Translations under genes and position numbers: made by a program
Source of the DNA: an uncultured Victivallales bacterium
Lineage (GTDB): Bacteria > Verrucomicrobiota > Kiritimatiellia > UBA8416 > CAYOBW01
Direction of reading: 5' to 3'
NCBI GenBank assembly: GCA_964555035.1
Contig: CAZKRK010000002.1
Span: forward strand, 1,968 to 65,967
Length of the DNA: 64,000 bases
The notes under the pieces: generated by a model
The model's input: the letters and a program-made list of their open reading frames with translations, nothing else
What the model was told of the DNA's origin: nothing
Database searches by the model: none
Shown: piece after piece, positions 1 to 64,000 of the stretch
Layout: every line of letters starts with the position of its first letter
How positions within the stretch are numbered: the stretch's first letter is position 1

Positions 1-2031
1 CTGTCCCCACTTTCCGACCTGTGGGCCGAGCAGCTTCGCGCGCATGCCGGCAATCTTCTGCCGGAACTCGGAATCACGGTCCAGGATTTCGGCCGCCCGG
101 ACGTAGTTGCCGAACAGGTCCCATACCAGTTGCTGCTCGTGGGCTACTCCGTCCTCGATCGGCCCGCGTTCGGGCGACCAACTGTCGGGTGAAACCAGCG
201 TGCCGTCCGGCTCCTCCTTGAGGGTGTCCACCCAGAACTCGCAGAGTTCTTTCAGGATCGGGTAGATTCGCTCAAGGTGCTTGCGGTCATGCGTGAACGC
301 GTAGTGGTCCCACATGTTCTGGGCGCACCAGGCGGCGGCGCCCTTCATCCACTTCCAGGTCGAGTTCCCATAAATGTCGGTGCCGGTCTTGAAGGCCCAG
401 CCGCGGACGCCCGGGTACTTGCGTCGGGTTTCCGCGCGCCGGATGGGCTGGACGGATTCCAGCCAGTCCGTGTACGGGGAGAAGCACTCCGACATATTGG
501 CGATATCGACGAACCAGTAGTTCATCTGGATGTTCACGTCGGGGTGGTAGTCCGAGGCCCAGGGCGGGTTGTTGCTGTCATTCCACAACCCCTGGAGGTT
601 GGCCGCGTTGCACCCCTCCCGCGACGAGCTGATCATGAGGTAGCGGGCGTACTGAAACACGAGCTCCTCGAGGTCCGGGTCTTGCGCGCCTTCCGCGTAT
701 TCCGCCAGGCGCTGGATAGTCGTTTTCGCGGCCCGGTCCGGCGCGGTCTGCCCCACGTCGAGAGAGACGCGCTTGAAAATGGCTTGGTAGTCGCGAACAT
801 GGCGCTCGCGTAATTCCTCGAGGGATCTCCCGGAGGCATTCTTCAAGGTGTCGACCAGTCGCTCGTGCGGATGCGCACCGCGCCAGCCCTTGTCCGGCTT
901 GGCGAGGAAATCCGTGCCCGCCGTGAGCAGGATCGTGAACGCGTCGACCCGGTCGAAAAACAGCTTGTTTCCTTCGGTACGGACCGTGCCGCCCTCATGC
1001 AGCACCTGCATACGAGCCTCGAAGTTGCGCACGAATTCGGGGACCGTACTCTCGGTGGCTCCCCGGAATGAGAGAGTGCTCCCGTCGGCGGTGGTCTCGT
1101 TGCCGTGCGCGCAGCGCAGGTCAATGCGACCGCTGTAGGCGCCCTTCGCGTCCGCCGTAAAACGGAACACCATGACGTTGTCCGGATTGCTGGAGAAACA
1201 CTCGCGGTGATAGGTCGTTCCGTCCCGTTTGTAGGTCAGACGGTGGACGGCATCCCCGATGTCCAGCTCGCGCCGGTAGTTCTCGAAAGGACTTCCCTTG
1301 AGGTCCAACTCAGGCAAGCTAATCTCGGACAGGTAGAGGTTGATGTCGTTGTGCGTCTTTTCAAAAACCAGCCGGTGAAGACGGTAGGCTTTCGCGTTTT
1401 CAAACGTGTAGTTCCGCGTCTCTCCTTCAGACTTCCATTCCGGCTCATCCCGCCGCTGGTCGAGCACGATCCAGGTTTTGCCGTCGGCGGAAGCTTCCAG
1501 TTTCCAGTTCTTGGGCGTGTATCCTTCCCAATCCGGCCGCTTCTTCCCCTCCCGCGCGGGTTGTTTCGCGGAGGTCAAGGAGTAGCGCGTCACCACTTTC
1601 GGTTCACCGAGCGGGGTGCGCAGCATCAGGACGTACGGGAACTTCTGGCTGGGATAGCCCCGCTTCGACGTGACCCACTGGGTCTTGGAATCACCGTCGA
1701 AGGCTTTGGCGAGGCTCTCCGTCTCGATGCTGTAGTGATGCGTTTCGGCATAGGTCCTCGGATGGAAGTAGACATAGACGTCACCGAAAGACTGGTACGG
1801 GCCGCGGACGTTCCCGCGCGGGACATGCCAGAGCGAATCCTCGTTGAATTGGATCCGTTCCCGGTCGACCCCCGAGAAAACCATCGCGCCCAACCGCCCG
1901 TTACCGATCGGCAATGCCTCCGTCTGCCAACTTTCGGCGGGCTGGTCGTAGTGAAGAGTCGGGTTGTCTTCCGCCCGGCAAAAAGGGCCGGTGCCAAGTA
2001 TCATGCAGACCACAACTGTTGTTGTTCTCAT
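1..2031 (-). CDS. GH95 alpha-L-fucosidase, partial. The N-terminal 677 aa are in the window; the C-terminus lies beyond position 1.
   Basis: Manual translation of the minus strand from ATG at 2029-2031 gives MRTTTVVVCMILGTGPFCRAEDNPTLHYDQPAESWQTEALPIGNGRLGAMVFSGVDRERIQFNEDSLW..., which matches the GH95 N-terminal (Glyco_hyd_65N_2) consensus EALPIGNGRLGAMV. An F5/8 type C (discoidin)-like insertion follows (FDGDSKTQWVTSKRGYPSQKFPYVLMLRT...KAYRLHRLVFEK). The gene is absent from the ORF track because it runs off the window edge. The N-terminus looks like a signal peptide. Confidence 0.85.
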   Translation of the reverse strand, partial: MRTTTVVVCMILGTGPFCRAEDNPTLHYDQPAESWQTEALPIGNGRLGAMVFSGVDRERIQFNEDSLWHVPRGNVRGPYQSFGDVYVYFHPRTYAETHHYSIETESLAKAFDGDSKTQWVTSKRGYPSQKFPYVLMLRTPLGEPKVVTRYSLTSAKQPAREGKKRPDWEGYTPKNWKLEASADGKTWIVLDQRRDEPEWKSEGETRNYTFENAKAYRLHRLVFEKTHNDINLYLSEISLPELDLKGSPFENYRRELDIGDAVHRLTYKRDGTTYHRECFSSNPDNVMVFRFTADAKGAYSGRIDLRCAHGNETTADGSTLSFRGATESTVPEFVRNFEARMQVLHEGGTVRTEGNKLFFDRVDAFTILLTAGTDFLAKPDKGWRGAHPHERLVDTLKNASGRSLEELRERHVRDYQAIFKRVSLDVGQTAPDRAAKTTIQRLAEYAEGAQDPDLEELVFQYARYLMISSSREGCNAANLQGLWNDSNNPPWASDYHPDVNIQMNYWFVDIANMSECFSPYTDWLESVQPIRRAETRRKYPGVRGWAFKTGTDIYGNSTWKWMKGAAAWCAQNMWDHYAFTHDRKHLERIYPILKELCEFWVDTLKEEPDGTLVSPDSWSPERGPIEDGVAHEQQLVWDLFGNYVRAAEILDRDSEFRQKIAGMRAKLLGPQVGKWGQ

Positions 2032-2052
2032 ATCTTCTTACGCTTCTTCCTC

Positions 2053-3453
2053 TCATGTGACGTTGAAAACGGCCAATCGGCGGATAATCGGTTCTGCTTG
2101 AGACTTGCCGATCTTCAGACGCACGGAGGCCACTTCGACGCCGTCGAACTTCTGGATCCGCTTGTGGCCGATGCACTCCCCGGAGCACAGTGGCTTCCAG
2201 GTTCCACCGGGAACCAAGCCTTCCAGCGTGTACTCGCGAACGCGCTCACCCTTGGCAATGTCCTCCATGGCCACCATGTGATTGATGCGTTGCGGTTGCG
2301 GCAGTTTGAGCTCGAGCGACTCGCCACTACCCGACGTTTCCGCGATCGGTGTGCCAAAGCAGCGTCGGACCTCCTTGCCGAACTCGACCAGCCGGCCGGC
2401 GTCGTGATCGGGCACCAGGCCTTCCGGGTTGACGACAATACCGAGCAGCAGGTTGCAGTTATGCCCGACCGAGTTGTAGTACATGCCCATCAGCCTCTGG
2501 AGAGAGCTCACGCTCTTGTCGCGGCCCGGCATCCAGAACCAGCTATGGTTGCGCAAAGGCGCGTCCGCCATGCCGGGCGACCAGACCTGGCCGTCGGCAG
2601 AGCCCCGCGCCAGGTACCGTTTCCATTCCCTGCAATTGTGACCGACCGCCCCATCCTTACCCTTAGGCATCGTCGCCCAGCAGGGATACGGCACACGACC
2701 GTGTTCGTTTCCCACCCAGCGGTGATCGGAGCGGCGTGAGCTGTGGTAGAAAACGGAGTTGGGCTGGTGCTTCGCGAAGATCGGGAGCGAGTCGGGCCCG
2801 TCTTCGTGCGGCAGCTTCGTGCCCGCATCGAACCAGATCTGTACGAGCTCGCCGTACCGCGAACAGAGCTCCTCCAACTGCCCCTCCGCGATGCGGTTGT
2901 ACGCCTTCTGCTTATCGCTCTTGCGCCCCTTGCCCCAGTCGACGTAGTGCCCCCACACGGTCTGGTGGACGTTGCGATGGGTACTGAAATAGATGCCGGG
3001 CTTGATGCCGGCCTTGCGACAGGACGCGACGAAGTCTCCGACCACGTCGCCCTTGCCGTCCCGCCAGGCCGCCTGCTTGACGCCATAGGGATACAGGTCG
3101 CTCTGCCACTGCATGAAGCCGTTGAAGTGCGTGGCCGTGAAGACGGCGTACTTCGCGCCGCACGCCTTGGCCGACTCGATCCACTGATCGGTATCGAGCT
3201 TCACGGGGTTGTACAGCTTCGTATCGTACACCTTGCGTGAGGTGTTGTTGTTGATGTGGGTGCCGGCGGCAGTGGGCATGTCGAAGTGATAGACCACCCC
3301 GATCTCGCAATCCTGCCAGGTGATCTGCGCGGGCGTTGGAAGCGGCAATGCCGTGGTCTCGGCCGGTTCCGCGCCCAGAGACAGCTGGGGATTCAGCGCC
3401 ACGCCCCCCAGACATGCACCGCTCACCTTGAGAAAATCTCGTCTTGTCGTCAT
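2053..3453 (-). CDS. GH29-family alpha-L-fucosidase with a twin-arginine (Tat) signal peptide
   Basis: The ORF at 2053..3537 has an internal start MTTRRDFLKVSGACLGGVALNPQLSLGA (Tat motif RRDFLK) at 3453. The catalytic region KYAVFTATHFNGFMQWQSDLYPYG resembles the GH29 (A/T)KHHDGF block. It lies 21 nt downstream of the GH95 start, which suggests an operon. Confidence 0.7.
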   Translation of the reverse strand: MTTRRDFLKVSGACLGGVALNPQLSLGAEPAETTALPLPTPAQITWQDCEIGVVYHFDMPTAAGTHINNNTSRKVYDTKLYNPVKLDTDQWIESAKACGAKYAVFTATHFNGFMQWQSDLYPYGVKQAAWRDGKGDVVGDFVASCRKAGIKPGIYFSTHRNVHQTVWGHYVDWGKGRKSDKQKAYNRIAEGQLEELCSRYGELVQIWFDAGTKLPHEDGPDSLPIFAKHQPNSVFYHSSRRSDHRWVGNEHGRVPYPCWATMPKGKDGAVGHNCREWKRYLARGSADGQVWSPGMADAPLRNHSWFWMPGRDKSVSSLQRLMGMYYNSVGHNCNLLLGIVVNPEGLVPDHDAGRLVEFGKEVRRCFGTPIAETSGSGESLELKLPQPQRINHMVAMEDIAKGERVREYTLEGLVPGGTWKPLCSGECIGHKRIQKFDGVEVASVRLKIGKSQAEPIIRRLAVFNVT

Positions 3454-3552
3454 TGGTAGTCCTCTTCTTTCTATGTTTGGCCACGCCTCACTCACGCAGC
3501 AAATGGTATCATCTATTTCACGTAATTGTGTCAGCAATAGGGGGGAAACCGT

Positions 3553-4227
3553 CTACCGTATAAGCAAGACGGTTCCCGGACGGGGCAACGGCTCGAGCTG
3601 AACCCCGGTGATGACCCCGTTGTCGTTGAAGCTGCCTGCTGCCCAGCCAAAGTTCACCTGGCCGTTGTCGACGTTGACAAGCGACGTGGCGTGCGTATGG
3701 CCGACAACATACTCGCCTGTCCACGCGCGGTTTCCCATCGTACCGCTGAGACCCGCGCCGAAAACTCCCGTCAAAGTGCCCGCGCTGTTGTTCCCGACAA
3801 ACCCGTACACGGTCAAACGGTATCTGCCGGGGAGGAGATGCCGGATCGTGATGTCCCCCGGAACGTCGGGCACGGACCATCCGTCGGTCAACAGGGCCGC
3901 GGCATCCCCCGCGAACCCCGGTTCGGTGTCGTGAACGCTGTGTATGATTTGCGCGAACAACTGCAGCGTGACAGGGCTGAGACGGCCGGCACGGTTGGTC
4001 AGGGCAAGCTCGGGGCCCGTGAAGATGTGCCCGGGAGGCAACGCGACACTCAACTCGATCGCGTGCCACGCTCCCGTCGTCCCGGCAGCGGCAAACGCAC
4101 CTCCCGGAGTGCCGGCACCCCCCCCCAGGTCGATATTGAATGCCTGGCCATGGCAGAATGGGGCGACCTGCGCCATGCAGACGAATAGAAACAGCGACAG
4201 TCTTCTCACAGGTTCACTCATCCTCAT
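3553..4227 (-). CDS. Small secreted hypothetical protein (224 aa) whose C-terminus ends ...EPLPRPGTVLLIR
   Basis: Signal peptide MRMSEPVRRLSLFLFVCMAQVAPFCHG; Gly-rich mature region. Its start overlaps the stop of the upstream gene by 4 nt (4224-4227). No family was recognised. Confidence 0.55.
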   Translation of the reverse strand: MRMSEPVRRLSLFLFVCMAQVAPFCHGQAFNIDLGGGAGTPGGAFAAAGTTGAWHAIELSVALPPGHIFTGPELALTNRAGRLSPVTLQLFAQIIHSVHDTEPGFAGDAAALLTDGWSVPDVPGDITIRHLLPGRYRLTVYGFVGNNSAGTLTGVFGAGLSGTMGNRAWTGEYVVGHTHATSLVNVDNGQVNFGWAAGSFNDNGVITGVQLEPLPRPGTVLLIR

Positions 4228-6377
4228 CTCTCCAATCCTTCTCCCAATGATTCTCCCGCGGAATGTCCCGCGGGACTCACCTGCTGCCCGGCAATGTGCT
4301 CCTGATCTGCCTTTGACAGTTTCCGAAGTGGAACCGCGTATTTCTTTCCGTTTTCGCCGAGAATCATGACCTTGTCTTCCGCGTGTCCGACGTAGCGGCC
4401 GCGGAGTGTTTTGCCGGTCGTACTGGTCCAGGTTCGGACCTCCGTCGCGCCGGGGGAAGAGTCGGTGTCGACGCTTGCGGCCTGCACGCCGCTCAGAGCG
4501 AGCATGGCGTAGGCCGTTGGGACAAGACCCGGCTTCATCGCATGATTGGTAACCAACTGGGTGTTGAGTCTCTTATTCAGACGATCGTATGGCACGTGCG
4601 CATTCGCGCGGGACGTGAAGTTTGTTGTCCGCGGTTTCTGCTTCCCGAACACGCCCAGTGGAAGCACAGCCAACCGTTCGCGAAAACTGGACGTAAGCGC
4701 CGGAAGGCGCCTGCCCGGCAGTACCCACGAACCGTCGATCTGTTGCGTCTCGAACAGGTGAGTGTCGAGCTCGCCGCGCAGCTCGGCGAGATGCCCGCTC
4801 GTGCGCGGCCCGGCAGCGGAGAGAGCGAACACCAGGTCGTACGCCGCATATCGGCCGCCTAGCTCTTCCGGCTTATCTGACAGCGCTTCCGCCATGTTCA
4901 CGTTGAGATACTCCTTGGCGGCGGCGAAGTTCCGGTCAATCGCCTTCAAACCGGACGGCCCCGCCAAATGACTGCAACTGACCAGACAGGACAGCCCCTG
5001 CGCCGTACTGCAGAGTGTGACGGGCGACTTCAACTCCTTGAAACTTGCCGCCTTGGCGGGGACCCCTTCAAAGCCGCCCAGGGCATTGAAATCGGAGATG
5101 GACTGGTGCGTGTTGAGTTCACTGAAACTCCCGTCGCGGTTCTGTTTTCCCGCAATGGCGCGAATCGAAATGGCTGCCAGATCCTGGATCCGTTCCCCCC
5201 GCGGTTTGGATGGCGTTCGCCGCAGTCTGGATATGCTTTGCTTTGGCGCAAGAGGGGAGAAAACGGTTTCAGGAAGAACCCCGTTTCTCTTAGCCACCCC
5301 AAGGGCGTACAGGGCCAACGCCGTGGACTCCATGTCCGTGGATGTCTGATTGTAGATGTACTGTGGCAGGATACCCACGAAAACAGCGTCTCCTCCCTCC
5401 TCAGCCTGGAGTCTCGGGTATCTTGTATAGTCCCAACCATGCCGTGTATAGGCCCGCCTGATATCCCTGCCGACCTGCCGCAGCGCCCTTTCCGCCGCGG
5501 CCAGTCTGCTCTCGCTGCTCTTGCTGTCGTCCCTGGCATGGCGGCTCTTACTCTCGATGAACGCGGCGCTCAGCTCAAGCTGCTTCTTCAACAATCCGGC
5601 CAGCACACGCGTGTCTACGCTTACCGGCCCCCACAGTCCCGCTCCCGGTCCGCCGCGAACCATACCGGCGGCAAGTTTCGCGGCCATTTCGGAAGCCTGT
5701 TGGCGGCGTGACTCGTCCGGAACACTGGCGAACGCCGCCACGGACCAGGCCAGGTCCCAGGTATGATCGGGATAGCCGTAGGTGCTGTAGATGCCGGACA
5801 GGCTGTCGAGCGGCTGGGTCACCAGCCAGTCGCCGGGGTCGACGCCGGCCCGAATCAACGCGTAGATCACCAGCGCATTGTGCCCGAGCTGGTCGGACTT
5901 CCATTGGTCAGGGCCGCCGGAACCGTAGATGGGCTTGTGGTGAACTTTCGCCACGTCACCATCAGGGTCCCGTCTCAACCTCTCAACCTGGACCTTCTTC
6001 GTGCCAATCTTCTTCTTTTCGTGTGTGCGCCTCGTCACCTTTTCGCGCACACCAACCGCATCCACGGAGTCGCCTACCTTCCGGTTCCTGTAGACGTCTT
6101 TCTCGCCTGTGTCGCGACGCTCATAGACCCCCCTTTCGAGTGTCACCGTCACCCAGGAGTAGTAGTTCGTATAGGCCTCACTTCCCACTTTCTTGCGATT
6201 CCGCTTCGGCGGATAGAACCACCCCTCGTCATCCTGTTCAGCCAGGCTCCCGAACCAGGAAACCGCGCGGTCCAACGCGGCCTGTCGCTCATCGACAGGC
6301 GGCGCATCGATCACGGACTCCTGGCCGAGGCCCAACACCGCCATAACCAACCACACAGTGATTGCTACATAGCGCAT
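4224..6377 (-). CDS. Secreted hypothetical protein (717 aa) with a C-terminal SHD1 (SLA1 homology domain 1)-like domain
   Basis: Signal peptide MRYVAITVWLVMAVLGLG. A basic low-complexity segment is followed by a helical repeat region (LGHNALVIYALIRAG). The C-terminus VRTWTSTTGKTLRGRYVGHAEDKVMILGENGKKYAVPLRKLSKADQEHI fits the bacterial SHD1 repeat consensus (TW.D..GK...A.F....DGKV.L...DGK...VPL..LS.ADQ) that is common in Planctomycetes and Verrucomicrobia. Confidence 0.6.
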   Translation of the reverse strand: MRYVAITVWLVMAVLGLGQESVIDAPPVDERQAALDRAVSWFGSLAEQDDEGWFYPPKRNRKKVGSEAYTNYYSWVTVTLERGVYERRDTGEKDVYRNRKVGDSVDAVGVREKVTRRTHEKKKIGTKKVQVERLRRDPDGDVAKVHHKPIYGSGGPDQWKSDQLGHNALVIYALIRAGVDPGDWLVTQPLDSLSGIYSTYGYPDHTWDLAWSVAAFASVPDESRRQQASEMAAKLAAGMVRGGPGAGLWGPVSVDTRVLAGLLKKQLELSAAFIESKSRHARDDSKSSESRLAAAERALRQVGRDIRRAYTRHGWDYTRYPRLQAEEGGDAVFVGILPQYIYNQTSTDMESTALALYALGVAKRNGVLPETVFSPLAPKQSISRLRRTPSKPRGERIQDLAAISIRAIAGKQNRDGSFSELNTHQSISDFNALGGFEGVPAKAASFKELKSPVTLCSTAQGLSCLVSCSHLAGPSGLKAIDRNFAAAKEYLNVNMAEALSDKPEELGGRYAAYDLVFALSAAGPRTSGHLAELRGELDTHLFETQQIDGSWVLPGRRLPALTSSFRERLAVLPLGVFGKQKPRTTNFTSRANAHVPYDRLNKRLNTQLVTNHAMKPGLVPTAYAMLALSGVQAASVDTDSSPGATEVRTWTSTTGKTLRGRYVGHAEDKVMILGENGKKYAVPLRKLSKADQEHIAGQQVSPAGHSAGESLGEGLER

Positions 6378-6401
6378 CGCGATTCTCCTTTCCTGATGAG
6401 C

Positions 6402-8435
6402 CTACTGGCCCGGCGTGACTTCCAGGAACTTGAACATGTTTGGCGAGTAACTGCAGCCAATGGAAGCGAGTAACCTGGGGGCCGGTTTTCCCGGAGGGGT
6501 CCCGGAGTAAACCGTCGCTCCGTCGATGGTGCATGTCAGGGAGCCGTCCGCGTTCTCCGGGTCAAAGTCCAGCCTCAGGGGGTGCCAGGCATCCGGCGCG
6601 AACTTCTCCTGCACGCCGGTCTTCAGCGTCTGCCCCCTGGCCGTCAGTTGCCAGCTTCCGTCTTTCTGAATGACCAGGCGGTAAGGTCCCACGGCCGTTT
6701 CCACGAACCCGTCCACGATCAGGACGGAGGTCTTGAGACCCATGGCAGGCGACGCGGCGCATCCCCCGAAGTAAGAGAGACAGCGCCCGAGCGTCCCTCT
6801 GTGCCACTCACAACCCTTTTCGGGAACGACCTGCTTCAGGACGTTTGCACCGTCGTGATCCGCGATCTCGAAGGTCCCTTCCTGATCGACCCAGTAACGG
6901 GGCGTGTCGTGCAGCTTGTAGCCCTTGAAATCGTCCCGCCGGTGACCGCCCGGCACGGCGGCCGGGATTGGGTTCCCGGGCTTGCCCTTGGCCTGACCGG
7001 TTGTGGTCGTCAAGGTGTAGACGGATTTGCCGTCCAGCGCCATGGCCAGGCGCCCCCCTTCGGGCTCTACCGTCCGGAGCTTCCGGAATTGCTCTTGGCT
7101 GTCGGACTTCCACACGTGCACGAGCTTTCCCGCCATGGCGGGATCGATGTGCAGCTCGATCGTGACCGCTTTATCCGTGGACGCGATCAGGCTCCAGTCC
7201 TTCCCGTTGGGCGCTTTGAGGGCCGCATAGACCCCCAGGTGGGATTCGGGGTCAAAGCGCCCCTGTGCGGTATCCATGAACCGCCAGCCGGGCTCGGCGA
7301 ACTGGGTGACGTGGGCTACACACCACAGCGCCGGCCAGATGTCGTAGTGCCCGTTCCACGGATTCCTGGCATCGATGAAACCCACGTTGCTCCAACGGAA
7401 CCCGGGGGGAAGGGAAGTGAAGGGCGCCCACGCAATGGACTTCGTGATGCGCAGCTCGTTGTACTCGCGGATGATTTTCCGGACCCAATTGCGTCCCGAG
7501 TGGAAGCCGCCGCCGCTCACGCTGTAGTCCTCGCCGGCCCAGATACGTTTGCCCGTCGCCAGGAATCCCTCCGGCAGGGGGCGGTCATCCCTGAACTTGG
7601 TCATGTAGCCGACCGGGTAATGATAGCCAACCACGTCCAGTGCCTTGGCAAACTCCGGGTCCTCCAGGACATCCTTCATGACGCTCCAATTGTACTTCTC
7701 GGGGATGTGTCCGTTGTACAGGTCCGAGGCCTGGATCTGCACGTCGCCGTATCCGTTCTTGTCGAGCGACGGCCGCAGGTGCTTCGTCACAAACCGGCGG
7801 ACCTCGGCCGAGGCCGGATGCCGCAGGTTCTTGTCCCGTTTGCCGTGCTCCCTTCGCTCGATCATCATCGAAAGCTCGTTCTGGCAGCCGCCCACGTATT
7901 GGAAATCCAGCCCGTGGTGTTTCTTGGCGCAATCCAGGAACGCCACGACCCAATCCGCCGCTTCCTGCGTTGTGTAGTCCTTCGTCCAGTAGGGCGTTCC
8001 CCACGGTAGGGCATCGAGGACGATGTCCGGGTTCCGCTTTCGCGCCTCCGCCGCGAGCCAGAACTCGTAGCCGCGCGGCACGGGGTCGGCCAGCTCCTCC
8101 GGCGTGATCGCATGCGAGGGCTCCGCGCCGCAAGTCGAGTTCATGCCCGAGCCGATCTCGACCTTCAGATGCTGGAACCCCGCGCCGAACTTCGGCTTGA
8201 ACAGGAAGTCGAGGACGTCATTCCTCTGGGGCTCCGGGTAATACCGCAGGAGGGCGGAGGTCGCCCCGGCGCTCAGCGCGCCGAGCCCCTCGAACTCGCG
8301 ACCGAGGGAGGCGGTATCGAGTCTTATGACAACAGGTTTCGGCCTCACGGCTGCCGACTCCGCCTGAGTCAGGCAGGCAGAGCTCAGCGTCAGCATCACG
8401 AAAAGCAGGGCTGTCAGCGCCTTCATTGCGGTCAT
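6402..8435 (-). CDS. GH59-family glycoside hydrolase (galactosylceramidase / beta-galactosidase-like)
   Basis: Signal peptide MTAMKALTALLFVMLTLSSACLTQA. LRYYPEPQRNDVLDFLFKPKFGAGFQHLKVEIGSGMNSTCGAEPSH matches the GALC/GH59 block [43 protein letters not shown]. The remainder is collinear with GH59 (NPDIVL..LPWG...). Confidence 0.9.
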   Translation of the reverse strand: MTAMKALTALLFVMLTLSSACLTQAESAAVRPKPVVIRLDTASLGREFEGLGALSAGATSALLRYYPEPQRNDVLDFLFKPKFGAGFQHLKVEIGSGMNSTCGAEPSHAITPEELADPVPRGYEFWLAAEARKRNPDIVLDALPWGTPYWTKDYTTQEAADWVVAFLDCAKKHHGLDFQYVGGCQNELSMMIERREHGKRDKNLRHPASAEVRRFVTKHLRPSLDKNGYGDVQIQASDLYNGHIPEKYNWSVMKDVLEDPEFAKALDVVGYHYPVGYMTKFRDDRPLPEGFLATGKRIWAGEDYSVSGGGFHSGRNWVRKIIREYNELRITKSIAWAPFTSLPPGFRWSNVGFIDARNPWNGHYDIWPALWCVAHVTQFAEPGWRFMDTAQGRFDPESHLGVYAALKAPNGKDWSLIASTDKAVTIELHIDPAMAGKLVHVWKSDSQEQFRKLRTVEPEGGRLAMALDGKSVYTLTTTTGQAKGKPGNPIPAAVPGGHRRDDFKGYKLHDTPRYWVDQEGTFEIADHDGANVLKQVVPEKGCEWHRGTLGRCLSYFGGCAASPAMGLKTSVLIVDGFVETAVGPYRLVIQKDGSWQLTARGQTLKTGVQEKFAPDAWHPLRLDFDPENADGSLTCTIDGATVYSGTPPGKPAPRLLASIGCSYSPNMFKFLEVTPGQ

Positions 8436-8531
8436 GGTTGTCCTCTCCGCGTCTGATGGGTTTTCATCGCCAAGACCCCAATGGGTCCATCGTACCAGGT
8501 ATTCAGTTTCTGTTCTTATCGTAATTGCACC

Positions 8532-8720
8532 TCAGCACGTACGACAGGCCGTCCTGCTCGCGTAGCGCGCCACAAAGAGATGCACCTTGCCATGGTCATA
8601 CTCAGCCCATATCGCATCGTTTATTCCTTCTTCTCCCGGTGTGATCGGTTTCTCGCTGCTCCCCGGAGTGATTCCAACCGCGCCAACCCCGTCTCTTCTC
8701 GTTGCTGCCGACGGTCTCAA
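8532..8720 (-). pseudogene. Remnant (62-aa ORF) of a third paralog of the Asp-box beta-propeller family found immediately upstream
   Basis: The ORF ends ...NDAIWAEYDHGKVHLFVARYASRTACRTC. The paralogs at 8862-9938 and 10077-11210 carry HIWGTSPIMDDAGKVHLFVARFP and HCWGTSPVMDDEGKVHLFVARYPSRT. The remnant has no signal peptide and sits in a lower-GC gap of about 430 nt between the GH59 start and the next gene. Confidence 0.35.
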
Positions 8721-8861
8721 CCCCTGGCAGTGTCATCACGTTCTTTCCCTCACCGATCCGGATCGTGTAACCGACCACATCGGCAACAGTCGCCGTGAAT
8801 CAAAAAGACGCTCAAGAGGAATCCAAAACACAGCGTGGACATTACTTTTGTGGTCATGTGC

Positions 8862-9938
8862 CTAGTTCCTTTTCACTTCCAGGATATAGGACAGGGTCCC
8901 GTCTCCTTCGGTAACGCTTGTGCCGGAAGCCACATAGATGTGGGTCGGACGCCCATCCTGCATCAGGACATGTGGCCGTTGGAACGAACCGGTCAGAAAG
9001 TAGTGTTTGAGCAGATCCGGGTTGACCTTGGGTAGGTAGTGCTCCGGGGGACGCCAGCCGATCTCGGGCCAGGGATCGAACGTGGTGCCGTCCGCGGACT
9101 TCCGCAACAGCCCCCCGCCAAACGCCTTGATGAACTGGTTGTCGGTGGTAAGCAGGTAGACCTTGCCGTCCATCATGAATGCGTGGCCGTCCTCCATCTG
9201 CGTGTACCAGCGTCCTTTCGGCGGGTAGTTCTCGTTGTCGATGACGTACGGTCCCTCGAGCTTCTCAGCCACCGCCAGGCCAATCTTGGCGCCGCCGGCT
9301 CGGAAGTAGAGCAGGTACCTGCCGTCGGGATGCTTGATGAAGGCCGGGTTGATCACCGAACTCTTCCTGAACCAGGCGTCTTCAGACGGCCCGAGGAGCA
9401 TGCCGACCCTCTTCCAGGGACCACCCAGGGATTTGGATGTCGCCATCCCGATGCGCTGCGAGGTCGAGTGCCGCGGCTTCCCTTGTGTCAGGCCAACGGC
9501 ATTCGCGACATAGAACAACACGTACTGCCCATCCACCTTCACGATCAGCGGATCGAACGGGGAGTAGCGGTCCCAGGTGTCCTTTCCGGTTCCTTTCAAC
9601 GCTACATCGACGAACGCGAAAGGACCTTCGGGAGTGTCACCGATGTAGTGTGCGATCTCGGAGTCCTGCCGCCATGAATCGTCAAACGGCTTGGTGTTGG
9701 GAAAGCGCGCCACAAACAGGTGCACCTTGCCCGCATCGTCCATGATCGGGGACGTGCCCCAGATGTGATACCCGGGTTCGTCCACAGCCACGCCGGCGTA
9801 CTCCAGCGATTTGCAGAGTGCAGACTCGCGAAGGTCATTCGGGGTCGGCTCCTGGCGCTTCTCCGCGGCGGTAAGGAGGGTTGTGGCGCACATCAGAAAT
9901 GCCGCCGGCACGAATGGGTATGTTCTATGTTTGGTCAT
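8862..9938 (-). CDS. Secreted Asp-box (BNR) beta-propeller protein, putative glycoside hydrolase (sialidase-like / GH43-like; family unresolved)
   Basis: Signal peptide MTKHRTYPFVPAAFLMCATTLLTAA. Asp-box LLRKSADGTTFDPWP (S-x-D-x-G-x-T-F). Conserved N-terminal block GYHIWGTSPIMDDAGKVHLFVARF. It is 45-50% identical by eye to the next gene. Confidence 0.6.
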   Translation of the reverse strand: MTKHRTYPFVPAAFLMCATTLLTAAEKRQEPTPNDLRESALCKSLEYAGVAVDEPGYHIWGTSPIMDDAGKVHLFVARFPNTKPFDDSWRQDSEIAHYIGDTPEGPFAFVDVALKGTGKDTWDRYSPFDPLIVKVDGQYVLFYVANAVGLTQGKPRHSTSQRIGMATSKSLGGPWKRVGMLLGPSEDAWFRKSSVINPAFIKHPDGRYLLYFRAGGAKIGLAVAEKLEGPYVIDNENYPPKGRWYTQMEDGHAFMMDGKVYLLTTDNQFIKAFGGGLLRKSADGTTFDPWPEIGWRPPEHYLPKVNPDLLKHYFLTGSFQRPHVLMQDGRPTHIYVASGTSVTEGDGTLSYILEVKRN

Positions 9939-10076
9939 GACTCCACCTTGTCTGCATAGTTGTTTCGGTCCGCTCCCCGTAAAACCGTTCTCCAGGACGG
10001 TTCCAACCCACGCGTATTCTCACGGCTCTGCTCGGGCTCTGCTGAACCGTTCTCCAGGGCGGTTCTACGGGATCCT

Positions 10077-11210
10077 TCATTTCGACTTCCCCCAGTTCGC
10101 CTTCAACACATACGACAACGATCCATCCCCACCGGTGACACTACTGCCGGAGGCCACGTAGAGGTAGGTGGGGCGACCGTCAATCAACAGGATCTGCGGC
10201 CGCTGAAAGGTGCCGGCACCGTAGTAGGATTTCCGCCACCCCCCTTTGTTCGACGACGACGGCAGATACGATTTTGGCGACTGGTATCCAATCTTCGGCG
10301 TGGCATCAAAGGTGATCCCGTCATCGGACTTCCAGAGCAGTCCCCCTCCTCGCACGTTAACCCCGTGGTTGTCGGTGGTCAGGAGATAGAACTTCCCGCC
10401 GGACACGAAGGCGGTGCCGTCCTCCACCCGGCGTTCGCTGGTGGAGATGGGCTCGAGTTGGCGGACATAGGGCCCCTCCAGCTTGTCGGCGATCGCCAGG
10501 CCCATGCGGGCGCCCTTGCCCTTGAAGAACAGATGGTACTTGCCGGTGTTGGGATTCTTGGAGAATGCCGGGTTTACACCGCCACCCCTATAATTCCAAT
10601 TCTCCCGGTCCTCGCAGCGAGGGAGGATCAACCCGCCGTCAGGGCCGACCTTTTTCCAAGGGCCGTAAGGCGAATCAGAGACGGCCATTCCCGTTCGCTG
10701 GGTACCGGTATTTCCGGTCGGCCCTTTCGTTATGCCGCACGAGTTGGCGATGAAGATCAATACGTATTTCCCATCGACTCGTTGAATGCAGGGATTGTGG
10801 TAACCATAACGATCCCAGGTGTCCTCGCCTGTACCGCGCATGGCGACATCGGAGAACTCGAAGGGGCCTTCCGGCCCGTCGCCGACATAGTGCGCGATTT
10901 CCGAATCATGCCTCCATCCGGCGTTAAAGCTCCGGGGGTATGAAACCAGATCGATTAAGCCTGTCCGGCTTGGATATCGCGCCACAAAAAGATGAACCTT
11001 GCCCTCGTCGTCCATGACGGGGGAGGTCCCCCAGCAATGGTACCCGGGTTCGTCCACCGCCACCCCGACATACTCCAGCACTCGGCAGAAATCCGACTCT
11101 TTGATGTCGGGAGTGGGGACAGCCGTCTTCTTTCTTGCCCCGAAAGCGGTCGATACGCACGCCAGGCATGCTGCCAGCGCAAATGGGAACATCTTGTTTC
11201 GCATAGTCAT
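10077..11210 (-). CDS. Secreted Asp-box (BNR) beta-propeller protein, tandem paralog of 8862-9938
   Basis: Track ORF 10077..11270. The likely start is MTMRNKMFPFALAACLACVSTAFG (signal peptide) at 11210, or MRNK at 11204. Asp-box LLWKSDDGITFDATP. N-terminal block GYHCWGTSPVMDDEGKVHLFVARYPSRT. Confidence 0.6.
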   Translation of the reverse strand: MTMRNKMFPFALAACLACVSTAFGARKKTAVPTPDIKESDFCRVLEYVGVAVDEPGYHCWGTSPVMDDEGKVHLFVARYPSRTGLIDLVSYPRSFNAGWRHDSEIAHYVGDGPEGPFEFSDVAMRGTGEDTWDRYGYHNPCIQRVDGKYVLIFIANSCGITKGPTGNTGTQRTGMAVSDSPYGPWKKVGPDGGLILPRCEDRENWNYRGGGVNPAFSKNPNTGKYHLFFKGKGARMGLAIADKLEGPYVRQLEPISTSERRVEDGTAFVSGGKFYLLTTDNHGVNVRGGGLLWKSDDGITFDATPKIGYQSPKSYLPSSSNKGGWRKSYYGAGTFQRPQILLIDGRPTYLYVASGSSVTGGDGSLSYVLKANWGKSK

Positions 11211-11294
11211 GTGTCCTTTCTCTTCTTCGGTCACCTCGCGCACATAGTCACGTTCGTCCAGCTTCGTCATGCAGACGGCTCCTCTGACAGGTGT

Positions 11295-14200
11295 TTAGAT
11301 ACTGCCATGATCCGCCCCCCCCCTCCTACGCCCGACCTGGAATGGTCGGTGGAAGCGCAATTCGCGAAGCGTGGCGCCACTACAGGTCACCCGAACCTTC
11401 CGCGCACCAATCGGCTCCGGCAAACGCTGGAGCGTTCCTTCTTGCCTCGAAAGACCGACATAGCCGGAAGCCACCAACTCCCACCCGCCGTTGCGCCATG
11501 CCTCGATCCGATAGCCGGGCACGACGCCTCCTGTTCGTGCCGCATTGATGTAGATCCAATCCGAAGCGAGAGGCACCTCAAATTCGTACACCGCTGTGGA
11601 TGATCCGTTCGTGGCGGAGAATGCCGGCCCGGTTTCGAAGTCGAAGTCGCTCAGGGAGTCGACATCTGCTTCGGTGCCCTTTTCCCCGTTTTTGCTCATA
11701 AGGCTCGGAGTCACAACAGTTGCATCGAGATTCTGACGCGTGAGGTAGGTGCGAAGCAGTCGCTGTTCCCAGAATGACTGTCCCCCAATCTCGATCTCCG
11801 CCTGTAGTCCGGGCGGAAGCACCGCGTAGTCTTCGCGCGGCTCACCGTCCAGTACGCGTTTCATCCCTCCGCCGTTGAGGTCCAGCACGTACCCGTTCCG
11901 CAGCATGAAGCAGGTGCTGTAACGACCGTAGGGTCGCACGAAGTGTCCCTTCAGTCTGAGTGTCAATCCACCCGTATAGTGCTTCTCGTGTATTTGCTCC
12001 CGTCTGGTCGACATGTTCATCACGATCGGTACTTCGTACTTGAACGCCGTCTCGCCGATCCTGTAGTCGCACTTCAATACCAGGTCGGGATCGAGAGACC
12101 TGTCGAACGGGTATCGGGGTCCCTGGCGCCCCTCCCTGTCGGCAAGATCCACAGTGATCGGCTCCCGGAGCATTCTGCGGCTGTGGTCCTCGATTGTCAC
12201 TGTGCCCGTCACGCGAGGAAGGAACTCATCCGTCCTCTCGTTGAAAGCTCCCCTCAGATGATTGAGACGCCTGTTGCAGGCAAGCATGGTGTTGATCATC
12301 AGCGACCCGTCGGGCGCTGGCTTGGCGGTGTTGAGGATCTCCACATTGTATCCGAACGCGAGATGCCGACAGGTCGCTGTTTCCAGAGCCGACAACCCGC
12401 GGACGCGTTTGAGTGCCGCATCGATCCGCGGGCCGTAGTCCCGCGCGATCTCCGCGGCTCGCTCGCCATACTTGCGTGGCGATACGGGCAGTGCTTCGAG
12501 CGCCCGCAACCCTTCCTTGAGCACCGTGGGGCTCTGCTGGCCGAGAAACGCGTCCAGAATGATCCAGCTACGGTGGTAGGTCCGGTGCAAACGCCGGGAG
12601 CTGCGATGCACGAACTGGAAAGGTCTCGCCGATTCGGTCTGATATTCTGCTTTCCCGGTGATGGCCAGATTCCGTTTGCCGGCATTGAGCATGAAGATGC
12701 TGTTGCCCAGGCCGAAAAAGGGCTGCCCCAGCGGCAAGCCACCCAGTGCCATTGACGCGTCGCCGGTGTTGACCCCGAGATACCCGTGGAATGGGCGCTT
12801 GTAGGAGAGCAGCCACTGTATGGCGGTCATCGAATCGATATAGTGTTCCCGGTTTACGTTCGCGGCCGCGGCAGTAGCCCACGTCATCGACAGTTCGCCG
12901 CCGCCATGCGCCTGGTCGCAGTTGCCATAGGGCGGCGTGGTGTAGATGCGTTGCGCCGCTGACCGGAAGGGCTCTGTGCCGCCGCGCAACCGACACGCAA
13001 TGAAGCAGGGCGCATTGCCCAATGCGCCGGCCTGCCCGTGCGACGTCAGCGCATCTCCGGGGTTGTTCCTGTAGAACCCGTCACCGCGGCCATAAGGGAG
13101 TTTTCCCGCCGGCCCGATTTCCGATGCCCGTTCGAGCAGGCGGTCGAGATTGTACATCAGCTCATCATTCTCACCAATCGGCGTGTGCGAGCAGAGCGCC
13201 CAGGCAGCGGCCAATACGCCACTTGGACCAATCCACCCATATCCGCTATAGCCGGGACCGGACTTGTGGCCGGCGAGGTAGTCCGGCTGAAGGTACTTCG
13301 TCAGGTTCAGCGCAAGAAGTTCCAAGCGCCCGAAGATAACGGGGTCCCGTGTACGCAAGTAGTATTCGGCGAGGAAGACCACTTCAAAACTGTCGATGTA
13401 TGTCCATGTCGTTCTTCCGCCATGCTCCGCAACAAAGTAGGCCGCCTTCCTGATCGCGTCGTCATACCCGGGGTCTCCCGTAGCCATGAGTCCCAGTCCA
13501 CACATCGACGTACACAGCGTCGGACCGCTGTACGCCCCCGTTCTCGGGCTCCAGCGCCCATCCTCTTTCTGCTGTTGAAGCAGGCCTAGCGCCAGCATGG
13601 CCGAGTAGTTGCGAACCTTGAGACCGTCGGGGTCAAATTCACGGCCGAACGATCCAGTCCGGTCAACAGGCACCCGCACCTTCTTGATGTACGGCTTCCA
13701 CTGCGCCGGGGGGGTCCATGGCTCTGCCCCTTCGATTACGAATGTGCGGGCCACGCTGTTGTCGACAGCCACCTCCCCCTCCAGGCGCCATTCCCCTTGC
13801 GGAAGGTCCACGATCATGCTCACCGCGGCATCGCGAAGATACAAGCCGCCGTCCCGTGATAGTCCATTGTTTCGCAAAGCCCCCGGCTCGCCGTCCACCT
13901 CTGTCCACGCGACATTCCAGTCTTCAGCGCCCAGCGACACCCCGGACCTGTCGACCAACCTGACGTCGGTAAGCTCCAGCGGCCTATGCTTGGGTGGTTG
14001 TCGACGGCCACGCTCGGTCCGAGCAGCGGGAGCAGGTCTGGGTTCCAGCGATATACGAAACCGGTCGTACCCGGACAGCGACACGGAAAACGGCCCATCC
14101 CCAACAGCGCGATGGAGCGGTTTCCAGGTGCTCGTGCCTTGCAGTCGCACCGGATGCCGCCCACTGTAAAGCGTGAAACACGGATCTACGAACTCCCGCC

Positions 14201-15272
14201 GATCCCTGTACTCCCTGTGAGTGCGGGCAACCACCTTCGCACTCCTTGCTATGAGCAGCCCGCATTCGAAATGGTCGTACCCCTCGGGGATGGAATAGAC
14301 GAATGAGGCACCAACCTGGGTTACGTAGAAATCAGTGAGAGGCTTCCCGTCAGCTCCAACCAGGGAACCCTTCTCGGCCCTCCATCCACCTTGGCGCCCG
14401 TCCCGGATCATACTCTTGCGCTTGTTGTCTGCCGCCGACATCTCGAGGGGCGAAACCTTCGTCAAGCTGAGTTCGCCGGCCCGACCTGTGAGCCGCGCGG
14501 CGATGACGTGCACCATGGCCGCAACCGGAACTCCGCGTTTCCTTCCTCCTTCAATGCTGGATAGCGGGAAATGCAGCCGTATCGAGCTCGCCCCCCTGGT
14601 TGGGATTGACACCTTACGGATACGCGAAGTGTAGTCGATCAGCCCGACCTTGCGTGTCGCAATCGCCACCGGCTCATCCTTCGGGAATCGAAACACAGAC
14701 AGGTCCATGTGACCGCGCTCTTCCGCGGCATCCAAAGCCAGACCGGCGTTGATTTTCAGTAACCGTATACTCGTGAAGCCAATCTTGTCTCTACGATCCA
14801 GGAAGAAGTGCCGACCGTCACGCAAACGTTTGCCGTCCATTTCGTATATGAGATCCCCGACATCCAGTCTGCCAAGAGACGGTGAGCGCTCGTAAATCTT
14901 GGTAACCTCCAGACAGTTGACGGCCAGCCCATCGTCATACTGCAGCTCCAGTGGCCAAGCCTGGCGCATCTGCATGCTCCCGAACTCGCGCTGCGACTGC
15001 ATGAGCACGTGCACGCCGATCGGACCAAGATCGATATCCCGGCCGCCCTTGACCGACTTGATCGCCGTGAACTGCCTCTCAGATATATCTCTTTCCCCGG
15101 CCTGGCTGCTGGGTTGCACGCGGTCCAGCCGTGGAGGAATCTCGCGCTCGTATTTCGCCACCCATTGAGCAAGGTCAAAGTCAGCGCCCGGGCGGTTCTC
15201 GGCCACACCTGGAGTTCCCGTTCCAGCCAACACAAATGCCGATAGCATCCAACCTGCCGCGCGTGGTCTCAT
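11295..15272 (-). CDS. Large secreted protein (about 1326 aa) of unknown function, with an alpha-helical (toroid-like) central region and a C-terminal F5/8 type C (discoidin)-like domain. Putative glycan-active enzyme.
   Basis: Track ORF 11295..15431. The internal start MRPRAAGWMLSAFVLAGTGTPGVAE (signal peptide) at 15272 avoids overlap with the sulfatase gene at 15313. The C-terminal block AVYEFEVPLASDWIYINAARTGGVVPGYRIEAWRNGGWELVASGYVG...RKVRVTCSGATLRELRF is discoidin-like. No catalytic family was assigned. Confidence 0.6.
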   Translation of the reverse strand: MRPRAAGWMLSAFVLAGTGTPGVAENRPGADFDLAQWVAKYEREIPPRLDRVQPSSQAGERDISERQFTAIKSVKGGRDIDLGPIGVHVLMQSQREFGSMQMRQAWPLELQYDDGLAVNCLEVTKIYERSPSLGRLDVGDLIYEMDGKRLRDGRHFFLDRRDKIGFTSIRLLKINAGLALDAAEERGHMDLSVFRFPKDEPVAIATRKVGLIDYTSRIRKVSIPTRGASSIRLHFPLSSIEGGRKRGVPVAAMVHVIAARLTGRAGELSLTKVSPLEMSAADNKRKSMIRDGRQGGWRAEKGSLVGADGKPLTDFYVTQVGASFVYSIPEGYDHFECGLLIARSAKVVARTHREYRDRREFVDPCFTLYSGRHPVRLQGTSTWKPLHRAVGDGPFSVSLSGYDRFRISLEPRPAPAARTERGRRQPPKHRPLELTDVRLVDRSGVSLGAEDWNVAWTEVDGEPGALRNNGLSRDGGLYLRDAAVSMIVDLPQGEWRLEGEVAVDNSVARTFVIEGAEPWTPPAQWKPYIKKVRVPVDRTGSFGREFDPDGLKVRNYSAMLALGLLQQQKEDGRWSPRTGAYSGPTLCTSMCGLGLMATGDPGYDDAIRKAAYFVAEHGGRTTWTYIDSFEVVFLAEYYLRTRDPVIFGRLELLALNLTKYLQPDYLAGHKSGPGYSGYGWIGPSGVLAAAWALCSHTPIGENDELMYNLDRLLERASEIGPAGKLPYGRGDGFYRNNPGDALTSHGQAGALGNAPCFIACRLRGGTEPFRSAAQRIYTTPPYGNCDQAHGGGELSMTWATAAAANVNREHYIDSMTAIQWLLSYKRPFHGYLGVNTGDASMALGGLPLGQPFFGLGNSIFMLNAGKRNLAITGKAEYQTESARPFQFVHRSSRRLHRTYHRSWIILDAFLGQQSPTVLKEGLRALEALPVSPRKYGERAAEIARDYGPRIDAALKRVRGLSALETATCRHLAFGYNVEILNTAKPAPDGSLMINTMLACNRRLNHLRGAFNERTDEFLPRVTGTVTIEDHSRRMLREPITVDLADREGRQGPRYPFDRSLDPDLVLKCDYRIGETAFKYEVPIVMNMSTRREQIHEKHYTGGLTLRLKGHFVRPYGRYSTCFMLRNGYVLDLNGGGMKRVLDGEPREDYAVLPPGLQAEIEIGGQSFWEQRLLRTYLTRQNLDATVVTPSLMSKNGEKGTEADVDSLSDFDFETGPAFSATNGSSTAVYEFEVPLASDWIYINAARTGGVVPGYRIEAWRNGGWELVASGYVGLSRQEGTLQRLPEPIGARKVRVTCSGATLRELRFHRPFQVGRRRGGADHGSI

Positions 15273-15312
15273 CTTCAGTTTCCTGTCTTGTTTGCACCTG
15301 TCTGTCCGGGCC

Positions 15313-16848
15313 TCAAGGCCGCGATCGACCGCCGGTGACAATCTCGTTAAGCTGAGCCAGAAGGCGGCTGACGACCTTCGGGTTCTTTGCCGACACCTCC
15401 TGCTTCTCCATCTTGCCCATGGAGAGATCATACAGCCTGCACACTACCGGTTTGCCGTTCAGCTTGCCCTTGGTGCCCTTCTTCGATTGCCCGCACATTA
15501 TCTTCCAATTGCCGGCCCGCAACGCAAAGCCCTTGGTTGATGTGACCTGCTGAACGACGTGGTCGCGTCCCTCTGCATCCGCTTCCCCCATCAGCGCATC
15601 AAGCACGTCGAGACTATCCGGACAAGCCGTGTCGGGGAGCTCCACCCCCACAAGCGCTGCCATGCTGGCAGGCAGATCGACCGTGCTCACCATCTTGTCC
15701 GACACGCCGGGCTGTATGTGCCCTTTCCAGTACGTAATGAACGGCGTACGTGTGCCACCCTCGAGGATGGTGTATTTCCCACCACTGTAGAGACCGGCGG
15801 GCCTATGCCCCTTGAGCAGTTGCGCGGCGCCGTCCTTGTAGCCATCCGTGACCACCGGTCCGTTGTCGGAGCAGAATACAACCAGGGTGTTCTCCGTCAG
15901 TTCCAACCGATCAAGCGTCTTCATGATCTCGCCGACACCCCAGTCCAACTGGATGATCGCATCACCTCGATAGCCGTGGATTGTCTTCCCCTGGAAACGC
16001 TCGTGCGGCATGCGCGGCGTGTGGATGTCGTGAGATGCGAAGAAGAGGAAGAACGGCTGATTCTTGTTCTCTTCGATCCATTTGACCGACTCCTCCACCC
16101 ACTTCAAGCCCAAGTCCTCGTCGCGCCAACGCGCCGAGTGGCCGCCCGTGTAGTAGCCCAGCCGGCTGATTCCGTTGTGAATCGTCAGGCTGTGCTTCTT
16201 CGTGTAATCCATCCGGAGGGTGTGACGATGCGTTTTGCCGGTCGGATGATCGGGCTCATGGGGCGGCTTGGTGAAACTGCCCACCCAGAGCGGATCCTTG
16301 GGGTCCAGGTTGACTACACGATGATTCCGCACGTAGACATTCGGCACCCGGTCATTTGTGGTCGGCAAGATGAAGCTGTAGTCAAAGCCAATCTCACGCG
16401 GCCCCGGCTTGATGTCGCCGTTCCAGTCGGGTCCGTTTTTCGGGTCGTCACCCAGCCCCAGATGCCACTTCCCGATCACCGCTGTCCGGTAACCGGCCTT
16501 CTTGAGCAGGGAAGCGATAGTCTCCGTGCCGGGCATGATCCAGGCGGAGTCGTTGGAACCCGCTACACCCCGCTTTTTCTGGCGGAAAGCATAGGTGCCG
16601 GTCAGGAAAGAATAGCGCGTGGGTGTGCAGGTAGAGGCCGTACAGTAGCCGTCCGTGAAACGCAGCCCGCCGGCCGCAAGCCGGTCGATGTTCGGTGTTT
16701 CAAATGTCTTGGCGCCGTAGCACGAGACATCGCCGTAACCGAGATCGTCGGCCATGATGACAATGATATTGGGCCGGGCGGCATGCGTTCCCCCGGCGAT
16801 CATGCTCACCATACACACCACTATCAGAAGTAGATTCCGCATCCCCAT
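15313..16848 (-). CDS. Formylglycine-dependent sulfatase (S1 family arylsulfatase-like)
   Basis: Track ORF 15313..16953. The likely start is MGMRNLLLIVVCMVSMIAGGTHA (signal peptide) at 16848, or MRNL at 16842. Signature residues: PNIIVIMADDLGYGD, STCTPTRYSFLTG (C-x-P-x-R), GKWHLG. Confidence 0.85.
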   Translation of the reverse strand: MGMRNLLLIVVCMVSMIAGGTHAARPNIIVIMADDLGYGDVSCYGAKTFETPNIDRLAAGGLRFTDGYCTASTCTPTRYSFLTGTYAFRQKKRGVAGSNDSAWIMPGTETIASLLKKAGYRTAVIGKWHLGLGDDPKNGPDWNGDIKPGPREIGFDYSFILPTTNDRVPNVYVRNHRVVNLDPKDPLWVGSFTKPPHEPDHPTGKTHRHTLRMDYTKKHSLTIHNGISRLGYYTGGHSARWRDEDLGLKWVEESVKWIEENKNQPFFLFFASHDIHTPRMPHERFQGKTIHGYRGDAIIQLDWGVGEIMKTLDRLELTENTLVVFCSDNGPVVTDGYKDGAAQLLKGHRPAGLYSGGKYTILEGGTRTPFITYWKGHIQPGVSDKMVSTVDLPASMAALVGVELPDTACPDSLDVLDALMGEADAEGRDHVVQQVTSTKGFALRAGNWKIMCGQSKKGTKGKLNGKPVVCRLYDLSMGKMEKQEVSAKNPKVVSRLLAQLNEIVTGGRSRP

Positions 16849-16925
16849 TCGAACTCCTCTCTCCCATACCCACACACGCTCTCTCACTTTCTCAGTCCCA
16901 TCCTTCTTCTCACCCGTTTCCCGCG

Positions 16926-17618
16926 CTAGCGGACCAACAAGACCGTTCCCCACAAGGACAGCGTCTCGAGGTGAACGTCGTCGAAGTTGACCTCAAAGAG
17001 GGTGGGCGGCGCTTCGGCGATAAGCCGGATCTCCAGGGATTGTCCAAGCTGCGCGTGAGCATCGTCCGAATCGTAGGTCAACCCGCAGACTTCCCACTCC
17101 CCGGAATCCGGAGTGGGTCCGCTGTCGTAGGCCAGAAGCACGCCACCGGCCAGTAGCTCGATGCGATGATCGCCTTCGGATGCGCCGTTCTCAACCGCAT
17201 TGACAAGAGGGTTGCCCACTTGGACGCTCAGCACGTATCTGGTAAAGGGCCTCAATGTCTCGGACAGGACCTGGCCAAGGCCCACCTCATCCTCTTCACC
17301 ACCACCCCAGTCCTCACCAAAGCTGTAGGCCACGTTTGTGCCTTGAATAGCGCCGGCCGCGTACCCCTCTCCCCCCGTCTCGGGGTGTGCACACCCGGCA
17401 TAGTGGTCCGGACTGGTAGGAAGCCATTCGGAGGGATCTCCCTGCAGTGCATAGTATCCATTGGTCCATCCGGGTGCGCTCTCAGTCCAGTCCCCCTCCT
17501 CGAGCGGCGGATCCTCGAACCCGGCATTCACGATGGCGATGTCATCCGCCCGGCCCCCGCCGACTGAAGCCAGGACAATCACCGCGGCAGAAATCCTCAG
17601 CATGGCCTGTTCCTTCAT
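16926..17618 (-). CDS. Secreted DUF642-like / PEP-CTERM-protein-like hypothetical protein with an abbreviated C-terminus ...FDDVHLETLSLWGTVLLVR
   Basis: Track ORF 16926..17678. The probable start is MKEQAMLRISAAVIVLASVGGGRA (signal peptide) at 17618. The IVNAGFEDP...W start and the FDDVHLE end are typical of DUF642 / PEP-CTERM cargo domains, but no PEP motif or transmembrane tail follows. Confidence 0.55.
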   Translation of the reverse strand: MKEQAMLRISAAVIVLASVGGGRADDIAIVNAGFEDPPLEEGDWTESAPGWTNGYYALQGDPSEWLPTSPDHYAGCAHPETGGEGYAAGAIQGTNVAYSFGEDWGGGEEDEVGLGQVLSETLRPFTRYVLSVQVGNPLVNAVENGASEGDHRIELLAGGVLLAYDSGPTPDSGEWEVCGLTYDSDDAHAQLGQSLEIRLIAEAPPTLFEVNFDDVHLETLSLWGTVLLVR

Positions 17619-17742
17619 GAGTCTCGTCTCCCGTTCAACAGAATGACCGTGCTGCTCATTGTTCGTTTTCCTTCTCATTCCGCCCGGAAAGCCACGGTGG
17701 CGCCCGGCCGAGCGACCGGCGTGGTCAATTGACTGCGTCGTT

Positions 17743-18840
17743 TCAGTGGCGTTCTGCGTTTTCAGTAGAATTGGTTTTGGCGCAGTCCTCTGCCAGTGCG
17801 GCCTTGAATACCTCCAAATTGCCTCCGTGAAAATCGTAGCCGTGTTCCGGGGACTTCTCGATAATTCCCTGCTGTACGTCTATGGCTTCCTCGATCTTGC
17901 CATTCATGAACAGCGCCATCGCGTATCTATCCAGAACAAAATCATCTTGGCTCCCAGCCTCTGTCTGCGCAACAAGGGTCATGGCTTTCAGAGCGATTTC
18001 GTAGTCTCGGTTGACGTCTTCATCGAAGACCCCCTCCAAGATCCCTCGTGCCAACTCTTCAATGGGTCTCGAGGCGCCGAGATCAAGGATCTCTTCGGCA
18101 ATCGGCCGGGACTCCTCGAAAGATGCTCCATCCTTTACAGCGTCAAAGTACTTGGCGAACAGCTCCCGGTTCTTCTGTAGGAGTTGCGCGTCCTTCTGGT
18201 GTACGGTCTGCTTCTCAGCGTTAGCCTTGGCGAGTGCTTCGGTGTCAAGTGTGCCGTCGACCGCCTGCGACAGGACACTGTCCATTGTCCCAGGATGCCC
18301 GAACCAAGCGACACGGCCCTTGTTGTCCACGATAAATGCCGTCGGGATGCTCCTTTGATTAAACGCCTTCAGATACGCGTCGGCAACCTTCTTTTCCGGG
18401 TCGATCGCGACGGTATAGCCCATCGCCTCTCCCTGCTCTGTTACGAAGGCCCTCACCTTTGCGAGATTCTCCTCTGAAGTGATGCCGATGACGGTAACGC
18501 CCCTATCCTTGAGCTTCTTCTGTAGCGCGGTCAGGTGGGGCATGCTCTTCTTACAGGGCCCGCACCAGGTCGCCCAGAACTCCACGACATAGACCTTGCC
18601 CTCTTCAAAGGTAACCGGTTCGCCCTTGATATAGGTCAGCCCGTCCAGCGGGGCGGCCTTGTCACCCAGCGTGGCCACCGTATCAGTAGTTTGAGTTGGT
18701 GCCGGTTCAGCTGCTGTCGGTTCCACGATAGCGGCTGCGTCAGTATCGGCCGGGGTTGGCAGCGGCGCCGGATCTCTCTTGCTGCATCCGGCTACCAGCG
18801 CGCCAGCTGTGCATAGAACAATGGTAACGGTGTATTTCAC
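17743..18840 (-). CDS. Thioredoxin-fold lipoprotein (TlpA/ResA-like thiol:disulfide oxidoreductase) with a C-terminal helical domain
   Basis: Lipoprotein signal MKYTVTIVLCTAGALVAGCS. The EFWATWCGPCKKSMPHL block carries the CxxC active site of TlpA-like thioredoxins. Confidence 0.8.
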   Translation of the reverse strand: MKYTVTIVLCTAGALVAGCSKRDPAPLPTPADTDAAAIVEPTAAEPAPTQTTDTVATLGDKAAPLDGLTYIKGEPVTFEEGKVYVVEFWATWCGPCKKSMPHLTALQKKLKDRGVTVIGITSEENLAKVRAFVTEQGEAMGYTVAIDPEKKVADAYLKAFNQRSIPTAFIVDNKGRVAWFGHPGTMDSVLSQAVDGTLDTEALAKANAEKQTVHQKDAQLLQKNRELFAKYFDAVKDGASFEESRPIAEEILDLGASRPIEELARGILEGVFDEDVNRDYEIALKAMTLVAQTEAGSQDDFVLDRYAMALFMNGKIEEAIDVQQGIIEKSPEHGYDFHGGNLEVFKAALAEDCAKTNSTENAERH

Positions 18841-18872
18841 TTCACATCCTCCCGTGTATCATCGAAGCATAT

Positions 18873-20423
18873 TCAATTGCGTAGTTTCACCGCGGTCTTG
18901 GCGGCCTCGCTCTTCCACCATCGCGGCACCCGGCCAGCCGAGCGTGCTTTCGCGCTGGTCCTGTCGGCGAGCTTGTACTCAAAGTCGTCCGGAACGTTCT
19001 TGGTTTCAGGATCGTACTTCGGGTTCGGGTCCGTCGGTACAGGGGCCGCCGTCTCTCTCCGCCACTCCTTCATCATCCCGTGCAGGCGTGCGACCTCCGC
19101 GGGGTGTTTCTCCGCAACGTTGTTCTGCTCGGAGATGTCTTCTTTCAGGTTGTAGAGTTCGAGCTTCCCGTCCTCGAAGTACTCCATTAGCTTCCAGTCG
19201 CCATGACGGATGACGCCAACCGGCGTGGTGCGGAAATAGGGTGAGATGGAGTCCGGGCTGCTGAGTCCCGTTTCGTAAGCGCTGTAGGTTGGAAAATGCC
19301 AGTAGAGCGCACGATTGGGCAGAGCTTCGCCCCTGAGCGCCGGCATCAGGCTTATGCCGTCAATCGGCTGAGCGCCTTCAGGAAGTGCCGTTCCGGTATA
19401 CTCGAGAACCGTTGGGTAGATATCCACCTGGTGGACCGGCGCCTCATTCACGCTGCCCGCCCTGGTAATACCCGGACAACGCACAAAGAAGGGCTCGCGA
19501 ATCCCGCCCTCGTAGTACATCGCTTTCCTGCCACGTAACGGCCTGGCCGTGGAGACCCTGCCGTGTGGACCATTGTCTGATGTGAAGATCACCATCGTGT
19601 TGTCGGCAAGTCCAGACTCATCCAGGTAGGCAAGCACATCACCCACGGCCTGATCCATACCCTCCACCATAGCCGCATAGGTCACGTGGAAGTGATTCTC
19701 CGCCGCCGGCTTCTTCTCGTACTTCTTAGCCAGATCATGGCGAGCGCCAAACGGGCCGTGAACCGAGTAAAACGACAGGTAGACGAAGAACGGTCCGCCA
19801 TCCTTCTTCTCCTTCATCCATTTGCACGCCTCCCTGGCCAAGCGGTCCGGCAAATGCTCGCCTTCCGGTCCGTCAGGCAGATTCCTGTTCTCGTAGGGAG
19901 AGAAATAGGATCTCGGAAACCCACTCCCATGACCGCCGATGTTGATATCAAAGCCATGCTTGGTCGGGTCGGAATCGAGATGCCACTTTCCCACGTGGCA
20001 GGTCTGATAGCCGTTCGCCTTGAGGGCTTCGGCCATGGTGACCAACTCGGGTTTAAGCTTGCTCCGTCCTCTGGAAGATATCAGCTTGCGCCGTGTGATC
20101 GGCCCCAGGAACCTGGACTTAGCCACGGTGTAGACTTCGGTGCGCGGCGAGTAGGCGCCGGTCAGGAGGGCGGCCCGGGACGGAGCACAGTTGGCGGCCG
20201 CCGCATAGCCATCGGTGAACACCATGCCCTCTTTCGAAAACCGGTCCAGATTGGGTGTCTCGTAGTAGTCCGAGCCCTGGCAGGCCAGATCCGTATAGCC
20301 AAGATCGTCTGCATAAAGAATGAGGACATTCGGCCTGCCTGCCTTCGCGGGATCGTCCGCCGCCCGGAGCGTGGTAACGGAGAAGAGGGCTATCCCAACG
20401 ACAAGTCTTACTACTGTCTTCAT
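18873..20423 (-). CDS. Formylglycine-dependent sulfatase (S1 family)
   Basis: Track ORF 18873..20483. The start MKTVVRLVVGIALFSVTTLRA (signal peptide) is at 20423 and overlaps the upstream sulfatase stop by 4 nt. Signature residues: PNVLILYADDLGYTD, ANCAPSRAALLTG, GKWHLDSD. Confidence 0.85.
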   Translation of the reverse strand: MKTVVRLVVGIALFSVTTLRAADDPAKAGRPNVLILYADDLGYTDLACQGSDYYETPNLDRFSKEGMVFTDGYAAAANCAPSRAALLTGAYSPRTEVYTVAKSRFLGPITRRKLISSRGRSKLKPELVTMAEALKANGYQTCHVGKWHLDSDPTKHGFDINIGGHGSGFPRSYFSPYENRNLPDGPEGEHLPDRLAREACKWMKEKKDGGPFFVYLSFYSVHGPFGARHDLAKKYEKKPAAENHFHVTYAAMVEGMDQAVGDVLAYLDESGLADNTMVIFTSDNGPHGRVSTARPLRGRKAMYYEGGIREPFFVRCPGITRAGSVNEAPVHQVDIYPTVLEYTGTALPEGAQPIDGISLMPALRGEALPNRALYWHFPTYSAYETGLSSPDSISPYFRTTPVGVIRHGDWKLMEYFEDGKLELYNLKEDISEQNNVAEKHPAEVARLHGMMKEWRRETAAPVPTDPNPKYDPETKNVPDDFEYKLADRTSAKARSAGRVPRWWKSEAAKTAVKLRN

Positions 20424-21781
20424 TTTGCGCCGCTCCCATGCTTCATGCGCGCGAGGCCTGTGTCTTTCGTGTCGGCAATCCATCCGTCAAGTAATCCACG
20501 CAGTCTCGCGATTGTGGCCCGATGCTCGGCAGCCCCGATCCCTCCTTCGCCTTGCAGGCTACGGCGGGCAAGCAGGTTGGTGACCTCATGCGGGTCCGAC
20601 TGAAGATCGTAGAATTCCTCTTTCGGTTTCGTTGTCGCCAGGATGAGTTTCTGGGCAGCGGTGAGCTTGCCCTGGGCATCCAGCTTCTTGATGACCGACA
20701 GCATCGGGCGATGTTTTTGGACATATCCGCACTCCCGATACCCAAGCTCCGGTTTGTAGTTGCGGATGTACTTGAAGCGCTTCGTTCTGACACAACGAAT
20801 CACATCCCGGACATTGTCAATCTTGTCCCGCGCCGCGAAGATATGGTCGCGCGTCTGTGCGCGCGGCCCCAGGATGGGGTGACCGTCGAGATACGTGGGC
20901 AGCTCGACGCCCGCGATGTCCAGGATCGTCGCCGAAACATCGATCATGCTGACCATGTCGTCGCTGACCGTGTTCGGCTCGATTCGACCCGGCCAGCGGA
21001 TGATGAGCGGGACGCGCAACCCGGCATCGTAGAGCCAGCACTTGCCACGCAGGTGACAGCGGCCGTTGTCGCCGATGAAGATCACCACGGTATTATCGGC
21101 GATTCCTTCCTCCTCGAGGCGGTCAAGAATCTCGCCGACCAGAGAATCCGCCTTCTGCATGGCATCCAGATACGTTGCCCAGTCCATTCGCACTGCCGGG
21201 TGGTCGGGAAAATAGGGCGGCAGCTCCACCTCATCGGGATTCACCGGATTGTCCGACTTTTCACGAGCAATCGCCCAGCTCATGTTGTCATGCGTGATCT
21301 TCTTATGGTTATTGTCCTTGCGGTGAGTGATGAGCAGCGTCGTCTGAGCGAAGAAGGGCTGTCCCGCTTTTCGTCTCTTCCAGTCCGGTCCGTCAAAGAG
21401 GTACTTGACCTTGAAGTTGAGATCTGTTTTCCCGTGATAGCCACAACTATTCGCCGTGTAGTAGCCGGCCTCCTGAAGGAGGTGCGTAATGGGCTTCATG
21501 CCTTCCGGCAGCACGATCCCGCGGCGGCGCTGATCCTGCGTGTCCGTCCGGGTCTGGTAAACGCCGGTCATCATCGCATTCCGCGACGGCGTGCAGGATG
21601 GCGCTGTGCAGAATGCGTGTGTATAGCGCGCACCCTCTGCTGCCAGCGCGTCCAGCACCGGTGTCTTGACGGCCGGATGACCGTAGCAGGCCAGCTCGGT
21701 ACTGATATCCTTCGCCATGATCAGCACGATGTTGGGCTCCTTGTCCGCCCACGCCGCGGCGCATACGCACAGGGACAGCAA
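20420..21781 (-). CDS. Formylglycine-dependent sulfatase (S1 family), paralog of the sulfatase domain encoded at 30600-31932
   Basis: PNIVLIMAKDISTELACYGHP, CTAPSCTPSRNAMMTG (C-x-P-x-R), GDNGRCHLRGKCW. The track start is an apparent TTG and the signal peptide looks N-truncated (LLSLCVCAAAWA), so the start is uncertain. Only 33 nt separate it from the stop of the CotH giant. Confidence 0.75.
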   Translation of the reverse strand: MLSLCVCAAAWADKEPNIVLIMAKDISTELACYGHPAVKTPVLDALAAEGARYTHAFCTAPSCTPSRNAMMTGVYQTRTDTQDQRRRGIVLPEGMKPITHLLQEAGYYTANSCGYHGKTDLNFKVKYLFDGPDWKRRKAGQPFFAQTTLLITHRKDNNHKKITHDNMSWAIAREKSDNPVNPDEVELPPYFPDHPAVRMDWATYLDAMQKADSLVGEILDRLEEEGIADNTVVIFIGDNGRCHLRGKCWLYDAGLRVPLIIRWPGRIEPNTVSDDMVSMIDVSATILDIAGVELPTYLDGHPILGPRAQTRDHIFAARDKIDNVRDVIRCVRTKRFKYIRNYKPELGYRECGYVQKHRPMLSVIKKLDAQGKLTAAQKLILATTKPKEEFYDLQSDPHEVTNLLARRSLQGEGGIGAAEHRATIARLRGLLDGWIADTKDTGLARMKHGSGAK

Positions 21782-21814
21782 GATGCATAGTCTGAGTTCT
21801 CTCGCTTCATATCC

Positions 21815-24800
21815 TCACTGCTCCACGCTGATACGATAGAATGCGGCGGGAATGCTATCCTGCCCAACCGTGTGAACGTTTTCGGGTGGCGTGGCGGGCA
21901 AGGGACCCGCCTTGGCATCGCCCAGCGGCTGTGCAAGATTCGTCCCCCGCCAGATACGATAGAAACGACCTGACGCACTGTGCCACCTCAAAACACAGTC
22001 CGATCCGCCGGCTTCCAGAGAGTCTATGGAGAAAACGGACATCGCGTTGGTGGGGTCTGTCCCCGCGTACCACTCCTCACGGTTGCTGGCCCCGTCCCCG
22101 TCGCGATCTTCGTCACTGCCGCCGTTTACGGCGTTTGTACTCCCGAAATGCGTGATCTCCCACGTGTCGGGCATACCGTCACCATCCCGGTCGCTGTTGT
22201 CAACTGCTGCCACCCCCGGGGTCGGGCCATTCGTGCTTGCCGCCCAGCTCACGCCGTCATTGGCGTACGCCAACAGTTCGACGCGCAAGAGCGAACTGCC
22301 GCCCCCATCGGGTTCGGTCGGCCACGGCGCTTTGCTATCGTAGTCGACCCACTCGACCGGGATCCACGGGATATCGCCCGTGACGGGATCCGGGTCCCCG
22401 GGGCGTTTGAGGGAGAGCCTTTCACCCGCATTGTTCAGCATGCCCTCATAGGGACTCAGAACACGCGTTCCCGAGGGGACCGTGTACATGTTCGTGAAAG
22501 CCGCGGCATTTGTCGGCGCCACGAGCAGCGTTTCGCCCGCGGCCATCACCACTCCCGTTGGCATGGAAAAGCGAACCGCACCCCGCAACCGCCACGTATT
22601 CGATGGGTACGAAACGTCGTAGAGCGGCACACTGGTGTCCGCCGTGTTGTGCAACTCAATGAATTCAAACGCGTTGCTGTCTGACGGATGATAATGGATC
22701 TCGCTGATTACCACCGGCCCGACCCGCGGGGCGGTATTCCCGCTTCCGGAACTCTGCGCACGCATGGGCGCGAAATCGACGGTGCCGTCGCGGCAAAGGT
22801 GGCGCCCGTACGTCTCGTCGCGCGGGGCCGCCTCGAACTCGCGGTAGTCGCGGTAGCCGGTCATAACCCCGGACTCACCCGAGGTCAGGCAGACGGCATC
22901 CCCCAACTCACTGAAAGCAAAGCCGTTGGTCGCGACGGCATTGGTGCCGAAATGGGCATGTTCGGTCAGCACCGCGTAGCTGCCGGGCAGAATCGCCGCC
23001 ACGTTGCTCACCGCGATCTTCGTTGGTTCGTCCTCGTCGTCGCTGAGAAACCAACCATTGATGTCGAGCGTGTTCGTGCCGGCGTTGTACAACTCGATCC
23101 AGTCACCGGGATTGTCATGGTCCTGGTGCGAGAGCACCTCGTTGATCACCAGGGAATCCGCACTGATGAACGCCTCGGGCGCCCTCCCGGGCGTTCCGCC
23201 CGTTCGGGCGCTGGCACGCCAGGACGAAGCGTTGCTCCAGGCGCCGGCATCGGCCTGGGCGTCGAGAAGCGTAAGCGAGAAATCATCGCCATCTGTCAGA
23301 ACATACCAGTCATCGTCGTAGCGGAAGGACTGGATGGTACGCTCGGCGCCGTCGCGCAGCGCCAGTGTTTCGCCCGCATCGTCGAGCGCACCCGGCAGGA
23401 AGAAGCGTCCCCTGTACTCGCCGGCGATGTTCGTCGTGTGCCAATTCGTGTGACGGCTCTTGAACCCATCGATATCCTGGACAAGAACAACGTACTCGCC
23501 GGGATCCAGGGTGGCGACATCGCCTTCCGTGAAGTCAAAGCGAATGCCGTTGGTGAACGCGATTCCGGCCAGGCCGACGGTCTGTGTTCCCGTGTTGAGA
23601 AGCTCGATGAACTCGTGACTGTTCGCCGTAAGGTTCGACTGCGCCGGACTGGGCGCGGCGGGATGGTACATGATTTCGGTCACGCGCAGAGTGGTAGGTG
23701 TGTCGATGGTAAAGACGGCCTCGGTCAGCGCGCTCCAGACACCTCCGGCGCCAAAGGCGCGGGCCTTGACCACGGTGTTGCGGGTGAGCGGAAGGGGGGT
23801 GCTGTAGAGGGCGCCCGCGATGCCGCCACCTATCGCGCGCGGGTCGCTGCCGTCGAGCGTGTAGTAGACGCTATCCGTGGACGAAATGCTCAGCGCGAAA
23901 CCGCTCGTGAAGAGTCCCCCGTGCTGCGCGAACACAGGCGCCGCCACGCCCGGGTACAACCCCGCTCCCTTCAGTTGGTTTAACACAATCTCTGTTCGGG
24001 ACTCATGAGCAGCCCTGATGTAGTGGTTGAGAATACTGTCAACGACGGGCAGCCAGTCATCGTCGCGCGTGTACGGATTGTGGATAGTTACGGCGTCACC
24101 CCAGCGAGCCGACTCCGCAATGACCGCGAGATCGATTTCGGCTTTGCGCTTGCTGAAGAGCGCTCCAGCGACGTCCGGCGTGAGCACGCCATCATTGAGG
24201 AAATGCCGATGAATGCGATCGGCAAGGCGCATCTTGTACTCGGTATTACCCGTTAGTTTTACATGCAGCCACCAAGGATTGAAGTTCTCTCGTTCGTCGA
24301 GTGACGGACCAAGCTGAACCGAGACACGATTGATGGTAAGGGCATCCGCTTGGCTCACCTCCAGCGAAAACTCCGAATCGTGGGCGATATACTGGAAACC
24401 GACCGGGTCGTTGCGATTGAACACCGCGATACAGTTGCGAGGCTGATCGACTGAGCCGGGAGGCCCGAGTGGTGAATCGCGGTTACCGGTGTAGAAGACG
24501 GTCAGCATGTAATCTATCACGTTGTCGACGTCAAGATAGCAGGGGTAGTCGGGGTTGCGTGTACCGTCCGCGTTCATGCCCTGCAGCCGGAAGTAGACGG
24601 CATTATCGGTGACCCCGTCGTCGATCCCATCCCTGAACCGACCGCAATAAGCGTTCGTAGTGCCATCTGCCGCATACATCCGCCCCGAGCCGGCGTCCGC
24701 CTTGACCGTGTCGTAGTCATCGGAATCGCCGCCGAAGTAGGATTCGCCGAAGCGTGCATCGGGGCGTTCCTCGGACTGGTACAGCCCCCAGTACACCCCG

Positions 24801-26764
24801 TTGAGATAGAGGTGGTAGTAGCGACTGCGCGCATACGGCTGCCCCATTTCGCGGTGTACATCGCGCGTGAAGACGTCGTATAGCCAGGTAGCATACTGGG
24901 TATTCATGAACGCCCATGAGAAGTTCTGCCCTGTCCGCAGATCGAGACGCTTGTACGAATCCGCGCCCTCGTCACCAAACAGATCATACCGTAACCGAGG
25001 GGTGCCATACTCGGTCCTGAAGAACAGGCGGAACGAGTGCTTCGGATTGCCGGTCATTCGGCTCACACCACCCCGAATGCGCATTCCCCCGTCAATCTGA
25101 AACCCATCGCTTCCGTCAGGATGAAGCAGCTCCACGGACACGTCCCGCTCCCAACCCCTTCCGTCCTGCCAGGGATTCATGTAAATGCCGGTCATTTCAT
25201 CGAAGAAGTTACCCAGCTCGGAGACTAGCGATATGCTGGGTATGGCACGCAGAGCATCCACCATCAATCCGGAGTAACGCGAATCGTTCACGACATCCGG
25301 GTCCATGCCGTAGTCCATTGTCTGTCTTCCCAAGGGCTCACCCGCAGTCGGCCACTCCTCTGTGGGCCGAGTATCCGACTGCATGGCAACATCACTCGGA
25401 AAAAGGTAGGTCTGGGTGTCGATATCGCTCGGCGCGAATCCGGTCTTATAGGCCGCGGCACGCAGGATCGTCGTCCTGGCGATATGCACTGCCCCGATGT
25501 AGGCAGTCCCCGATGCGGGCGTAGGCTCAGACCCGTTGAGTGAGTAGTAGATCTCCGCACCTGCCGTCTTGCAGCTAATCGCCACATCGAATGCGTTCGA
25601 GTAAACTCCGCGCTTCACCGAGAACGTAGTGTCGGCAACATACCCATCTACTCCACTCGAATTGACCTCGCCCGGGCTGGGGGTAGTCAGAAAAGCCATA
25701 CTGGCCGGCTCCGTGTCATCGACCTTCACGCCACGCAATTCGGGAAGAATGAGTAAGTCTGAGCTATTCACAGAAGCGTTCAACCCCTGGATGGCGAGGA
25801 CATTCGTGCCGGCTACCAGTGCGGCCATAGCTGCCGGGGGAACCGTGAAGCTATCGAACCTGGACAGATTGGCTTCGTGGTTTGCGGTGGCGGAGCTGTT
25901 CCACTGCAGGAGCGCCGGGGCATTGGCTGAAGCCAATGGCACACCGTTGAGCCAGGCAGCAAAGCCATCGTCATACTGGATGCGAAAAGCCAGACTGGAG
26001 AACTCGGAGACACTCGAGACAACAAAGGGTATGCGAATGTAGGCAGACGGGGTGACGCCCCGCATCCCCCCAACATCCAGACCGATGACACCCCCGTAGC
26101 CGCTTTCATGCTCGTAGCCTGCCCCGGTCACGCCGCTCAACCAAAACGCATCATCGTAGGTGCGTTCATACCAACCTGCAACCGAGTCTATCGGAACCAG
26201 TCCCCTCGCATCACTTCCCCGGAGCACAAAGGGCGTGACATTGAGCAGGGAAGATCGGCCATAAGAGATGTCCCTGTCCTGCTTCGGGTAGTCGCTGATC
26301 ACATCGACAACCGTCACGCCGTCGGAAGCGGTGAGAACAACACTCTCGTGCTGCTCCCCATCGTTGCTGGAAAGCCTGTAGGTTGTGTGCAGGTAACCGA
26401 GAGAATCGACATACTCGTCTGTATCCTGACCCGAAGCGAACACAAGAAGATAGGCGCCCGCGGCAATGTTCGTGGAAGGAAACCGCCACTTCCGCGGATC
26501 GGTCTCATCGTCGCTCAAGTACCATCCGGTCAGATCAACCGTGTTACTGCCCGAGTTATGCAGCTCAATCCAATCCGATGACGCACCGTCGCCATCATCG
26601 ATCGTGGAACTGTTGCGCGCCATGAACTCCGTGATCAGCACGTCCGCCGACAAATACGGGACGGCGATGCAGAGAAACATCGCGTACAGGAGAGCGGATA
26701 GCGGCTGCGACCTCAGGGCCGGGAGAGATAGAGGGAGCGTTCTCAAACTTGGCATTCCTTGCAT
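21815..26764 (-). CDS. Giant secreted CotH-kinase-family protein (1649 aa) with four or more lamin-tail (LTD) domains and a C-terminal TSP3/dockerin-like calcium-binding segment
   Basis: LTD motifs: ITEFMARNSSTIDDGDGASSDWIELHNSGSNTVDLTGWYLSDD, RVTEIMYHPAAP...HEFIELLNTGTQTV, LVINEVLSHQDHDNPGDWIELYNAGTNTLDINGWFLSDD, VISEIHYHPSDSNAFEFIELHNT. CotH block: GGMRIRGGVSRMTGNPKHSFRLFFRTEYGTPRLRYDLFGDEGADSYKRLDLRTGQNFSWAFMNTQYATWLYDVFTRDVHREMGQPYARSRYYHLYLNGVYWGLYQSEERPDARF. C-terminus: DRDGDGMPDTWEITHFG...DEDRDGDGASNREEWYAGTDPTN...FYRISVEQ. Confidence 0.8.
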   Translation of the reverse strand: MQGMPSLRTLPLSLPALRSQPLSALLYAMFLCIAVPYLSADVLITEFMARNSSTIDDGDGASSDWIELHNSGSNTVDLTGWYLSDDETDPRKWRFPSTNIAAGAYLLVFASGQDTDEYVDSLGYLHTTYRLSSNDGEQHESVVLTASDGVTVVDVISDYPKQDRDISYGRSSLLNVTPFVLRGSDARGLVPIDSVAGWYERTYDDAFWLSGVTGAGYEHESGYGGVIGLDVGGMRGVTPSAYIRIPFVVSSVSEFSSLAFRIQYDDGFAAWLNGVPLASANAPALLQWNSSATANHEANLSRFDSFTVPPAAMAALVAGTNVLAIQGLNASVNSSDLLILPELRGVKVDDTEPASMAFLTTPSPGEVNSSGVDGYVADTTFSVKRGVYSNAFDVAISCKTAGAEIYYSLNGSEPTPASGTAYIGAVHIARTTILRAAAYKTGFAPSDIDTQTYLFPSDVAMQSDTRPTEEWPTAGEPLGRQTMDYGMDPDVVNDSRYSGLMVDALRAIPSISLVSELGNFFDEMTGIYMNPWQDGRGWERDVSVELLHPDGSDGFQIDGGMRIRGGVSRMTGNPKHSFRLFFRTEYGTPRLRYDLFGDEGADSYKRLDLRTGQNFSWAFMNTQYATWLYDVFTRDVHREMGQPYARSRYYHLYLNGVYWGLYQSEERPDARFGESYFGGDSDDYDTVKADAGSGRMYAADGTTNAYCGRFRDGIDDGVTDNAVYFRLQGMNADGTRNPDYPCYLDVDNVIDYMLTVFYTGNRDSPLGPPGSVDQPRNCIAVFNRNDPVGFQYIAHDSEFSLEVSQADALTINRVSVQLGPSLDERENFNPWWLHVKLTGNTEYKMRLADRIHRHFLNDGVLTPDVAGALFSKRKAEIDLAVIAESARWGDAVTIHNPYTRDDDWLPVVDSILNHYIRAAHESRTEIVLNQLKGAGLYPGVAAPVFAQHGGLFTSGFALSISSTDSVYYTLDGSDPRAIGGGIAGALYSTPLPLTRNTVVKARAFGAGGVWSALTEAVFTIDTPTTLRVTEIMYHPAAPSPAQSNLTANSHEFIELLNTGTQTVGLAGIAFTNGIRFDFTEGDVATLDPGEYVVLVQDIDGFKSRHTNWHTTNIAGEYRGRFFLPGALDDAGETLALRDGAERTIQSFRYDDDWYVLTDGDDFSLTLLDAQADAGAWSNASSWRASARTGGTPGRAPEAFISADSLVINEVLSHQDHDNPGDWIELYNAGTNTLDINGWFLSDDEDEPTKIAVSNVAAILPGSYAVLTEHAHFGTNAVATNGFAFSELGDAVCLTSGESGVMTGYRDYREFEAAPRDETYGRHLCRDGTVDFAPMRAQSSGSGNTAPRVGPVVISEIHYHPSDSNAFEFIELHNTADTSVPLYDVSYPSNTWRLRGAVRFSMPTGVVMAAGETLLVAPTNAAAFTNMYTVPSGTRVLSPYEGMLNNAGERLSLKRPGDPDPVTGDIPWIPVEWVDYDSKAPWPTEPDGGGSSLLRVELLAYANDGVSWAASTNGPTPGVAAVDNSDRDGDGMPDTWEITHFGSTNAVNGGSDEDRDGDGASNREEWYAGTDPTNAMSVFSIDSLEAGGSDCVLRWHSASGRFYRIWRGTNLAQPLGDAKAGPLPATPPENVHTVGQDSIPAAFYRISVEQ

Positions 26765-26773
26765 CTCCGGTAC

Positions 26774-27450
26774 TTATGGCATTGACACTTCAAGTCGATA
26801 GTAGCGCTTGGGCACGGCGTTGGTGTCGATCATCATGTCATTCGTGCCGGATCCCGGCCGCGGGCCCTGCCCCAATATGTTGTCCCAGTTGGTCTGCATC
26901 AGGTCATCAATGAACTGCAGGACATACACCCGTCCCGTACTGGAATCGAAACGGACCGCCATGGAATTGGTCACCAGCAAACCCGTCAGACGGAGGTAGG
27001 AATTGGAGTCGGTTGGGTCCGTATCCGCAATGTACTCCTGAAGGTCCGAGTGTGGGTCACTGTCATGGGCCGTCGTGTCGTTGGCGTTGGTTGTGCTGCC
27101 CCAATACAGCAGCTCCCACGTATCGTCTATGCTGTCCCCGTCATCGGGCGGAAAGCCACCCGCATCTACTGTAAACCCGAAGTTGAGGTTCCCGACCCAG
27201 CAGCAGTTGGCGCCGGATTCCTCGGTGATGGTGCAGACGGTCTGCGGCGCGGTGAACACGTAATTATCGACGTCGGCGCCCAGACTATCACCGCCCACGC
27301 TCCAGGTACCCGAACTGAACCAGTCGAAATCAAGTCCCGTAAACCCGGCAAATGTCAGGCCGGTGGTCTCCGTTGCGGCAGCCCCATTCAGGCCGTAAAC
27401 CGCATTGCTCACTGAAAAGACCAAAGTCTCGTAGCTGTCGATGCGTTTCG
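26774..27450 (-). repeat. Direct DNA repeat (about 0.7 kb, high identity) encoding the C-terminal domain plus the end of the last module. The closest copy is at 32138-32830. Lower-identity copies lie at 36994-37450, 43486-43930 and 50250-50700.
   Basis: By eye, 27100-27300 and 32480-32700 are about 90% identical or better (example shared string: ccagcagcagttggcgccggattcctcggtgatggtgcagacggtctgcggcgc). The antisense ORFs in the track are near-duplicates: 27075..27263 versus 32376..32636, both ending QQQLAPDSSVMVQTVCGAVNT, and 27166..27351 versus 32539..32724. Confidence 0.7.
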
Positions 27451-30400
27451 GCTTACCTCCGCCATCACCCGTACTCGCCACACCAAAGTAGGCGGAGGCG
27501 TCTTTGCGTGTTGGGCGACATTCAGTCTTCGTAGTGGCGGCTTCGATCCATACCTCAAAGCTCAAGGTATCGGTATCGTTCCCGTCATCATCGAGATTGG
27601 CGTCAGTCACCGTGAACGTCCACTTGTATGGATTGGGAGTGCCGCCGATCGCCATGCTCAGCCACTCACCCGTGGGCGTGTTGGTGATCGCCAGCGATCC
27701 ATTCGTGCATGTAGCCGAAGCGGCGAAGCTGCCTCCGTCGGCAGCGCCAAAGTCCGTAATCAGAACCTGCATGCCGCCTCCCGACGGTGCCGTGACCGTG
27801 CCGGTCAGCGAAACGTCCAGTGGGTCGGTGTCAGGATCGTTGGATCCGATCTGCAGTGTGGCGGTGTGCGTCCCGGTATCTGTGCCCGGCGCATACTCCA
27901 CCGTCAGGTTGGTCTCCCCTCCGGCAGCTACCGTACCGGTGCCACCGGCAACGACCGAGAATTTGCCCGTATCCGTTCCACTGAAGCTAAGATTCGTGAT
28001 GGACAAAGGTAGTGTACCCACATTGCTCACCGTTACGACCAGGTTGCTGATTGTGTTTGTCGGCATCGTGCCGAAATCCAACGACGACGGAGACACCCGG
28101 ATATCGGGCTCGGATAGGGCCGTCGTATCGACCTGGAACGCGATGTTGCCGATACGCCACTGCCCAGATGCCACCTCAGCGGTCAATGTGCCCACGGGCG
28201 AAGCAAAAGTCAGATCGACATTATCGCCGCTCATCGTTTCGCCGCCTATGTTGATCGTCCCTCCGGAGAATCGGTCTATGAACACATAGGTAAACCCGAG
28301 GAACGAACCCATGTTGGCGCCCACAGGTTCCCCGTCCAACCCATAGGTCACGCTGCTGACAGAGAAGGTCAGTATTTCACCGGTATCCAGCCGATCATTG
28401 GCGCCTCCTGAATGGGTAAAGTAGTCGAATCCACTCCGCGTGGGCTTGAAGCCGCTGTTCGCCTCGATCGACACAAGCCACTGCATGGTGTCGTTCGCGC
28501 CGCCGACCCCGTTAAGGTCGGCACCGGTAATGGTGAAGGTCCAGATAAAGGGATTCGGACTGCTTCCGCCAGCCGTCGAAAGCCACTCGCCCGTCGGTGT
28601 ATTGGCAACCGTCACCGTTCCGTTGTCGGAATCCGCGTTAGCCCCTGGATTGAATTCATTCGCTTGGAAATCACTGATCGTGACCGTCGTATCCGGGAGG
28701 GACTTCGTGGCCGCGATCAGGGCAAGGTTCGTCGGGTTAGTATCCGGGTCATTGGACCAGATATGCAGCACGGCACTGTGCGTTCCCGGACTCGCTGCGG
28801 CCGAATATCGCACGGTGATGTTGGTCGAGCCCCCCGCCCCGACCACACCCACGCCACCCATGACGGAAAACCTACCCGCATCCGTTCCGGTGAAGGTGCA
28901 GTTGGTCACATTCAACACGGCCAGTCCCATATTGGATATCTCTGCCGCCAAGTCCCTGGTCCTGTTGACCGTGTTGCTGCCGAAATCCAGCGGCGAGGCC
29001 GTAATGATGGCGATGTCCGGCTCGACGGTATCCAGCGCCCGGCCTTGGAGTGAGACCTCCGCAGGGTTAGTGTCCGGATCCGGGGACCAGATCCGCAGTG
29101 TGGCAGTGTGCGTGCCCACCGCCGCGCCCGGCGCATATTGCACCGTCAGGTTGGTCTCCCCTCCGACGGCGACCGTACCGGTGCCGCTATCGACAATGGA
29201 GAACTTGCCGAAATCCGCTCCGGCGAAGGTCAGATTGGTGATGGGTAGCGGCTGGCCGCCCATATTGAGCACGTCTACGCTCAGATTGCTGGTCGTTCCG
29301 GTCAGGAGCGTTTTGTAGTCAAGCGCGGAGGGTGTCACATCGATGTCGAACGGAGGCAGGCTCGCCATGTCCACTCTAAACCCGAAGTTCAGGTTGCCAA
29401 CCCAGCAGACACCGCCGGCGGTGTTGGTCACGAGCAATTCGCTCTGATCCTCGCTCAGGACAAGATCGGCAACATCCTCGACGACACTGTCCCCACCGAC
29501 ACTCCAGACACCAGAGGCCCAATCGACGTCTCCGCCGCTGAAACCGTCGAAGATCAGACCGCCGGTCCGATTGGTGGGCCCGCCGTTCAGGCTGTAGGCC
29601 GCGTTGGTCACCGAGAATAGCAGGGTCTCGGTCTCGGCGAGCCGCGTCGGGTTTCCCCCGCCTTCGCCTTCGCTCCCCACCCCGAATCTCCAGGTCGAAC
29701 CATCACGGGTTGGTCGGCAATCCGCTCCCGAAGCCGTCGCCGTGACCCAGACTTCCCAGGTCAGCGTGTCGTCGTTATCGCCATCGAGGTCGGCTCCGGT
29801 AACCGTGAAGGTCCACCTATACGGGTTGGGTGATGATCCGGCTGTCTGCTCCAGCCAACTGCCGGTGGGCATGCTGCTGATGGTCAACGTCCCATTCGCA
29901 CAGGTCGCCGAAGGCGCATTGCCACCGCCATCGCCCGCGCCAAAATCGGTGACAAGGACCTTAGCACCGGGCGGTTCCGTGCCCGTCACAATGTTGGTCC
30001 AGTCAGAATAGCCCGAAAAACTCCCACCCAGGTTGGCGTTCGTCGCACCAACACGATAGAAGAATCGCGTGGACTCCATGCCCGTTTGGTGCACCCATTG
30101 CGTCGCCACAAGCTCGTGATGACCGGTCACCGCCGATCCCTCCTGATAGTACTCCACCACGAATCCCGTGCCGTGGTCGTCTTGGTCACTCCATCCGAGA
30201 ATGACTCTCGAGTCGTTTGTCGAGATGCCGGTGATCGTCGGGGTCTGGGCCGCCGATAGATCCGTTACCAAGCTCATCTTCGCTGATGGCATCGGATTCC
30301 ATACCTCATTACTGGCCATGAATCGCAGCCAATACTCGGTGTCCGCATCAAGCCCCGTAAGCCAGGCCGTAACCACACCGCCCGTGGTCACCGGAAGCGT

Positions 30401-31408
30401 CGCGTTGGTGTAGGCCCATCCGCCAACCGGTTTCTCTATGACATCCCACTCCAGCGTCACGGTGGTATTCGTCGGAGGATCCACGTACAGAGATCCCACA
30501 GCCAACGCATTGGACGTGGTGATCGTCTCGTTGGATACCGCCGCGCTATCCCAGCGCAAGTAGAGATCGTCCACCCCCATGTCTTTTGTATCGGCAATCC
30601 ACGCGTCCATCAGTGCCCGCATCTCATCGACCCTGGTCTGGTGTTCCACCGCATCGATGAGGTTGGTGACCTCATGCGGGTCAGTCAACGTGTCGTAGAA
30701 CTCCTCGTCCGGCTTGGGACTCGTGAAGAAAAGAGCTTGGTCCGCATTGAGTTGCCCAAGGTCGAACATCTCCAGCATAGTCGGCCGCATCGGTCGGTGC
30801 GACCTGATGTAGCCGCAGTCCCAGTACCCCAGCTCCGGCTTGTAGTTACGGATGTATTTGTAGCGGGTATCTCTAACGCTCCTGATTATGTCAGTGACTG
30901 AGTCGACCCTATCGCGTGCACCGTAGATATGGGTGCGTGGAACCGCATTGGAACCAATGAATGGGTGCCCGTCGTACCAATCCGGCACCTCCACCCCCGC
31001 GATATCCAGAATGGTCGCCGTCACATCAATCTGACTGAGCAGGTTCGTGTCGGTCGTGCCGGGTGCCAAATGCCCCGGCCAGCGGATGACAAGCGGCACG
31101 CGCATTCCATAATCGTAGAGCCAGGTTTTGCCACGCAGGTGACAGATCCCATTGTCACCCATGAAGATCACGACCGTGTTGCTGGCGATACCCTCGCTCT
31201 CGAGACGATCAAGGATCTCGCCAACCTGGGCATCCATGTACTCCATGGCATCCAGGTAAAGCGCCCAGTCGTCGCGGACGACCGGATGGTCTGGATAAAT
31301 AGGCGGGAACACGACCTCATTAGTGCTGACAGGGTCCGCCGATGCATCGCGGTACGGCTGCCAGCCGGCACCGTCATGCCGGTGCGTGGCAGTCAGCGTG
31401 ATCTGGGC

Positions 31409-31413
31409 AAAAA
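31409..31413 (-). other. Frameshift site: T5 homopolymer on the coding strand (AAAAA on the plus strand). The paralog implies T6.
   Basis: Frame N reads cag ccg ttt ttg ccc aga tca cgc tga. Frame C reads cca gcc gtt ttt gcc cag atc acg. Only about 10 codons are open in both frames, and they bracket the run. Confidence 0.6.
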
Positions 31414-32137
31414 CGGCTGGCTATTAGCGGCGGACCAATTGCCCCCGTCAAAGAGAGGGCTCGTCGTAACGAAATTATGGTCTGTTTTGTCGCTGTAGTC
31501 GACACCGCAGCCGTTGGCCGTGTGGTAGCCATTCTCCTGAAGCAGATGCGTGAAAGGCTTCATGCCTTCCGGAAGAACGATGTTCCTGCGCCGCTGGTCC
31601 TGCGTGTCCGTCCTCGTCTGGTAGACGCCAACTAACATCGCGTTGCGGCAAGGCGTGCAGGTCGATGAAGTCCCAAAGACTTCCGTGTACTTGACGCCCG
31701 CGGCAGCCAACCCGTCTATGTTGGGCGTCTGAACAGCCGGATGACCATAGCACGATTGCTGTTTGCCGATGTCCTCGGCCATGATCCATACGATATTGGG
31801 CACATCTCCCGCAGCTTTCGCGCCGCCGAACACGCACGTGGCCAGCGTTATGCCGAATGCGGCGGCATAGAGACAGCACCGCACGGCCTTGCCAAAGAAT
31901 CCAAATCTGTTTCCCATTCCTGTGCCAATCACCCTTCCTGCTTTCTCTCGTCACCCGCCGCTTCTTCGTCTTCGCCAACAGTCATGCCCATGCTTCACAT
32001 ACACCCGCTCTCCCTTATGCATACCTCAAAAGGACCACGTGCACAACCGTGCCGGTGGCAACGTATCGGCCAGAAACATGCACGTCGCGCAACTTCCCGC
32101 TTGCGTTGCAAATGGTGAGCGGCCACAGGACTCAATG

Positions 32138-32830
32138 TTACGGAAGCGGCGGCAATGAGACCTCAATCCGATAGTGTCGCTGAAGCGGGTCATTGGTATC
32201 AATCATCACATCATTCGCACCAGATCCCGATCTCGGCCCCTGCCCGGGCACATTGCTCCAGGTCGTCTGCATCAGGTCATCGATGAACTGCATCACGTAA
32301 ACGCGCCCCGTGCTGGAGTCGAAGTAGACCGCCACGGAGTTGGTCGCGAGTAGACCCGTCAGACGGAAGTAGGAATTGGAGTCGGTCGGGTCCGTATCGG
32401 TGATGTACTCCTGCAGATCGGTGTGCGGATCCGTGTCGGACTTAGAGGTGTCGGTGGCGGTGCTGGTATCGCTGAAGTACTTCAGCTCCCAGGCATCGTC
32501 TATGCCGTCCCCGTCGCCGGGCGGAGAGCCACCCGCATTCACCGTGAACTCGAAGTTGAGGTTGCCAATCCAGCAGCAGTTGGCGCCGGATTCCTCGGTG
32601 ATGGTGCAGACGGTCTGCGGCGCAGTGAACACGTAATTATCGACATCGGCGCCCAGGCTATCACCGCCCACGCTCCAGGTGCCTGCGTCGAACTGGTCGA
32701 AATCAAGACCCGTAAACCCGGCAAACGTTAGCCCGAGGGTCTCCGTTGCGGCGGCTCCATTCAGGCCGTAGGCCGCGTTTGTCACAGAGAACGTCAGCGA
32801 CTCGCCATTATCATCAATCCGCCCTCGGGT
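32138..32830 (-). repeat. Second copy of the direct repeat described at 26774-27450
   Basis: Same evidence as for 26774-27450; these are the 3' ends of adjacent giant genes. Confidence 0.7.
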
Positions 32831-35800
32831 GGAGTAGTTGTTGTCGCCGGAGCTGGCCACACCAAACCACATACTGTCGTCCTCATGCTTGTGAGAAGGC
32901 TTCAATACAGTCCCGTTACCCCCCGCCGCCGTAATCCAGACTTCCCATGACAGGGTGTCCGTATCGTTCCCATCGCCATCCAGATCGGCATTGGAGATGG
33001 TGAACGTCCACTTGTAGGTATCGTCCTTGTCCGTGGCATCGTTGGGTCCAAACCACTCCCCGGTGGGGGTATTGGCAATGCTTAGGCTCCCGCTATCACT
33101 CGTGGCCGAAGGCGCGCCCGACCCACCGTTGGCCGCACCGAAATCGGTGATATGCACCGTAACGATAGAGGAGGACAGGGAGGTTCCCGTCAGCACCACA
33201 TTGGTCGGGTTGCTGTCCGGATCATCCGACCAGATATGCAGTGTGGCGCTATGTATTCCCACATCCGGCCCGGGCGTGTAGCGCACGGTGAGATTGGTCG
33301 ATGCCCCGACGGCTACCGTCCCCGGACCGCTCACAACGGAGAACCTGTCCGCGTTCGTTCCGCTGAAGGTGAAATTCGTAGTAGACAAGGGTTGTGACCC
33401 CACATTGTCCGCCGTCACGACCAGGTTGCTGGTTGTGTTCGTCAGTATCGTCCCGAAGTCAAGCGCCGTGGGAGCGGCGATAATATCGGGTTCATTGGAG
33501 TATATGACCTCGACGGTTACCTCCTCCGAGGCATCTGAGGCATCATTACACCCGATGGTCAGATCGACCGCATAGCCGCGGTTTCCACCACCGGGCAGCG
33601 TCGTGTCGAGTTGCAGATTGATGTGGCCGTTAGCGGCCGATTCCAGGTTGTTCGAGTAGCTCGCAACGCTGAAGTAGTTGCTGTCCGCACCACCTATCTC
33701 GATGGGCGGCGCCCAGAACAGCCGCAGTGTGCCCGCGCCGTTGTTGGCGAAAGCTACCGGCAAAGCCTTGGGAGAGCCGGCGTGCACAAATTGCTGCGTG
33801 CGCGCCGCCGCGAAATCGGGTCCCGGAGCCGTTGGCCACCAGCCAGGCACCCCGCCTTTCACCGATCGGTAAGTGGAGTCAGTTGGATCCGGCACACTAT
33901 ACACATGCCCTGCCGGCAGGTGCTCGGTTGTCGGGTCCCAGAACGGATTCAGTTCGGTCGGCACAGGGGCTTCGGTTGCCGTGCGCCATGCCTGCATCTT
34001 CGCGACAAGTTCCTCAAGCACAACGGGATGGGTTGAAGCAAGGTTGTTCGTCTCGCCAATGTCGCTGCTCAGGTCATACAGCTCGAAATGCTCCGTGTCG
34101 AAAAACTCGAGCAGTTTCAAGTTGCCCTCACGCATCACCGTACAAGGCATGCCCTTGAAAAAGATTGAAATGGAGTCCGGATCATCCTTCCCCGGAGAAT
34201 TCTCAATGTAGGTCGGGAAATGCCAGAATATCGGACGCGTCGGCGCGGCCTGAGCGCGCAGCAACGGCATCAGGCTGATGCCATCCAGAGGCTGCACGCC
34301 GGCGCCGGTCGGCGGTTCCGTTGACGTATAGTCAAGGAAGGTCGGATAGAGGTCGATCTGGCTCACCGGCGTACTGTTCGTCGTGCCGCCCGTTGTTACA
34401 CCGGGACAGCGTACCATGAAGGGCTCACGAATCCCTCCCTCGTAGAGCATGCTCTTCCCGCCGCGCAAGGGATCTGCGTTGGAGTGCAACTTATGTGTGC
34501 CGTTGTCGGATGTGAACACCACCATGGTGTTCGATGACAGACCGGCGGCATCCAGGTAGCCAAGGATGTCACCGACCGCGATATCCATCGCTTCGACCAT
34601 GCCGGCGTAGTTAACATCGAAATGCTCGGCATTATAGGGCTTGGCCTCGTACTTCTGACCGATGTCGTAGCGGCTTTTCCACGGACCATGAGGCGAGTAG
34701 AAACAGAAATTGAGGAAGAACGGACCCGTATCCTTGTGCGTCTCCATCCAATCGCATGCCTCTTCCGCCAGGCGCGCGGGAAGATGCTCGCCGGTGAGTC
34801 CGTCGGGAAGATTCACGTTCTGATACGGGGAGAAATAGGAATTCGGGAATCCCTTTGAGTGCCCACCGATATTGATGTCGAATCCATGCGGAGTGGGATC
34901 GCCACCCAGATGCCACTTCCCGAGATGACAAGTCTGATACCCGTTCGCTTGCAAGGCTTCCGCAAGCGTAACGTGACTGGCTGTCAACTTAGAACCGCTG
35001 CCAATGGGCTTGAGTCTGCGACGGGCCAGGGGGCCCAGATCGGCCGAGTTCACCGTGTATATCCCTGTGCGAGGCGGATAGGCTCCGGTCAACAGTGCCG
35101 CACGTGAAGGCGCGCAGTTACCGGCGGGCGCATACGCATCCGTGAATACCATGGCATCTGTCGCAAAGTGGTCGATGTTCGGTGTCTCGTAATACTCGGA
35201 CCCCGCGCAGGACAGGTCCGTGTAGCCCAGATCATCAGCATAGATCAGCACAATGTTCGGGCGCGGCGTAGACGCGACACCCGTACCGCGAAGCAGGATA
35301 TTCGTCGAAGGCGTGTCCGGATCATTGGACAAAACATGCAGCGTAGCATTGCTGAATGTGCCCAGTCCCGTTCCCGGCGAGAACCGTATCAGCAGGTTGC
35401 TCATGCCTCCGACCGGAATCGTGCCGGTTCCGCTCACGAAGGAGAACTTGCCCGTATCCGTACCGCTGAACGTCACATTGGTGATGTCCAAATCGATCAC
35501 GCCCGTATTGTCGACCTTCACCGCCAGCGTCTTGGTCGTGCTGGTTCCGACCTGTCCGAAGTCCAGCGGCGAAGGGGTCCGGATGTTGATATCGGGAGCA
35601 GGAACAAACGCTTCGCCCTGAAGCACGATGTTGGTCGGGTTCGAGTCCGAATCGTTGGACCAGATATGCAGCGTGGCCGAATGGTTCCCCGCGCTACTGC
35701 CTGGCGAGTAACGCACGGTGATGCTGGTCACTCCCTCTGCGCCAACGGCGCCGGTCCCACTGACCACGGAGAACTTGCCCGTATCCGCACCGCTGAACGT

Positions 35801-36979
35801 GAAGTTAGTGACGTTCAGAACACCCGCACCGCTATTGATCACCGTCACGGCGCGATCGTCGGTCGTAGTGACCGCAATCACGCCAAAATCCAGTGGCGAG
35901 GTCGTAGAAATCGCAATATCGGGCTCAATGTCCGTAACCGTCCTCCCCCGCAGGGCCACATCCATCGGACTCGCCTCAACATCATCGGACCAGACATGCA
36001 CGGTTCCCGTGTGGGTCGCGTCGCTACTGCCCGCGCTGTAGCGTACTGTGATACTCGTCGACGACCCGACCGCAACACTGATCGGCATGCTTTCCAGAAC
36101 GCTGAAGGCATTCGATCCGCTGAAGGCGACGTTGGTTACGTTCAATACCCCCAACCCCGAATTGGTGATCGTCAGGATCAGGTCGCTGGTGGTGTTCGTC
36201 AGGATCGGCCCGAAATCCAGATCGTCGGGTGTCACGCCGATGACGGGAGACGCCGCAAGAACCACACTGAAATCGAAATTGATCTCGCCGGGCCGGGCAA
36301 ATCCTTTGGCTCCGGGTACCACGCTCATCGAGTTCACGGGCGTGCCGAAGACGGCCTCGGTGTGTGTGCCAACATCAAAGGTCTCGCCTCCGATGGTCGC
36401 ACTGTCGTTGCCCACTTCGAAGTCGCCACCCGCAAAGCCATCGAAGGTCAAGCCGGAAACACGATTGGTGGCTCCCCCGTCCAGGCTGTAAGCCGCATTG
36501 GCTACCGTGAAGGTCAGGGTCTCGTCGTTATCGATGCGACGCCGTTTGCTCGCATTATCGCCCTGACTTGCGACACCAAACTGCTCGGTATTGTTGTTCT
36601 TGGACGGCATCAGCAGCGGTCCCGGACCGGTCGCCGCCATCCAAACCTCCCAGGTCAAGACATCACCGCCGTCGCCGTTCAGTTGAAGGTCGGTGACACT
36701 GAAAGTCCATTTGAAGACGTCGTCTTTGTCGACGAGATCGTCCATCAGCCAGGAGCCCGTCGGCATATTTGCAATGCTCAGCGTGCCGTTGGCGCAAACG
36801 GCCGTGGGCCTACCGGCACCATCGTCGGCGGCGCCGAAATCAACGACGGAAACCGTTGTCGTAGTGGACTCCGCAAGAGCAACCACTCCGCCAATCCGCA
36901 ATAGGAGCAAACCTGCAAGCAACCCGCCGCGGGAAATGCTTGACCTCAAGAATGCACTATTCACCCTTCCGTCCTCCAC
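32138..36979 (-). CDS. Giant secreted protein (1613 aa) with an S1 sulfatase domain embedded mid-protein (about 33950-35263). Upstream of it: one novel module and five choice-of-anchor-D (ASH) domains. Downstream: a sulfatase-associated beta region, one ASH domain, a second novel module and the conserved C-terminal domain.
   Basis: Signal peptide-like GGLLAGLLLLRIGGVVALA. ASH repeats such as PDIAISTTSPLDFGVIAVTTTDDRAVTVINSGAGVLNVTNFTFSGADTGKFSVVSG...ATLHIWSNDSDSNPTNIVLQG. Sulfatase block: RPNIVLIYADDLGYTDLSCAGSEYY, GNCAPSRAALLTG, GKWHLGGD. C-terminus: DGDGIDDAWELKYFS...DTDPHTDLQEYITDTDPTDSNSYFRLTGL...RHYRIEVSLPPLP. Confidence 0.8.
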   Translation of the reverse strand: MEDGRVNSAFLRSSISRGGLLAGLLLLRIGGVVALAESTTTTVSVVDFGAADDGAGRPTAVCANGTLSIANMPTGSWLMDDLVDKDDVFKWTFSVTDLQLNGDGGDVLTWEVWMAATGPGPLLMPSKNNNTEQFGVASQGDNASKRRRIDNDETLTFTVANAAYSLDGGATNRVSGLTFDGFAGGDFEVGNDSATIGGETFDVGTHTEAVFGTPVNSMSVVPGAKGFARPGEINFDFSVVLAASPVIGVTPDDLDFGPILTNTTSDLILTITNSGLGVLNVTNVAFSGSNAFSVLESMPISVAVGSSTSITVRYSAGSSDATHTGTVHVWSDDVEASPMDVALRGRTVTDIEPDIAISTTSPLDFGVIAVTTTDDRAVTVINSGAGVLNVTNFTFSGADTGKFSVVSGTGAVGAEGVTSITVRYSPGSSAGNHSATLHIWSNDSDSNPTNIVLQGEAFVPAPDINIRTPSPLDFGQVGTSTTKTLAVKVDNTGVIDLDITNVTFSGTDTGKFSFVSGTGTIPVGGMSNLLIRFSPGTGLGTFSNATLHVLSNDPDTPSTNILLRGTGVASTPRPNIVLIYADDLGYTDLSCAGSEYYETPNIDHFATDAMVFTDAYAPAGNCAPSRAALLTGAYPPRTGIYTVNSADLGPLARRRLKPIGSGSKLTASHVTLAEALQANGYQTCHLGKWHLGGDPTPHGFDINIGGHSKGFPNSYFSPYQNVNLPDGLTGEHLPARLAEEACDWMETHKDTGPFFLNFCFYSPHGPWKSRYDIGQKYEAKPYNAEHFDVNYAGMVEAMDIAVGDILGYLDAAGLSSNTMVVFTSDNGTHKLHSNADPLRGGKSMLYEGGIREPFMVRCPGVTTGGTTNSTPVSQIDLYPTFLDYTSTEPPTGAGVQPLDGISLMPLLRAQAAPTRPIFWHFPTYIENSPGKDDPDSISIFFKGMPCTVMREGNLKLLEFFDTEHFELYDLSSDIGETNNLASTHPVVLEELVAKMQAWRTATEAPVPTELNPFWDPTTEHLPAGHVYSVPDPTDSTYRSVKGGVPGWWPTAPGPDFAAARTQQFVHAGSPKALPVAFANNGAGTLRLFWAPPIEIGGADSNYFSVASYSNNLESAANGHINLQLDTTLPGGGNRGYAVDLTIGCNDASDASEEVTVEVIYSNEPDIIAAPTALDFGTILTNTTSNLVVTADNVGSQPLSTTNFTFSGTNADRFSVVSGPGTVAVGASTNLTVRYTPGPDVGIHSATLHIWSDDPDSNPTNVVLTGTSLSSSIVTVHITDFGAANGGSGAPSATSDSGSLSIANTPTGEWFGPNDATDKDDTYKWTFTISNADLDGDGNDTDTLSWEVWITAAGGNGTVLKPSHKHEDDSMWFGVASSGDNNYSTRGRIDDNGESLTFSVTNAAYGLNGAAATETLGLTFAGFTGLDFDQFDAGTWSVGGDSLGADVDNYVFTAPQTVCTITEESGANCCWIGNLNFEFTVNAGGSPPGDGDGIDDAWELKYFSDTSTATDTSKSDTDPHTDLQEYITDTDPTDSNSYFRLTGLLATNSVAVYFDSSTGRVYVMQFIDDLMQTTWSNVPGQGPRSGSGANDVMIDTNDPLQRHYRIEVSLPPLP

Positions 36980-36993
36980 ATCTTCTGATTCTC

Positions 36994-39900
36994 TTACTCC
37001 GGCAACGAGACCTCAACGCGATAGAATCGCTGAAGTGAATCGTTGCTGTCGATCATCATGTCGTTTGTGCCGGTCCCCAGCCGCGGCCCCTGTCCCGGCA
37101 CGTTGTCCCAGTTGGTCTGCATCAGGTCATCGATAGACTGCATCACATACACGCGCTCCGTGCTGGAATCGAAGGTGACGGCCATGGAGTTGGTCCTTCG
37201 TAGATCGGTCAGCCGGAAATATGAGTTGGAGTCGGTCGGATCCGTGTCGGTAATGTACTCCTGCAGATCGGTGTGCGGGTCCGCGTCGGAGAAGGTGGTT
37301 TCGTTTGCGTTGGTCAAACCACTCCAGTACCTCAATTCCCACGCATCGAGAATTCCGTCTCCATCGGTGTCGCCAGCATCGACCGTTCCGGCCTGCCGGA
37401 CCTCGAGTTCAATGGCTCCCTCACCATCAATCTTCATTCCCAAGCCATTGTTGGCGGTCAAAGTTGCCTGCTTCAGGAAGAACCCATGATTCACAGCGCC
37501 GCTAATCCAGTTGCTGACAATGACCGTCACATCCACGCTGAAATTGGTGCCGGTGGTCGGTGCCCCCGAAGTCCTGATGGGTCCGGCATTGATCGTAGCG
37601 GTCGTCGCCGGCCCGAACGGATCGGCCGCCGTTGCCCAGTCCTCGGTCAGGCGAAGCACCTCCAAATCCGTATTGTACGATCCTCCGCCTTTATCATTCA
37701 AGGAGTATCCACGAAAAGAGAGCGTGGCGCCGGTAACCTGCCTTTCGCCGAGAGATGCTAAGTCGAACTTTACATAAGCTCTCACCCTTTTGTCCAGATC
37801 GCTGCCGTTGCCGCGCGTGTACAGCGTTGTTGTGAACTCGGCAGGATCACTGCCGCCAACATCGAACTTGTCGATGTTGTTGGAGTCATCGCCGGGGATA
37901 TCGCCGTGGCCGTCAACTGTATTAAACGCAGGCGACGTGAGAACCGTCGTGGTTCCCGTGGAGACGACGGCCTCACCCGTCACCTGATTGGTCCAGTCGG
38001 AATAGCCCGAGAAACTGCCGCCGAATTCGGCGTTTGTCGCGCCAACGCGGTAGAAAAAACGTGCGGATTGCACACCGGTGTAATGGGTCCAGTTCGTCGA
38101 TGCCGTCTCTTGATGCCCGGTTACGGCCGAACCCTCCTGGTAGTACTCCACCACGAATCCCGTCCCGTTGTCGTCCCAATCCACCCACTCCAGAGCGATA
38201 TCCGTGCCGTTTGACAAAATACCGCTGATAGCCGGGATCTGAGTCACCGAAAGATCGGTTACCACTCTGGTCGCCATCGATGTGTCGCTTCCGTCCACCT
38301 CATTGGTGGCTGTAAACCGGAACCAATACTCCGTATCAGCCACGAGCCCCGTAAGCCATGCGGTGACTATTCCGCCCGTGGTATCGGGTAGCGACGAGTT
38401 CGTGAACGCCCAACCACCAGTGGGAGCATTCGTCGTGTCCCACTCCAATGTTACGGTCGTATTCGACCCCGAAGGCACTTCCAACGTGGCGTAAACTTGC
38501 GCATTGGTGGTCGTCACCGTCTCGTTCGATACCCCCGCATCCGACCAGCCAGACACCGTCGGCGCCACGTATACCGTGTCACTATTGACCGCATCAATCC
38601 ATGTTTCCAGTTCGAGCTGGAGCCGTGCCGCCACCTCTGGCTCCGACGCGGCGATGTTGGTTGTCTCCTTGACGTCGGCAAGCAGGTCGTAGAGCTCGTA
38701 CGAACTCCCCCCGTTCTTACTGATCAGCTTGTATTGCTGTGTCACCCACGAGCGGTCATTACCAAACCGGAATCCGATCGGACTCAACCGAGAGGAACTG
38801 AACGTCTCGTTGGTGATGAGCGGCATCAGGCTGACTCCGTCGATCGGCTTCTGGTTCGTGACGCTCAGATCCAGAGCATCGATAATCGTGGGGTAGTAGT
38901 CGCTCGTCACGCAGGGATAATCGGTAGTCCGTGCGATAGGCACCTTCGCCGGCCACTCCAGCAAGCCCGGCACACGCACCCCCCCCTCATGCAGACTGCG
39001 TTTTCTCGCGCGCAAGCCCCCGGACTTGCCAGGCCCGTTCTCAGGCCCGTTATCGCTGCAGAACCACAGCATCGTGTTGGTGCGTACACCCAGGCTGTCG
39101 AGTTCCGTTCGCAATCGTCCGATTTGCGTATCCATACCCTGAATCGCATCCGTATAGGCATCGGGGGAGTCCGCGCCCGACACCTGTTCCGGATCCATCA
39201 CCGGGCGGTGCGGCGTGTGGAACCAGACCACCGCGAAGAATGGCTGGTTGCTTGCTACGGCATTCTGGATAAACGGGACAACGCGGTCCATCATCACCCT
39301 CGAATCGTCCCCGCTCATGTTGTTGGTAACGGCCACGGCTACCCCTTCACCCGTGCTGTTGGTCCAGGTAGCGGGATCAAGCGGCGGCGTCCAATAGTGT
39401 GTCCCATAGAAATTGGTGTCTGCAAAATCAACCGGCTCCGGTAACCCGTTTTGATCCATGCGCATCGGGTGGTAGGTGGGCACCTTCGCCTCGGTAGCAA
39501 AGCAGGTGTCGTATTGGTGATGCCAGGGCGGCGAGTAGTGGGCCGTCAAGCCGGGCTCACCACGGTTGGAGTCATTTCTTAGCGTCGTCAGCGTGCCGAG
39601 ATGCCACTTTCCGAAGTGAGCACATTGGTAGCCCGCATTGTCCAGGACTTCAGAAAGCGGGGTTTCGTCTCGCCCAAGGTGGCCCGCATTCGCGTTCTCA
39701 ACACCCACCCGAAACGGGTTGCGTCCGGTCAGGCAGCTCGCGCGTGTCGGGGAACAGACGGCACAGGCAGCATAGAAGCGGTCAAAGCGCAGCCCGCTCG
39801 ATGCCATGCTGTCAAGACTCGGTGTGTTGATCCAGCCATCGTTGTAGCTCGGATCGCCCCAGCCCATGTCATCCGCCATCATCAGAATGATGTTGGGATG

Positions 39901-40011
39901 GTTGGTTGCCGCCTGAGCAGCAAAGGGAACACAACACACCGACAGGAGCATTACAGGAAGCAACCACCTCGCCGCACAATATGATCTTTGCGTCCAAATC
40001 CACATAAACAT
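36994..40011 (-). CDS. Large secreted S1 sulfatase (about 1005 aa) with C-terminal fn3-like domains, an unknown beta domain and the conserved C-terminal domain
   Basis: Track ORF 36994..40074. The probable start is MFMWIWTQRSYCAARWLLPVMLLSVCCVPFAAQA (signal peptide) at 40011. Sulfatase block: PNIILMMADDMGWGD, CAVCSPTRASCLTG, GKWHLG. The C-terminal fn3-like stretch (TVTLEWDTTNAPTGGWAFTNSSLP...GFVVEYYQEGSAVTGH) is shared with 26774-31312. C-terminus: DGDGILDAWELRYWSGLTNANETTFSDADPHTDLQEYITDTDPTDSNSYFRLTDL...QRFYRVEVSLPE. Confidence 0.8.
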   Translation of the reverse strand: MFMWIWTQRSYCAARWLLPVMLLSVCCVPFAAQAATNHPNIILMMADDMGWGDPSYNDGWINTPSLDSMASSGLRFDRFYAACAVCSPTRASCLTGRNPFRVGVENANAGHLGRDETPLSEVLDNAGYQCAHFGKWHLGTLTTLRNDSNRGEPGLTAHYSPPWHHQYDTCFATEAKVPTYHPMRMDQNGLPEPVDFADTNFYGTHYWTPPLDPATWTNSTGEGVAVAVTNNMSGDDSRVMMDRVVPFIQNAVASNQPFFAVVWFHTPHRPVMDPEQVSGADSPDAYTDAIQGMDTQIGRLRTELDSLGVRTNTMLWFCSDNGPENGPGKSGGLRARKRSLHEGGVRVPGLLEWPAKVPIARTTDYPCVTSDYYPTIIDALDLSVTNQKPIDGVSLMPLITNETFSSSRLSPIGFRFGNDRSWVTQQYKLISKNGGSSYELYDLLADVKETTNIAASEPEVAARLQLELETWIDAVNSDTVYVAPTVSGWSDAGVSNETVTTTNAQVYATLEVPSGSNTTVTLEWDTTNAPTGGWAFTNSSLPDTTGGIVTAWLTGLVADTEYWFRFTATNEVDGSDTSMATRVVTDLSVTQIPAISGILSNGTDIALEWVDWDDNGTGFVVEYYQEGSAVTGHQETASTNWTHYTGVQSARFFYRVGATNAEFGGSFSGYSDWTNQVTGEAVVSTGTTTVLTSPAFNTVDGHGDIPGDDSNNIDKFDVGGSDPAEFTTTLYTRGNGSDLDKRVRAYVKFDLASLGERQVTGATLSFRGYSLNDKGGGSYNTDLEVLRLTEDWATAADPFGPATTATINAGPIRTSGAPTTGTNFSVDVTVIVSNWISGAVNHGFFLKQATLTANNGLGMKIDGEGAIELEVRQAGTVDAGDTDGDGILDAWELRYWSGLTNANETTFSDADPHTDLQEYITDTDPTDSNSYFRLTDLRRTNSMAVTFDSSTERVYVMQSIDDLMQTNWDNVPGQGPRLGTGTNDMMIDSNDSLQRFYRVEVSLPE

Positions 40012-40120
40012 GTTTCGAATTGCTCGTACTTGATATGCTATTCTGTGCTTCACCTTTCCCGTCCTGTTAATCATCTTTTCTCAGCGAATCATTACTTCAC
40101 CCAAACTTCCGCACAAACCA

Positions 40121-43100
40121 TCATGGGCGTTGGGGAGCGTTGGCCTTGATTCGATAAAACGCCTTCCTCTGCAATGAAGAATTGAGAAGTACGCGGGTCG
40201 TGTTTGTGTCCAGTGTGCCTCCTATGTGAGATCGGACAGTGCTCCACATTGCCGAAACAAGATTGGTCGAGCGCTCAATGTCGTAAAGGAAGCACTCGCT
40301 AGACTCGAAGCCGATGCCAAAGGCTTCACCGTTTGGGTCGGTTACCAACTCCGTGACCTGAAACGATCTGGGGTCAGGCACATCCCACAGGGGTTGAAGC
40401 TCACCAAGAGCCAGAAAGCCATCGGTGATGCTAAACTCGTCGATAAGGCCGTCGAAAGCACTGTCGATAACGCCCGAACCATTGAAATGCGCCCCAATAA
40501 CCAGCGGGCCATCGTTAGCCGTACCGGTGGACGTCGTGGAGTGCGTCTCCGCCCTGTCGTTGAGGGTGAAACGTACCGTGTTCGAGACGGAGTCCAAGGC
40601 GACACTGATATGGTGCCAGCCGGTGTCGTCGATCGAAAGAGTGGAGATCACGACCGCCGAACCGAGGTGTAGCGCAAGATTGCCGTAGGTCGTCGCATCA
40701 CCATAATTACCTGCTGCCGCCAGGAACATGTAATCCAGGTCAGTATCGACGCCACCGATAACGTTCTTTGTCGCAACCGGCATGCAACTGGCGGCGTTGG
40801 GGCCCGTGGGCAGCGTCTCACACTTCACCCAAGCCTCAATCGTGAATGGAGCGTTGCCGAAGTCGAGCTCACGCGCATCCGAAACCTGCACGTAGTTCTG
40901 ATCATCTCTCTCAAAATCGAGTGAAAGTGCATTGGTCTCACCCACGACGAAGTCGGACGTCGCGGGCACGTCGGAAGAAAAGACCGGCAGCGTACCGCCA
41001 TTACCGCTGTTCGCGCTGCCGTCGTTGCCGAACGGGAAGCGATCGACCAGAGTTTCAGCAACCCCGCCGACGACACCGTCCTCGAAACGCAGCAGAGTAC
41101 GGTCACCGAGAAATGCATATGGATCGCCATTATCGACTCGCTCCTGCATGAGGATTTCTTCCAGGTGCTGGCGCACGAGGGCGTAGGCGGGCCAATTGGC
41201 AAGGTTGGGAGCGCCATGCTCGGGCAGGAGTTCAAAGGGATTCTCATGCAAATCGAATAGCTGCGTGACCTGGGTTGCGTCGGCACCGACGTCATACTTG
41301 ATCATTTTGAAGCGCCCGTCGGTGACGGCACGCATACCCGGCTTGCTACCGCCGGAGTAAAAGCCGTAGAGATGATCACGGTGGGTTGCACCGGGGTTTT
41401 CAAGCACAGCCCCAAAGCTGCGCCCGTCGTTGCCGTCAATGGTGGCAGGGAGATCCAGACCTACGAGATCACAGAACGTGGGAAATGTATCATGGAGGTA
41501 AATCAGTGCATCGGTTTCGGTCCCGGGAGCGATACCGGGGCCGCGCACGACATATGGTACGCGCCAAGTGTGTTCGTAGAGATTCTGCTTACCCTGGAGA
41601 CCGTGGCGGCCGATCGCGATCCCGTGGTCCGTAGTGAAAACGATGTAGGTGTTGTCAAGGACGCTGTCGTCCTGGTTGCCGTCACCATCGGGGTCATCCA
41701 ATCTCGCAAGGACGCGGCCGATCTGTCGGTCAATCCAGTCCACGCAGGCAAAATGGCGCCCGACTTCATTGCGAATCACCGCCTCGGTGCGATACTTACC
41801 GACCCCGCTGACGCTTCGCTCGTCACGGACATTGAGGTGGCCGTGGTCGAACGGGTGCGCTGGATAGGTCAACGGCGTGCACGAAAGGTGGCTGAGAGGT
41901 AGCGGGGGGGCATCAGGATCGAGCACCAGGCTGTCCGGACTGGTGGTATTGATGCAATGGTAGCGGCCGGCCAGGTCCGGGCTGGTTCGGGCGCTCCGTG
42001 TGTCATGCGGGTGGGAGAAACCGAGATAGATCAGGAACGGCTTATTGCCCGGACGATGATTGGCCTGCCAGTGGTCGATGTAATCGATGCCGTGATCAGC
42101 GTGCCACTCGCTGCCATGGCCATCAGTGTTCCCGCGCTTGGTGACATCGTTCCTGATGTTGAACTCGTCGTTCGCGGTGTCATAGGTGTTTGCGTACTTG
42201 CAGGTACGATACGTGGCGTACGGAATATCGTTCGTTCCGCTGCGCACCCCACGATTGAAGATGCCGGGAAAAGTCACCGCTCCGGTCACGCCTTCGGTAC
42301 GTTGCCAACTGTTCTTGCCGCTCATAATGCAGGTGCGTGACGGCGCGCAGACCCCCGCTTTAGTAGAACCCATCAGGCGCATCTGATGAAAAAGCATGCC
42401 CTCATCAGCAAGCCGGTCGATGTTAGGCGTGTCCACAACATACGGGTTGCCCGCGGCATCCGTTTCGGAAGGTTCAGTGCGACGATACGCGCCAACTGAG
42501 TAGGTGTCCTGGTCGTCGGTGATGATAAACAGGAAATTGGGCGGCGCGACGGCTGGATACGGCACGGCAGACACCTCGCTACTGACAGCGGACTCCGCAC
42601 TGTCCACGTTAACGGCAGACAGCACGTAGTAGTAAGAAACACCGTTTGTGAGACCGGTGTCGGTATGGGTGCTCGCTGTCGGGGTCGCAATCTCGCTGTA
42701 CGGGCCGCCGGCAGTTACGGATCGCCACACGATGAAATTCGAAAACCCGTATTGGGTATTGTCATTCCAGTCCAAAACAACGGCTTGATTGACTGGTGTC
42801 GCAATAAGATTACTGGGCACATCGGGAGGCTCCACCGATCCCAGCTTGGTTACCAGAATCGCATTGAAATGCACGTTGCCGAAACCATTGACGGCATGGG
42901 TCAGCAACTGAGTACTGCCGGAGGCCGTAAACGAGCCAACAGAAAACTCTCCCCAACCGCTACCATCCGACATGATGTCAACATTGCCGGGAGAAGCCTC
43001 CCCGTCACCGTACGTCATAACGCGACCGCTGGTGCTGCTACGCTGATCGTTGTAGAAGACCTGAATCAGGTAGTTTGTGCCTGTCGTCAGCCCGCCAATA

Positions 43101-43468
43101 GACTGCGTGCCGATGGTGATCCCCGACTTGCTGTCCGAAATAGACTTGAGAATGGTATCGAAGCCGACATCTCCCGTACTGGGAGCCCCCTCGGAAATAT
43201 TGGCCATTGTGCGATTGCCGGGAGACGGCGTAAAGATCAGATCCCGGTAGTTCACCCCGGTAAAGGTATAGGTATGCACACCGCCGGCGCCACCGCCGGT
43301 AATCGTAGCGCCATTGCCACCGCTGACAGCAACAATCACAGCACCCTCGATCAGATCGGCCTTGCCCGTTGTGGCCGTTGGTGTCCCCCAGGTGATGGGA
43401 GCGGCGGCCACCGAGAAGGGAAGAAGTGTTCCTGCTATCACAGTGCCTAGAGTTATCTTTCGTTTCAT
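40121..43468 (-). CDS. Large secreted protein (1115 aa): N-terminal unknown 'ITW' beta domain + fn3 + S1 sulfatase + LamG/concanavalin-A-like domain + divergent C-terminal beta-sandwich
   Basis: Signal peptide MKRKITLGTVIAGTLLPFSVAAA. Sulfatase block: PNFLFIITDDQDTYS, AGVCAPSRTCIMSG. LamG-like block: NALSLDFERDDQNYVQV...FTIEAWVK. C-terminus: ...FESSECFLYDIERSTNLVSAMWSTVRSHIGGTLDTNTTRVLLNSSLQRKAFYRIKANAPQRP. Confidence 0.75.
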   Translation of the reverse strand: MKRKITLGTVIAGTLLPFSVAAAPITWGTPTATTGKADLIEGAVIVAVSGGNGATITGGGAGGVHTYTFTGVNYRDLIFTPSPGNRTMANISEGAPSTGDVGFDTILKSISDSKSGITIGTQSIGGLTTGTNYLIQVFYNDQRSSTSGRVMTYGDGEASPGNVDIMSDGSGWGEFSVGSFTASGSTQLLTHAVNGFGNVHFNAILVTKLGSVEPPDVPSNLIATPVNQAVVLDWNDNTQYGFSNFIVWRSVTAGGPYSEIATPTASTHTDTGLTNGVSYYYVLSAVNVDSAESAVSSEVSAVPYPAVAPPNFLFIITDDQDTYSVGAYRRTEPSETDAAGNPYVVDTPNIDRLADEGMLFHQMRLMGSTKAGVCAPSRTCIMSGKNSWQRTEGVTGAVTFPGIFNRGVRSGTNDIPYATYRTCKYANTYDTANDEFNIRNDVTKRGNTDGHGSEWHADHGIDYIDHWQANHRPGNKPFLIYLGFSHPHDTRSARTSPDLAGRYHCINTTSPDSLVLDPDAPPLPLSHLSCTPLTYPAHPFDHGHLNVRDERSVSGVGKYRTEAVIRNEVGRHFACVDWIDRQIGRVLARLDDPDGDGNQDDSVLDNTYIVFTTDHGIAIGRHGLQGKQNLYEHTWRVPYVVRGPGIAPGTETDALIYLHDTFPTFCDLVGLDLPATIDGNDGRSFGAVLENPGATHRDHLYGFYSGGSKPGMRAVTDGRFKMIKYDVGADATQVTQLFDLHENPFELLPEHGAPNLANWPAYALVRQHLEEILMQERVDNGDPYAFLGDRTLLRFEDGVVGGVAETLVDRFPFGNDGSANSGNGGTLPVFSSDVPATSDFVVGETNALSLDFERDDQNYVQVSDARELDFGNAPFTIEAWVKCETLPTGPNAASCMPVATKNVIGGVDTDLDYMFLAAAGNYGDATTYGNLALHLGSAVVISTLSIDDTGWHHISVALDSVSNTVRFTLNDRAETHSTTSTGTANDGPLVIGAHFNGSGVIDSAFDGLIDEFSITDGFLALGELQPLWDVPDPRSFQVTELVTDPNGEAFGIGFESSECFLYDIERSTNLVSAMWSTVRSHIGGTLDTNTTRVLLNSSLQRKAFYRIKANAPQRP

Positions 43469-43485
43469 GTCGGTCTCTATGATGC

Positions 43486-46400
43486 TTACGGCCGTTCAAC
43501 CTCAAGCCGATAGTACCGCTGGGGAACGGCGTTGGTGTCGGTCATTGTGTCGTTCGGTCCCAGGCCGAAACGCTGCTCCTGGCCCGGCACGTTGCTCCAA
43601 ACCGAACCCTGTAGATCGTCGATGAACCGCATTCTGTACAACCGACCGCTGCTCGAATCGAAACAGACACGCACACCGTTCGTGTACCCTATGCTCTTGA
43701 TACGGAAGTACGATGCTGCATTGGTCGGATCGGTATCCGCGATGAACTCTTGCAGATCGGTGTGCGGGTCCGTGTCTGAAGATGTTGTCTCGTCCGCATT
43801 TGTCACGCTGTTCCAATGCTCCATCTCCCATGCATCGAGAATCCCGTCACCGTCGGAGTCCGGCAACAGCTCATCGGCGCCGATATCGGGCGCCATGCCC
43901 ATGATCCGTGTCTCGCCATCCATATCGTGAGCACCGTTATCGCCGCGGCTACGGCCGGCGTCTCGGGCGCCCGACGACGCCTGGAGATGGCCGTTCGTGG
44001 CCGACACTAACAGCGGGTCCACATCGTACGTCCCGTTCGTCTCGTGATTCCGATTCCGCCACCAGCTCCACGCATAGCCCTCGTTGCTGCCCCAACGGAA
44101 GGACGGGCCACCGTGCGTCGCATCATCGCAGTAGTACCAGTTGTAGTCGAACCGGGTGTTCGCCGGCGTGCTGCCGCTGCCGCCCGAACCGCCGACATAC
44201 ACGGCATCGCCGCCTTCGTTCTTGAGCGCGACTATCAGGTTGTTCTCGAACTCGCAGTCCGAGATGTGCCACTGCAGGCATATCTCGCCGGTGTAGTCCT
44301 TTGCCGTGTCGTTGTGGTAGAGCGTGTTGCCGATGAAGGTGCAGTACTGCGCATTACCCCGGCCACTGTCGTATCCACCAAGGAAGATGCCGCCGGTGTA
44401 ATTGCGGCAGATGAGGTTGTTCCGGACCGTGATGTAGGACGCGTACTTGCCACTGTGTTCGGAAGCCACTTCCAGCCCGATATCGCAATCGTGGATCGTA
44501 TTGCGCTCGATGACGATCTGCTTGCCGCCATCGACATAAATGCCGCCCGCGGAACGGTCGTAGCTGCCCCCATCCCGGTAGGCAGGATTGCCCGTGGTGT
44601 TGATATTGTAGACCAGGTTATCGGTACAGATCCCGTTCCTGGCCTGGTCGAGCGCTCCATCGGAGCAGGTGCCCTCGTGGCCGATGAAGTCGATGCCGAT
44701 GTTGTCGTTATCATGCACCGTACAACCGGTCACTTCGAAGCCGTCGATATTGCCGTTGAGCACGAGCGCTTCCGACGAACCGAGCTTGCAGTCGTGGATC
44801 TCGACGTTTCGGACCACCAGGTTGGTGATCGGATTCGAGGCGTGGTCGCCATAGACCCCGACGCCATGTGCATCGGCTCCAGTAACATAGCTGCCGCCGC
44901 CGTCGTAGTTGGACTCAATGCGGTGGATCTTCAGATTCCTCAGTCGTATAAACGAAGAGTCACCGTTGATGTACACGCCCATCGGCACCCTCCACCGCGT
45001 GGCGGTAATGAAATCGCGAATCTCCAACCCGTCCAGGGTGATGTAGTCCTGGCTGTTGAACGTGATCAGACCGTCCGTATCGCCGACGGTAATCCCCGTC
45101 CCGTCGATAACGGGAGTCTCGCCCGCATAGTTGGTAACGGTGATGTAGCCCCCGGCAGCCGACCCGGACCGGTACAGTGTAACCCGCTCGTTATAGACCC
45201 CGCCGCGGATGTAAAGCGTATCGCCGGCCATCACGTTGCTCACGCCATACTGAACAGTTGCCCACGGCGTGGCCAGCGAACCATCCCAGGTATTGTTGCC
45301 GTTGGTGGCCACGTAGTACCCCGTGGCACGCACTGTCGCCGCGCCCGTCAGTGGGATGTCCTTCGGGTTGTTGCTCGAGTCGTCGGACCAGATCGACAGT
45401 ATCGCCGCATGCGTCGCCGCATGGGTGGGTGCGTACTGAACCGTGATATTCGTCGATCCGCCCACAGCAACTGCACCGGTGCCGCTCAAGACGCTGTATT
45501 CGTTGGTGAACGCATCAAACGTGAAGTTCGTGATGTTCAACACCGCATCGCCCGAGTTCGTCACCATCACGCTCAGGTTGCTGGTCGAGCCGACCGTGTT
45601 CGTCCCGAAGTCCAGCGAGGAAGGCGTCACTCCGATGTGCGGAGCGCGTACCGGCGCGAAGGTAGCCACGACCGTCCGCGCCTGGTCCATGGTCAGATCA
45701 AGCGGGCTATCGTTCGTGTTGGCTGGCGGCACGTCGCCCATCCAGCCTGCGAACAGGTAGCCGCCATCCGGCGTAGCCGTGATCCCGGTCGCCGCTACCC
45801 CGTTGGTATACCAGCCGTTCACCACTCCGCCGTTCACCGACCCGTTCGCACCCGCGGACACCGCCAGCTCGTACTCGTTGGTCCACTGCCACGTCAGCGT
45901 GGAGTCGGCCGTGATGGTGAAGGTCGTGCTGTTGGCGGTCCCACTGGCCGGCGTGCTGCCCGTGCCCGCCCAGCCCGTGCAGGCCCAGCGCTGCCCGGCG
46001 GCCTCGTCGGCCGGTGTCGCCACGCTGTTGGTGACACTCGCTCCGTAGTCGTTGGTATGCACGCCCACCGTCGGATTCGGCGAACCGTGTGCCGATACAA
46101 TCTCCAGCGTATTGGACGCGAGCGGCGCGGGTGGGCCCGTTCGGAGTTGGAAGTCGAAGCCGCCGCCTCCCCTGCCGCTTCCCGCAGTTACCTCGGTAAG
46201 CAGGGATTGGAGGTTGGTGAACACCAGGCCGGGAAAGTACGCTCCGGATCCTCCAGTAGAGAACCCCTGTCCGCCGACGGTACCGGCGGACTGCTTGAAA
46301 AGATGGAAGTCGGCTCCGGTGAAACCGAGGAACTCACCGGTCCGGTCGGTGGCGGCGGCACCGTTCAGACCGAAGGTCACCGTGGGCACCGTCAGCGTCA

Positions 46401-49400
46401 GCGTCTCGTTCGCTCCTCCCGCCGCCACTCCAGCCTGAATCCGGTTGTTAACTCCGCCCTGCACGGCAAAGTACATGTTCTGGCCCGCCCCGGTCTCGAG
46501 ATTGCCTCCCGACGTCGTGAACACCAGGTCGAACTGCATGCTGTCGTTGGCAGTGCCGCCCCCGTCGAGGTCGGCTCCCGTGACCTGAAGCGTCCACGTT
46601 ACGGGGCTGGGGGAAGGCAGTCCGCCCGGATCGCTCGACCCCACCAGGGCCAGGGCTCCGTTGTCGGCGCCGGCGCCGGCGTTGGTCGTCGCGGTCATGT
46701 CGTCGTTGATGTCCGCAACCGTAATCGTCGTGCCAAACGCAGACACGGCGTCGCCCCGAAGGCCAACGCTGACAGGGTTGTCATTCGGATCGTCGGACCA
46801 GATGTAAAGCGTACCAGAATGTGACGTCACGCTCGCGCCCGCTTCGTACTGTACGGCGATCTCCGTTGTTGCACCGACGGCAACCGCCCCGATGCCGCTC
46901 AGTACCGAAAACGCGCTCGATCCGCCGAACGTGAAGTTGGTGATGTTCAGCACGCCGTCCCCGCCGTTGGTAACCGTCACGCTCAGATGGATAATCGTAC
47001 CGGTACCGACCACCCCGAAATCCAGCGGCAAAGGGGTCAGAATGCCAATGTCCGGACCGGGCATTACAGCCACCACGACCTGCAGATCGCCGTCCATGCT
47101 ATTGGTCAACGCAAAGCCGTACTCGCCCGGGTGTGAGCCCAGCGCAAAGCTATCGGAGGTCAGTCCGAGCGAGGTGCCGGTGACGAGATCGTAGGTGCCC
47201 AGCGCCATGCCAGCGGCTTCCGACAGGTTCACGGTCACAGCCCCGTCGGTGGTCACGGCCCCCCCCACAGCAATCGAGTCTGCCGTCACGCCGATATCGA
47301 ACGTCAACGCGCTACCCGCCTCCAGTGTCAGGTTGCTGGACAGTGAAAGGGTCCCCAAGGCAACATCGCCGCTCAGGTCCACGGTGCCCACAACGGTCAC
47401 CGCGCCGGCCACCGTGCCGTTGCCGGAGAGTGTGCCTGCCACGCCAACCGTAACGGTGCCCGTGCCGCCGATCGAACCGTCGACATCGAGCGTGCCGCCA
47501 TGAACCGTGGTCATGCCAGAGTAGGTGTTGGCGCCGCCGAGCACGACTGTGCCCTCATTGGTCTTAGTCAGATTACCCGTCCCCATCACGACGCCCTGGA
47601 CATCAACCGTACGCGACGGGCCGACATTCAAGCTCAGCGTATCGCTGCCCAGGTCGATCATGACCCCTGACTCGACCGAGAGATCGCCGCCGCCCGTCAC
47701 GTCCCACCTCTGGTCGCCCGCAACGATGCACGTCCACGGATGGGAGGTCCCCACAAACATGAAATCCTTCGTCGCCACACTCATGTCCATACCGACAACG
47801 TTGCTGGTTGCAACAGGTTGGACGGTCAACGTATTCGCCGGATTGTTGGGACATCGGATTCCGACAACCGTAGCGGGCGACCGTACCACGATCTGAGCGA
47901 TGTCGAAGGAACCCTGGCGCATGTCGAGACGCGTCTGCGAGTTGTTGTCACCATCGAAAACCGCCGCCTCGCTGGCGCTGTCAGGAATGTCATTCGGATC
48001 CCAGTTGAGCGTCCTCCCCCACAGCGGATCGCCGTTGCCGCCGGTGAAACGTCGCTCCGTCAGTGTCGTGTAGATCATGATCTCGCCGGTCAGGACCAGC
48101 TTCCCGCCCTTCCGGTCGGACACCGTGACACTGAAACCCTTGATCCCGGCGCTGTTCCAGGTGTTGGTGAGCACCGGATGGCTCGGATGTACCACGCCGT
48201 CTGAGAAGTCCCAGAAGTACGACAGCTCATCACCGTTGGGATCGCCCGCACTGACGGTCATCACCACTGCTTCCCCGACATCCCCACTCGCAGCTACTTC
48301 GAGCGTACCGGTAGGCGCCAGGTTCCCGGCGAACGGCCCATAGTTCACGGCCACGTCGATCCACTCATTGGGCGTTGTCCCGCCGCGGCCAATCGGTGTG
48401 ATATGGATATCGTGGGTCGTATCTGACCAGGTCTCCCCCACCGGCAGGCCCGCGTCGTTGATCGTACCGCCCGGGTGCAGATCCAGCAGGTTGCCATTAA
48501 CGCTCGACGAGCGCACCCACAGCACCTGGATTCCCTTCTCGTAGTACTGGAAGGTGTCGTTGGTCCATAGCTGCCGGTAGCCAACATGGTAGTAGTTGCC
48601 CGCATTGCGATAGACCTCCACCGCGCGCATTGTATTGGTATCGGTGTCGCCATGGTCCATGCGATAGATCCGATTGGTCGCCGATGTGCTGATGGAGTGG
48701 ACCTTCGGTAACTCCAGCCAGTTCAAGATCCTTTTCTGCCTGGCGCTGAAATGCCCTGTTGGGAGGTCTCCTCGCCCCATGTTGTCGGTATTGTCCCCGT
48801 ATTCCACGCTGGATCCAGTGGGATCGACCGGGTTGGCGCTACCGGCAGGTGGCAGCCACCGATTCGCGTGGTACAATCCGAAATTGTGGCCAAGCTCATG
48901 AGCTATCGTCTTCACGTTGCTGTAGCGCAACCAGACCCTCTGTCCGCCAATGTAGGCGAATCCAGACCAGCTCACCCCAATCGCCCCATGGAGCACGAGA
49001 ACATGATCGTAATCGTCAAGCGTGACCCCGGCTGCCGCCATCGCCTCATCGTGCAACTCCACGCGATTGTCTGCGTAGTACGTGCTGTTACTTGACATGC
49101 GGTAGACGTTCGTGTCGATCGTGGAGGCAAAGCCCGTCTTGTGCCACGACATCTCGTCGTAGAAGTTGCTCACCGTATTCATCCGCTCGCTCATGAGCGT
49201 GTGGTCATAGTTCGTGACCGGTCTGTCCGAAAAGTCCACCCTGATGAGGACCGCGGTCTTGACCGTCTCCGTCCAGACGCCCTGAACGGCCGGAAACACC
49301 CCTTCAGCCGCGGACGTGTTCCCGGCGGAATCGAGCATCAGAGCCAGCACAAGCCCAGACCCGTTGTGCGGACCGATGCTGCTCTGCTCGAATCCCCGCG

Positions 49401-50190
49401 CACGCGTTTCGAACGTCTGGTAGGCCGCTTCGTCCGGAAAGCGAAATACCTTGCCACCCAGCGTGGCGAGAACGGGATACTCCGCTGCTTCGTCACTGTG
49501 AACATCCTCGAACCATGATCCCGCATCTTCCACCGGTATGGGTTGGAGCACCTCTTCCCGCAGGACTGCCACATCGCCGAGCTGAATGCCCTGGGCGGGC
49601 AGCGCCATGCGCGTCAACTGCGCGTGCCGCCAGCCGTAAACGCGGGTCCGCGCACGCGTGCCGTCCGCAAAGCGGACATGGATTCTGTCCTCCTCGCGAC
49701 CGCCGCAAATGTGCTCCTCGTCTTCTGCGCAAGCGGCACACACGGGCAGGACATTCACTTCAACCGTCTCGCTGAACGGCCGTTCCACAAGGGCCTGCAC
49801 GGCTTGTGGCAACGCATGCCATTCGTGATAACCGATCGATTGCTCGATGGCCGCCCGCGGGTCCCGCGCGATCAGTTCTCGCATGGCCGTGCTGCGTGCC
49901 CGGGCTCGTTCGATCCCCGCGGCAACAAGCGCATCCCGGTCGTCATCCGGGGACTCGGAGTACGCATCAAGCCATACCCTGAAGTCCGAGAAGTCTGTCC
50001 GCGCCGGCCCCGGAGTCGTCATGTCCGCTTCACTCGCGTCGACCGCCTCGACGAATCCCTGTACCGGCGCTCGCGGCCTTTCCGGAGTCGTTGAGGAGTT
50101 CTTGAGAAGGACAAGGCCCACCGTGCAGAAGACACCGGCCGTAGCGACCGCGGCAGGCACCTGCCACACATTCCGCACGCGTTTCCTCAT
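43486..50190 (-). CDS. Giant secreted protein (2234 aa): zinc metalloprotease (HExxH) + PKD-like domain + autotransporter-associated beta-strand repeats + three choice-of-anchor-D (ASH) domains + novel module + InlB-B-repeat-like domain + right-handed parallel beta-helix (pectate-lyase fold; candidate GH/PL domain, about 44000-45330) + conserved C-terminal domain
   Basis: Signal anchor AVATAGVFCTVGLVLL. HELGHNFGLYHA at about 48886-48900. PKD-like ELSYFWDFSDG. Beta-strand repeats GNLTKTNEGTVVLGGANTYSGMTTVHGGTLDVDG. GSVNGGVVNGWYTNGVAATGITATPDGGYLFAGWMGD. Beta-helix NLVVRNVEIHDCKLGSSEALVLNGNIDGFEVTGCTVHDNDNIGIDF...NTIHDCDIGLEV...NNLICRNYTGGIFLGG. C-terminus: DSDGDGILDAWEMEHWNSVTNADETTSSDTDPHTDLQEFIADTDPTNAASYFRIKSI...QRYYRLEVERP. 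Confidence 0.8.
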   Translation of the reverse strand: MRKRVRNVWQVPAAVATAGVFCTVGLVLLKNSSTTPERPRAPVQGFVEAVDASEADMTTPGPARTDFSDFRVWLDAYSESPDDDRDALVAAGIERARARSTAMRELIARDPRAAIEQSIGYHEWHALPQAVQALVERPFSETVEVNVLPVCAACAEDEEHICGGREEDRIHVRFADGTRARTRVYGWRHAQLTRMALPAQGIQLGDVAVLREEVLQPIPVEDAGSWFEDVHSDEAAEYPVLATLGGKVFRFPDEAAYQTFETRARGFEQSSIGPHNGSGLVLALMLDSAGNTSAAEGVFPAVQGVWTETVKTAVLIRVDFSDRPVTNYDHTLMSERMNTVSNFYDEMSWHKTGFASTIDTNVYRMSSNSTYYADNRVELHDEAMAAAGVTLDDYDHVLVLHGAIGVSWSGFAYIGGQRVWLRYSNVKTIAHELGHNFGLYHANRWLPPAGSANPVDPTGSSVEYGDNTDNMGRGDLPTGHFSARQKRILNWLELPKVHSISTSATNRIYRMDHGDTDTNTMRAVEVYRNAGNYYHVGYRQLWTNDTFQYYEKGIQVLWVRSSSVNGNLLDLHPGGTINDAGLPVGETWSDTTHDIHITPIGRGGTTPNEWIDVAVNYGPFAGNLAPTGTLEVAASGDVGEAVVMTVSAGDPNGDELSYFWDFSDGVVHPSHPVLTNTWNSAGIKGFSVTVSDRKGGKLVLTGEIMIYTTLTERRFTGGNGDPLWGRTLNWDPNDIPDSASEAAVFDGDNNSQTRLDMRQGSFDIAQIVVRSPATVVGIRCPNNPANTLTVQPVATSNVVGMDMSVATKDFMFVGTSHPWTCIVAGDQRWDVTGGGDLSVESGVMIDLGSDTLSLNVGPSRTVDVQGVVMGTGNLTKTNEGTVVLGGANTYSGMTTVHGGTLDVDGSIGGTGTVTVGVAGTLSGNGTVAGAVTVVGTVDLSGDVALGTLSLSSNLTLEAGSALTFDIGVTADSIAVGGAVTTDGAVTVNLSEAAGMALGTYDLVTGTSLGLTSDSFALGSHPGEYGFALTNSMDGDLQVVVAVMPGPDIGILTPLPLDFGVVGTGTIIHLSVTVTNGGDGVLNITNFTFGGSSAFSVLSGIGAVAVGATTEIAVQYEAGASVTSHSGTLYIWSDDPNDNPVSVGLRGDAVSAFGTTITVADINDDMTATTNAGAGADNGALALVGSSDPGGLPSPSPVTWTLQVTGADLDGGGTANDSMQFDLVFTTSGGNLETGAGQNMYFAVQGGVNNRIQAGVAAGGANETLTLTVPTVTFGLNGAAATDRTGEFLGFTGADFHLFKQSAGTVGGQGFSTGGSGAYFPGLVFTNLQSLLTEVTAGSGRGGGGFDFQLRTGPPAPLASNTLEIVSAHGSPNPTVGVHTNDYGASVTNSVATPADEAAGQRWACTGWAGTGSTPASGTANSTTFTITADSTLTWQWTNEYELAVSAGANGSVNGGVVNGWYTNGVAATGITATPDGGYLFAGWMGDVPPANTNDSPLDLTMDQARTVVATFAPVRAPHIGVTPSSLDFGTNTVGSTSNLSVMVTNSGDAVLNITNFTFDAFTNEYSVLSGTGAVAVGGSTNITVQYAPTHAATHAAILSIWSDDSSNNPKDIPLTGAATVRATGYYVATNGNNTWDGSLATPWATVQYGVSNVMAGDTLYIRGGVYNERVTLYRSGSAAGGYITVTNYAGETPVIDGTGITVGDTDGLITFNSQDYITLDGLEIRDFITATRWRVPMGVYINGDSSFIRLRNLKIHRIESNYDGGGSYVTGADAHGVGVYGDHASNPITNLVVRNVEIHDCKLGSSEALVLNGNIDGFEVTGCTVHDNDNIGIDFIGHEGTCSDGALDQARNGICTDNLVYNINTTGNPAYRDGGSYDRSAGGIYVDGGKQIVIERNTIHDCDIGLEVASEHSGKYASYITVRNNLICRNYTGGIFLGGYDSGRGNAQYCTFIGNTLYHNDTAKDYTGEICLQWHISDCEFENNLIVALKNEGGDAVYVGGSGGSGSTPANTRFDYNWYYCDDATHGGPSFRWGSNEGYAWSWWRNRNHETNGTYDVDPLLVSATNGHLQASSGARDAGRSRGDNGAHDMDGETRIMGMAPDIGADELLPDSDGDGILDAWEMEHWNSVTNADETTSSDTDPHTDLQEFIADTDPTNAASYFRIKSIGYTNGVRVCFDSSSGRLYRMRFIDDLQGSVWSNVPGQEQRFGLGPNDTMTDTNAVPQRYYRLEVERP

Positions 50191-50249
50191 ATCTACTCTC
50201 TGCTATGGCTCTGAAATCCCGATCCTGAGCTCCCGCACAGGACTTGAAG

Positions 50250-53200
50250 TTACGGAACCGCCGGCACCGACACCTCGACACGGTAGGACCGCTGAGGCGG
50301 ATCGCTGCTGTCGATCATCATATCGTTTGTACCCAATCCCAACCGCGGCCCCTGCCCGGGTACGTTGCTCCAGCTCGGCCACAGTAGGTCGTTTATGAAT
50401 TGCAGAGTGTAGACACGGCCGGTGCTGGAATCGAAGGTGACGGCCATGGAATTCGTCATCACCAGCCCCGTCACCCGGAAGAACGAGTTGGAGTCGGTCG
50501 GGTCCGTATCGGCGATGTACTCCTGCAAGTCGCTATGCGGATCCGTGTCGAAGCGCGATGTGTCGTCCGCGGTGGTCGTATTCCCCCAGTACCGAAGCTC
50601 CCATGCATCGAGTATCGCGTCACCGTCCGAGCCGGGACCCCCTGGCGGCTGAACATGAAACTCGAAATTGAGGTTGCCCGGCTTCGCGTTCCCTGTCCCG
50701 GATGGTCTGAAGATCGACAGCGCCTGCTGCGGAGCGCTGAACACGGCGTCGGTCGTGTCGACGGTGAACGTATCCCCGCCGTATGTCCACGGGGACGTGT
50801 TGTAGTTGTCGAAATCGCCGCCTGTGAACCCTGCGAAGGTCAGTCCATCGGTCTGGTCGGCCACCGCGCCGTTCAAGCCGTACAGGGCATTCGTCACCGT
50901 GAAGGTCAGGGTCTCGTTCCAGTTGAGCCGTTTCCTGTTGGCCAGATTCTCGCCGGTACTGGCAACCGTGAACCACTTGTCGTTGGCGTTCTTCGCCGGA
51001 CAGCAGTCCGTCTTGGTCGACGTTGCCGTGATCCAGACCTGCCACGTCAGCGTGTCCGTATCGTTGCCGTCATCGTCGAGGTTGGCCCCGGTAACCGTAA
51101 ACGTCCACTTGTGCGGGTTGGGGCGAGTAGGGACATCGTTGTTCAGCCATTCACCCGTGGGCGTGTTGGCGATGCTCACCGATCCGTTGTCGCAGCTCGC
51201 GGCGGCGGCGCCGGCAGGCGTGCCACTGGCCCCGCCGAAATCCGTGATGTGAACCACGGACGCCAGCGTTGCCCGCGCTTCGCCGTCGAGCGTGACGGTT
51301 GCCGGATTGGTGTTCACGGCATCGGACCATACGTTCAGCGTCCCGCTATGCATAGCCACACCCGTTGGCGCGTAGCGCACGGTGACGTTCGTCGAGTTCC
51401 CGGCGGCGAGGCTGAATGGTGTGCTCTCCAACACGGCAAACGCATCTGAGCCAGTGAGGGTGAAATTGGTAACGGTCAATGCGGCGCCACCTGTGTTTGC
51501 CACCGTCACCGTCAAGTCATGGGGCGAACCGACCAGCCGGGGCCCGAAATCGAGCGACGACGGGACAAGACCGATGTAGGGATCGTTCGGGAGTTCCCTG
51601 AGCTGGTAACCCATCAGCAGGATCCACTTGGTTCCGGTCATATCGATATCCTGCGCCACCCCACTGGCCGTGAAGCTGCCCTTCACGGCATAGGCCGGTC
51701 TGTGGGTTATTGCCCCGCTGCCGGCACCGGTGCCGGCATGCGTTATCGTGTCTCCTCCCCGGTTGGGAATATCCGTGTGGAAGAGCTGGACCGAATACAC
51801 CGTCCCGGCGGTCAGCCCCGTCACGGTCAGCGTACCGGCAAGCTCCACGTTCATAAACCTGTCCATCATGGCTTCGAAATCCCCCCCGATGCCCCCCTCG
51901 CTGTACGTGTCCCCATTGACGTTAACGACATTCCACCCGGGATCGACTGACGTCTGCGCCATGAACGTGACGCCATTGACCGTGCGATTGTCGCCTGCAC
52001 TCGGCGTGTAGTTGACGGCCCTGACAAGCGTGCCGACCGTGCTCACGACACTGTCCCCATTGGCCGCGATTCCCTCCGGCGCGCTCCACGTGATCGTCGT
52101 CGTCTGCATCGCCTGCGCACTCAGTGCAATGTTTGTGGGGTTGCTATCCGGATCGTCGGACCAAACGGACAGAGTGCCGGTGTGTGTGCCCACGCCTGTG
52201 GGCATGTATCGCACGGCAAAGGCAGTCGACCCGCCAGCCGCAACGGTGCCGGTGGTGACGGCGACGGAGAATTCGTTCGAACCGTCGATCGTCATGTTGG
52301 TGATGCTCAACGGCCCCGTGCCGCTGTTGGCCACGATCAGGTCCAAGGTGTTGGTTGTGTTGACTGTTCTGACACCAAAATCGAGGGGAGGTACGTTCGC
52401 AATGGAGATGTCGGGCGTCGGGACATAAGACGATCCCTGCAACAGAACGTTGGTCACGGGCGTGTCCGTGTCATCAGACCCGATGTGCAGTGTCCCCGTA
52501 TGCGAGCCCGCGTTCGCGCCCGGGGTGTACGCCGCGGTGATGTTGGTCGATGCGCCCACATCAACCACGCCGGACCCACTCGTCACGGAGAACACGTTCG
52601 ATCCACTGAATGTGAGATTGGTGATACTCAGTGGGCCTGTCCCCATGTTGGCCACCGTAATGTCCAGGGAGTTGGTCGTGTTGACGGGGATCGGCCCGAA
52701 GTCAAGGGGCGATCCGACCGTGACAGCGATCTCGGGAGTCGGAACCACGCCCTCGCCCTGCACCGTGATATTCGTGGGGTCAGTATCAGGATCGTCCGAC
52801 CATATCGACAGGACGGCGGTATTGGAAACCAGAGCCGTCGGGGCATACTGCACCGAGAGGTTGGTCGATGTGCCGGAAGCCAGCGTGCCGGTGCCCCCAC
52901 TGACAACAGAGAAGACTCCGGGAGTTGCTCCGCCCCATGTCAGGTTCGTAATGCTCAGCAGCGCCGACCCGACATTCCGCACGGTCACATCCAGCGTCCG
53001 GGTCAGGTTGGTGCCAACCTCGCCGAACTCCAGGGGGGACTCGGTAATGATGGCAATGTCGGGCTCCGGCTCCTTCCCCATCTGGAAACTGATGTTGCTG
53101 AGACGATAACTCGCACCGGATTCCGCGCCGGCTGTCAGTACCGATTGCGCTGAACTGAAGGTTACCTTGAATGCATCGTTGCTGACCGTCTCGCCGCCCA

Positions 53201-55466
53201 CCAGCGCGTTGCCGCCGCCCAGGTCCTCCACGTACGCAGCCGTAAAACCATAGAAATGCCCTGTCTGCGGCGCCCCGCCATTCAGCACATAGCTCACCGT
53301 GCCGGGCGTGAACGTAACGACTTCGTCGCCATCGATACGGGTCGGATCGTTCGTACCTACCTGAAAGTAGGCGATCTGCGCATTGGTCGCCGTCCTGTAT
53401 CCGGCGATAAGCTCGCTCACCCCGGCGCCGGCCAGATCCGACTTCAGTTCAATATCCAACGTAATGCTGTCATTGGCGCCGCCCACGGCATCCAACACCG
53501 CATTGGTAATGGTGAATGTCCACGTGGTCGTGAACGGATCGGCGGCAGGGAGCGAGTTCAGACTGGACCCCGTGATGACCACGTCACCGTTGTCGGAGAT
53601 TGTGTCGAACGTTCCGTTGAAATCGGTCGATGTCTCCGCCTGGAAATACCGAACCGTGACCGGCCGCGAAGGCTTCATCGCGTCCGCATCCGCCCGGGAG
53701 TCCGGATCCAGACCGTTCGCCAGTTCATAGGCATTCTGCATTCCGTCGGCATCGTTGTCGGGATGACGCTCGGACAACGCTGAAGCGACCCATGTCCGTA
53801 GGTCATCGAACTTCTCCACCAGGTCGACGCCCACTATGGCCAGAGCCTGCGTATTGGCAACATCCGGATCCGCCTGGTTCGACAGTAGATCAACGTCCTC
53901 GTGAATGTCCTCAGCTTGGCGGAAAAGCCGGTGGCTGTTGCCAAAATCGATTAACTTCCATCCATCCATGGTCTTCATGATTTCATCCGGATCGTAGGCG
54001 CCCGCGCTCATAAAGGGTCGATTGTTCTCCCTGCGCTTCTGTTGACCGCGCAGCAGGTTGAGGAACGACTCGCCGTCGGGGGCCGTGCTATCCGGCAGTT
54101 CGACATGCAGGTATGCCGCGATCGTAGGGAAGATGTCCACCTGGGAAATGGGGTCGTTCACCATGTATCCGGCCGGTGCCTGCCCCGGCCACCTCACGAT
54201 AAACGGAACCCTGTGTCCGCCATCCCAAGGATCTGTCTTTCTGCCTCTCAAGGGACCCGTCTGTTGGCCTGTCGTGTTGTTAGCAGACTGATCCGTGCCA
54301 TTGTCAGAGGTCAGAATTACGACCGTATTGCTGCCGAATCCGTTGGTGTCAATGGCCGAGATGAAGCTTCCCACCCGGTCATCGACCTCCGCCATGAACT
54401 TGGAATACGTCGTCAGCCCCGGCAGGTTCTGATACGGCGGGGTTACCGCCCAGGGCTTGTGCGGCGAATGCATCGCAATATAGGCGAAGAACGGATCCGT
54501 GTCGCCCGACGCCGCCCGGTTCGCGATGTATTCCTCAACATCGGCAACCAGCTTCGGACCGACCTCCACCGACTTGTACGACGGATCCCCAAGAGACCCC
54601 GTTCCGTCGCCGGCCCCATACACGGTCGAAGCCAAATCCTCCTTCGTGAACCAGACAAACGTGTCCGAATTGCGCGCATTGCGGTATCCGCCGGCGCCCC
54701 CGTTAAGCGTGGCATCCCAGAACTGTATGCGGTCGTCATGCAGATACGCATACGGTCCCCGATTGATGGCCGCCGGCATGCCTCGGAAATAGTCAAAGCC
54801 ATGATCCGTGGCGTGTAGTTCGACTGGCCGTTCCCAGTCAACGATCGACTCGTCAGCGGGATTGTCGTACTGCCCCCCCACGCCAAGACGATCGCCACCG
54901 GTTGTATAAAACGCGCCGCCCATGTGCCACTTGCCGAAAGCGGCCGTATCGTAGCCCTCTGCCTTCAATAGCTCCGCGAACGTAACGTCATCGACGCGCG
55001 GCACTTCGTCCCCGCCGATCGTCCCGCCATATTGATGCGTGACCTTGTGGAACTCCCGCCAGTGGTACTTGCCGGTGAGCATCGCATAGCGGCTCGGTGT
55101 ACAAACCGCGCAGGAAGAGTGTCCCTGCATGAACATAACCCCTTGCGCGGCAAATGCATCCATTTTCGGGGTACGCACACCGGGCGCCGTGCCATACACA
55201 TCGCCGTAGGCAGAAATCTCTCCGAACCCCATGTCGTCCGCATAGATGATCACGATGTTGGGCTTGACGGGAGTCGGCGCGAAATCCGGCATCGACGCCG
55301 GATCATTCGTGGCGGACCCGAAGTATGCTTCCGCTTCATCGCAATAGCTATCGCCGTCCGTATCGACGAACGGAAACGCCGGCCCGGGATCCTGCCCCAT
55401 ACTCACCGGCACAACAACCGTTGACAGCACAAACAAGGCAAGGACGCCCCTCATCTTCATATTCAC
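50250..55466 (-). CDS. Giant secreted protein (1738 aa): N-terminal S1 sulfatase (about 53790-55265) + novel module + four choice-of-anchor-D (ASH) domains + 'ITW' beta domain + ASH + second novel module + conserved C-terminal domain
   Basis: Signal peptide MNMKMRGVLALFVLSTVVVPVSMG. Sulfatase block: PNIVIIYADDMGFGE, SSCAVCTPSRYAMLTG, GKWHMGG. ASH repeats PDIAIITESPLEFGEVGTNLTRTLDVTVRNVGSALLSITNLTWGG...VLSIWSDDPDTDPTNITVQG. C-terminus: DGDAILDAWELRYWGNTTTADDTSRFDTDPHSDLQEYIADTDPTDSNSFFRVTGL...QRSYRVEVSVPAVP. Confidence 0.8.
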   Translation of the reverse strand: MNMKMRGVLALFVLSTVVVPVSMGQDPGPAFPFVDTDGDSYCDEAEAYFGSATNDPASMPDFAPTPVKPNIVIIYADDMGFGEISAYGDVYGTAPGVRTPKMDAFAAQGVMFMQGHSSCAVCTPSRYAMLTGKYHWREFHKVTHQYGGTIGGDEVPRVDDVTFAELLKAEGYDTAAFGKWHMGGAFYTTGGDRLGVGGQYDNPADESIVDWERPVELHATDHGFDYFRGMPAAINRGPYAYLHDDRIQFWDATLNGGAGGYRNARNSDTFVWFTKEDLASTVYGAGDGTGSLGDPSYKSVEVGPKLVADVEEYIANRAASGDTDPFFAYIAMHSPHKPWAVTPPYQNLPGLTTYSKFMAEVDDRVGSFISAIDTNGFGSNTVVILTSDNGTDQSANNTTGQQTGPLRGRKTDPWDGGHRVPFIVRWPGQAPAGYMVNDPISQVDIFPTIAAYLHVELPDSTAPDGESFLNLLRGQQKRRENNRPFMSAGAYDPDEIMKTMDGWKLIDFGNSHRLFRQAEDIHEDVDLLSNQADPDVANTQALAIVGVDLVEKFDDLRTWVASALSERHPDNDADGMQNAYELANGLDPDSRADADAMKPSRPVTVRYFQAETSTDFNGTFDTISDNGDVVITGSSLNSLPAADPFTTTWTFTITNAVLDAVGGANDSITLDIELKSDLAGAGVSELIAGYRTATNAQIAYFQVGTNDPTRIDGDEVVTFTPGTVSYVLNGGAPQTGHFYGFTAAYVEDLGGGNALVGGETVSNDAFKVTFSSAQSVLTAGAESGASYRLSNISFQMGKEPEPDIAIITESPLEFGEVGTNLTRTLDVTVRNVGSALLSITNLTWGGATPGVFSVVSGGTGTLASGTSTNLSVQYAPTALVSNTAVLSIWSDDPDTDPTNITVQGEGVVPTPEIAVTVGSPLDFGPIPVNTTNSLDITVANMGTGPLSITNLTFSGSNVFSVTSGSGVVDVGASTNITAAYTPGANAGSHTGTLHIGSDDTDTPVTNVLLQGSSYVPTPDISIANVPPLDFGVRTVNTTNTLDLIVANSGTGPLSITNMTIDGSNEFSVAVTTGTVAAGGSTAFAVRYMPTGVGTHTGTLSVWSDDPDSNPTNIALSAQAMQTTTITWSAPEGIAANGDSVVSTVGTLVRAVNYTPSAGDNRTVNGVTFMAQTSVDPGWNVVNVNGDTYSEGGIGGDFEAMMDRFMNVELAGTLTVTGLTAGTVYSVQLFHTDIPNRGGDTITHAGTGAGSGAITHRPAYAVKGSFTASGVAQDIDMTGTKWILLMGYQLRELPNDPYIGLVPSSLDFGPRLVGSPHDLTVTVANTGGAALTVTNFTLTGSDAFAVLESTPFSLAAGNSTNVTVRYAPTGVAMHSGTLNVWSDAVNTNPATVTLDGEARATLASVVHITDFGGASGTPAGAAAASCDNGSVSIANTPTGEWLNNDVPTRPNPHKWTFTVTGANLDDDGNDTDTLTWQVWITATSTKTDCCPAKNANDKWFTVASTGENLANRKRLNWNETLTFTVTNALYGLNGAVADQTDGLTFAGFTGGDFDNYNTSPWTYGGDTFTVDTTDAVFSAPQQALSIFRPSGTGNAKPGNLNFEFHVQPPGGPGSDGDAILDAWELRYWGNTTTADDTSRFDTDPHSDLQEYIADTDPTDSNSFFRVTGLVMTNSMAVTFDSSTGRVYTLQFINDLLWPSWSNVPGQGPRLGLGTNDMMIDSSDPPQRSYRVEVSVPAVP

Positions 55467-55810
55467 GTTCTACCTCCATGCTTCTTTCCGGTAGTGTCAA
55501 GACTGACAGTACGTTTTCTTGCCCACCACTTGTTCTCGTAACGGGTTGGCAATCTGCCTACCTTCTCCCCCGTTTTCCTGCCATTTCGGTGGACGGGAAC
55601 GGCGACGATAACGGTGGACGATTGGGACGATTTCTACTCGTCATCCGTTCTCGTCGCCGTTCTCGTCCACCGATTCCCCGTCTTCATTCCCTCATACGAC
55701 CCCTGGCAGTTCCACGACGTGGATCATTCAAGTTGCGCGTCATATCCGCAACATGCCGTGCTTTTGCTGAGGGCTGAACTGATAGGGTTCTCTGACGGGT
55801 GACACCACCC
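55467..55810 (-). promoter_or_regulatory. Noncoding gap of about 340 nt upstream of the giant gene 50250-55466. Candidate promoter / 5' leader region.
   Basis: This is the only sizeable noncoding stretch inside the giant-gene run other than 31933-32137. No credible ORF, and no sigma-70-like motif identified with confidence. Confidence 0.2.
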
Positions 55811-56191
55811 TTACCGGTGTTCAACGGTAATGTGCACCCCGATGGAGGCCAGGTCATCCGCTGGATTGTGGCTGTCCCACGGAGTGCCACAAGGCAGGGC
55901 AAAGGTCAACGGCATCTCGAAGGGGGGTCCGAACTCGACCGTGCCGATTAGCGACGGTATGCCACCTGGCGGTGATTGGCGACGCAGCGACACCATGATC
56001 CGAGTGAGGCTCTCTACATCGGCCCCGTCACGAGATACGATCTCCCCTGCAACGACGTGATCGGCGGACGCTCCGCCTTGGATCGCAAGGGACGCCACCC
56101 TCACGGCAGCGCCGCCCCGCGGACCATGCCCGCACGACTCCTCCGTCCCATCGAGCTCGTGCACTACCGGTATGTCAGAACTCGTCTGCAT
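55811..56191 (-). CDS. Small hypothetical protein (126 aa), possibly translationally coupled to the upstream gene
   Basis: The ATG lies 1 nt after the TGA of 56193..58268 (TGA-A-ATG). No signal peptide and no recognisable domain. It could instead be a chance ORF in high-GC sequence. Confidence 0.3.
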   Translation of the reverse strand: MQTSSDIPVVHELDGTEESCGHGPRGGAAVRVASLAIQGGASADHVVAGEIVSRDGADVESLTRIMVSLRRQSPPGGIPSLIGTVEFGPPFEMPLTFALPCGTPWDSHNPADDLASIGVHITVEHR

Positions 56192-56192
56192 C

Positions 56193-58211
56193 TCATCTCA
56201 CCATCAGGACCATGCCCTCGGGCTTGGGCGGAACGTCGCCGGTCGTGGAGACCTCGAAGACAACATTCCCGAACCGGAACCTGCCGCCCGGCATCGAATC
56301 CACGACCAGCACGTCGGGTTTGGTGCTGAAGGTCACCGCGTCGGAGCCCGAGACCGTTTCGCCGCCGATCACCGCCGTCGTGAAGGGCCCGCCCGCGCCG
56401 CCCCAATTGAGCACGCTGCCCCGCACGAATCCGCGGAAGCTCCCCGTCCCGCTGGGGCCGCCGTTCAGCGAATACGTGACTTCACCTGGCGTGAACGTCA
56501 GGCGCTCGCCGTTCTTGTAGTCGATCCGTAAGGCATCGCCGGGGCCCATGATCCAATGGGCCGTGCTGACAGGAACATCCACCACGACGTTGGCACGGAT
56601 GTCGCAGTTCCCCCCGTCCTCGCGCTCTCCCGTCATCGTCATGTCCCAGGTCATGCTGTCGTTGGCGAAGCCGACGTCGTCGAGCGTGGCATTGGTAAGT
56701 ATGAACGTCCAGGTCACGGAGGAAGTGGGCGCCGACGCGGTCGGCAGTTTGACACCCGAAATCGCCACCGTACCGTTGTCTGCCACCGTCGAGAACTCGC
56801 CCCAGGGCTCGTCGCTGGTCTCCGCCTGAAACTCGGTAATCGTGATGTAGTCCGCGTATCTCGCTCCCGTGGGCGGATCGTCCTGCTGGTAGTTCATCAA
56901 CGCGCCGTCGGCCGCGTAGCCAAAGACGGCGGCGTGGTAGGTCGTGTTCGTGGTAAGGCCGGTAACTTCGACGCTTGCGCCGGTGCCGGAAAAGACGACG
57001 TAGGCGTCCCCGAGCTCTGTGCCGAGACTGCCGTATCTCGCATTCGTCGCGTAGGTCGTGTCGTCCTCCGGCACCCCTGTCGGCGCGGGCCCCTGCCGCA
57101 CGAGCACCAGGCTCCCGTCGCAACCCGCGTTCGTCGTCCAGGAAACCGTCATCGAGGTGTCCGTGAGCGAGGTAAGCGCAACACCCGAGGCCTGTATGGG
57201 CTCTGTCAGGAAGCTGCTCTCGTTGGTCGACCAGACGACGCCTTCCGCCGCGTTGCTGGCCCAGCCGAGGAAGTTGTACACCGTTCCGACGACAAGGCCG
57301 GTTACCGTGCCTGAGTACACCTTGGGCGGCGGAATGGTCGGCGAGTCCACGATGACATGCATGTTCGTCGTCACGTCACCCGGCAGGTGCCAGCCGATGC
57401 CGTAGTTCGTGATGCCCGCTCCCGACTGGATCGTGGCGCCCAGCGTCGCTGAGGCGGTCGAGATGTCCGCCGCGGTCAGCGTGTCGACGACGATGTCCGT
57501 GATAGGCGCATTCGTGCTGACCTGGAAATCGATGTCATAGAGGCGACATCTCTGATTCCGCGTGCCCACCTGCCCGCTAAGCCATTCCGCCCGGAGGGCT
57601 TTGGCGCCATGCAGGTCCACATCGCCCGTCCCGGCAGCCGTGGACGTGGTCAGCCCACCATCCAGGGTCCACGCGGAACCACCGGTCTTGTGCCGGTGCG
57701 TCATCGCCGTGGTGAACCCCACAAAAGACCCGGTGTTCGTCACGCCGCCGTCAATCGTGTAGGTCACCGGCCCGGCTATGAACTCCAGGACTTCCCCCGC
57801 GTTGATCAGGTTGTCCCCGGTATCGCCGGCGGACTTTACACCGAACTGGCCGTCGGGTCCCGCCGTATGGACGACCGGGCTCGACAATCCCCCTGCCTGG
57901 CCGAAGGGAGCCAACGACGCGGCAAGCGTGATGGTCCACGTCATGGTATCGTCGTCGTCCCCCACGGTGCCGCCGAGGTTCGCGTTGGTCAGGCTGAACG
58001 TGTAGACGACAACCGGGTCGGTGTCCAGAGCGCCCGCCGTCACCTGGTTCGTCAGCGTGCCCACGTTGTCACTCGTGGCGTAAGCCCCGTCATTCCCCGA
58101 GTCCCAGTCGGAGACCGTGACGGTCGCCGCGCCGGCCTGCAGTGCGAGTGCGAATAGCCCGACCGTCAGGCCGACGCCAAGTCTAAGTCCAAATGTATGC
58201 ATCCGATTCAT
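56193..58211 (-). CDS. Secreted protein (about 672 aa) with two copies of the novel ~170-aa module flanking an fn3-like domain. The C-terminus ends ...PPKPEGMVLMVR.
   Basis: Track ORF 56193..58268. The probable start is MNRMHTFGLRLGVGLTVGLFALALQAGA (signal peptide) at 58211. Module example: SVTWTFILTNATLDDVGFANDSMTWDMTMT...ERLTFTPGEVTYSLNGGPSGTGSFRGF. fn3-like block: SMTVSWTTNAGCDGSLVLVRQGPAPTGVPEDDTTYA...TTYHAAVFGYA. Confidence 0.65.
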   Translation of the reverse strand: MNRMHTFGLRLGVGLTVGLFALALQAGAATVTVSDWDSGNDGAYATSDNVGTLTNQVTAGALDTDPVVVYTFSLTNANLGGTVGDDDDTMTWTITLAASLAPFGQAGGLSSPVVHTAGPDGQFGVKSAGDTGDNLINAGEVLEFIAGPVTYTIDGGVTNTGSFVGFTTAMTHRHKTGGSAWTLDGGLTTSTAAGTGDVDLHGAKALRAEWLSGQVGTRNQRCRLYDIDFQVSTNAPITDIVVDTLTAADISTASATLGATIQSGAGITNYGIGWHLPGDVTTNMHVIVDSPTIPPPKVYSGTVTGLVVGTVYNFLGWASNAAEGVVWSTNESSFLTEPIQASGVALTSLTDTSMTVSWTTNAGCDGSLVLVRQGPAPTGVPEDDTTYATNARYGSLGTELGDAYVVFSGTGASVEVTGLTTNTTYHAAVFGYAADGALMNYQQDDPPTGARYADYITITEFQAETSDEPWGEFSTVADNGTVAISGVKLPTASAPTSSVTWTFILTNATLDDVGFANDSMTWDMTMTGEREDGGNCDIRANVVVDVPVSTAHWIMGPGDALRIDYKNGERLTFTPGEVTYSLNGGPSGTGSFRGFVRGSVLNWGGAGGPFTTAVIGGETVSGSDAVTFSTKPDVLVVDSMPGGRFRFGNVVFEVSTTGDVPPKPEGMVLMVR

Positions 58212-58433
58212 CGTCCGTCCCCCAGTTTCTTCCGCAGCCAATCCCGTTCGCCGTAACACAGTTGACACCTTTTTCCTCGTTGCAGGCCGGTACCCCTTTG
58301 CGCGGATAGCCTCTATTTAAGGCGAAACACGCTACCGTCCTTGTGCGTAGTCGTAACCACCGTCAGATTGTTCAGATCGGTCAGAAACATACCGATGATG
58401 CAATGCTTGCTAAACATGCCATCCCCTCCAAGG

Positions 58434-61400
58434 CTATTTAACAATGAACAGCGTCGGTGCGGCGAAGCGCTTCACCTCGACCTTAGTCGTCGTGTACCGT
58501 GGCTCATACCGACCCGTGGCGCTTCCGTTCTCCGTGAGGTCGCTGAATGTGCCGCTGATCGTGCCGCCGGACTCTATGACCGTGACCCACTCCCCGTACG
58601 GCAACTCGCTGATTTCGTTCAGGTCCAGCACCGCACTCGCGCCAATCGTGACGTCATTGGTCACATTCAGCAAGTCCCAGGAAGAACTGCCGGTCCAATC
58701 CAGATCGACACTCAGCGTGCCCGCGAGCACGACAGCAATGCTGTTGCTCACGTTCAGCGTGGCAACCGTGCCCGTGTCCCCGACCGCCAAAGTGGCGCCA
58801 TTCGTAACCGTCAGGCTCGCGTAGTTTGTAACCGAACCGTATCCGGTGCCGTTGCCGGAGAGATACAGCATGCCGTTGGGCACGTCGACGTAGATCGTGC
58901 CGTCCGTGGGTGCCGACCATGGACAACTGTGAAGAGCGGGATCGCCGTTCGCCACGTCAACACGGCTTGTGAGCGCGCCCGAGACAGTCAACGTATCAGC
59001 ATAAACGGCAACTCGACCGCCACCACCGGATCCGCCATCCCGTGAGGCCGTGGTGCTATCGCCCCCCGCGCCGCCCCGCGTGCCCACCAGAGCCGAAGCG
59101 CCAAGATTCACCGTGTCCGCGCTAAGCAGGATGCCGCCACCCGATCCGCCTCCGCCACCGCGCCTCGTGTTGCAGTAATGTCCGGACCCGCCATCGGCAA
59201 GCAGTGATGCATCGAGGGTTATCGTGCCGACCGCTGTCAATTCAATGGTTCCGCCACCGCCGGCGCCTGCGCCATCATTGGCATTGTCGTTGCCGGCGTC
59301 GTATTTCCCGGTGCCACCGCCCGATCCGCCCAAAAGATCAGTGAGCTCCATGTCGCCGTACGTGTAGGTCGCCGATTCCGCGCCGCCTACGCCGCCGTAA
59401 CTGCCACCGTCACCCGGCTCATGGTTGGTTTCCTGCCCTTTTCCGCCACCGTAGCCCTCGCCGTCATCCACCGACACATCGCCGCCATCGCCGGCGGTGG
59501 AAATTGGCGGGGCGCTGCCCAGCGACGATCCCCGCACGCCACCTTCCGCGCCCGGACCACCTTCTCCGGGTTCGTTCGCGGGCCAAACCGAGACAGTCGC
59601 ATCTGTCCCGGACACGTCTATGTCAGACGCAATGCTGATGTCGCCGGTCGACCCGATCACGAGCCCCAGGTTACCGGTGACCGTGATGGTCACTCCCGCG
59701 CCAATATTGACATCGTCGAAGTTGTACAATGCCAGCATGACATCACCACTCTCGTTGAGCACATCAACGCCCACGCCCATCGGTATCCCGTTTGTGGCGA
59801 CCATCGCATTGCCACCGCTACCGGTATCGAAAGTAATGCTGGTTATGCCTGCGCCCAGACTCCCGAGGGTGGCGTAGGCGGTCGGATCGAAAATCGATCC
59901 ACTGGGCCCACCCGTCGTGGTCTCGTTCGCTGCCTGCGCTGCGTCCTGCTGATAGTTGGTCAGCCCGCCGCCAGTCGCATAGGCGTACACCGCCACGTGG
60001 TATGTCCCGCCAGGATTAAGCCCCGTGACGCCCACCGGGCTGCCGCCGGATGCGCCGGCATAAACGACATAGCCGTTGCCTAGCGAATCGCCAAATCCAT
60101 ACACTGAATTCCCAGTGTAAGTGGTCCCGTCCACCGGTCCAAAGGAAGGTGCCGACCCTGCCCGCATGATGACCACAGCCCCGTCGGCAGTCGCATCATC
60201 CGTCCAGGCTACGGTAATCTCGTTGTGCCCGACCACCGTCAGCGCAAGCCCCGAAGCCTGTATGGGCTCGGTTAGAACTGCGCCTTCAGACGCGCTCCAG
60301 TTCGTTGTACCGTCGTAGGCAAACCCACGGAAGTTATAGAGCGTGCCCTCCGTCAACCCGGTGCGCTCATGCATGAACGCCCTGCTGGCACCCGCGGTCA
60401 GGTTGCTCACGATAGCCAGCGAATTCGTCGAACCGGTCGTGTAGTAGCCCGTACCGTACTTGCTGACGGCCAGCGCGCCCGCCGCGGCTGTCGCGCCAAT
60501 GTTGGCAGTGGTGCTCTCCACCGCCCCGGTAGTCAGGCTGTATACCGTCGTGGGCGGCACGTTCGTATCGCGAACCTGGAATGCCGAGAGCGGGCTCTGG
60601 AGGCTCATGTCGAAGGCCACGCGCGCATTCGTGCCTAGGGCCGTGAATTCGCCCACGATCGCGTACGCCGGTACGTTCGAAACGGCCACGCTGTTGCCCG
60701 ACCCCAGATGCGCGATCGTAGAAGTGGGGTACGAACTCTCAGCGTGGAAGAGCTGCACGCGGTATACTTCACCCGAGGTCAACCCCGTCAGCCTCAGCGT
60801 CGGGTCCGTACGGCCGGTGCCACTGTACATGCCCGTGTCGAGCAGTTCATCCATGGCGCTGCTGACCGGGGGCTCTATAGCCTCGTCATACAAACCGTTG
60901 GCGCCATAATAGTCAGGCGATCTCCACACCGGATCGCCCGTCGTATCTTCCGTGAAGATGACGCCGTTCACCGCGAAGTCGCCCGAGGCCCCGTCCGACA
61001 GATTGCGCGCACCCTGAGAGGTCAGCGTCCCCGACAAGTTATCCAGCACAATGCTCTCGCCGTTCGTCGCGTGCTGCTCGGCCGACCATGTGATGCCACC
61101 CGGCGTGAGCTGACTGCCCGTGCCGGCGGTTTCCTGGTAGTTGGTCATGCCCACGCCGACCACGTAGCTGTAGACCGCCGCGTGATAGGTCACGCCGTCC
61201 GCAAGTGCCGTCACGGCCACGTTCGTCGCCGTGCCACAGTAGACCACCTGCTGCCCGCCGATGCTGTCGCCGGTCATGGCATCATCGTATGCCGTCACGG
61301 CATCTGTGTAGTCCGCGTTATCCGTCGGAACCCCGGTGACCGCGGCATTCTGCCTCAGAAGGACCAGGCTGCCGTCCGTGCCGGCATTCGTCGTCCAGGA

Positions 61401-64000
61401 GATCGTCATCGATTCATGCGTGATCGACGAAAACGACACGCCGCTGGCCGGGGCCGGTTCCGTCAGGAAACTTCCTTCCTCCGTCGAGTACCGGATGCCG
61501 TACGTGGCATTGCTCGCCCAACCGCGGAAGTTGTACAGCGTGCCTCCGTTCAAGGAACTCACGGCACCCGTGTAGACCAGCGATGGCGCGGCCGGCCCAG
61601 TTCCAATGGTCACGTCGGTCGTCGCCCCGGAGGGCTCGTAGTAGGCCACACCGTAGCTGTCGATCGGGTATCCCGAGGCGACGGTTGCCCCCAGTACGGC
61701 GGTGTCGGAATCAACAGAGACCACATACGGATCAACCGTTTCGCCAGGCCCATCCGCAGGTGGCACGGTGCTGAGCGTAAAATCGATATCCTGGATCCGA
61801 AGTCGGTGGTAATTATGGTTACTAGTGTCCTGAATCGACCACTCCATCTCCAGAATGGACGTGCCAGTCAGGTCCCTGGTGCCGCTCGTCCATGTATTGG
61901 AGGTGATCCCGCCATCGTACGTCCAGTACTTTGAACTGTTGTTCTGAGCGAAGAGATACGCTTGATCGAATCCGACGAACGATCCGAAATTCGTCGCTCC
62001 GCCATTAAGCGTATAGGTCACCGTCCCGGGGGTGATAAACAGCGTCTCGGCGTTTCTTATCAGCCGGTCGTTTCCGTCAGAGTCCGACCTGACGCCAAAG
62101 TAGTCATGCTCAGAACCTACTGGGCCGGCCGCGGAAGCGACGGCATTTCCCGTGAGCGACGCAGCCCTCACGGTCATGGTCATCGTCACCGTATCGTTGG
62201 AAACGGCATCGCCCTCAAGATCCGCGTCCGGAATAGTGAAGGTGTAGACAACCGTGTCGTTGGTGTCCAGCGCGCCCGACGTCAACGAGGTAGCCAGCGT
62301 ACCGATACTGGAGACCGCGTTCGAGGGAACGCCATCGAACTCGGTAATGGTTACAGTCGTTTCAAGCACACCGATTCCCTGAACGTTCACGTTCGTCGGG
62401 TCGTCGTCCGGATCGTCCGAGTTGATCACCAGAGTGCTGGAATGCGTGAGGCCCGTGACGCCGCCCGGCGCATACTCGATAGTGAAGCTGGTGGTCCCTC
62501 CCGCCGGGACTTCGATATTCGGCGGCGGCGCGGAGACAACCGAGAAGTTGGCCGCATCGTCTCCCGAGAACACGATGTTCGTGAGATACAACGACAAGAC
62601 GCCCGGGTTCGCGTTGCTCACGACCACGCTGAACGTTCCGGTTGAGTTCTCGCCGACATCGCCGAAGTCCACTGGCGTCGTCAGGACCACGATATCCGGC
62701 GTCCCAGGATTCACGCCCTCGCCCTGAACCGTGATGTTGGTCGGGCTGTTCGCGCTATCCGTAGAGAGAATGCTCATCAGCGCCGAGTCGGCGCCCAAGG
62801 TTGAGCCGGGAGCGAACTCGACGGTGATATCCGCCGTTGCTCCGGCAACCACCAGCAATGGAGCTACCGTCGCAGGTTCGTAGAACTTGACGTTATCGAA
62901 CGTAATATTCGTAACGATCACGTTGCCAGGCCCCGAGTTGGTTACCGTCACGATACCGGTATCGGTCGTGTTGGTGGCAACCTGACCAATGTCCATCGTG
63001 GCGCCGTTGACAATAGCGATGCTCGGCGTGCCCGGATCGAGTGTAATCTGTGTGGCTCCATAAGTGAGCGTGTAGCCGGCCGGCATGTCGTTCGTCGCCG
63101 CGAATTCGCCTGTCAGTTGGCCGGAGGCGTACTGCGCAATCACATGCGTATCGACATCCGGCGTCGTGATGGCATCGAAGTCGATCGTGGCGGCACTGAT
63201 GTCCAGCGCGCCTGTCACGGTCAGTGTGTCCTCAGATCCTGTTCCGGTGCCGTCCACGTCCACAAAGAGCGTACCCGCGATCGTAACGGTCGCCGCGTTG
63301 CTAACGGTCAGCGTAGCAATCGCGCCCGCGCCGCCAATCTCCAGGCTCTGGTTGCTGGCTACGCCCAGGCTGGTGTAGTTGCCGTACGCATTCGACGCAG
63401 TGCCTGCGCCACTCATCGAAAAGGCGCCGCCCAGCACATCGCTAAGCACGCTGCCGTCCGCGCCTTGGGAAATGGAGGAGTTATACCCCGGATCTCCTAC
63501 CCCGCCGCCGGCGCTTGTGGTACCGGTGACAATCGCCGCACCGCGAAGCACGATACGGCCGCCACCGCCGCCGCCGGATCGATTGAGTGTGGTGTCGCCG
63601 CCCTGCGCGCTGGCAGTCGCCCCGCTCATCGTCAAGGTCCCGGCCCCATTCAAGTCCGAATCCGCCAACAAGCGAATAGCGCCACCCGATCCTGCACCAC
63701 CCGAGCGAGCAGTGGCTCCCGAGTTCGCGGCTCCACCATCACTGGAAATCGTCACACCATTGTCCACGGTGATGTTGTTGAGCGCGATAAGCTGGATAGC
63801 GCCACCACCGCCTGCACCGGTGCCCCGCTCGCCGCCGCCGCCGCCGCTGCCCGCGACCGGACCGCTAGCCGTGCCCAGTTCGCCGAGGTCAAGACGTCCA
63901 TACGCGTCGCCACCCGCATGCGCGAAATTGTTGCTGGAATTGAACACTCCATCACCACCATCGCCGCCGAAAGCGCCGCCGCCGCCGCCGCGATAGTCAT
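58434..64000 (-). CDS. Giant secreted protein, 5'-partial (more than 1855 aa; the N-terminus lies beyond the window end). Layout: Gly-rich / autotransporter-associated beta-strand region + ASH domains + novel module + fn3-like x2 + 'ITW' domain. The C-terminus ends ...APTLFIVK.
   Basis: The track shows an M at 63947, but that codon is GTG and the frame stays open to 64000 (...DYRGGGGGAFGGDGGDGVFNSSNNFAHAGG...), so the protein continues upstream. ASH example: PDIVVLTTPVDFGDVGENSTGTFSVVVSNANPGVLSLYLTNIVFSGDDAANFSV. fn3-like blocks: ESMTISWTTNAGTDGSLVLLRQNAAVTGVP and EITVAWTDDATADGAVVIMRAGSAPSFGP. Confidence 0.7.
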   Translation of the reverse strand, partial: DYRGGGGGAFGGDGGDGVFNSSNNFAHAGGDAYGRLDLGELGTASGPVAGSGGGGGERGTGAGGGGAIQLIALNNITVDNGVTISSDGGAANSGATARSGGAGSGGAIRLLADSDLNGAGTLTMSGATASAQGGDTTLNRSGGGGGGRIVLRGAAIVTGTTSAGGGVGDPGYNSSISQGADGSVLSDVLGGAFSMSGAGTASNAYGNYTSLGVASNQSLEIGGAGAIATLTVSNAATVTIAGTLFVDVDGTGTGSEDTLTVTGALDISAATIDFDAITTPDVDTHVIAQYASGQLTGEFAATNDMPAGYTLTYGATQITLDPGTPSIAIVNGATMDIGQVATNTTDTGIVTVTNSGPGNVIVTNITFDNVKFYEPATVAPLLVVAGATADITVEFAPGSTLGADSALMSILSTDSANSPTNITVQGEGVNPGTPDIVVLTTPVDFGDVGENSTGTFSVVVSNANPGVLSLYLTNIVFSGDDAANFSVVSAPPPNIEVPAGGTTSFTIEYAPGGVTGLTHSSTLVINSDDPDDDPTNVNVQGIGVLETTVTITEFDGVPSNAVSSIGTLATSLTSGALDTNDTVVYTFTIPDADLEGDAVSNDTVTMTMTVRAASLTGNAVASAAGPVGSEHDYFGVRSDSDGNDRLIRNAETLFITPGTVTYTLNGGATNFGSFVGFDQAYLFAQNNSSKYWTYDGGITSNTWTSGTRDLTGTSILEMEWSIQDTSNHNYHRLRIQDIDFTLSTVPPADGPGETVDPYVVSVDSDTAVLGATVASGYPIDSYGVAYYEPSGATTDVTIGTGPAAPSLVYTGAVSSLNGGTLYNFRGWASNATYGIRYSTEEGSFLTEPAPASGVSFSSITHESMTISWTTNAGTDGSLVLLRQNAAVTGVPTDNADYTDAVTAYDDAMTGDSIGGQQVVYCGTATNVAVTALADGVTYHAAVYSYVVGVGMTNYQETAGTGSQLTPGGITWSAEQHATNGESIVLDNLSGTLTSQGARNLSDGASGDFAVNGVIFTEDTTGDPVWRSPDYYGANGLYDEAIEPPVSSAMDELLDTGMYSGTGRTDPTLRLTGLTSGEVYRVQLFHAESSYPTSTIAHLGSGNSVAVSNVPAYAIVGEFTALGTNARVAFDMSLQSPLSAFQVRDTNVPPTTVYSLTTGAVESTTANIGATAAAGALAVSKYGTGYYTTGSTNSLAIVSNLTAGASRAFMHERTGLTEGTLYNFRGFAYDGTTNWSASEGAVLTEPIQASGLALTVVGHNEITVAWTDDATADGAVVIMRAGSAPSFGPVDGTTYTGNSVYGFGDSLGNGYVVYAGASGGSPVGVTGLNPGGTYHVAVYAYATGGGLTNYQQDAAQAANETTTGGPSGSIFDPTAYATLGSLGAGITSITFDTGSGGNAMVATNGIPMGVGVDVLNESGDVMLALYNFDDVNIGAGVTITVTGNLGLVIGSTGDISIASDIDVSGTDATVSVWPANEPGEGGPGAEGGVRGSSLGSAPPISTAGDGGDVSVDDGEGYGGGKGQETNHEPGDGGSYGGVGGAESATYTYGDMELTDLLGGSGGGTGKYDAGNDNANDGAGAGGGGTIELTAVGTITLDASLLADGGSGHYCNTRRGGGGGSGGGILLSADTVNLGASALVGTRGGAGGDSTTASRDGGSGGGGRVAVYADTLTVSGALTSRVDVANGDPALHSCPWSAPTDGTIYVDVPNGMLYLSGNGTGYGSVTNYASLTVTNGATLAVGDTGTVATLNVSNSIAVVLAGTLSVDLDWTGSSSWDLLNVTNDVTIGASAVLDLNEISELPYGEWVTVIESGGTISGTFSDLTENGSATGRYEPRYTTTKVEVKRFAAPTLFIVK

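Follow-up and report, generated by a model that had tools for sequence, protein, structure and literature searches.

Organization of the locus

The window analysed here, a 64,000-nt stretch of DNA from an uncultured Victivallales bacterium, contains four genes, all on the minus strand, whose products end in closely similar short peptides: GTVLLIR, GTVLLVR, GMVLMVR and PTLFIVK. These tails and the proteins which bear them (hereafter, cargo) are as follows.

3553..3585, minus strand: tail 1 plus stop, P-R-P-G-T-V-L-L-I-R-TAG.
3553..4227, minus strand: cargo 1, a 224-aa exported protein with no Pfam domain and a signal-peptide-like N-terminus, MRMSEPVRRLSLFLFVCMAQVAPFCHGQA (4141-4227).
16926..16958, minus strand: tail 2 plus stop, S-L-W-G-T-V-L-L-V-R-TAG.
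16926..17678, minus strand: cargo 2, an HpiC1-like (PF22825) jelly-roll protein, the likely start of which is the signal peptide MLRISAAVIVLASVGGGRA (17547-17603).
56193..56225, minus strand: tail 3 plus stop, K-P-E-G-M-V-L-M-V-R-TGA.
56193..58211, minus strand: cargo 3, a 672-aa protein with an fn3/Pur_ac_phosph_N-like domain, two copies of an unnamed domain and the signal peptide MNRMHTFGLRLGVGLTVGLFALALQAGA (58128-58211); the mechanical ORF start is a GTG at 58268, while public gene calls give 669-672 aa.
58434..58466, minus strand: tail 4 plus stop, R-F-A-A-P-T-L-F-I-V-K-TAG, the Lys-type flavour.
58434..64000, minus strand: cargo 4, the C-terminal 1,855 residues of a beta-helix/Ig-like giant protein with a choice-of-anchor D domain, HYDIN-like Ig domains and PATR repeats, the N-terminus of which lies outside the window.

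The original prediction, which listed these four endings and regarded them as a shared C-terminal feature, was accurate in its observation: the C-termini read ...EPLPRPGTVLLIR (stop 3553-3555), ...ETLSLWGTVLLVR (16926-16928), ...VPPKPEGMVLMVR (56193-56195) and ...RFAAPTLFIVK (58434-58436), each in the frame of a long ORF. Its description of the four cargo as unrelated was slightly overstated, as proteins 3 and 4 share a 425-aa internal region at 44% identity and a related signal peptide, although their tail-proximal domains do differ. Additionally, protein 4 runs off the window; the full-length protein (P0092) comprises 3,328 aa and starts with the signal peptide MTRMHTLGRRLGLGMVVALLALASAAQA.

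Enrichment and recurrence of the tail

A comparison of the motif's frequency with controls had been put forward in advance as a means of challenging the prediction, and its outcome was strongly favourable. Among all six-frame stop-to-stop segments of at least 60 aa in the window, only 5 end in [VLIFM]4[RK], and 4 of these are the genes described above. Given the window's own amino-acid composition, the strict motif has a chance of about 2e-6 per protein, and the probability of finding at least 4 among 22 genes is about 1e-19, or about 4e-11 even for the loose motif. The strict motif occurs 0 times among 4,490 six-frame ORFs of at least 100 aa in 1.22 Mb of control loci from Planctomycetota, Verrucomicrobiota and Lentisphaerota, but 4 times in the 64-kb window and 8 times in 69 kb of the marine relatives. 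As no genome-wide census was made, this enrichment is shown for loci rich in secreted proteins rather than for a proteome. The same contig was assembled independently from at least 10 samples, which argues against an artefact.

We collected 23 distinct tails on differing cargo, including jelly-roll lectin-like, LamG, discoidin, Ig-like and giant beta-helix proteins. These occurred in the window, in two co-occurring marine relatives, in a 23-kb ENA contig with three consecutive tailed genes, in a Victivallales MAG, and in lake and other metagenomes. In keeping with the criteria for small C-terminal sorting signals set out by Haft (bioRxiv 10.1101/2023.06.07.544157), the tail lies at the extreme C-terminus and occurs several times per organism on otherwise unrelated proteins: four times in the window, 2+2 times in two loci of one relative, and in 3 consecutive genes in the locus we label L165. 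Every tailed protein with a clearly complete N-terminus (about a dozen) has a signal-peptide-like start.

The consensus of the 23 tails is P(-8) G(-7) T(-6) V/L(-5) L/F(-4) L/I(-3) V/F/I(-2) R/K(-1)-COOH. T/M is found at -6 in 22 of 23 tails, G at -7 in 18 of 23 and P at -8 in 14 of 23, while exactly four hydrophobic residues are present in all 23 and a single R or K is always the last residue. The length from T to the C-terminus never varies.

A degenerate DNA pattern for P-G-T-V-[LF]-[LF]-[VIM]-R-stop returned 3 chance hits in viral contigs and 61 hits in metagenome contigs, of which only about 5-6 lie at the end of long ORFs. This search was useful in spotting the tail in other habitats, although the collection did not include the source contig and gave no abundance estimate, and one of the hits (L148, 153 aa) contains only the first 55 positions of a GDPD domain and may be a fragment. 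With respect to taxonomy, the nearest named genome is a MAG labelled Planctomycetota (77% identity in GH95, but GC of 0.49 against 0.60), while all other hits lie at 38-55% identity across the three phyla. Full-text literature searches found no description of such a tail.

Conservation and domain context

The conservation of the stop codons in related genomes, a further point named beforehand as a test, was confirmed. Orthologues at 77% (P0002, of protein 2), about 46% (P0077, of protein 3) and 45% (P0094, of protein 4, in locus L158) identity keep the tail and the stop, while linkers and codons diverge. P0002 ends ...LPGTVLLVR, P0077 ends ...DSGGMFLLVR-TAG and P0094 ends ...LLAAPTVFIFK-TAG. 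Orthologue pairs differ in codons (AGA/CGG, GTG/GTA, ATT/ATC) and in the linker, yet keep the pattern (V to F, M to L, L to V), indicating purifying selection. As codons differ between tails and the downstream sequences are unrelated, we rejected a DNA-level repeat as the source of the similarity.

More distant homologues carry other elements in the same slot. Of the 71 homologues of the HpiC1-like cargo 2 other than P0002, 26 have PEP-CTERM-like tails, 14 have another TM-plus-basic tail and 2 have the FYRx domain. Among homologues of the beta-helix end module, we noted 9 short tails, 4 PEP-CTERM signals and 3-4 FYRx domains. The only relative of cargo 1 outside its own cluster, P0075 (63% identity), diverges exactly after ...QLEPL and carries a roughly 70-aa ...RRYYRVLGEIQ domain of the FYRV type instead of the tail. 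Homologues of protein 3 which match only its fn3/Pur_ac_phosph_N region (Pfam annotation PF16656 on nearly all of them; one is named Paraflavitalea) carry T9SS type A domains.

The FYRV-type domain, which also ends seven giant proteins in this window, is predicted to be a folded beta-sandwich of about 70 aa (AlphaFold2 pLDDT 82). It has no Pfam or NCBIfam match, and a Foldseek comparison of the model against the PDB returned no significant neighbour, the best being a generic fn3-like sandwich (E 0.1). Its function, like that of the tail, is unknown.

The tail is not the last strand of the preceding domain. In protein 2, PF22825 (E 9e-36) covers residues 46-238 of 250 and profile positions 2-174 of 174, and is thus complete 12 residues before the end. 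In the AlphaFold2 model (pLDDT 89.7 overall), the last strand ends at residue 216 of 225, and the tail, at a pLDDT of about 52, is not packed onto the fold. This low value may partly reflect that only 2 of 47 alignment rows contain the tail.

The prediction was also to fail if relatives carried full PEP-CTERM tails, which would have indicated local truncation, and this was not seen: only distant homologues (30-45% identity) carry them. Nothing resembling a TM helix plus Arg cluster is encoded downstream of any stop in any frame. Adjacent genes start within 0-30 nt for tails 1-3; the GH29 gene following tail 1 starts about 15 nt downstream, leaving no room for a longer tail. TAG, TGA and TAA all occur as the stop, and we thus rejected read-through, frameshift and recoding. 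Taken with the length and terminal residue common to 23 independent tails, the diverged codons of orthologues, the domain boundary 12 residues upstream and the chance probability given above, these results effectively refute the view that the tails are non-functional remnants or artefacts, be they decayed PEP-CTERM tails cut by nonsense or frameshift mutations, stop-codon read-through, the last strand of the preceding domain or chance, despite a superficial similarity to the start of PEP-CTERM.

Comparison with known C-terminal signals

The closest known counterpart is the PEP-CTERM/exosortase (XrtA/EpsH) sorting signal (PF07589, TIGR02595). Like the tail, it sits at the extreme C-terminus of Sec-exported proteins, occurs many times per organism on unrelated cargo of the same classes (HpiC1/DUF642-like, PATR beta-helix, LamG, Ig-like), starts right after the last folded domain, and begins similarly, with Pro, a small residue, Thr and then hydrophobic residues. 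A contracted PEP-CTERM (signature P-x-P-G-T, a four-residue hydrophobic stub and one basic residue), still recognized and cleaved by an exosortase-family or other membrane-embedded transpeptidase, was therefore considered. A locally built PEP-CTERM HMM aligns the tails to positions 4/7-13, 'VPEP-a-t-l-l-L-l', and one PEP-CTERM from a control locus, ...VPEPGTVVLAIAAML...RR, is almost identical in its first eight residues to PPPGTVLLVR. The tail and PEP-CTERM also share a slot in two cargo families.

However, several results weigh against this reading, which we consider unlikely. The HMM scores reach only 2-6 bits, which is not significant. The four proteins gave no PEP-CTERM hit at E<=1, and the isolated tails none at E<=10 in Pfam or NCBIfam, where no sorting-signal model detected them, while two positive-control PEP-CTERM tails scored 30.0 and 36.9 bits against PF07589. 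The Glu of PEP is absent from most tails, the conserved motif being P-G-T, and one terminal basic residue replaces the Arg cluster. The four hydrophobic residues cannot span the membrane, whereas 13-19 residues separate PEP from the basic cluster in 28 PEP-CTERM examples, a variable spacing which also contrasts with the tail's fixed distance to the C-terminus. Lastly, V/I/F make up 63% and A/G/S/T 1% of the tail core, against 21% and 41% in PEP-CTERM hydrophobic segments, which are rich in L/A/G (Fisher p = 7e-12 and 1e-13), and the core differs even from the first four PEP-CTERM residues (p = 7e-5). Such a composition fits a beta-strand rather than a helix.

The search for an exosortase, archaeosortase or rhombosortase gene, suggested in the original prediction, was not extended to whole genomes. 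In the approximately 170 kb of DNA from tail-bearing organisms which we examined, none of the Pfam annotations is a sortase, exosortase, rhomboid, CPBP or S41 protease. No canonical PEP-CTERM was seen in about 155 kb of tail-bearing contigs, but as only about 0.9 would be expected from the control rate, this says nothing on mutual exclusion. Among neighbouring genes, a conserved 126-aa ORF follows protein 3 (43% identity between relatives), but it has no family match and occurs at one locus type only, while pseudopilin genes in a further locus, L168, are generic for these phyla.

Other small C-terminal signals (LPXTG/sortase, PGF-CTERM/archaeosortase, GlyGly-CTERM/rhombosortase, and the MYXO-, JDVT-, Synerg- and CGP-CTERM/myxosortases) share the general concept of a short C-terminal signature on otherwise unrelated exported proteins of one lineage. 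They are defined by a signature motif, a TM-length hydrophobic segment and a basic cluster. The tail, at 7-8 aa, lacks two of these three parts, having only a motif followed by a four-residue stub and one basic residue.

The T9SS type A C-terminal domain (PF18962, TIGR04183, Por_Secre_tail) is likewise a C-terminal signal on Sec-exported surface or secreted proteins, and its last strand (...KKLMIMK, ...TQLIKQ or ...GIFLLNR), a hydrophobic run capped by K/R/Q at the very C-terminus, is superficially like GMVLMVR. However, it is a folded beta-sandwich of roughly 70-100 aa, known from the Bacteroidota/FCB group, while here only 7-8 residues lie beyond the last domain, none of the four proteins gave a PF18962 hit, and the nearest genomes are Planctomycetota, Verrucomicrobiota and Lentisphaerota.

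The C-terminal beta-signal of outer-membrane beta-barrel proteins (BAM substrates) is also a short motif at the very C-terminus, read as a beta-strand by a receptor through beta-augmentation, but it alternates hydrophobic and polar residues and ends in an aromatic residue, usually Phe. The tail has four consecutive hydrophobic residues and ends in Arg/Lys, and its cargo are soluble-domain proteins of the jelly-roll, Ig-like or beta-helix kind.

Recognition of free C-termini by PDZ-type domains or tail-specific proteases (Prc/Tsp, CtpA, DegS) depends on an exact register to the carboxylate, with the last 4-6 residues bound as a strand, and is the mode of reading we propose below. The known ligands of these readers end in a hydrophobic residue, not Arg/Lys, a point against our own reading, and none is known as a lineage-wide tag on surface proteins; no PDZ protein was found or tested here. 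A periplasmic stability or processing tag, read by a C-terminal processing protease or quality-control factor as a degron or as protection against one, would fit the exact register and the unstructured tail. We nonetheless consider this very unlikely, as it explains neither the replacement of bona fide anchoring signals (PEP-CTERM, T9SS domain) in homologues nor the restriction to adhesin-like or lectin-like cargo, the sulfatases and glycoside hydrolases identified in the same loci lacking the tail, and as the terminal basic residue is atypical for Tsp/Prc-type recognition.

An autonomous mini-anchor, in which the four hydrophobic residues dip into a membrane leaflet or LPS and the terminal Arg/Lys pairs with phosphate groups without a protein partner, would be consistent with a hydrophobic core, a basic cap and surface-type cargo. 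It appears similarly improbable: four residues give very little binding energy for proteins of up to 3,328 aa, and neither the conserved P-G-T nor the preference for beta-branched and aromatic residues, with near-exclusion of Ala and Gly, is explained.

Interpretation

Our preferred explanation, held with moderate confidence, is that P-x(0-1)-[GAP]-[TM]-[VL]-[LF]-[LIFM]-[VIF]-[RK]-COOH is a functional, lineage-restricted C-terminal tag on Sec-exported, non-enzymatic surface-type proteins (lectin-like, Ig-like and beta-helix adhesins of polysaccharide-utilisation loci). Occupying the slot of PEP-CTERM, T9SS or FYRV C-terminal domains in homologues, it most likely does the same job, directing or tethering cargo to the cell envelope or surface. 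Without a membrane-spanning segment, it cannot work as a stop-transfer anchor for an intramembrane sortase. After complete Sec export, the flexible, Pro-Gly-preceded tail would most likely be read from its free C-terminus, as a five-to-six-residue beta-strand capped by Arg/Lys and the carboxylate which docks by beta-augmentation into an as yet unidentified periplasmic or outer-membrane receptor or enzyme.

The analysis itself demonstrates the recurrence, conservation and fixed register of the tail, its position outside the folded domain, the signal peptides of its cargo and its interchangeability with known sorting signals, whereas we infer from position and cargo its sorting or anchoring function, the beta-strand and free-C-terminus mode of recognition, and the existence of a partner. 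There is no experimental evidence of localisation, cleavage or binding, and the conserved P-G-T looks like a cleavage-type signature motif, fitting a sortase-like enzyme as well as a receptor. The interpretation originally offered, a compact C-terminal recognition tag rather than chance, is supported by those of its tests which we ran, though our data do not choose between its alternatives of a sorting signal and strand complementation.

More tentatively, the tag may represent a transmembrane-less sorting system, in which previously unknown periplasmic or outer-membrane machinery, and not a sortase-type intramembrane enzyme, reads the eight residues from the free C-terminus and delivers or tethers giant adhesins and lectin-like proteins to the surface of uncultured, polysaccharide-degrading bacteria of the Planctomycetota-Verrucomicrobiota-Lentisphaerota group, where it would have displaced PEP-CTERM/exosortase.

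Every small C-terminal sorting signal described so far relies on a membrane-spanning helix which parks the substrate next to an intramembrane sorting enzyme. A conserved eight-residue tag which replaces such signals without any helix implies either an unrecognized way of reading sorting signals or an unknown envelope machine. In practical terms, the motif is a simple regular expression which would flag surface-displayed proteins in such metagenome-assembled genomes, it gives a handle for finding the machinery by phylogenetic profiling and, if portable, it would be an unusually small display or secretion tag. It occurs in abundant but uncultured marine degraders of sulfated polysaccharides, the surface biology of which is largely unknown.

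Occurrence of the tail and its genomic setting

The four C-termini described in the original prediction exist exactly as given there, on the minus strand and in the frame of long ORFs. Among all six-frame stop-to-stop segments of at least 60 aa in the window, only five end in four hydrophobic residues plus Arg/Lys, and four of those are these genes. Enrichment over chance across the proteome had been put forward in advance as a criterion; it is strong here, though shown for loci rich in secreted proteins and not for a proteome: given the amino-acid composition of the window's own genes, the strict motif is expected about 2e-6 times per protein, and four or more occurrences in 22 genes have a probability of about 1e-19. 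The strict motif is absent from 4,490 six-frame ORFs of at least 100 aa in 1.22 Mb of control loci, while it occurs 4 times in the window and 8 times in 69 kb from marine relatives.

The window is part of a 71.6-kb marine metagenome contig which was assembled independently from many samples. It is one long, co-directional minus-strand gene array of polysaccharide-utilisation type (whole window; L173 629-1774) behind an AraC-type regulator with a periplasmic-binding domain. It encodes GH95, GH29, GH59 and two GH43-like enzymes, several sulfatases, a thioredoxin-like (AhpC/TSA-thioredoxin) protein and a DUF6288 protein, as well as seven giant proteins and the four tailed proteins. In our reading of the enzyme families, this content would fit the breakdown of a sulfated, fucose-containing polysaccharide. 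The nearest named genome is a MAG labelled Planctomycetota (77% identity in GH95); the other 79 best loci are 38-55% identical, and most are labelled Planctomycetota, Verrucomicrobiota or Lentisphaerota.

Directly downstream of protein 3, the third of the tailed proteins, lies a further ORF of 126 aa. It is conserved at 43% identity in the relative (...VEFGPPFEMPLTFALPCG), has no signal peptide and no Pfam family, and is called as a gene in several public assemblies:

55811-56191, minus strand: 126-aa ORF in the window
11921-12313 of locus L158: its counterpart in the relative

Position of the tail relative to folded domains

The tail is an appendage rather than part of a domain. In protein 2, the HpiC1-like profile (PF22825) is matched end to end by residues 46-238 of 250, leaving TLSLWGTVLLVR outside it. 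An AlphaFold2 model built on 47 homologues is confident (mean pLDDT 89.7), and its jelly-roll ends about nine residues before the C-terminus. The tail itself sits at pLDDT about 52 without packing, although only two rows of the alignment contain it and this evidence is weak on its own. The tail also follows the end of the last recognisable module in the LamG protein of locus L007, in the discoidin-type proteins of loci L015 and L147, and in the beta-helix giants.

Recurrence on different cargo and in other organisms

A co-occurring relative has four more tails, on a 784-aa Ig-like protein ending ...EPEAGTLFIIK, a 1,215-aa LamG protein ending ...LSPATLFIFK, the protein 3 orthologue ending ...SGGMFLLVR and the protein 4 orthologue ending ...AAPTVFIFK. 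A 23-kb ENA contig (L165) has three consecutive genes ending PPTLFLLK, QGTVCMFH and LPGTVLLVR. The middle one, a 259-aa protein lying between two tailed genes, ends ...YEQGTVCMFH and is a variant of the tail with Cys in the core and His as the last residue:

9026-9805 of L165, plus strand: 259-aa protein with the variant tail

An exhaustive HMMER search with the last 200 residues of protein 4 found 21 relatives, nine of them ending in the tail. A Victivallales MAG has ...RIPPPGTVLLVR after a discoidin-like repeat, which was the only tail in 1.24 Mb of loci from the three phyla. A degenerate DNA pattern found further cases at the ends of long ORFs in a lake hypolimnion and other metagenomes, including two adjacent genes in locus L148. 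One of these two ORFs contains only the first 55 profile positions of a GDPD phosphodiesterase before a LamG-like end and the tail, and may be a fragment or a fusion. In locus L168, prepilin-type (pseudopilin-like) genes and a sigma-54 two-component pair lie a few kb downstream of the tailed protein P0095, which itself looks split by a frameshift:

696-1157 of L148, minus strand: tailed ORF with partial GDPD match
8582-9525 of L168: prepilin-type genes and sigma-54 two-component pair
1592-2014 and 2029-4080 of L168: the two parts of P0095

Consensus and signal peptides

Twenty-three distinct tails yield a consensus in which no tail varies in length.

Table. Residues at each position of the tail, counted from the C-terminus (counts of 23 tails).
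Position Residues
-8 P 14
-7 G 18
-6 T 18, M 4
-5 V 15, L 7
-4 L 14, F 9
-3 L 9, I 8
-2 V 13, F 4, I 3
-1 R 18, K 5

Two covarying flavours can be distinguished, G-T-V-L-L-V-R and [AP]-T-L-F-I-[VF]-K/R (xTLFIxK), and both occur in the window and in the same genome. Leu at -5 goes with Phe at -4, usually Ile at -3, and often a terminal Lys:

58434-58457: tail of the [AP]-T-L-F-I-[VF]-K/R flavour
3553-3576 and 16926-16949: tails of the G-T-V-L-L-V-R flavour

Every tailed protein with a clearly complete N-terminus starts with a signal-peptide-like sequence, as judged by a simple heuristic and by eye rather than with a dedicated predictor. Several tailed proteins share a conserved signal-peptide family, M-[NT]-R-[IMV]-H-T-[FL]-G-x-[RK]-L-G-x-G-x-x-V-x-L-x-A-L, which may only reflect paralogy or may be a dedicated export route; proteins 1 and 2 have unrelated signal peptides. 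The family was seen in:

58128-58211 of the window: N-terminus of protein 3
P0092: full-length protein 4
P0094: orthologue of protein 4
L007, 6713-
L158, 9839-

Selection on the peptide

Whether the stop codons hold in relatives, or whether local truncation had shortened a longer signal, had been raised beforehand as a means of testing the tail. The orthologue of protein 2 (77% identity) keeps the tail and the stop. The orthologues of proteins 3 and 4 (about 45% identity) have different linkers and many synonymous and conservative changes inside the tail (AGA/CGG, GTG/GTA, ATT/ATC, V to F, M to L), yet the pattern and the stop position are kept. All three stop codons are used. No frame downstream encodes anything like a helix plus Arg cluster, and for tails 1-3 the next gene starts within a few bases. 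The tail is under selection as a peptide, and truncation, read-through, recoding and DNA-repeat explanations are therefore rejected.

Relation to known sorting signals

The tail sits in the slot of known sorting signals. Of 71 other homologues of protein 2, 26 end in a PEP-CTERM-like tail, 14 in another TM-plus-basic tail, and 2 in a domain ending FYRAV, all of which start a few residues after the conserved ...FDDVRL. Relatives of the beta-helix end-module end in the short tail (9), a canonical PEP-CTERM (4) or a domain ending [FY]YR[IV] (3-4). Homologues which match only the fn3/Pur_ac_phosph_N region of protein 3 carry T9SS type A domains; one is named Paraflavitalea. Protein 4 contains a 'choice-of-anchor D' domain. 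The cargo are lectin-like, Ig-like and beta-helix proteins, while the glycoside hydrolases and sulfatases identified in the same loci lack the tail.

The 63% orthologue of protein 1 (P0075) is collinear up to ...QLEPL, and then carries a roughly 70-residue domain ending RRYYRVLGEIQ instead of PRPGTVLLIR. The same kind of domain ends the seven giant proteins of the window (1,028-2,238 aa by stop-to-stop ORF length; CotH, LTD, sulfatase-Ig and other modules):

21815-26773, minus strand: giant protein
26774-31420, minus strand: giant protein
32138-37012, minus strand: giant protein
36994-40080, minus strand: giant protein
40121-43495, minus strand: giant protein
43486-50202, minus strand: giant protein
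50250-55469, minus strand: giant protein

In these proteins the shared domain of about 70 aa reads ...SYFRLTGL..AV.FDSSTGRVY..QFIDDL...W.NVPGQGPR...ND.MIDTN...QR.YR.EVS.P up to the stop and follows TSP3-like DTDPTDSNS repeats. It has no Pfam or NCBIfam match, and AlphaFold2 gives a small beta-sandwich (pLDDT 82) with no significant neighbour in the PDB. As it replaces the short tail in P0075 and ends homologues from other organisms, it looks like a second, unnamed 'anchor choice' domain.

The tail is not a member of the known signal families. Small C-terminal sorting signals are defined by a signature motif, a TM-length hydrophobic segment and a basic cluster, whereas the tail has a signature (P-G-T), four hydrophobic residues and one basic residue. 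PF07589 scores 30-37 bits on control PEP-CTERM tails and finds nothing on the short tails at E<=10; NCBIfam finds nothing either. A locally built PEP-CTERM HMM aligns the tails to 'VPEP-a-t-l-l-L-l', but with only 2-6 bits, and we treat this resemblance as a lead, possibly a trace of origin, and not as membership. The four-residue core is 63% V/I/F and 1% A/G/S/T, against 21% and 41% in PEP-CTERM hydrophobic segments (p about 1e-12), and it also differs from the first four PEP-CTERM residues (p = 7e-5).

Discussion

The suggestion in the original prediction that these endings form a compact C-terminal recognition tag, rather than a chance resemblance, is supported by our results. While the recurrence, the conservation, the fixed register and the shared slot were observed directly in the sequences, the mechanism is inferred. 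Without a membrane-spanning segment, the tail cannot, in this view, hold the protein in the inner membrane for an intramembrane sortase, and the whole protein should therefore reach the periplasm. The invariant register to the C-terminus, the beta-prone core, the Pro-Gly break before it and the terminal Arg/Lys fit a short edge strand presented on a flexible stalk and read from the free C-terminus by beta-augmentation. We take a functional sorting or anchoring tag read in this way as the most likely mode, albeit with no more than moderate confidence.

The main rival is a miniaturised PEP-CTERM which is still cleaved by an exosortase-type enzyme. We consider it rather unlikely, although the conserved P-G-T would suit either reading. 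A search for exosortase homologues had been suggested at the outset, but only about 170 kb from tail-bearing organisms was covered and their genomes were not searched for the machinery; the Pfam annotations on those contigs show no sortase-like enzyme, which proves nothing at this sampling. The absence of canonical PEP-CTERM there is likewise uninformative, as only about 0.9 would be expected. Stability tags, autonomous mini-anchors and artefacts are less likely still.

Neither the literature searched nor two curated HMM libraries gave a description of this tail. C-terminal sorting tags as such are established; what is new here is one, its sorting role being inferred, which lacks two of the three parts by which all the described ones are defined. 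Its two flavours, both present in the same genome, might address two receptors or two fates.

What the first reader, a model, noticed from the sequence alone, without database searches (positions are those of the whole stretch)
21815..55466. Run of seven consecutive giant secreted multidomain proteins (five carrying S1 sulfatase domains) that all share a C-terminal module: candidate undescribed cell-surface sulfatase/CAZyme display system
About 34 kb contains only seven genes of 1026 to 2234 aa, all on one strand with spacers of 9-60 nt. Their catalytic modules are an S1 sulfatase domain in five of them (N-terminal in three, mid-protein in two), a zinc metalloprotease plus a beta-helix glycanase/lyase-like domain in one, and a CotH kinase in one. 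These are fused to stalks built from the same kit: choice-of-anchor-D (ASH) Ig-like domains (about 18 copies), fn3-like domains, and an unassigned ~170-aa module (at least 11 copies). Every protein ends in the same kind of C-terminal unit. Sulfatases are normally soluble periplasmic enzymes of 450-550 aa, so fusing them to long Ig-like stalks with a shared terminal domain is unusual. The shared terminus suggests a common sorting, anchoring or assembly mechanism. This would be a cell-surface enzyme array for sulfated fucan or galactan, sitting downstream of the GH95 / GH29 / GH59 genes.
Basis: partly seen in the sequence, partly recalled or inferred. Interest (0 to 1): 0.85.

Follow-up and report, generated by a model that had tools for sequence, protein, structure and literature searches.

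The report
Giant exported sulfatases sharing one tail
An uncultured relative of Victivallales encodes a run of very large exported enzymes, mostly sulfatases, assembled from shared spacer and sugar-binding-like modules and ending in a common tail that many related bacteria put on exported enzymes but that the Pfam and NCBIfam libraries lack.

Summary
The core observation holds. Seven consecutive minus-strand genes (21815-55466) encode 1026-2234 aa proteins with signal-peptide-like N-termini. Five carry S1 sulfatase domains with intact C-x-P-x-R motifs; one has a metzincin plus beta-helix, and one has CotH plus LTD. All seven end in the same beta-domain, preceded by TSP3-like calcium-binding repeats in six.

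Corrections:
- Gene 6 is split by a one-base frameshift in a T5 run.
- I count 13 choice-of-anchor-D copies, not about 18.
- The unassigned module is about 200 aa, with 8 copies here and 3 more in the two upstream genes.
- No GH95 was found.

The tail has no Pfam or NCBIfam model and folds as a generic Fn3-like sandwich. It is not specific to this locus: full-length matches occur in Victivallales and Verrucomicrobiota assemblies on subtilases, metalloproteases, a nuclease/phosphatase-family protein, GH57 and PATR proteins. It is nearly always terminal, usually ending ...YR-x-x-V-x-x-P.

This parallels the 2026 Akkermansia Amuc0953/Amuc0451 report. Surface tethering is inferred, not shown. I rate it a new variant of a known kind.

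The parts
50250..55466 (-). g1, 1738 aa. Order: signal peptide, S1 sulfatase (residues 69-511, CTPSR), modX, 3 x choice-of-anchor D, Fn3-like region, choice-of-anchor D, modX, tail.
   Evidence: nearest solved sulfatases are S1_15-like (7oze, 6s20)
43486..50190 (-). g2, 2234 aa. Order: signal/anchor-like N-terminus, metzincin-type peptidase (316-542, HELGHNFGLYH at 431), PKD, PATR repeats, choice-of-anchor D, modX, Flg_new_2, choice-of-anchor D, Pel9A/NosD-like beta-helix (about 1614-2107), tail.
   Evidence: (28.5% identity to the beta-helix protein P0159)
40121..43468 (-). g3, 1115 aa. Order: signal peptide, unassigned 300-aa N-terminal region, S1 sulfatase (310-776, CAPSR), Laminin_G_3 (856-1019), beta-domain of the tail only (no TSP3 part).
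   Evidence: 74% identical orthologue in Victivallales MAG locus L001
36994..40074 (-). g4, 1026 aa. Order: signal peptide, S1 sulfatase (60-489, CSPTR), Fn3-like region, DNRLRE/CBM96-like domain (754-877), tail.
   Evidence: 73% identical orthologue in L001
32138..36979 (-). g5, 1613 aa. Order: signal peptide, modX, 3 x choice-of-anchor D, S1 sulfatase (574-991, CAPSR; S1_16-like, 9fo1 E 1e-88), choice-of-anchor D, modX, tail.
26774..31932 (-). g6, 1719 aa once repaired; one gene split by a -1 frameshift in a T5 run near 31400. Order: signal peptide, S1 sulfatase (CTPCR), Fn3-like region, modX, 2 x choice-of-anchor D, modX, choice-of-anchor D, modX, tail.
21815..26764 (-). g7, 1649 aa. Signal peptide, 4 x LTD, 2 x CHB_HEX_C_1/Fn3_assoc and CotH (562-889), ending in TSP3 repeats and the tail beta-domain.
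50253..50627 (-). Shared C-terminal tail of g1 (TSP3-like repeats plus about 75-aa Fn3-like beta-domain ending ...SYRVEVSVPAVP). The equivalent tails are at 43489-43860 (g2), 40124-40366 (g3, beta-domain only), 36997-37371 (g4), 32141-32515 (g5), 26777-27151 (g6) and 21818-22192 (g7).
50652..51260 (-). modX, an unassigned ~200-aa beta-jelly-roll, CBM-like module (copy in g1). Other copies: 53073-53660 (g1); 46138-46731 (g2); 36263-36859 and 32540-33163 (g5); 29372-29965, 28124-28690 and 27167-27772 (g6); 57513-58127 and 56244-56849 (upstream gene); 61767-62360 (second upstream gene).
56193..58268 (-). Upstream 691-aa protein built from the same kit: modX, Fn3-like, modX. It has no catalytic domain and no tail; possible glycan-binding protein.
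58434..63947 (-). Upstream ORF of at least 1837 aa with 2 x choice-of-anchor D, one modX and Fn3-like regions. It has no tail, and no signal peptide at the listed start, so the start is probably wrong or shifted.
20420..21781 (-). Stand-alone S1 sulfatase, 61% identical to the sulfatase domain of g6 (the 'free twin').
18873..20483 (-). Stand-alone S1 sulfatase, 61% identical to the sulfatase domain of g5 (the 'free twin').
2053..16953 (-). Same-strand genes 3' of the run: a third stand-alone sulfatase (15313-16953), a DUF6288 protein (11295-15431), two GH43-like proteins, GH59 (6402-8435), an SHD1-containing protein and GH29 fucosidase (2053-3537).

Best explanation
This is the outer, polymer-facing part of a sulfated-glycan utilisation locus from an uncultured bacterium related to Victivallales (Lentisphaerota).

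Nine same-strand genes are built from one module kit. It comprises choice-of-anchor-D Ig-like spacers, a CBM-like beta-jelly-roll of about 200 aa with no relatives found elsewhere, and Fn3-like pieces. Seven of the nine carry a catalytic or effector domain: five mutually divergent S1 sulfatases, a metzincin plus beta-helix, and CotH.

Proposed mechanism:
1. The proteins are exported by Sec.
2. They end up outside the cell, where the CBM-like modules hold sulfated polymer and the sulfatases strip different sulfate esters.
3. The common C-terminal tail (TSP3 calcium-binding repeats plus a small Fn3-like domain ending ...YR-x-x-V-x-x-P) keeps them at, or directs them to, the cell surface.
4. Stand-alone twins of two of the sulfatases, a third free sulfatase and GH29/GH59/GH43-like enzymes from the same locus finish the job on oligosaccharides, presumably in the periplasm.

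Shown: the domain content, intact catalytic motifs, signal-peptide-like N-termini, the cassette shuffling, the tethered/free pairs, and the distribution and strong C-terminal bias of the tail.

Inferred: the extracellular location, glycan binding by the module, the surface-retention or sorting role of the tail, and the substrate.
For: - Domains and motifs.
- All seven proteins have hydrophobic N-terminal signal-like regions and no other TM segment.
- Sulfatase domains are 24-35% identical to one another, but the C-terminal cassette is 54-65% identical.
- The g5 and g6 sulfatase domains are 61% identical to the stand-alone sulfatases at 18873-20483 and 20420-21781.
- modX has a CBM-like fold.
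- The tail profile finds 31,050 proteins at E<=1e-3 in 1.84 billion representatives (many by the TSP3 part only). Dozens of the top 150 match full length exactly at their C-terminus.
- The end is constrained: 4-7 residues follow [FY]YR, and the last residue is Pro in 39 of 55.
- Passengers elsewhere are typical exoenzymes: three S8 subtilases, an M12B-like protease, an EEP-family protein, GH57+CBM53 and a PATR protein. One Verrucomicrobia MAG locus holds five tail-bearing ORFs within 16 kb.
- Of 46 retrieved tail-bearing proteins, 25 have clear signal peptides and 9 are obvious fragments.
- Experimental precedent in the same superphylum: Akkermansia Amuc0953 is a multidomain S1 sulfatase with an SPI signal peptide and cell-surface activity. 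Its final domain resembles a T9SS CTD, and it has a periplasmic twin, Amuc0451 (PMC13524802).
Against: - There is no localisation data for these proteins.
- No scaffold, sortase-like enzyme or outer-membrane translocon is present in the window.
- A tail-bearing beta-helix protein in the related Victivallales MAG sits among housekeeping genes, so there is no conserved partner gene.
- 11 of 53 tail-bearing proteins have two copies and 5 have only internal copies, unlike cleaved sorting signals.
- The tail profile does not hit the Amuc0953 chain 9S8X at E<=10, so that precedent is an analogy, not shown homology.
- The two upstream kit proteins lack the tail.
- The substrate is not identifiable from the gene content.
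Confidence: 0.5

Rival explanations
1. The proteins are freely released exoenzymes. The tail is a structural, calcium-stabilised end domain, or an extra binding domain for matrix, EPS or substrate. It has no role in sorting or cell attachment and spreads only because it is part of a mobile cassette.
For: The fold is a generic Fn3-like sandwich. Tandem and internal copies occur. No partner machinery was found in the window or beside other carriers. TSP3 repeats are common calcium-binding linkers in many extracellular proteins; most of the 31,050 profile hits match only that part.
Against: A passive domain does not explain why 48 of 53 carriers end within 6 residues of it, nor the conserved ...YR-x-x-V-x-x-P terminus. 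It also occupies the slot filled by sorting signals in choice-of-anchor and PATR proteins.
Confidence: 0.3
2. The tail is a true secretion tag recognised by a dedicated, still unidentified outer-membrane translocation and attachment system of Verrucomicrobiota and Lentisphaerota. It would be a functional analogue of the T9SS C-terminal domain.
For: The tail has an extreme C-terminal position, a constrained end, several carriers per genome and diverse exoenzyme passengers. The Akkermansia study states that an unknown mechanism must move the SPI-exported Amuc0953 to the surface, and notes a T9SS-CTD-like final domain.
Against: There is no match to Por_Secre_tail/TIGR04183 or any other curated sorting-signal model. 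No machinery has been identified. Duplicated tails occur. No sequence link to Amuc0953 was found.
Confidence: 0.2
3. A dockerin-like assembly: the calcium-binding TSP3 part of the tail docks the enzymes onto a cohesin-like scaffold, giving a cellulosome-style multi-enzyme complex.
For: A common calcium-binding C-terminal unit sits on many different enzymes encoded side by side. The upstream non-catalytic kit protein (56193-58268) could be an accessory protein.
Against: No Dockerin_1 or Cohesin Pfam hit was found in any protein scanned. g3 lacks the TSP3 part yet keeps the beta-domain. The only PDB 'cohesin-containing protein' hit is non-significant (E 0.04).
Confidence: 0.07
4. The proteins are periplasmic, and the stalks and tail serve only intramolecular or substrate-binding roles inside the cell envelope.
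For: Only Sec-type signal peptides are seen. Planctomycetes, which are relatives, are reported to take up whole macromolecules into the periplasm (abstract of PMC13450696, listed).
Against: Sizes of 110-240 kDa with Ig-like spacers, CBM-like modules and PATR/choice-of-anchor content are typical of surface proteins. The locus also encodes short free twins of two of the same sulfatases, which would be redundant in a single compartment.
Confidence: 0.1

Closest known systems
Akkermansia muciniphila Amuc0953 (multidomain S1_20 sulfatase, PDB 9S8X) and its periplasmic twin Amuc0451 (PMC13524802, 2026)
   Same: Both come from the PVC superphylum. Both are S1 sulfatases fused to a glycan-binding domain and Ig-like domains. 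Amuc0953 has an SPI signal peptide yet cell-surface activity, and a small beta-sandwich final domain proposed to mediate surface translocation. A surface enzyme is paired with a shorter intracellular homologue, as with the 61% identical pairs here.
   Different: Amuc0953 belongs to a different sulfatase subfamily (S1_20) and uses different accessory domains (beta-helix mucin binder, PA14). It is a single enzyme rather than a run of seven. Our tail profile does not match the 9S8X chain at E<=10, so homology of the final domains is not shown. No experiment exists for the window's proteins.
Type IX secretion cargo with a C-terminal domain (Bacteroidota)
   Same: An Ig/Fn3-like beta-sandwich of about 70-80 aa sits at the extreme C-terminus of many different exported hydrolases and adhesins. 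There are many carriers per genome, and each has a Sec signal peptide at the N-terminus.
   Different: There is no match to Por_Secre_tail/TIGR04183. The tail here is preceded by TSP3 calcium-binding repeats and sometimes occurs in tandem or internally. Full-length matches were found only in Verrucomicrobiota and Victivallales assemblies. As far as I know, a T9SS has not been described in those phyla.
PEP-CTERM/exosortase cargo of Verrucomicrobiota (PATR and choice-of-anchor proteins)
   Same: The passenger types are the same (PATR repeats, choice-of-anchor D/Q, LamG), and the variable element is in the same position at the C-terminus.
   Different: There is no PEP motif, no C-terminal transmembrane helix and no basic cluster. 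The tail is a folded domain of about 75 aa.
Cellulosomal enzymes with dockerins, and multimodular CBM-bearing CAZymes
   Same: Different catalytic domains share a calcium-binding C-terminal unit and carry CBM-like modules. The genes are clustered.
   Different: No dockerin or cohesin signatures were found. The catalytic domains are sulfatases rather than glycoside hydrolases.
Sulfatase-rich loci of Kiritimatiellales and other PVC bacteria (for example strains F1/F21, PMC6388578)
   Same: There are many exported S1 sulfatases. S1_15/S1_16-like types are prominent (nearest solved relatives; subfamily abundance in F1/F21), and they sit next to fucosidase and galactosidase genes.
   Different: Neither the F1/F21 paper nor the two sulfatase overviews queried with those terms mentions multidomain or modular sulfatases. 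Here five of eight sulfatase domains sit in proteins of 1026-1738 aa.

Membership tests
S1 formylglycine-dependent sulfatases | Match to PF00884 above the gathering score | tested here: met
   g1 166.8 bits, g3 97.2, g4 144.9, g5 192.5; g6 69.4 and 58.9 for its two halves; cut-off 25
S1 formylglycine-dependent sulfatases | C/S-x-P/A-x-R formylglycine motif near the start of the domain | tested here: met
   CTPSR (g1), CAPSR (g3), CSPTR (g4), CAPSR (g5), CTPCR (g6)
S1 formylglycine-dependent sulfatases | SulfAtlas subfamily and substrate | tested here: inconclusive
   Only nearest solved structures are available. g5 matches the S1_16 kappa-carrageenan sulfatase 9fo1 at E 1e-88. g1 matches 7oze/6s20 (S1_15-like) at 1e-46. 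g4 matches 7stt/9fo1 at 1e-46. g3 is distant, at 1e-21. No SulfAtlas HMMs were available.
Choice-of-anchor D domain (NF012200) | Match above the curated cut-off (45 bits) | tested here: met
   g1 191.7, g5 182.1 and g2 65.7 bits. A local HMM finds 13 copies in g1, g2, g5 and g6 and 2 more upstream.
T9SS C-terminal sorting domain | Match to Por_Secre_tail (Pfam) or TIGR04183/TIGR04131 (NCBIfam) | tested here: not met
   No hit even at E<=10 on the isolated tails
T9SS C-terminal sorting domain | Small beta-sandwich at the extreme C-terminus of Sec-exported cargo | tested here: met
   AF2 model pLDDT 83 with 5-7 strands; 48 of 53 carriers end within 6 residues of the domain; signal-like N-termini
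T9SS C-terminal sorting domain | T9SS machinery genes (PorK/L/M/N, SprA, PorU/V) in the genome | not testable with these tools
   Only the 64-kb window and a 54-kb scaffold of this organism are available; none of these genes is in the window
PEP-CTERM / exosortase cargo | PEP motif, a hydrophobic helix and a basic cluster at the C-terminus | tested here: not met
   C-termini read ...YRxEVSxP. No C-terminal TM-like window and no TIGR02595 hit.
Dockerin-cohesin (cellulosome) system | Dockerin_1 repeats on the enzymes and cohesin modules on a scaffold | tested here: not met
   No Dockerin or Cohesin Pfam hits in any of the ORFs scanned across the window or in the isolated tails
Bacterial TSP3 repeat (PF18884) | D-x-D-x-D-G-x-x-D-x-x-E calcium-binding repeat | tested here: met
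   g7 scores 35.5 bits against a cut-off of 25. Strict motifs are in the tails of g2, g4 and g7, and in g1 at residue 570 outside its tail. Looser DxDPxD motifs are in the tails of g1, g2, g4, g5 and g6; none in g3.
Carbohydrate-binding module (for modX) | Beta-jelly-roll fold resembling known CBMs | tested here: inconclusive
Carbohydrate-binding module (for modX) | Demonstrated glycan binding | not testable with these tools
   Needs recombinant protein and binding assays
Bacteroidota-type polysaccharide utilisation locus | SusC/SusD pair | tested here: not met
   No TonB-dependent receptor or SusD hits in the ORFs scanned in the window

The most novel reading that the evidence does not exclude
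The TSP3 plus Fn3-like tail ending ...YR-x-x-V-x-x-P would be the recognition and attachment tag of an undescribed protein-sorting pathway to the cell surface, shared by Verrucomicrobiota and Lentisphaerota. That pathway would be the 'unknown mechanism' invoked for the surface sulfatase of Akkermansia. This locus would be a surface array of five sulfatase specificities, held to their substrate by a new CBM family (modX).
Probability: 0.22. Interest if true: 0.85.

Novelty: new variant of a known kind. Interest (0 to 1): 0.55.

Why it matters
PVC bacteria are major degraders of sulfated algal and host glycans, but how they place enzymes outside the outer membrane is unknown. The 2026 Akkermansia study states this gap explicitly.

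This locus offers three things:
- A compact natural example in which five different sulfatases, a protease and a CotH protein share one tail. The cassette has clearly been moved between enzymes, which singles out the tail as the candidate tag to test.
- A well-defined sequence family for that tail, absent from Pfam and NCBIfam, that can be used for phylogenetic profiling to look for partner machinery.
- A new CBM-like module that may bind sulfated glycans.

The tethered/free sulfatase pairs suggest a general two-compartment logic for desulfation.

Tried and rejected
- Exact-protein look-up of g4 found nothing. The look-up succeeded for the 1512-aa g6 ORF.
- Word-indexed homologue searches were largely unhelpful. 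The tail alone gave no hits. The modX alignment gave none, and neither search returned the window's own proteins, which do exist in the larger collection (P0017, P0022). These negatives are therefore weak.
- Two pattern-based scans of JGI metagenomes for modX found no relatives. modX is also absent from every other fetched locus; the only other locus that holds it, L015, is this organism's own scaffold.
- An alignment of all seven tails, and one of five modX copies, were too divergent for pattern scans.
- The AFDB Foldseek library was unavailable, so there is no taxonomic survey by structure.
- modX versus the HpiC1-like protein of the same locus showed no relationship (hhalign probability 0.1).
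- The C-terminal 200 aa of the two upstream proteins share nothing with each other.
- Promoter and terminator scans did not differ from shuffled sequence.
- DNA self-comparison found no near-identical repeats (maximum 80% over 643 bp), which argues against a collapsed-repeat assembly artefact.
- The tail profile against PDB sequences gave no significant hit and no hit to 9S8X.
- Literature searches for a prior description of the tail found none with the terms tried. The sample name was not found in any paper.
Full report
**What is in the sequence**

The window (GC about 0.60) is almost entirely one minus-strand gene array. Between 21815 and 55466 lie seven large ORFs:
- g1, 50250-55466, 1738 aa
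- g2, 43486-50190, 2234 aa
- g3, 40121-43468, 1115 aa
- g4, 36994-40074, 1026 aa
- g5, 32138-36979, 1613 aa
- g6, 26774-31312, 1512 aa, plus a 179-aa ORF at 31393-31932
- g7, 21815-26764, 1649 aa

Pfam and NCBIfam confirm S1 sulfatase domains in g1, g3, g4, g5 and both pieces of g6. g2 has an M11/M6-like peptidase, PKD, PATR, Flg_new_2 and a NosD/choice-of-anchor-Q-like beta-helix. g7 has four LTD, CHB_HEX_C_1 and CotH. g2 carries the metzincin signature HELGHNFGLYH at residue 431.

**Corrections to the observation**

- g6 is one gene broken by a frameshift. The upstream ORF matches sulfatase profile positions 1-104 and the downstream ORF positions 204-301. The break lies in a T5 run ('ccgtttttgccc'), and adding one T restores a 1719-aa ORF.
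- The same split is present in an ENA metagenome scaffold that carries this locus (ERZ23498668, scaffold_1291). Another sulfatase gene from that assembly is also split. The frameshift may therefore be a homopolymer error or a real lesion.
- The g5-g6 spacer is about 205 nt. The other spacers are 9-59 nt.
- Iterated local HMMs give 13 choice-of-anchor-D copies in the seven proteins. They also give 8 copies of a module of about 200 aa, called modX here.
- The two genes immediately upstream use the same kit. 56193-58268 has two modX copies and an Fn3-like domain, with no catalytic domain. 58434-63947 has two choice-of-anchor-D copies and one modX. The window total is therefore 15 and 11, and the system extends beyond the stated coordinates.
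- GH29 and GH59 are present, with two GH43-like proteins and three stand-alone sulfatases. No GH95 was detected. These genes lie 3' of the giant genes.

**Export and activity signals**

All seven proteins have an N-terminal basic-hydrophobic segment of signal-peptide type and no other TM-like segment. They are strongly acidic, with D+E at 11-13% against K+R at 5-7%. All five sulfatase domains keep the Cys-type formylglycine motif: CTPSR, CAPSR, CSPTR, CAPSR and CTPCR.

The nearest solved structures are:
- S1_15-like enzymes for g1 (7oze, 6s20; E 1e-46)
- 7stt and 9fo1 for g4 (E 1e-46)
- the S1_16 kappa-carrageenan sulfatase 9fo1 for g5 (E 1e-88)
- only distant relatives for g3 (E 1e-21)

**Shuffled cassette and paired enzymes**

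The five tethered sulfatase domains are only 24-35% identical to one another. In contrast, g1, g5 and g6 share a C-terminal block of about 450 aa (choice-of-anchor D, modX, tail) at 54-65% identity. The cassette has therefore been joined to unrelated catalytic domains.

DNA identity between the paralogous parts peaks at 80% over 643 bp, so assembly collapse is not an issue.

The g5 sulfatase domain is 61% identical to the stand-alone sulfatase at 18873-20483. The g6 domain is 61% identical to the stand-alone sulfatase at 20420-21781. The locus thus encodes a tethered and a free version of two specificities.

**The shared tail**

It consists of TSP3-like calcium-binding repeats (DGDGIxDAWE ... 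DTDPHxDLQEYIADTDPTD) followed by a beta-domain of about 75 aa ending ...QRxYRxEVSxP.
- g3 has only the beta-domain. g7 is diverged (26-28% identity in the tail alignments) but is detected by the HMM.
- The beta-domain matches no Pfam or NCBIfam model even at E<=10. Only the TSP3 part gives sub-threshold similarity, to Amuc_1099-family and MtsD models.
- An AlphaFold2 model from a 17-sequence alignment has pLDDT 83. It shows two short helices and a 5-7-strand sandwich.

**Distribution of the tail**

- A profile search of 1.84 billion representative proteins gave 31,050 hits at E<=1e-3. Many match the TSP3 part alone, but dozens of the top 150 match the whole profile exactly at their C-terminus.
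- In the 165 retrieved proteins, 53 carry the beta-domain. 48 have it within 6 residues of the C-terminus, 11 have two copies and 5 have only internal copies.
- The end is constrained. 4-7 residues (mode 6) follow the [FY]YR motif, and the last residue is Pro in 39 of 55.
- The genome scan placed full-length matches only in a Victivallales MAG and in Verrucomicrobiota, Verrucomicrobiia and Akkermansiaceae MAGs. Matches in Desulfobulbaceae and Alphaproteobacteria covered only the TSP3 part.
- The Victivallales MAG holds adjacent orthologues of g4 (73% identity) and g3 (74%). This is the basis for the taxonomic placement of the window.
- Passengers elsewhere include three subtilases, a reprolysin-like protease, an EEP-family protein, GH57+CBM53 and a PATR protein. 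LamG, RHS, FG-GAP and Pel9A-like beta-helix proteins also occur.
- One Verrucomicrobia MAG locus has five tail-bearing ORFs within 16 kb.
- Of 46 retrieved tail-bearing proteins, 25 have clear signal peptides and 9 are obvious fragments.
- Apart from the window's own proteins, only one of these proteins (P0078, a g4-like enzyme) joins the tail to a sulfatase.

**The 200-aa module**

modX has no Pfam or NCBIfam match. The AlphaFold2 model has moderate confidence (pLDDT 74, pTM 0.77) and is a beta-jelly-roll.

No relatives were found in the other fetched loci or in two metagenome pattern scans. The word-indexed search also found none. These searches have limited sensitivity.

**Interpretation**

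The most economical reading is a set of Sec-exported, extracellular, multimodular enzymes for a sulfated glycan. The Ig-like domains act as spacers, modX as a glycan-binding module, and the tail as a common device for staying at, or getting to, the cell surface. The free twins and the glycosidases would act on the products.

The tail has the hallmarks of a C-terminal sorting or anchoring domain: terminal position, a constrained end, several carriers per genome, exoenzyme passengers, and the slot otherwise filled by PEP-CTERM or T9SS domains in choice-of-anchor and PATR proteins.

Against this, tandem and internal copies occur, no partner machinery was found, and no homology to any known sorting domain was found. 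The role is inferred. A passive structural or binding domain remains a serious rival.

**Comparison with the literature**

A 2026 study of Akkermansia muciniphila sulfatases (PMC13524802) reports the following:
- Amuc0953 is a multidomain S1_20 sulfatase; its solved chain (9S8X) is 1263 residues.
- Its final domain resembles a T9SS CTD in an AF3 model.
- A shorter homologue, Amuc0451, with an identical binding site, acts intracellularly.

This is the closest known case in both architecture and logic. Multidomain surface sulfatases in PVC bacteria are therefore no longer unprecedented. My tail profile does not detect the 9S8X chain, so the two final domains are not shown to be homologous.

The Kiritimatiellales F1/F21 paper reports hundreds of mostly exported sulfatases, with S1_7, S1_8, S1_15 and S1_16 most abundant. 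Term searches of that paper and of two sulfatase overviews found no discussion of modular sulfatases.

**Verdict**

The 'display system' reading is partly supported.

The tail is an uncurated family found in Verrucomicrobiota and Victivallales assemblies, not a locus-specific invention. modX is an apparently new CBM-like module. The concentration of five tethered sulfatase specificities with free twins is unusual. I rate it a new variant of a known kind, with interest 0.55.

Noticed in passing
window 31390-31410 (minus strand): g6 is interrupted by a -1 frameshift in a T5 homopolymer. The same split occurs in ENA scaffold ERZ23498668 scaffold_1291, and another sulfatase gene of that assembly (scaffold_8586, locus L018) is also split. 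This is either a sequencing error in a frameshift-prone assembly or recent pseudogenisation.
   Followed up: partly
window 56193-58268 and 58434-63947 (minus strand): Both upstream proteins use the same module kit (modX, choice-of-anchor D, Fn3-like) but lack the shared tail. They end in short proline / hydrophobic / basic stretches (...PKPEGMVLMVR, ...AAPTLFIVK). The 691-aa protein has no catalytic domain and may be a glycan-binding protein. The ORF of at least 1837 aa has no signal peptide at its listed start, which suggests a wrong or shifted start near the window edge.
   Followed up: partly
window 18873-20483 and 20420-21781 (minus strand): These stand-alone sulfatases are 61% identical to the sulfatase domains of g5 and g6 respectively. 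The tethered/free pairs echo the Amuc0953/Amuc0451 pair in Akkermansia.
   Followed up: yes
window 16926-17678 and 17743-18840 (minus strand): A 250-aa HpiC1-cyclase-like (CBM-like fold family) protein and a 365-aa AhpC/redoxin-family protein sit between the free sulfatases. The HpiC1-like protein is not related to modX (hhalign probability 0.1). No formylglycine-generating enzyme or anSME was seen in the window.
   Followed up: partly
window 11295-15431 and 4224-6377 (minus strand): A 1378-aa protein matches only DUF6288, and a 717-aa protein matches only a C-terminal SHD1 domain.
   Followed up: partly
locus L003 (Verrucomicrobia MAG CALMUP010000013.1), 3-16268: Five ORFs in 16 kb end in the same tail. 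They include two subtilases and an EEP-family protein, and one is on the opposite strand. Clustering of tail-bearing genes therefore recurs outside this organism.
   Followed up: partly
loci L016/L017 (same Victivallales MAG as L001), 10001-11704: A 567-aa Pel9A-like beta-helix protein with the tail resembles the C-terminal 620 aa of g2 (28.5% identity). It sits alone among housekeeping genes (rho, tig, clpP, clpX).
   Followed up: no
window 44044-46824 (+), 35168-36904 (+) and other long plus-strand ORFs: Long ORFs lie antisense to the giant genes (up to 926 aa). They are probably shadow ORFs of GC-rich coding sequence. The gene calls recorded for the matching ENA scaffold include none of those within the stretch it covers (g4 to g7).
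   Followed up: no
g1 residues 1108-1282 (window 51621-52145) and g3 residues 1-309 (window 42542-43468): These unassigned regions share weak similarity (27% over 84 aa, E 3e-4). g4 490-753 and g6 366-569 share a 60% identical Fn3/PhoD_N-like segment. Several other segments of 160-315 aa in g2, g3, g5 and g7 have no family assignment.
   Followed up: partly

Follow-up and report, generated by a model that had tools for sequence, protein, structure and literature searches.

Bacterial frameshift pseudogenes appear as adjacent same-strand open reading frames (ORFs) that cover consecutive parts of one protein family and differ by one frame change; translation ends prematurely a few codons past it, and recoding signals are absent. 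Programmed −1 frameshifting, as in dnaX and IS3/IS911, likewise combines a shift in the −1 direction with a nearby 0-frame stop, but uses the slippery sequence A_AAA_AAG together with a stimulatory structure. Known bacterial transcriptional slippage involves A/T runs of roughly 7 bases or more, and slipped-strand switching is frequent at tracts of about 7-8 bases or more; a run of five lies well below this length. Among sulfatases, the SulfAtlas subfamily S1_8 has solved members (9bb9/9bes), and multi-domain sulfatases occur in the loci of fucoidan-degrading marine Verrucomicrobiota, Kiritimatiellota and Planctomycetota. The gene described here has the layout of a frameshift pseudogene, but departs from ordinary cases through the fixation of its lesion in an uncultured population, seen in many environmental samples, and through its unusual size (1714 codons), with a pristine downstream part.

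The window, i.e., the whole stretch of 64,000 nucleotides that was analysed, contains a one-strand gene array for the degradation of sulfated glycans. In common with sulfated-glycan loci of the marine PVC group, the array encodes a GH29 fucosidase, a GH59 enzyme, two GH43-like genes and many sulfatases (at least nine genes) on a single strand, along with a giant LTD/CotH protein and a giant M11-like peptidase. One giant sulfatase gene of this array is represented by two separately listed ORFs, an upstream N-terminal fragment (ORF-A) and a much longer downstream piece (ORF-B). According to a sequence-only reading, the two belong to a single sulfatase fusion gene that a one-base frameshift at five consecutive T (T5) has divided. 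The coordinates of the gene, its domains and its relatives in the window are compiled in Table 1.

Table 1 Features of the split sulfatase gene and of related genes in the window
Feature	Position	Strand	Description
T5 run	31409..31413	-	A5 on the + strand; meeting point of both frames; one-base loss within the Phe169-Phe170 codons
ORF-A	31393..31932	-	N-terminal fragment; 179 aa from GTG 31932 or 174 aa from ATG 31917
Formylglycine motif C-T-P-C-R	31645..31659	-	Cys87..Arg91 of the rebuilt protein; site of the catalytic nucleophile, in ORF-A only
Downstream part, -1 frame	26774..31408	-	Listed as ORF-B (26774..31312, 1512 aa, GTG start)
Signal peptide			Rebuilt residues 1-35; Sec-type
S1-family sulfatase catalytic domain, S1_8-like	30554..31800	-	Residues 40-455, interrupted at 169/170; PF00884 + PF16347
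Linker, ~190 aa	29987..30553	-	Residues ~456-644; 64% identity with the neighbouring sulfatase gene 36994-40074
Module X, copy 1	29354..29998	-	Residues ~641-855; ~210 aa, all-beta, rare, no Pfam family
Two Ig-like domains	28739..29347	-	Residues ~858-960 and ~966-1060; HYDIN/VesB-like, 'choice-of-anchor D'
Module X, copy 2	28124..28696	-	Residues ~1075-1265
Third Ig-like domain	27809..28111	-	Residues ~1270-1370; choice-of-anchor D
Module X, copy 3	27149..27796	-	Residues ~1375-1590
C-terminal domain, ~120 aa	26777..27148	-	Residues 1591-1714; TSP3-like acidic repeat, then beta region
Intact paralog	20420..21781	-	453 aa, single-domain, 59% identical; fixes the junction; Phe-Phe codons TTC TTC
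Three further giant sulfatases	32138-36979, 36994-40074, 50250-55466		Modules in common with the broken gene
Other genes with sulfatase domains	15313, 18873, 20420, 32138, 36994, 40121, 50250
Module X, other copies	50619-51293, 53052-53720, 36215-36892, 32507-33202	-
Module X, weaker copies	near 61989-62246, 57735-58004, 56256-56792, 46309-46614
Shared C-terminal domain, ~120 aa	26777-27148, 32150-32503, 37000-37365, 43489-43863, 50262-50627, 21824-22186	-	Six giant genes

At the site of the split, the minus strand reads GCT AAT AGC CAG CCG TTT TTG CCC AGA TCA CGC TGA in the frame of ORF-A (…SQPFLPRSR, stop). ORF-A ends in SAANSQPFLPRSR, of which the last five codons (LPRSR) are an out-of-frame tail closed by the TGA at 31393-31395. 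Its Sec-type signal peptide (MGNRFGFFGKAVRCCLYAAAFGITLATCVFGGAKA) is followed by the N-terminal third of a sulfatase domain (~130 residues), and gene callers have produced both its 174-aa and its 179-aa version. In the −1 frame, the same stretch reads TAA TAG CCA GCC GTT TTT GCC CAG ATC, that is, two stops followed by PAVFAQITLTATHR. Behind these two stops, which lie just upstream of the T run, the frame continues with PAVFAQITLTATHRHDG and meets no stop over more than 1500 codons (1512+) down to 26774. As the sequence-only reading had pointed out, the listing of two pieces, the second with a GTG start, conceals their connection. ORF-B is called from GTG 31312. Its frame extends without a stop to about 31420 and shows homology to sulfatases all the way to the T run, with neither a second stop nor a second frameshift. 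Addition of one base within the run yields a single ORF of 1714 codons from ATG 31917 with no other stop. The restored junction reads QPFFA (junction-spanning sequence NSQPFFAQITLTATHR, peptide TDHNFVTTSPLFDGGNWSAANSQPFFAQITLTATHR).

The two ORFs are complementary parts of one enzyme. Compared with the 486-position NCBIfam arylsulfatase model, ORF-A covers only positions 6-100 and ORF-B only positions 266-413, and a complete sulfatase domain is found in one polypeptide only after one base has been added. The rebuilt ORF then gives a single Pfam Sulfatase match (PF00884) in which residues 40-309 span profile positions 1-301 of 301 (E = 4e-40), followed by SGSH_C (PF16347). We aligned the rebuilt protein with the intact in-window paralog (P0077) and 17 database homologs. 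Across these 19 sequences, the junction residues Q167, P168, F169, F170 and A171 are invariant, as are 87 other columns including C87 and R91, and all 92 are kept on either side of the shift. Further substantiating this, a search with the rebuilt catalytic domain retrieved 999 homologs, mostly single-domain sulfatases of 440-470 aa with 45-60% identity, whose alignments cross the junction. ORF-A and ORF-B are the two halves of one gene: they adjoin each other, follow a homolog in the same order and need only one frame change to be connected, and the agreement is far beyond chance. The frames meet at the T5 run, exactly where the sequence-only reading had placed their junction.

The intact paralog used for this comparison has its own peculiarities. 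Only a TTG start is available to it, with a very short N-terminal hydrophobic stretch (LLSLCVCAAAWA) and a stop directly upstream, and 64 nt of it are shared with the next sulfatase ORF (18873-20483). Its start is tentative, as is its signal peptide.

Annotation of both pieces by gene callers, and a GAGG just upstream of GTG 31312, could be taken to indicate two separately functional genes that encode a small secreted N-terminal protein and a 1512-aa protein. However, the spacing between GAGG and GTG is only 2 nt, and the stretch from the T run to this GTG (31313-31408) is still sulfatase-homologous coding sequence. Moreover, the split falls midway in a single alpha/beta sulfatase domain, and ORF-B has neither a signal peptide nor the formylglycine residue Cys87 nor the N-terminal catalytic core, while its other domains are all of extracellular types. 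Promoter-like and terminator-like sites around the split were not enriched over shuffled sequences. A pair of independent genes is scarcely credible and the least probable of the readings considered here.

The next question was whether the missing base is a property of the genome or of its assembly. A homopolymer is a classic site of indel errors and the downstream ORF is perfectly intact, as would be expected if the real genome carried six bases (T6 or TTYTTY) and an intact gene. A five-base run, by comparison, is not an error hot spot in short-read data. By exact look-up of ORF-B and of the 174/179-aa fragment with its frameshifted tail, we retrieved contigs from seven JGI metagenomes (3300013118, 3300013119, 3300013120, 3300009008, 3300009320, 3300009431, 3300007510), three ENA assemblies (SUTE22-1, SAMN10231893/894/913) and two Logan run assemblies (SRR8062346, SRR8062321). 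Together with the window's own contig, all 13 carry T5 in their consensus sequence. At least four pipelines (JGI, ENA/SUTE22, Logan, NCBI MAG) produced them, and we count them as at least seven independent samples rather than 13, as several assemblies probably reuse the same libraries. Their identity to the window is 99.93-100% over 2.6-12.5 kb. On where the samples were taken, the literature gave an indirect hint only: a BioSample number close to theirs occurs in a text on oxygen-deficient water columns in which the Cariaco Basin is named, which would be a tentative origin.

Consistent with these contigs, ORF-B is present in a public protein collection at 100% identity (P0001, 1512 aa), whereas the intact 1714/1719-aa protein is absent from ~15 billion proteins and the homolog search likewise gave no full-length match. 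An exact-pattern scan of metagenome_contigs for T5 or T5+N returned no matches; that collection evidently does not include these samples, which makes the scan uninformative on T6. In addition, the remaining large genes of the window (1026-2234 aa) are all unbroken although it contains C/G runs of 7-9 bases. Because T5 is found in every contig, no intact protein is on record and the other large genes are unbroken, an artefact of sequencing or assembly is very unlikely, and the homopolymer error that the sequence-only reading had listed first among its explanations is effectively excluded. At the level of contig consensus sequences, the DNA does carry the lesion, and the frameshift is fixed in a single, nearly clonal population from the environment. 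Cross-assembly look-ups of this kind can decide between error and reality of a homopolymer frameshift without access to reads.

The assemblies differ from each other by only 0-4 bases per 4-12 kb, and the sampled population is nearly monomorphic. Where the assemblies differ, 2-3 substitutions lie close together within a repeated domain (26879-26884, 28836-28845, 32416-32423), and ordinary SNPs are a less likely source of them than paralog cross-talk through assembly mixing or gene conversion. An estimate of dN/dS across assemblies was given up, since the differences are few, clustered in repeats and probably not real polymorphism.

Regarding the identity of the lost base, the sequence-only reading had expected six T to restore QPFFAQIT. 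One added base does restore QPFFA, but the missing base need not be a T: TTTTTT, TTTTTC and TTCTTT would all leave T5 after loss of one base. Phe codons in the window are predominantly TTC (74%), and TTTTTT is used in none of its 22 Phe-Phe pairs. Because the ancestral run need not have been T6 and the window prefers TTC, the lesion may be a simple deletion rather than homopolymer slippage.

Could the gene still be read? Translation from ORF-A into ORF-B requires a −1 shift, and if some ribosomes or RNA polymerases slipped on UUUUU, the 1714-aa enzyme would be made at a low level from a 'pseudo-pseudogene'. The direction of the required shift fits this idea, a slip on UUU_UUG would recreate QPF(F/L)AQ, the 0-frame stop follows just five codons downstream, and ORF-B is intact across 4.6 kb; an unbroken ORF of 1512 codons would be equally expected under continued use. 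Compensatory low-level frameshifting at indels has been documented elsewhere (PMC5009743).

However, the site lacks both components of a programmed −1 signal, namely a slippery motif and a stimulatory structure or Shine-Dalgarno-like element. The 0-frame sequence is G_UUU_UUG, whose first base, G, precludes an X_XXZ_ZZN heptamer. This leaves the A-site tetramer U_UUG, which is not among the efficient Z_ZZN tetramers (A_AAG, U_UUY, C_CCY) and is listed among the barely shift-prone motifs in E. coli (PMC4066793). In that host, to which the following efficiencies apply and whose values may not hold for the organism studied here, Z_ZZN tetramers as a group gave 0.147% frameshifting without a stimulator compared to 0.112% in controls without a motif, and U_UUG reached 1.8-3.6-fold over background even with a strong pseudoknot (PMC4066793). 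Folding of the 111 nt from the site onward gave a minimum free energy of −39.4 kcal/mol, identical to the mean of dinucleotide shuffles (−39.4 kcal/mol; z = 0.01), and no Shine-Dalgarno-like element was found 10-15 nt upstream, nor any GGAGG-like sequence within 15 nt upstream. The site thus differs from dnaX and IS3/IS911 in its lack of a slippery heptamer, an upstream Shine-Dalgarno-like element and a downstream hairpin or pseudoknot.

Nothing in the sequence supports programmed expression, although a basal −1 leak of about 0.1% at the site is conceivable. The slippage-dependent expression that had been raised as a further option is left without support, with no heptamer, a weak tetramer, no downstream structure and a short run, and we consider leaky or programmed recoding unlikely. 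A related idea is that T5 is a tolerated 'savior' indel, where trace −1 slippage on UUU_UUG or a rare T5-to-T6 reversion provides a little full-length enzyme. If true, it would explain the flawless 4.6-kb downstream ORF in a lineage sampled at least seven times; we rate it as equally improbable.

Reversion of the run would also underlie a phase-variable (contingency) switch, in which T5 (off) and T6 (on) alternate and vary a surface enzyme. Large surface or secreted proteins such as the one encoded here are often phase-variable, and the lesion of the gene sits in a mononucleotide run. However, a contingency locus combines a long tract with heterogeneous length among samples, while this tract has five bases and is identical in 13 of 13 contigs, a T6 consensus being found in none. 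The ancestral state, moreover, was possibly not T6. Such a switch is highly unlikely.

Much longer mononucleotide runs than the T5 are present elsewhere in the window, namely the C9 and C8 runs on the + strand (G9/G8 in the minus-strand genes) at 4118-4126, 11315-11323, 38979-38986 and 47259-47266. None of them breaks a reading frame, and they would be the candidates for length variation, if anything in the window varies. The G9 run at 11315-11323 lies 20 nt ahead of the stop of a 1378-aa gene. A fusion of 11295-15431 with 10077-11270 across this run was ruled out; there is no frameshift between the two because they share the same frame and are separated by a plain stop codon. Another G9 run lies inside a 224-aa ORF with a signal peptide (3553-4227, minus strand), a region that at first took the appearance of a 686-nt intergenic gap. 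Inspection of ORFs in the larger intergenic gaps of the window for further split genes revealed no obvious fragments of neighbouring gene families.

The closest solved relatives of the rebuilt protein belong to subfamily S1_8: 9bb9/9bes, described as 'S1_8A sulfatase' (E = 1e-84), and the S1_8B structure 9bbd (E = 9e-62), along with S1_8C. As in these enzymes, the catalytic domain aligns end to end and contains all family-invariant columns, with the conserved catalytic and metal-binding residues and a C/S-x-P-x-R formylglycine motif in the form C87-T-P-C-R91. It also differs from them. As encoded, the gene is split at residue 169/170, and the catalytic domain is followed by a C-terminal extension of ~1250 aa with three copies of module X, three Ig-like domains and the shared C-terminal domain, which we found only in paralogs of the same genome. 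The linker behind the catalytic domain is possibly Fn3-like; it gave no Pfam match at E<=0.01.

Module X is an accessory element of the locus, where at least 11 copies of this ~210-aa all-beta domain are spread over six giant genes. It has no Pfam family. An AlphaFold2 model of the module was confident (pLDDT 82, pTM 0.83), and a Foldseek search of the model against the PDB gave no significant match (best E = 0.02, TM <= 0.24). Among 1.84 billion representatives, only 40 proteins matched a profile of the module at E <= 1e-3. This very rare accessory module (40 representatives in 1.84 billion) sets the array apart from the sulfated-glycan loci of the marine PVC group that it otherwise resembles. 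Some of the matches are stand-alone PEP-CTERM proteins of ~230-245 aa, and in one protein the module adjoins a CBM96. Module X may be a rare surface glycan-binding module.

The C-terminal domain of ~120 aa is likewise shared among six giant genes. It consists of an acidic TSP3-like repeat and a beta region with YYRLEV-like end residues, and its identity is 58-73% among five of the giants and 31% for the LTD/CotH protein. Similarity extends to the nucleotide level, with 81% identical DNA between 26820-27418 and 32193-32791. It looks like a shared sorting or anchoring domain.

Together, the contigs and the state of the downstream frame strongly favour a recent inactivating mutation that became fixed in the sampled population, to which we assign a probability of about 0.8. 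Of the causes that the sequence-only reading had left side by side, this is the best fit, with T5 in all 13 contigs and a downstream frame free of a second lesion. Most likely, one base has been deleted from the codons for Phe169 and Phe170 in a gene of 1714 codons that encoded a secreted multi-domain sulfatase of the S1_8 type. From the native start, translation would now yield a secreted stub of ~170 residues with the signal peptide and the cysteine motif for formylglycine, in which more than half of the catalytic fold is missing. The other 1545 codons would be left without a signal peptide, the catalytic nucleophile or a credible start. Because the stub lacks most of the fold and the remaining codons lack these elements, the allele is predicted to be null, i.e., a pseudogene.

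The inactivation is probably young, as the 4.6 kb downstream of it are free of additional stops and frameshifts and all family-invariant residues are kept. Of the possible substitutions in ORF-B, 2.7% create a stop codon, which places the first nonsense mutation at ~37 substitutions (~0.8% divergence), before counting indels. At 11 positions that are the same in almost all of the 18 other sequences, the rebuilt domain has a private substitution, for example CTPCR in place of CTPSR, compared to 0-5 in comparably related homologs. The 11 substitutions are compatible with specialisation of the fusion enzyme or with slightly relaxed constraint, and are not decisive. The loss was plausibly tolerated through redundancy, as the locus holds at least eight other sulfatase genes, and three giant paralogs have the same accessory modules.

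Outside this population, no ortholog was found by the homolog search or by protein-guided scans of genome_contigs and metagenome_contigs with ORF-B, which returned distant sulfatases only (25-31% identity). The 1258-aa C-terminal extension as query matched only paralogs from the same population, and one such paralog, P0183, lies on a different, non-syntenic contig. A related sulfatase of 990 aa was observed on another contig of one of the samples (locus L020, SUTE22-1_SAMN10231893 scaffold_3777). It adjoins a gene for a 955-aa LRR-Roc-COR-TIR protein (4614-7481) followed by an AAA_21/AAA_15 ATPase; the two look like a defence-type gene pair and are unrelated to the frameshift.

In summary, the two ORFs most likely represent an unusual giant sulfatase gene, an orphan, that an ordinary frameshift has turned into a pseudogene. 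The deposited 174/179-aa and 1512-aa ORFs call for a joint annotation as one pseudogene with a frameshift, derived from a gene for a 1714-aa S1_8-type sulfatase; inventories of CAZymes or sulfatases should not list them as two enzymes of this metagenome-assembled genome. Broader interest in the frameshift would depend on proof of low-level recoding; compared with it, module X and the shared C-terminal domain are the more intriguing observations. For the biology of the organism, the split gene is a minor instance of genes still being lost from a sulfatase repertoire with high redundancy.

Follow-up and report, generated by a model that had tools for sequence, protein, structure and literature searches.

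The window analysed here, the whole stretch of 64,000 nucleotides (64 kb), carries eight sulfatase domains, as the initial annotation had counted, located in the genes starting at 15313, 18873, 20420, 26774+31393, 32138, 36994, 40121 and 50250. They lie, nearly all on the same strand, together with genes for a GH29 fucosidase, a GH59 and a GH43-like protein. Three of the sulfatases are free enzymes and the other five occur in multi-domain layouts. From this gene content we infer a long same-strand locus for the breakdown of a fucose/galactose-containing sulfated glycan. Sulfatases of subfamily S1_16 are common and induced in the fucoidan loci of PVC bacteria (PMC11685898, PMC11760155). The five different fusion layouts described earlier for this locus were recovered, but the giant delimited as 26774-31932 is not one ORF, since a 1-nt frameshift within a run of T splits it in two (26774..31312 + 31393). 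Grouping these proteins as one enzyme class hides their diversity: the domain encoded by 32138..36979 (hereafter the target) is only 23-37% identical to those of 50250, 36994, 40121 and 31393, and the solved structures closest to each are not the same. An embedded sulfatase is not peculiar to the target: that of 40121..43468 is also internal (residues 310-776).

The target gene (32138..36979, minus strand) is one uninterrupted ORF of 1613 codons when counted from the first GTG (ORF list and translation). The start is probably the second GTG, at 36964 (residue 6), which has GGAGGA 8 nt upstream and would give a protein of 1608 aa. The NCBI/ENA record of the gene product is also 1608 aa long, and only the called start differs. 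The domain order in the 1613-aa protein is SP-X-D-D-D-sulfatase-d-D-X-TSP3-CTD (Table 1), with 570 residues N-terminal to the sulfatase domain and 565 C-terminal to it. The signal-peptide-like segment contains an Arg within its hydrophobic stretch. The host is a marine-type Lentisphaeria/Verrucomicrobiota bacterium. A neighbouring gene has a 73%-identical orthologue carried by a Victivallales MAG.

Table 1. Features of the protein encoded by 32138..36979, from the N- to the C-terminus (residues of the 1613-aa protein; positions in the window).
Feature	Residues	Position	Strand	Basis and remarks
N-terminal signal-peptide-like segment		36869..36979	-	(M)NSAFLRSSISRGGLLAGLLLLRIGGVVALA/E; inferred, read directly from the sequence
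Module X, copy 1	39-245	36245..36865	-	Local HMM; all-beta, ~205 aa
Ig-like choice-of-anchor-D / HYDIN-ASH domain D1	246-350	35930..36244	-	NF012200, PF22544/PF15780/PF07610; local HMM E 5e-41
Ig-like domain D2	355-460	35600..35917	-	Pfam/NCBIfam; local HMM E 2e-47
Ig-like domain D3	464-570	35270..35590	-	Pfam/NCBIfam; local HMM E 2e-42
S1 formylglycine-type sulfatase domain	571-1048	33836..35269	-	PF00884 + SGSH_C; includes a 45-aa C-terminal extension
Formylglycine motif C622-A-P-S-R626 (Cys type), then AALLTG	622-626	35102..35116	-	Aligned to solved sulfatases
Degenerate Ig-like domain d (tentative)	1063-1161	33497..33793	-	Weak local choice-of-anchor-D HMM match only, E 0.011
Ig-like domain D4	1165-1270	33170..33487	-	Pfam/NCBIfam; local HMM E 2e-47
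Module X, copy 2	1271-1487	32519..33169	-	Local HMM
TSP3-like acidic repeats	1488-1536	32372..32518	-	GDGDGIDDAWE...DTDPHTDLQEYITDTDPTD; alignment of window tails
C-terminal beta unit (CTD)	1537-1613	32141..32371	-	Ends ...RHYRIEVSLPPLP; common to window proteins

The presence of an intact S1 sulfatase inside a long beta-domain protein, proposed in the initial annotation, was confirmed. The PF00884 Sulfatase match (residues 574-885, E 1.4e-56, 192.5 bits against a cut-off of 25) spans profile positions 1-299 of 301 within the single ORF, and an SGSH_C match follows at residues 842-991 (45.8 bits). The interval first assigned to the enzyme, 33950..35263, corresponds to residues 573-1010, within the domain as we delimit it, and the motifs quoted for it (RPNIVLIYADDLGYTD, GNCAPSRAALLTG and GKWHLGGD) are all present. 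The nearest PDB entry was 9fo1 (AMOR_S1_16A; E 1.3e-90, 40% identity over 424 aligned residues), and the named top matches also included 6ust (E 8e-82) and 7oza (E 1e-52); all three are labelled SulfAtlas S1_16 (PMC11760155). The formylglycine motif aligns with CSPTR of 9fo1 and CSPSR of 6ust. In the alignments the catalytic and metal-binding set was complete (D582, D583, C622, R626, K688, H690, H764, D825, N826 and K842), with D582, D583, D825, N826, K688, H690, H764 and K842 facing D18, D19, D263, N264, K123, H125, H201 and K287 of AMOR_S1_16A, whose roles are known from PMC11760155. The loss of the Cys or of catalytic residues, named at the outset as what careful alignment might reveal, was thus not observed. 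The embedded domain is a complete Cys-type formylglycine S1 sulfatase and is apparently active. No formylglycine maturase gene (FGE or anSME) was seen among the scanned ORFs of the window.

The subsite residues differ from those of the solved enzymes. The Trp that closes the S1_16 pocket (Trp79 in AMOR_S1_16A) aligns to a gap, LTDW of AMOR and 6UST facing GIYT- in the target, and the S1_16 subsite His149 is replaced by Phe711. The Trp79 equivalent is missing as well in the free paralogue 18873..20483 and in every aligned close homologue, and Phe711 is common to the target, this paralogue and P0082, the closest foreign relative of the domain. We thus describe the domain as S1_16-like: the S1_16 enzymes are its closest solved structures, but the gating Trp is absent. 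The Trp loss and the His-to-Phe change suggest a subsite more open than, or different from, that of the characterised exo-acting S1_16 enzymes. These two departures from the S1_16 subsite (PMC11760155), together with a surrounding scaffold that resembles adhesin-type repeats, could also be read as signs of a domain that no longer hydrolyses sulfate esters and acts as a sulfated-glycan-binding module in an adhesin-like protein. We consider such a pseudo-enzyme very unlikely, given the intact catalytic and metal-binding set; moreover, the missing Trp and the Phe occur in stand-alone relatives and are thus features of the lineage rather than marks of decay.

The comparison with the free sulfatase 18873..20483 was informative about the origin of the domain. 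The two are 57-59% identical, with 57% over residues 51-523 of the free enzyme, the match starting exactly after the signal peptide of the latter and stopping 13 residues before its end, and the 45-aa C-terminal extension is common only to this pair. Among the homologues of the sulfatase domain alone, the best 120 listed of 5083 were without exception stand-alone proteins (344-516 aa) in which sulfatase domains are the only ones. In P0082 (66% identity) the signal peptide directly precedes the domain. Identity to an aligned clade of ~455-aa sulfatases from Akkermansiaceae, Verrucomicrobiaceae and Pirellulaceae was 45-54%, and the NCAPSR motif is common to the target, the paralogue and this clade. 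In the paralogue and the members of the clade, a signal peptide directly precedes the catalytic domain and there are no further parts, unlike in the target, where the domain is embedded. Judging from these alignments, the embedded domain is the mature portion of a stand-alone enzyme, paralogous to the free sulfatase 12 kb away, and this mature enzyme sits, in frame, within a beta-module scaffold, with an Ig-like domain on either side. D3 adjoins it via the linker ASTPRP. The scaffold X-D-D-D-(slot)-D-X-TSP3-CTD recurs in the tail of the neighbouring giant 50250..55466, where the slot contains another cassette. We considered that the enzyme had simply been inserted into a 50250-like protein, and retain this model only in a softened form: the two proteins have their module types in colinear order, yet clear orthology is confined to the final D-X-TSP3-CTD block (55-70%).

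An embedded enzyme of this kind could be an artefact, either an assembly chimera arising from repeated Ig-coding DNA or the read-through of three adjacent genes, all the more since the region is rich in paralogous repeats, a neighbouring gene has a homopolymer frameshift and the data all come from metagenome assemblies. The agreement between independent records nevertheless makes this extremely improbable. The gene DNA shows 0 nucleotide differences in three JGI metagenome contigs from different samples, the four assemblies are all identical in the gene, and NCBI/ENA holds the same product. The reading frame is kept across both junctions of the sulfatase domain, the D3-sulfatase junction has no signal-peptide remnant, which argues against simple read-through, and the domain, being only 57% identical to its nearest paralogue, is not a collapsed copy.

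NF012200 (182 bits, cut-off 45, E 3e-54) and PF22544 (132 bits, cut-off 25.5) each matched four stretches of the protein, and we recognise four clear Ig-like copies plus one degenerate copy, d, which has no Pfam match. Three of them precede the sulfatase, instead of the five ASH domains previously reported; the further beta domains and the C-terminal unit common to other window proteins do follow it as described. D4 is 60% identical to the equivalent domain of 26774..31312. Between paralogues, the Ig copies were 32-60% identical in all pairings, without positional orthology, a pattern more in keeping with shuffled modules than with a calibrated ruler. Module X was found by the local HMM in 11 copies in six window proteins, copy 2 of the target being 70% identical to the last X of 26774..31312 and 54% identical to that of 50250..55466. 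The AF2 model of module X (pLDDT 86.6) has 14 strands. The module had no Pfam or NCBIfam match, its model no PDB match (Foldseek), and its profile no similarity in hhalign to the HpiC1-like protein of the locus or to module Y. Both X modules may be substrate-binding modules, which is as good a reading as one of enzymes kept at defined distances.

We then looked for the same architecture elsewhere. The full-length query was swamped by choice-of-anchor-D repeat proteins, long arrays of this domain being common in large secreted proteins of many phyla, and none of the 68 repeat proteins that it retrieved carried a sulfatase, besides the target's own cluster; the search was thus repeated with the sulfatase domain alone. 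An exhaustive search with the D3-sulfatase-D4 fragment against all representatives (1.8 billion) yielded, among the top 149 representatives listed, no other protein combining a sulfatase with these modules, again besides the target's own cluster. The top match of this search, P0194, was rejected as a case of the same architecture, having five tandem sulfatase domains and no Ig domains. The full protein found no relatives in genome contigs, and neither the module X alignment nor the full protein found any in metagenome contigs. The layout is rare, while the multidomain protein with an internal sulfatase is already a known kind. The architecture being known from a single population, its conservation by selection cannot be shown. 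This bears on the distance reading of the initial annotation, a molecular ruler in which the Ig and X modules, by their number and order, would place each sulfatase at its own distance from the cell surface or a scaffold, the five layouts thereby working at different depths of the substrate layer. The catalytic domains do occupy very different chain positions relative to the common tail in the five layouts, and one study proposes Ig-like spacers holding carbohydrate-active enzymes off the membrane in Bacteroidota (PMC11216935). We nonetheless regard a ruler as unlikely: Ig copies of different paralogues are not orthologous by position, a frameshift affects one of the five layouts, and an architecture not conserved outside one population gives no sign of selection on length.

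The TSP3+CTD tail is common to seven window proteins. PF18884 (TSP3_bac) matches the same TSP3 unit in 21815..26764 and in related loci. The tail unit stood at the extreme C-terminus in all 15 of the 15 full-length matches (Verrucomicrobiota loci), and the tail-bearing proteins of Verrucomicrobiota are diverse secreted hydrolases (S8 and M12B peptidases, GH57+CBM53, CotH/LTD proteins and sulfatases). The CTD has no Pfam or NCBIfam model, with no CTD-type match even at E values up to 10, and profile and sequence searches detected no resemblance of the CTD to T9SS CTD models or PDB chains; among the latter they picked up nothing beyond TSP3 repeats resembling those of an OmpA-family protein. The AF2 model of the CTD is unreliable (pLDDT 50). 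Since unrelated catalytic domains carry the same strictly C-terminal tail, its distribution fits a common sorting or anchoring tag, a role suggested by position and distribution.

Alternatively, the enzyme could be freely released or periplasmic, the tail being a secretion or folding aid or being cleaved, and the Ig and X modules serving solubility or substrate binding and not tethering. Sequence reading and searches with family models indeed found no transmembrane helix, lipobox, PEP-CTERM, LPXTG or T9SS-CTD signature in the target, many relatives have long C-terminal tails that lack the TSP3+CTD unit, and PVC bacteria can degrade fucoidan either outside the cell or after taking up the polymer (PMC11685898). 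However, seven neighbouring giants with unrelated catalytic domains have the same tail, which is strictly C-terminal across Verrucomicrobiota, as is typical of sorting or anchoring tags, and Amuc0953 of Akkermansia muciniphila, which has a CTD-like domain, was found bound to the cells and absent from the medium (PMC13524802). We therefore treat a free or periplasmic enzyme as a serious but distinctly less probable reading.

The explanation that we favour, with confidence only a little above even, is that of a Sec-exported, extracellular, tail-localised multidomain sulfatase belonging to a sulfated-glycan degradation locus. In such a protein, a maturase whose gene would lie elsewhere would turn Cys622 into formylglycine in the cytoplasm; since the maturase recognises the linear CxPxR motif, the internal position of the domain would be no obstacle. 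The protein would then be exported via Sec, and the TSP3+CTD tail would direct it to an extracellular site, cell surface or matrix, which it would share with the other six proteins of the locus that bear the tail. The Ig domains would serve as spacers, while the two X modules would probably hold the polymer for the sulfatase to strip off sulfate, likely from galactose- or fucose-linked positions and before glycosidases act. A bolder extension, which we think rather doubtful as a whole, is that the TSP3+CTD unit is a Verrucomicrobiota-wide sorting or anchoring signal, an analogue of the T9SS CTD unrelated in sequence, that brings sulfatases, peptidases and CotH/LTD proteins together at a single surface structure, with X as a new CBM family for sulfated glycans and the slot between Ig domains as an enzyme-swap site. 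If so, the embedded sulfatase would be one cassette of a surface-assembled machine for desulfation and depolymerisation.

Sulfated glycans of algae and of hosts are major carbon pools, and desulfation limits the rate of their degradation. PVC bacteria encode hundreds of sulfatases, and almost all those that have been studied are single-domain enzymes. The locus shows a lineage redeploying an ordinary periplasmic-type sulfatase as a cassette in a large scaffold, extracellular in our preferred reading, and points to module X and the TSP3+CTD tail as building blocks not described before. The latter may account for the way in which Verrucomicrobiota place large enzymes outside their cells, a question raised, and left unsolved, by work on Akkermansia (PMC13524802). 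For enzyme discovery, the target domain, as a member of an S1_16-like clade without the gating Trp, could show a specificity not recorded so far or attack its substrate in an endo fashion.

With regard to known systems, the four clear Ig-like domains score far above the family cut-offs of the choice-of-anchor D / HYDIN-VesB-like proteins (NF012200, PF22544). The structures that best match the target domain are those of the S1_16 enzymes AMOR_S1_16A (9FO1), the H. hathewayi 6S-GalNAc sulfatase (6UST) and BT3796 (7OZA). They have in common with it the fold, the Cys-type CxPxR motif, the Ca-binding D-D/D-N residues and the catalytic Lys/His (PMC11760155). They differ in having Trp79 and His149 where the target has a gap and Phe711, and in that these characterised members are single-domain proteins of ~460-520 aa, in contrast to the target domain, which forms an internal part of a chain of 1613 aa. 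Amuc0953, from the same phylum-level group as the target, is a multidomain sulfatase of the cell surface in which the catalytic domain is internal; it also has a non-catalytic glycan-binding domain at the N-terminus, C-terminal Ig-like domains and a final CTD-like domain for which a role in surface localisation has been proposed (PMC13524802). It belongs to S1_20, whereas the target is closest to S1_16, and its accessory domains include a beta-helix and PA14 but neither a choice-of-anchor-D array nor an X module, both of which the target has. The CTD of Amuc0953 is said to resemble T9SS CTDs (PMC13524802), in contrast to the target tail, which has no detectable T9SS or PDB similarity. In layout, the target nevertheless corresponds to the Amuc0953 type, with an internal sulfatase, a non-catalytic N-terminal region, and C-terminal Ig-like domains followed by a terminal tail.

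The gene 32138..36979 belongs to a long series of minus-strand genes and consists of a single uninterrupted ORF of 1613 codons. Pfam recognised in its product a complete Sulfatase domain (residues 574-885, E 1.4e-56, profile positions 1-299 of 301) with an SGSH_C extension reaching residue 991, and both NCBIfam and Pfam detected four copies of the choice-of-anchor-D/HYDIN-ASH Ig-like domain. The full domain map was obtained with HMMs built on the window's own copies (see table). The initial annotation had placed the sulfatase correctly, at 33950..35263 (residues 573-1010), but the five ASH domains that it counted ahead of it are in fact three (D1, D2, and D3); the remainder of its description of this protein holds. 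The ORF opens at GTG 36979 and a second GTG lies at 36964, preceded at 8 nt by GGAGGA, a good Shine-Dalgarno motif. Since the NCBI/ENA gene call (1608 aa) also starts at GTG 36964, the true start is probably residue 6. The JGI call, 31 codons downstream of GTG 36979, loses the signal peptide.

Domains of the sulfatase protein 32138..36979 and distribution of its recurrent modules in the window
Feature	Gene	Residues	Position	Strand	Basis
Signal-peptide-like N-terminus	32138..36979	1-37		-	
Module X, copy 1	32138..36979	39-245	36245..36865	-	
Ig domain D1	32138..36979	246-350		-	window-derived HMM
Ig domain D2	32138..36979	355-460		-	window-derived HMM
Ig domain D3	32138..36979	464-570		-	window-derived HMM
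Sulfatase	32138..36979	571-1048		-	
Degenerate Ig-like stretch d	32138..36979	1063-1161		-	window-derived HMM, E 0.011 only
Ig domain D4	32138..36979	1165-1270		-	window-derived HMM
Module X, copy 2	32138..36979	1271-1487	32519..33169	-	
TSP3-like acidic repeats	32138..36979	1488-1536		-	
C-terminal beta unit (CTD)	32138..36979	1537-1613		-	
Module X, other copies	26774..31312 (three); 50250..55466 (two); 43486..50190; 56193..58268 (two); 58434..63947				
Module Y	50250..55466	1118-1300			
Module Y	58434..63947	952-1127			
Module Y	40121..43468	58-187			
Full tail (TSP3 + beta unit)	21815..26764; 26774..31312; 32138..36979; 36994..40074; 43486..50190; 50250..55466				
Beta unit without TSP3	40121..43468 (sulfatase-LamG protein)				

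The nearest solved structures to the embedded domain were S1_16 enzymes (subfamily labels from PMC11760155), the best being 9FO1 (AMOR_S1_16A, a kappa-carrageenan exo-sulfatase; E 1.3e-90, 40% identity), together with the 6S-GalNAc sulfatase 6UST, 7STT and, lower in the list, BT3796 (7OZA). The whole catalytic set could be aligned (D582, D583, K688, H690, H764, D825, N826, and K842) and the formylglycine motif is of the Cys type (C622-APS-R626), a residue set indicating an intact Cys-type S1 sulfatase. With such an active site, a pseudo-enzyme is unlikely. Two residues highlighted near the sugar subsite of AMOR_S1_16A (PMC11760155) differ: the pocket-closing Trp79 corresponds to a gap and His149 to Phe711. 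The Trp is absent from every aligned close homologue, and the free paralogue 18873..20483 and P0082, the closest foreign relative, also have the Phe; both changes are lineage features, not decay. Because one defining feature, the pocket Trp, is lacking, we call the domain S1_16-like, its membership of S1_16 being unconfirmed.

Comparison by BLASTP with the other window proteins pointed to the origin of this domain. Residues 571-1048 share 57% identity with the free paralogue, a stand-alone sulfatase of 536 aa, but no more than 23-37% with the sulfatase domains of the other giants. The homology begins exactly past the signal peptide of the free paralogue and stops 13 residues before its end, and the two share a 45-aa C-terminal extension present in no other homologue. 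A domain-only search of 5.8 billion proteins yielded 5083 matches at E <= 1e-60, headed by the free paralogue itself; the best 120 were all of 344-516 aa with sulfatase domains only, and in P0082 (66% identity, the closest foreign relative among the matches listed) a signal peptide lies immediately ahead of the domain. No hydrophobic remnant was found at the D3-sulfatase junction (linker ASTPRP). These homology limits, stand-alone homologues, and clean junction indicate that a stand-alone lineage supplied the embedded domain, which corresponds to the mature form of an ordinary free sulfatase and was joined to the scaffold precisely and in frame. Read-through of neighbouring genes was considered and rejected, given the junction without hydrophobic remnant and the in-frame joining.

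In the recipient scaffold the sulfatase sits between Ig-like domains, ahead of a tail shared across the locus. Module X (about 205 aa, 11 copies across six window proteins) has no Pfam or NCBIfam model and no copies were detected outside the source organism; AlphaFold2 confidently predicted a 14-strand all-beta fold (pLDDT 86.6), for which Foldseek returned no match in the PDB. The order X-D-D-D-[slot]-D-X-TSP3-CTD is common to our protein and to the tail of 50250..55466, where the slot is filled by a different unannotated module of about 175 aa, module Y. Only the final D-X-TSP3-CTD block is clearly orthologous between paralogues (55-70% identity), the other Ig copies showing 32-60% identity in all pairings. 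It looks as if modules had been shuffled repeatedly while the tail block stayed conserved. The initial annotation had suggested enzymes kept at defined distances from a surface or scaffold, a reading that is not supported and seems unlikely: the Ig copies lack positional orthology and a sister gene is frameshifted, and both points argue against a tuned ruler.

The tail itself, the last 125 residues or so, comprises the TSP3 repeats and a beta unit with a YR-x-hydrophobic motif at its end. Seven window proteins whose catalytic parts are unrelated carry it (four sulfatase giants, the sulfatase-LamG protein, a CotH/LTD giant, and an M11-like peptidase giant), and it is also present in loci L004-L014 and L018. 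In a scan of one genome per species, full-length matches were confined to Verrucomicrobiota/Lentisphaeria MAGs; a Victivallales MAG gave the best one (57% identity), and the unit ended at the stop codon in 15 out of 15. Among its carriers in MAGs are S8 subtilases, an M12B peptidase, GH57+CBM53, CotH/LTD and PATR proteins, and sulfatases, with up to four of their genes side by side. The tail had no Pfam, NCBIfam or T9SS-CTD match and no sequence relative among PDB chains; the AlphaFold2 model of the beta unit was of low confidence (pLDDT 50). A strictly C-terminal position on diverse secreted hydrolases is what would be expected of a sorting or anchoring tag, and we infer a candidate phylum-specific signal of this kind; a freely secreted sulfatase protein is a less likely alternative. 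Among the bearers, 21815..26764 (1649 aa) carries four lamin-tail domains, a CotH kinase-like domain, and CHB_HEX_C/Fn3-associated domains before the tail, and a similar CotH/LTD/LamG protein with the same TSP3+CTD tail is present in a Verrucomicrobiales MAG (L011). The protein 43486..50190 (2234 aa) combines a gametolysin (M11)/reprolysin-like metallopeptidase domain, PKD, PATR, a divergent InlB B-repeat, two choice-of-anchor-D domains, one X, a Pel9A-like beta-helix (JGI annotation), and the tail.

The target gene is identical in contigs of three JGI metagenomes, and the NCBI/ENA record gives this protein too, though called from another start codon. Because independent assemblies agree exactly and the frame is kept, an assembly artefact is an unlikely explanation of the fusion. 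Scans of genomes and metagenome contigs revealed no further relatives. The Victivallales MAG contains a 73%-identical orthologue of 40121..43468 adjoining an orthologue of 36994..40074, so the source is most likely a Lentisphaeria relative. Directly upstream of this pair, at 13..4210 of L004, lie genes for an LRR-Roc-COR-TIR protein and an AAA/AbiEii-like ATPase, both seemingly connected with defence; the neighbourhood of the sulfatase pair therefore differs in that MAG. The neighbouring sulfatase giant (31393..31932 + 26774..31312) is broken in two by the loss of 1 nt from a T-run near 31405-31415 (minus strand: cagccgTTTTTgcccag); a T6 run would restore QPFFAQITLTATHR, matching the paralogue 20420..21781. 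Three JGI contigs show the gene split in the same way (174 aa + 1512 aa); the split is therefore either genuine, marking a pseudogene or a phase-variable site, or a homopolymer error made systematically.

Elsewhere in the window are genes for a GH29 fucosidase, a GH59, two GH43-like proteins, three free sulfatases, a thioredoxin-like protein, and an HpiC1-like beta-sandwich protein, a gene set that fits a putative locus for a fucose/galactose-rich sulfated glycan. In PVC fucoidan loci, S1_16 sulfatases are abundant and induced (PMC11685898; PMC11760155). In our proposed scheme, a maturase encoded outside the window would recognise the linear CxPxR motif and modify Cys622 in the cytoplasm, the protein would be exported by Sec, and the tail would place it together with other tail-bearing proteins. 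The Ig domains may serve as spacers and the X modules are probable glycan holders, while the enzyme would desulfate a galactose- or fucose-containing sulfated polymer before glycosidases act. This protein matters chiefly because it draws attention to two undescribed modules, X and the TSP3+CTD tail, and to a way in which Verrucomicrobiota might display large enzymes.

An exhaustive HMMER search with residues 460-1275 (D3-sulfatase-d-D4) against 1.84 billion representatives gave 5591 matches at E <= 1e-30. Among the best 149, a sulfatase domain was found in 131 and a length above 600 aa in 71; at least 150 aa preceded the sulfatase in 14 and followed it in 24, none had this on both sides, and none combined a sulfatase with choice-of-anchor-D or X modules. 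The top match, P0194, was discarded as a precedent, having five tandem sulfatase domains (2712 aa) and not the same layout; P0213, also metagenomic, fuses a penicillin amidase to a sulfatase in 1259 aa. Metagenomes contain many multi-domain sulfatases. We found no literature combining sulfatases with choice-of-anchor-D domains. The feature is real: an enzyme class that is in itself ordinary occurs here in an architecture that is uncommon and restricted to one lineage. The sulfatase domain of 40121..43468 (residues 310-776, motif GVCAPSR) diverges more than any other of the eight in the window and, unlike them, has no PDB sequence relative at E <= 1e-30. Close relatives elsewhere did not show the embedded layout, yet it is not unique in principle, because the sulfatase of 40121..43468 is also internal and Amuc0953 of Akkermansia muciniphila offers a precedent. 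In this surface enzyme, an N-terminal mucin-binding beta-helix precedes the catalytic domain and PA14/Ig domains follow it on the C-terminal side; the terminal CTD-like domain was tied by the authors to surface localisation (PMC13524802). The two proteins have an internal sulfatase domain in common, although that of Amuc0953 belongs to S1_20 and ours is S1_16-like.
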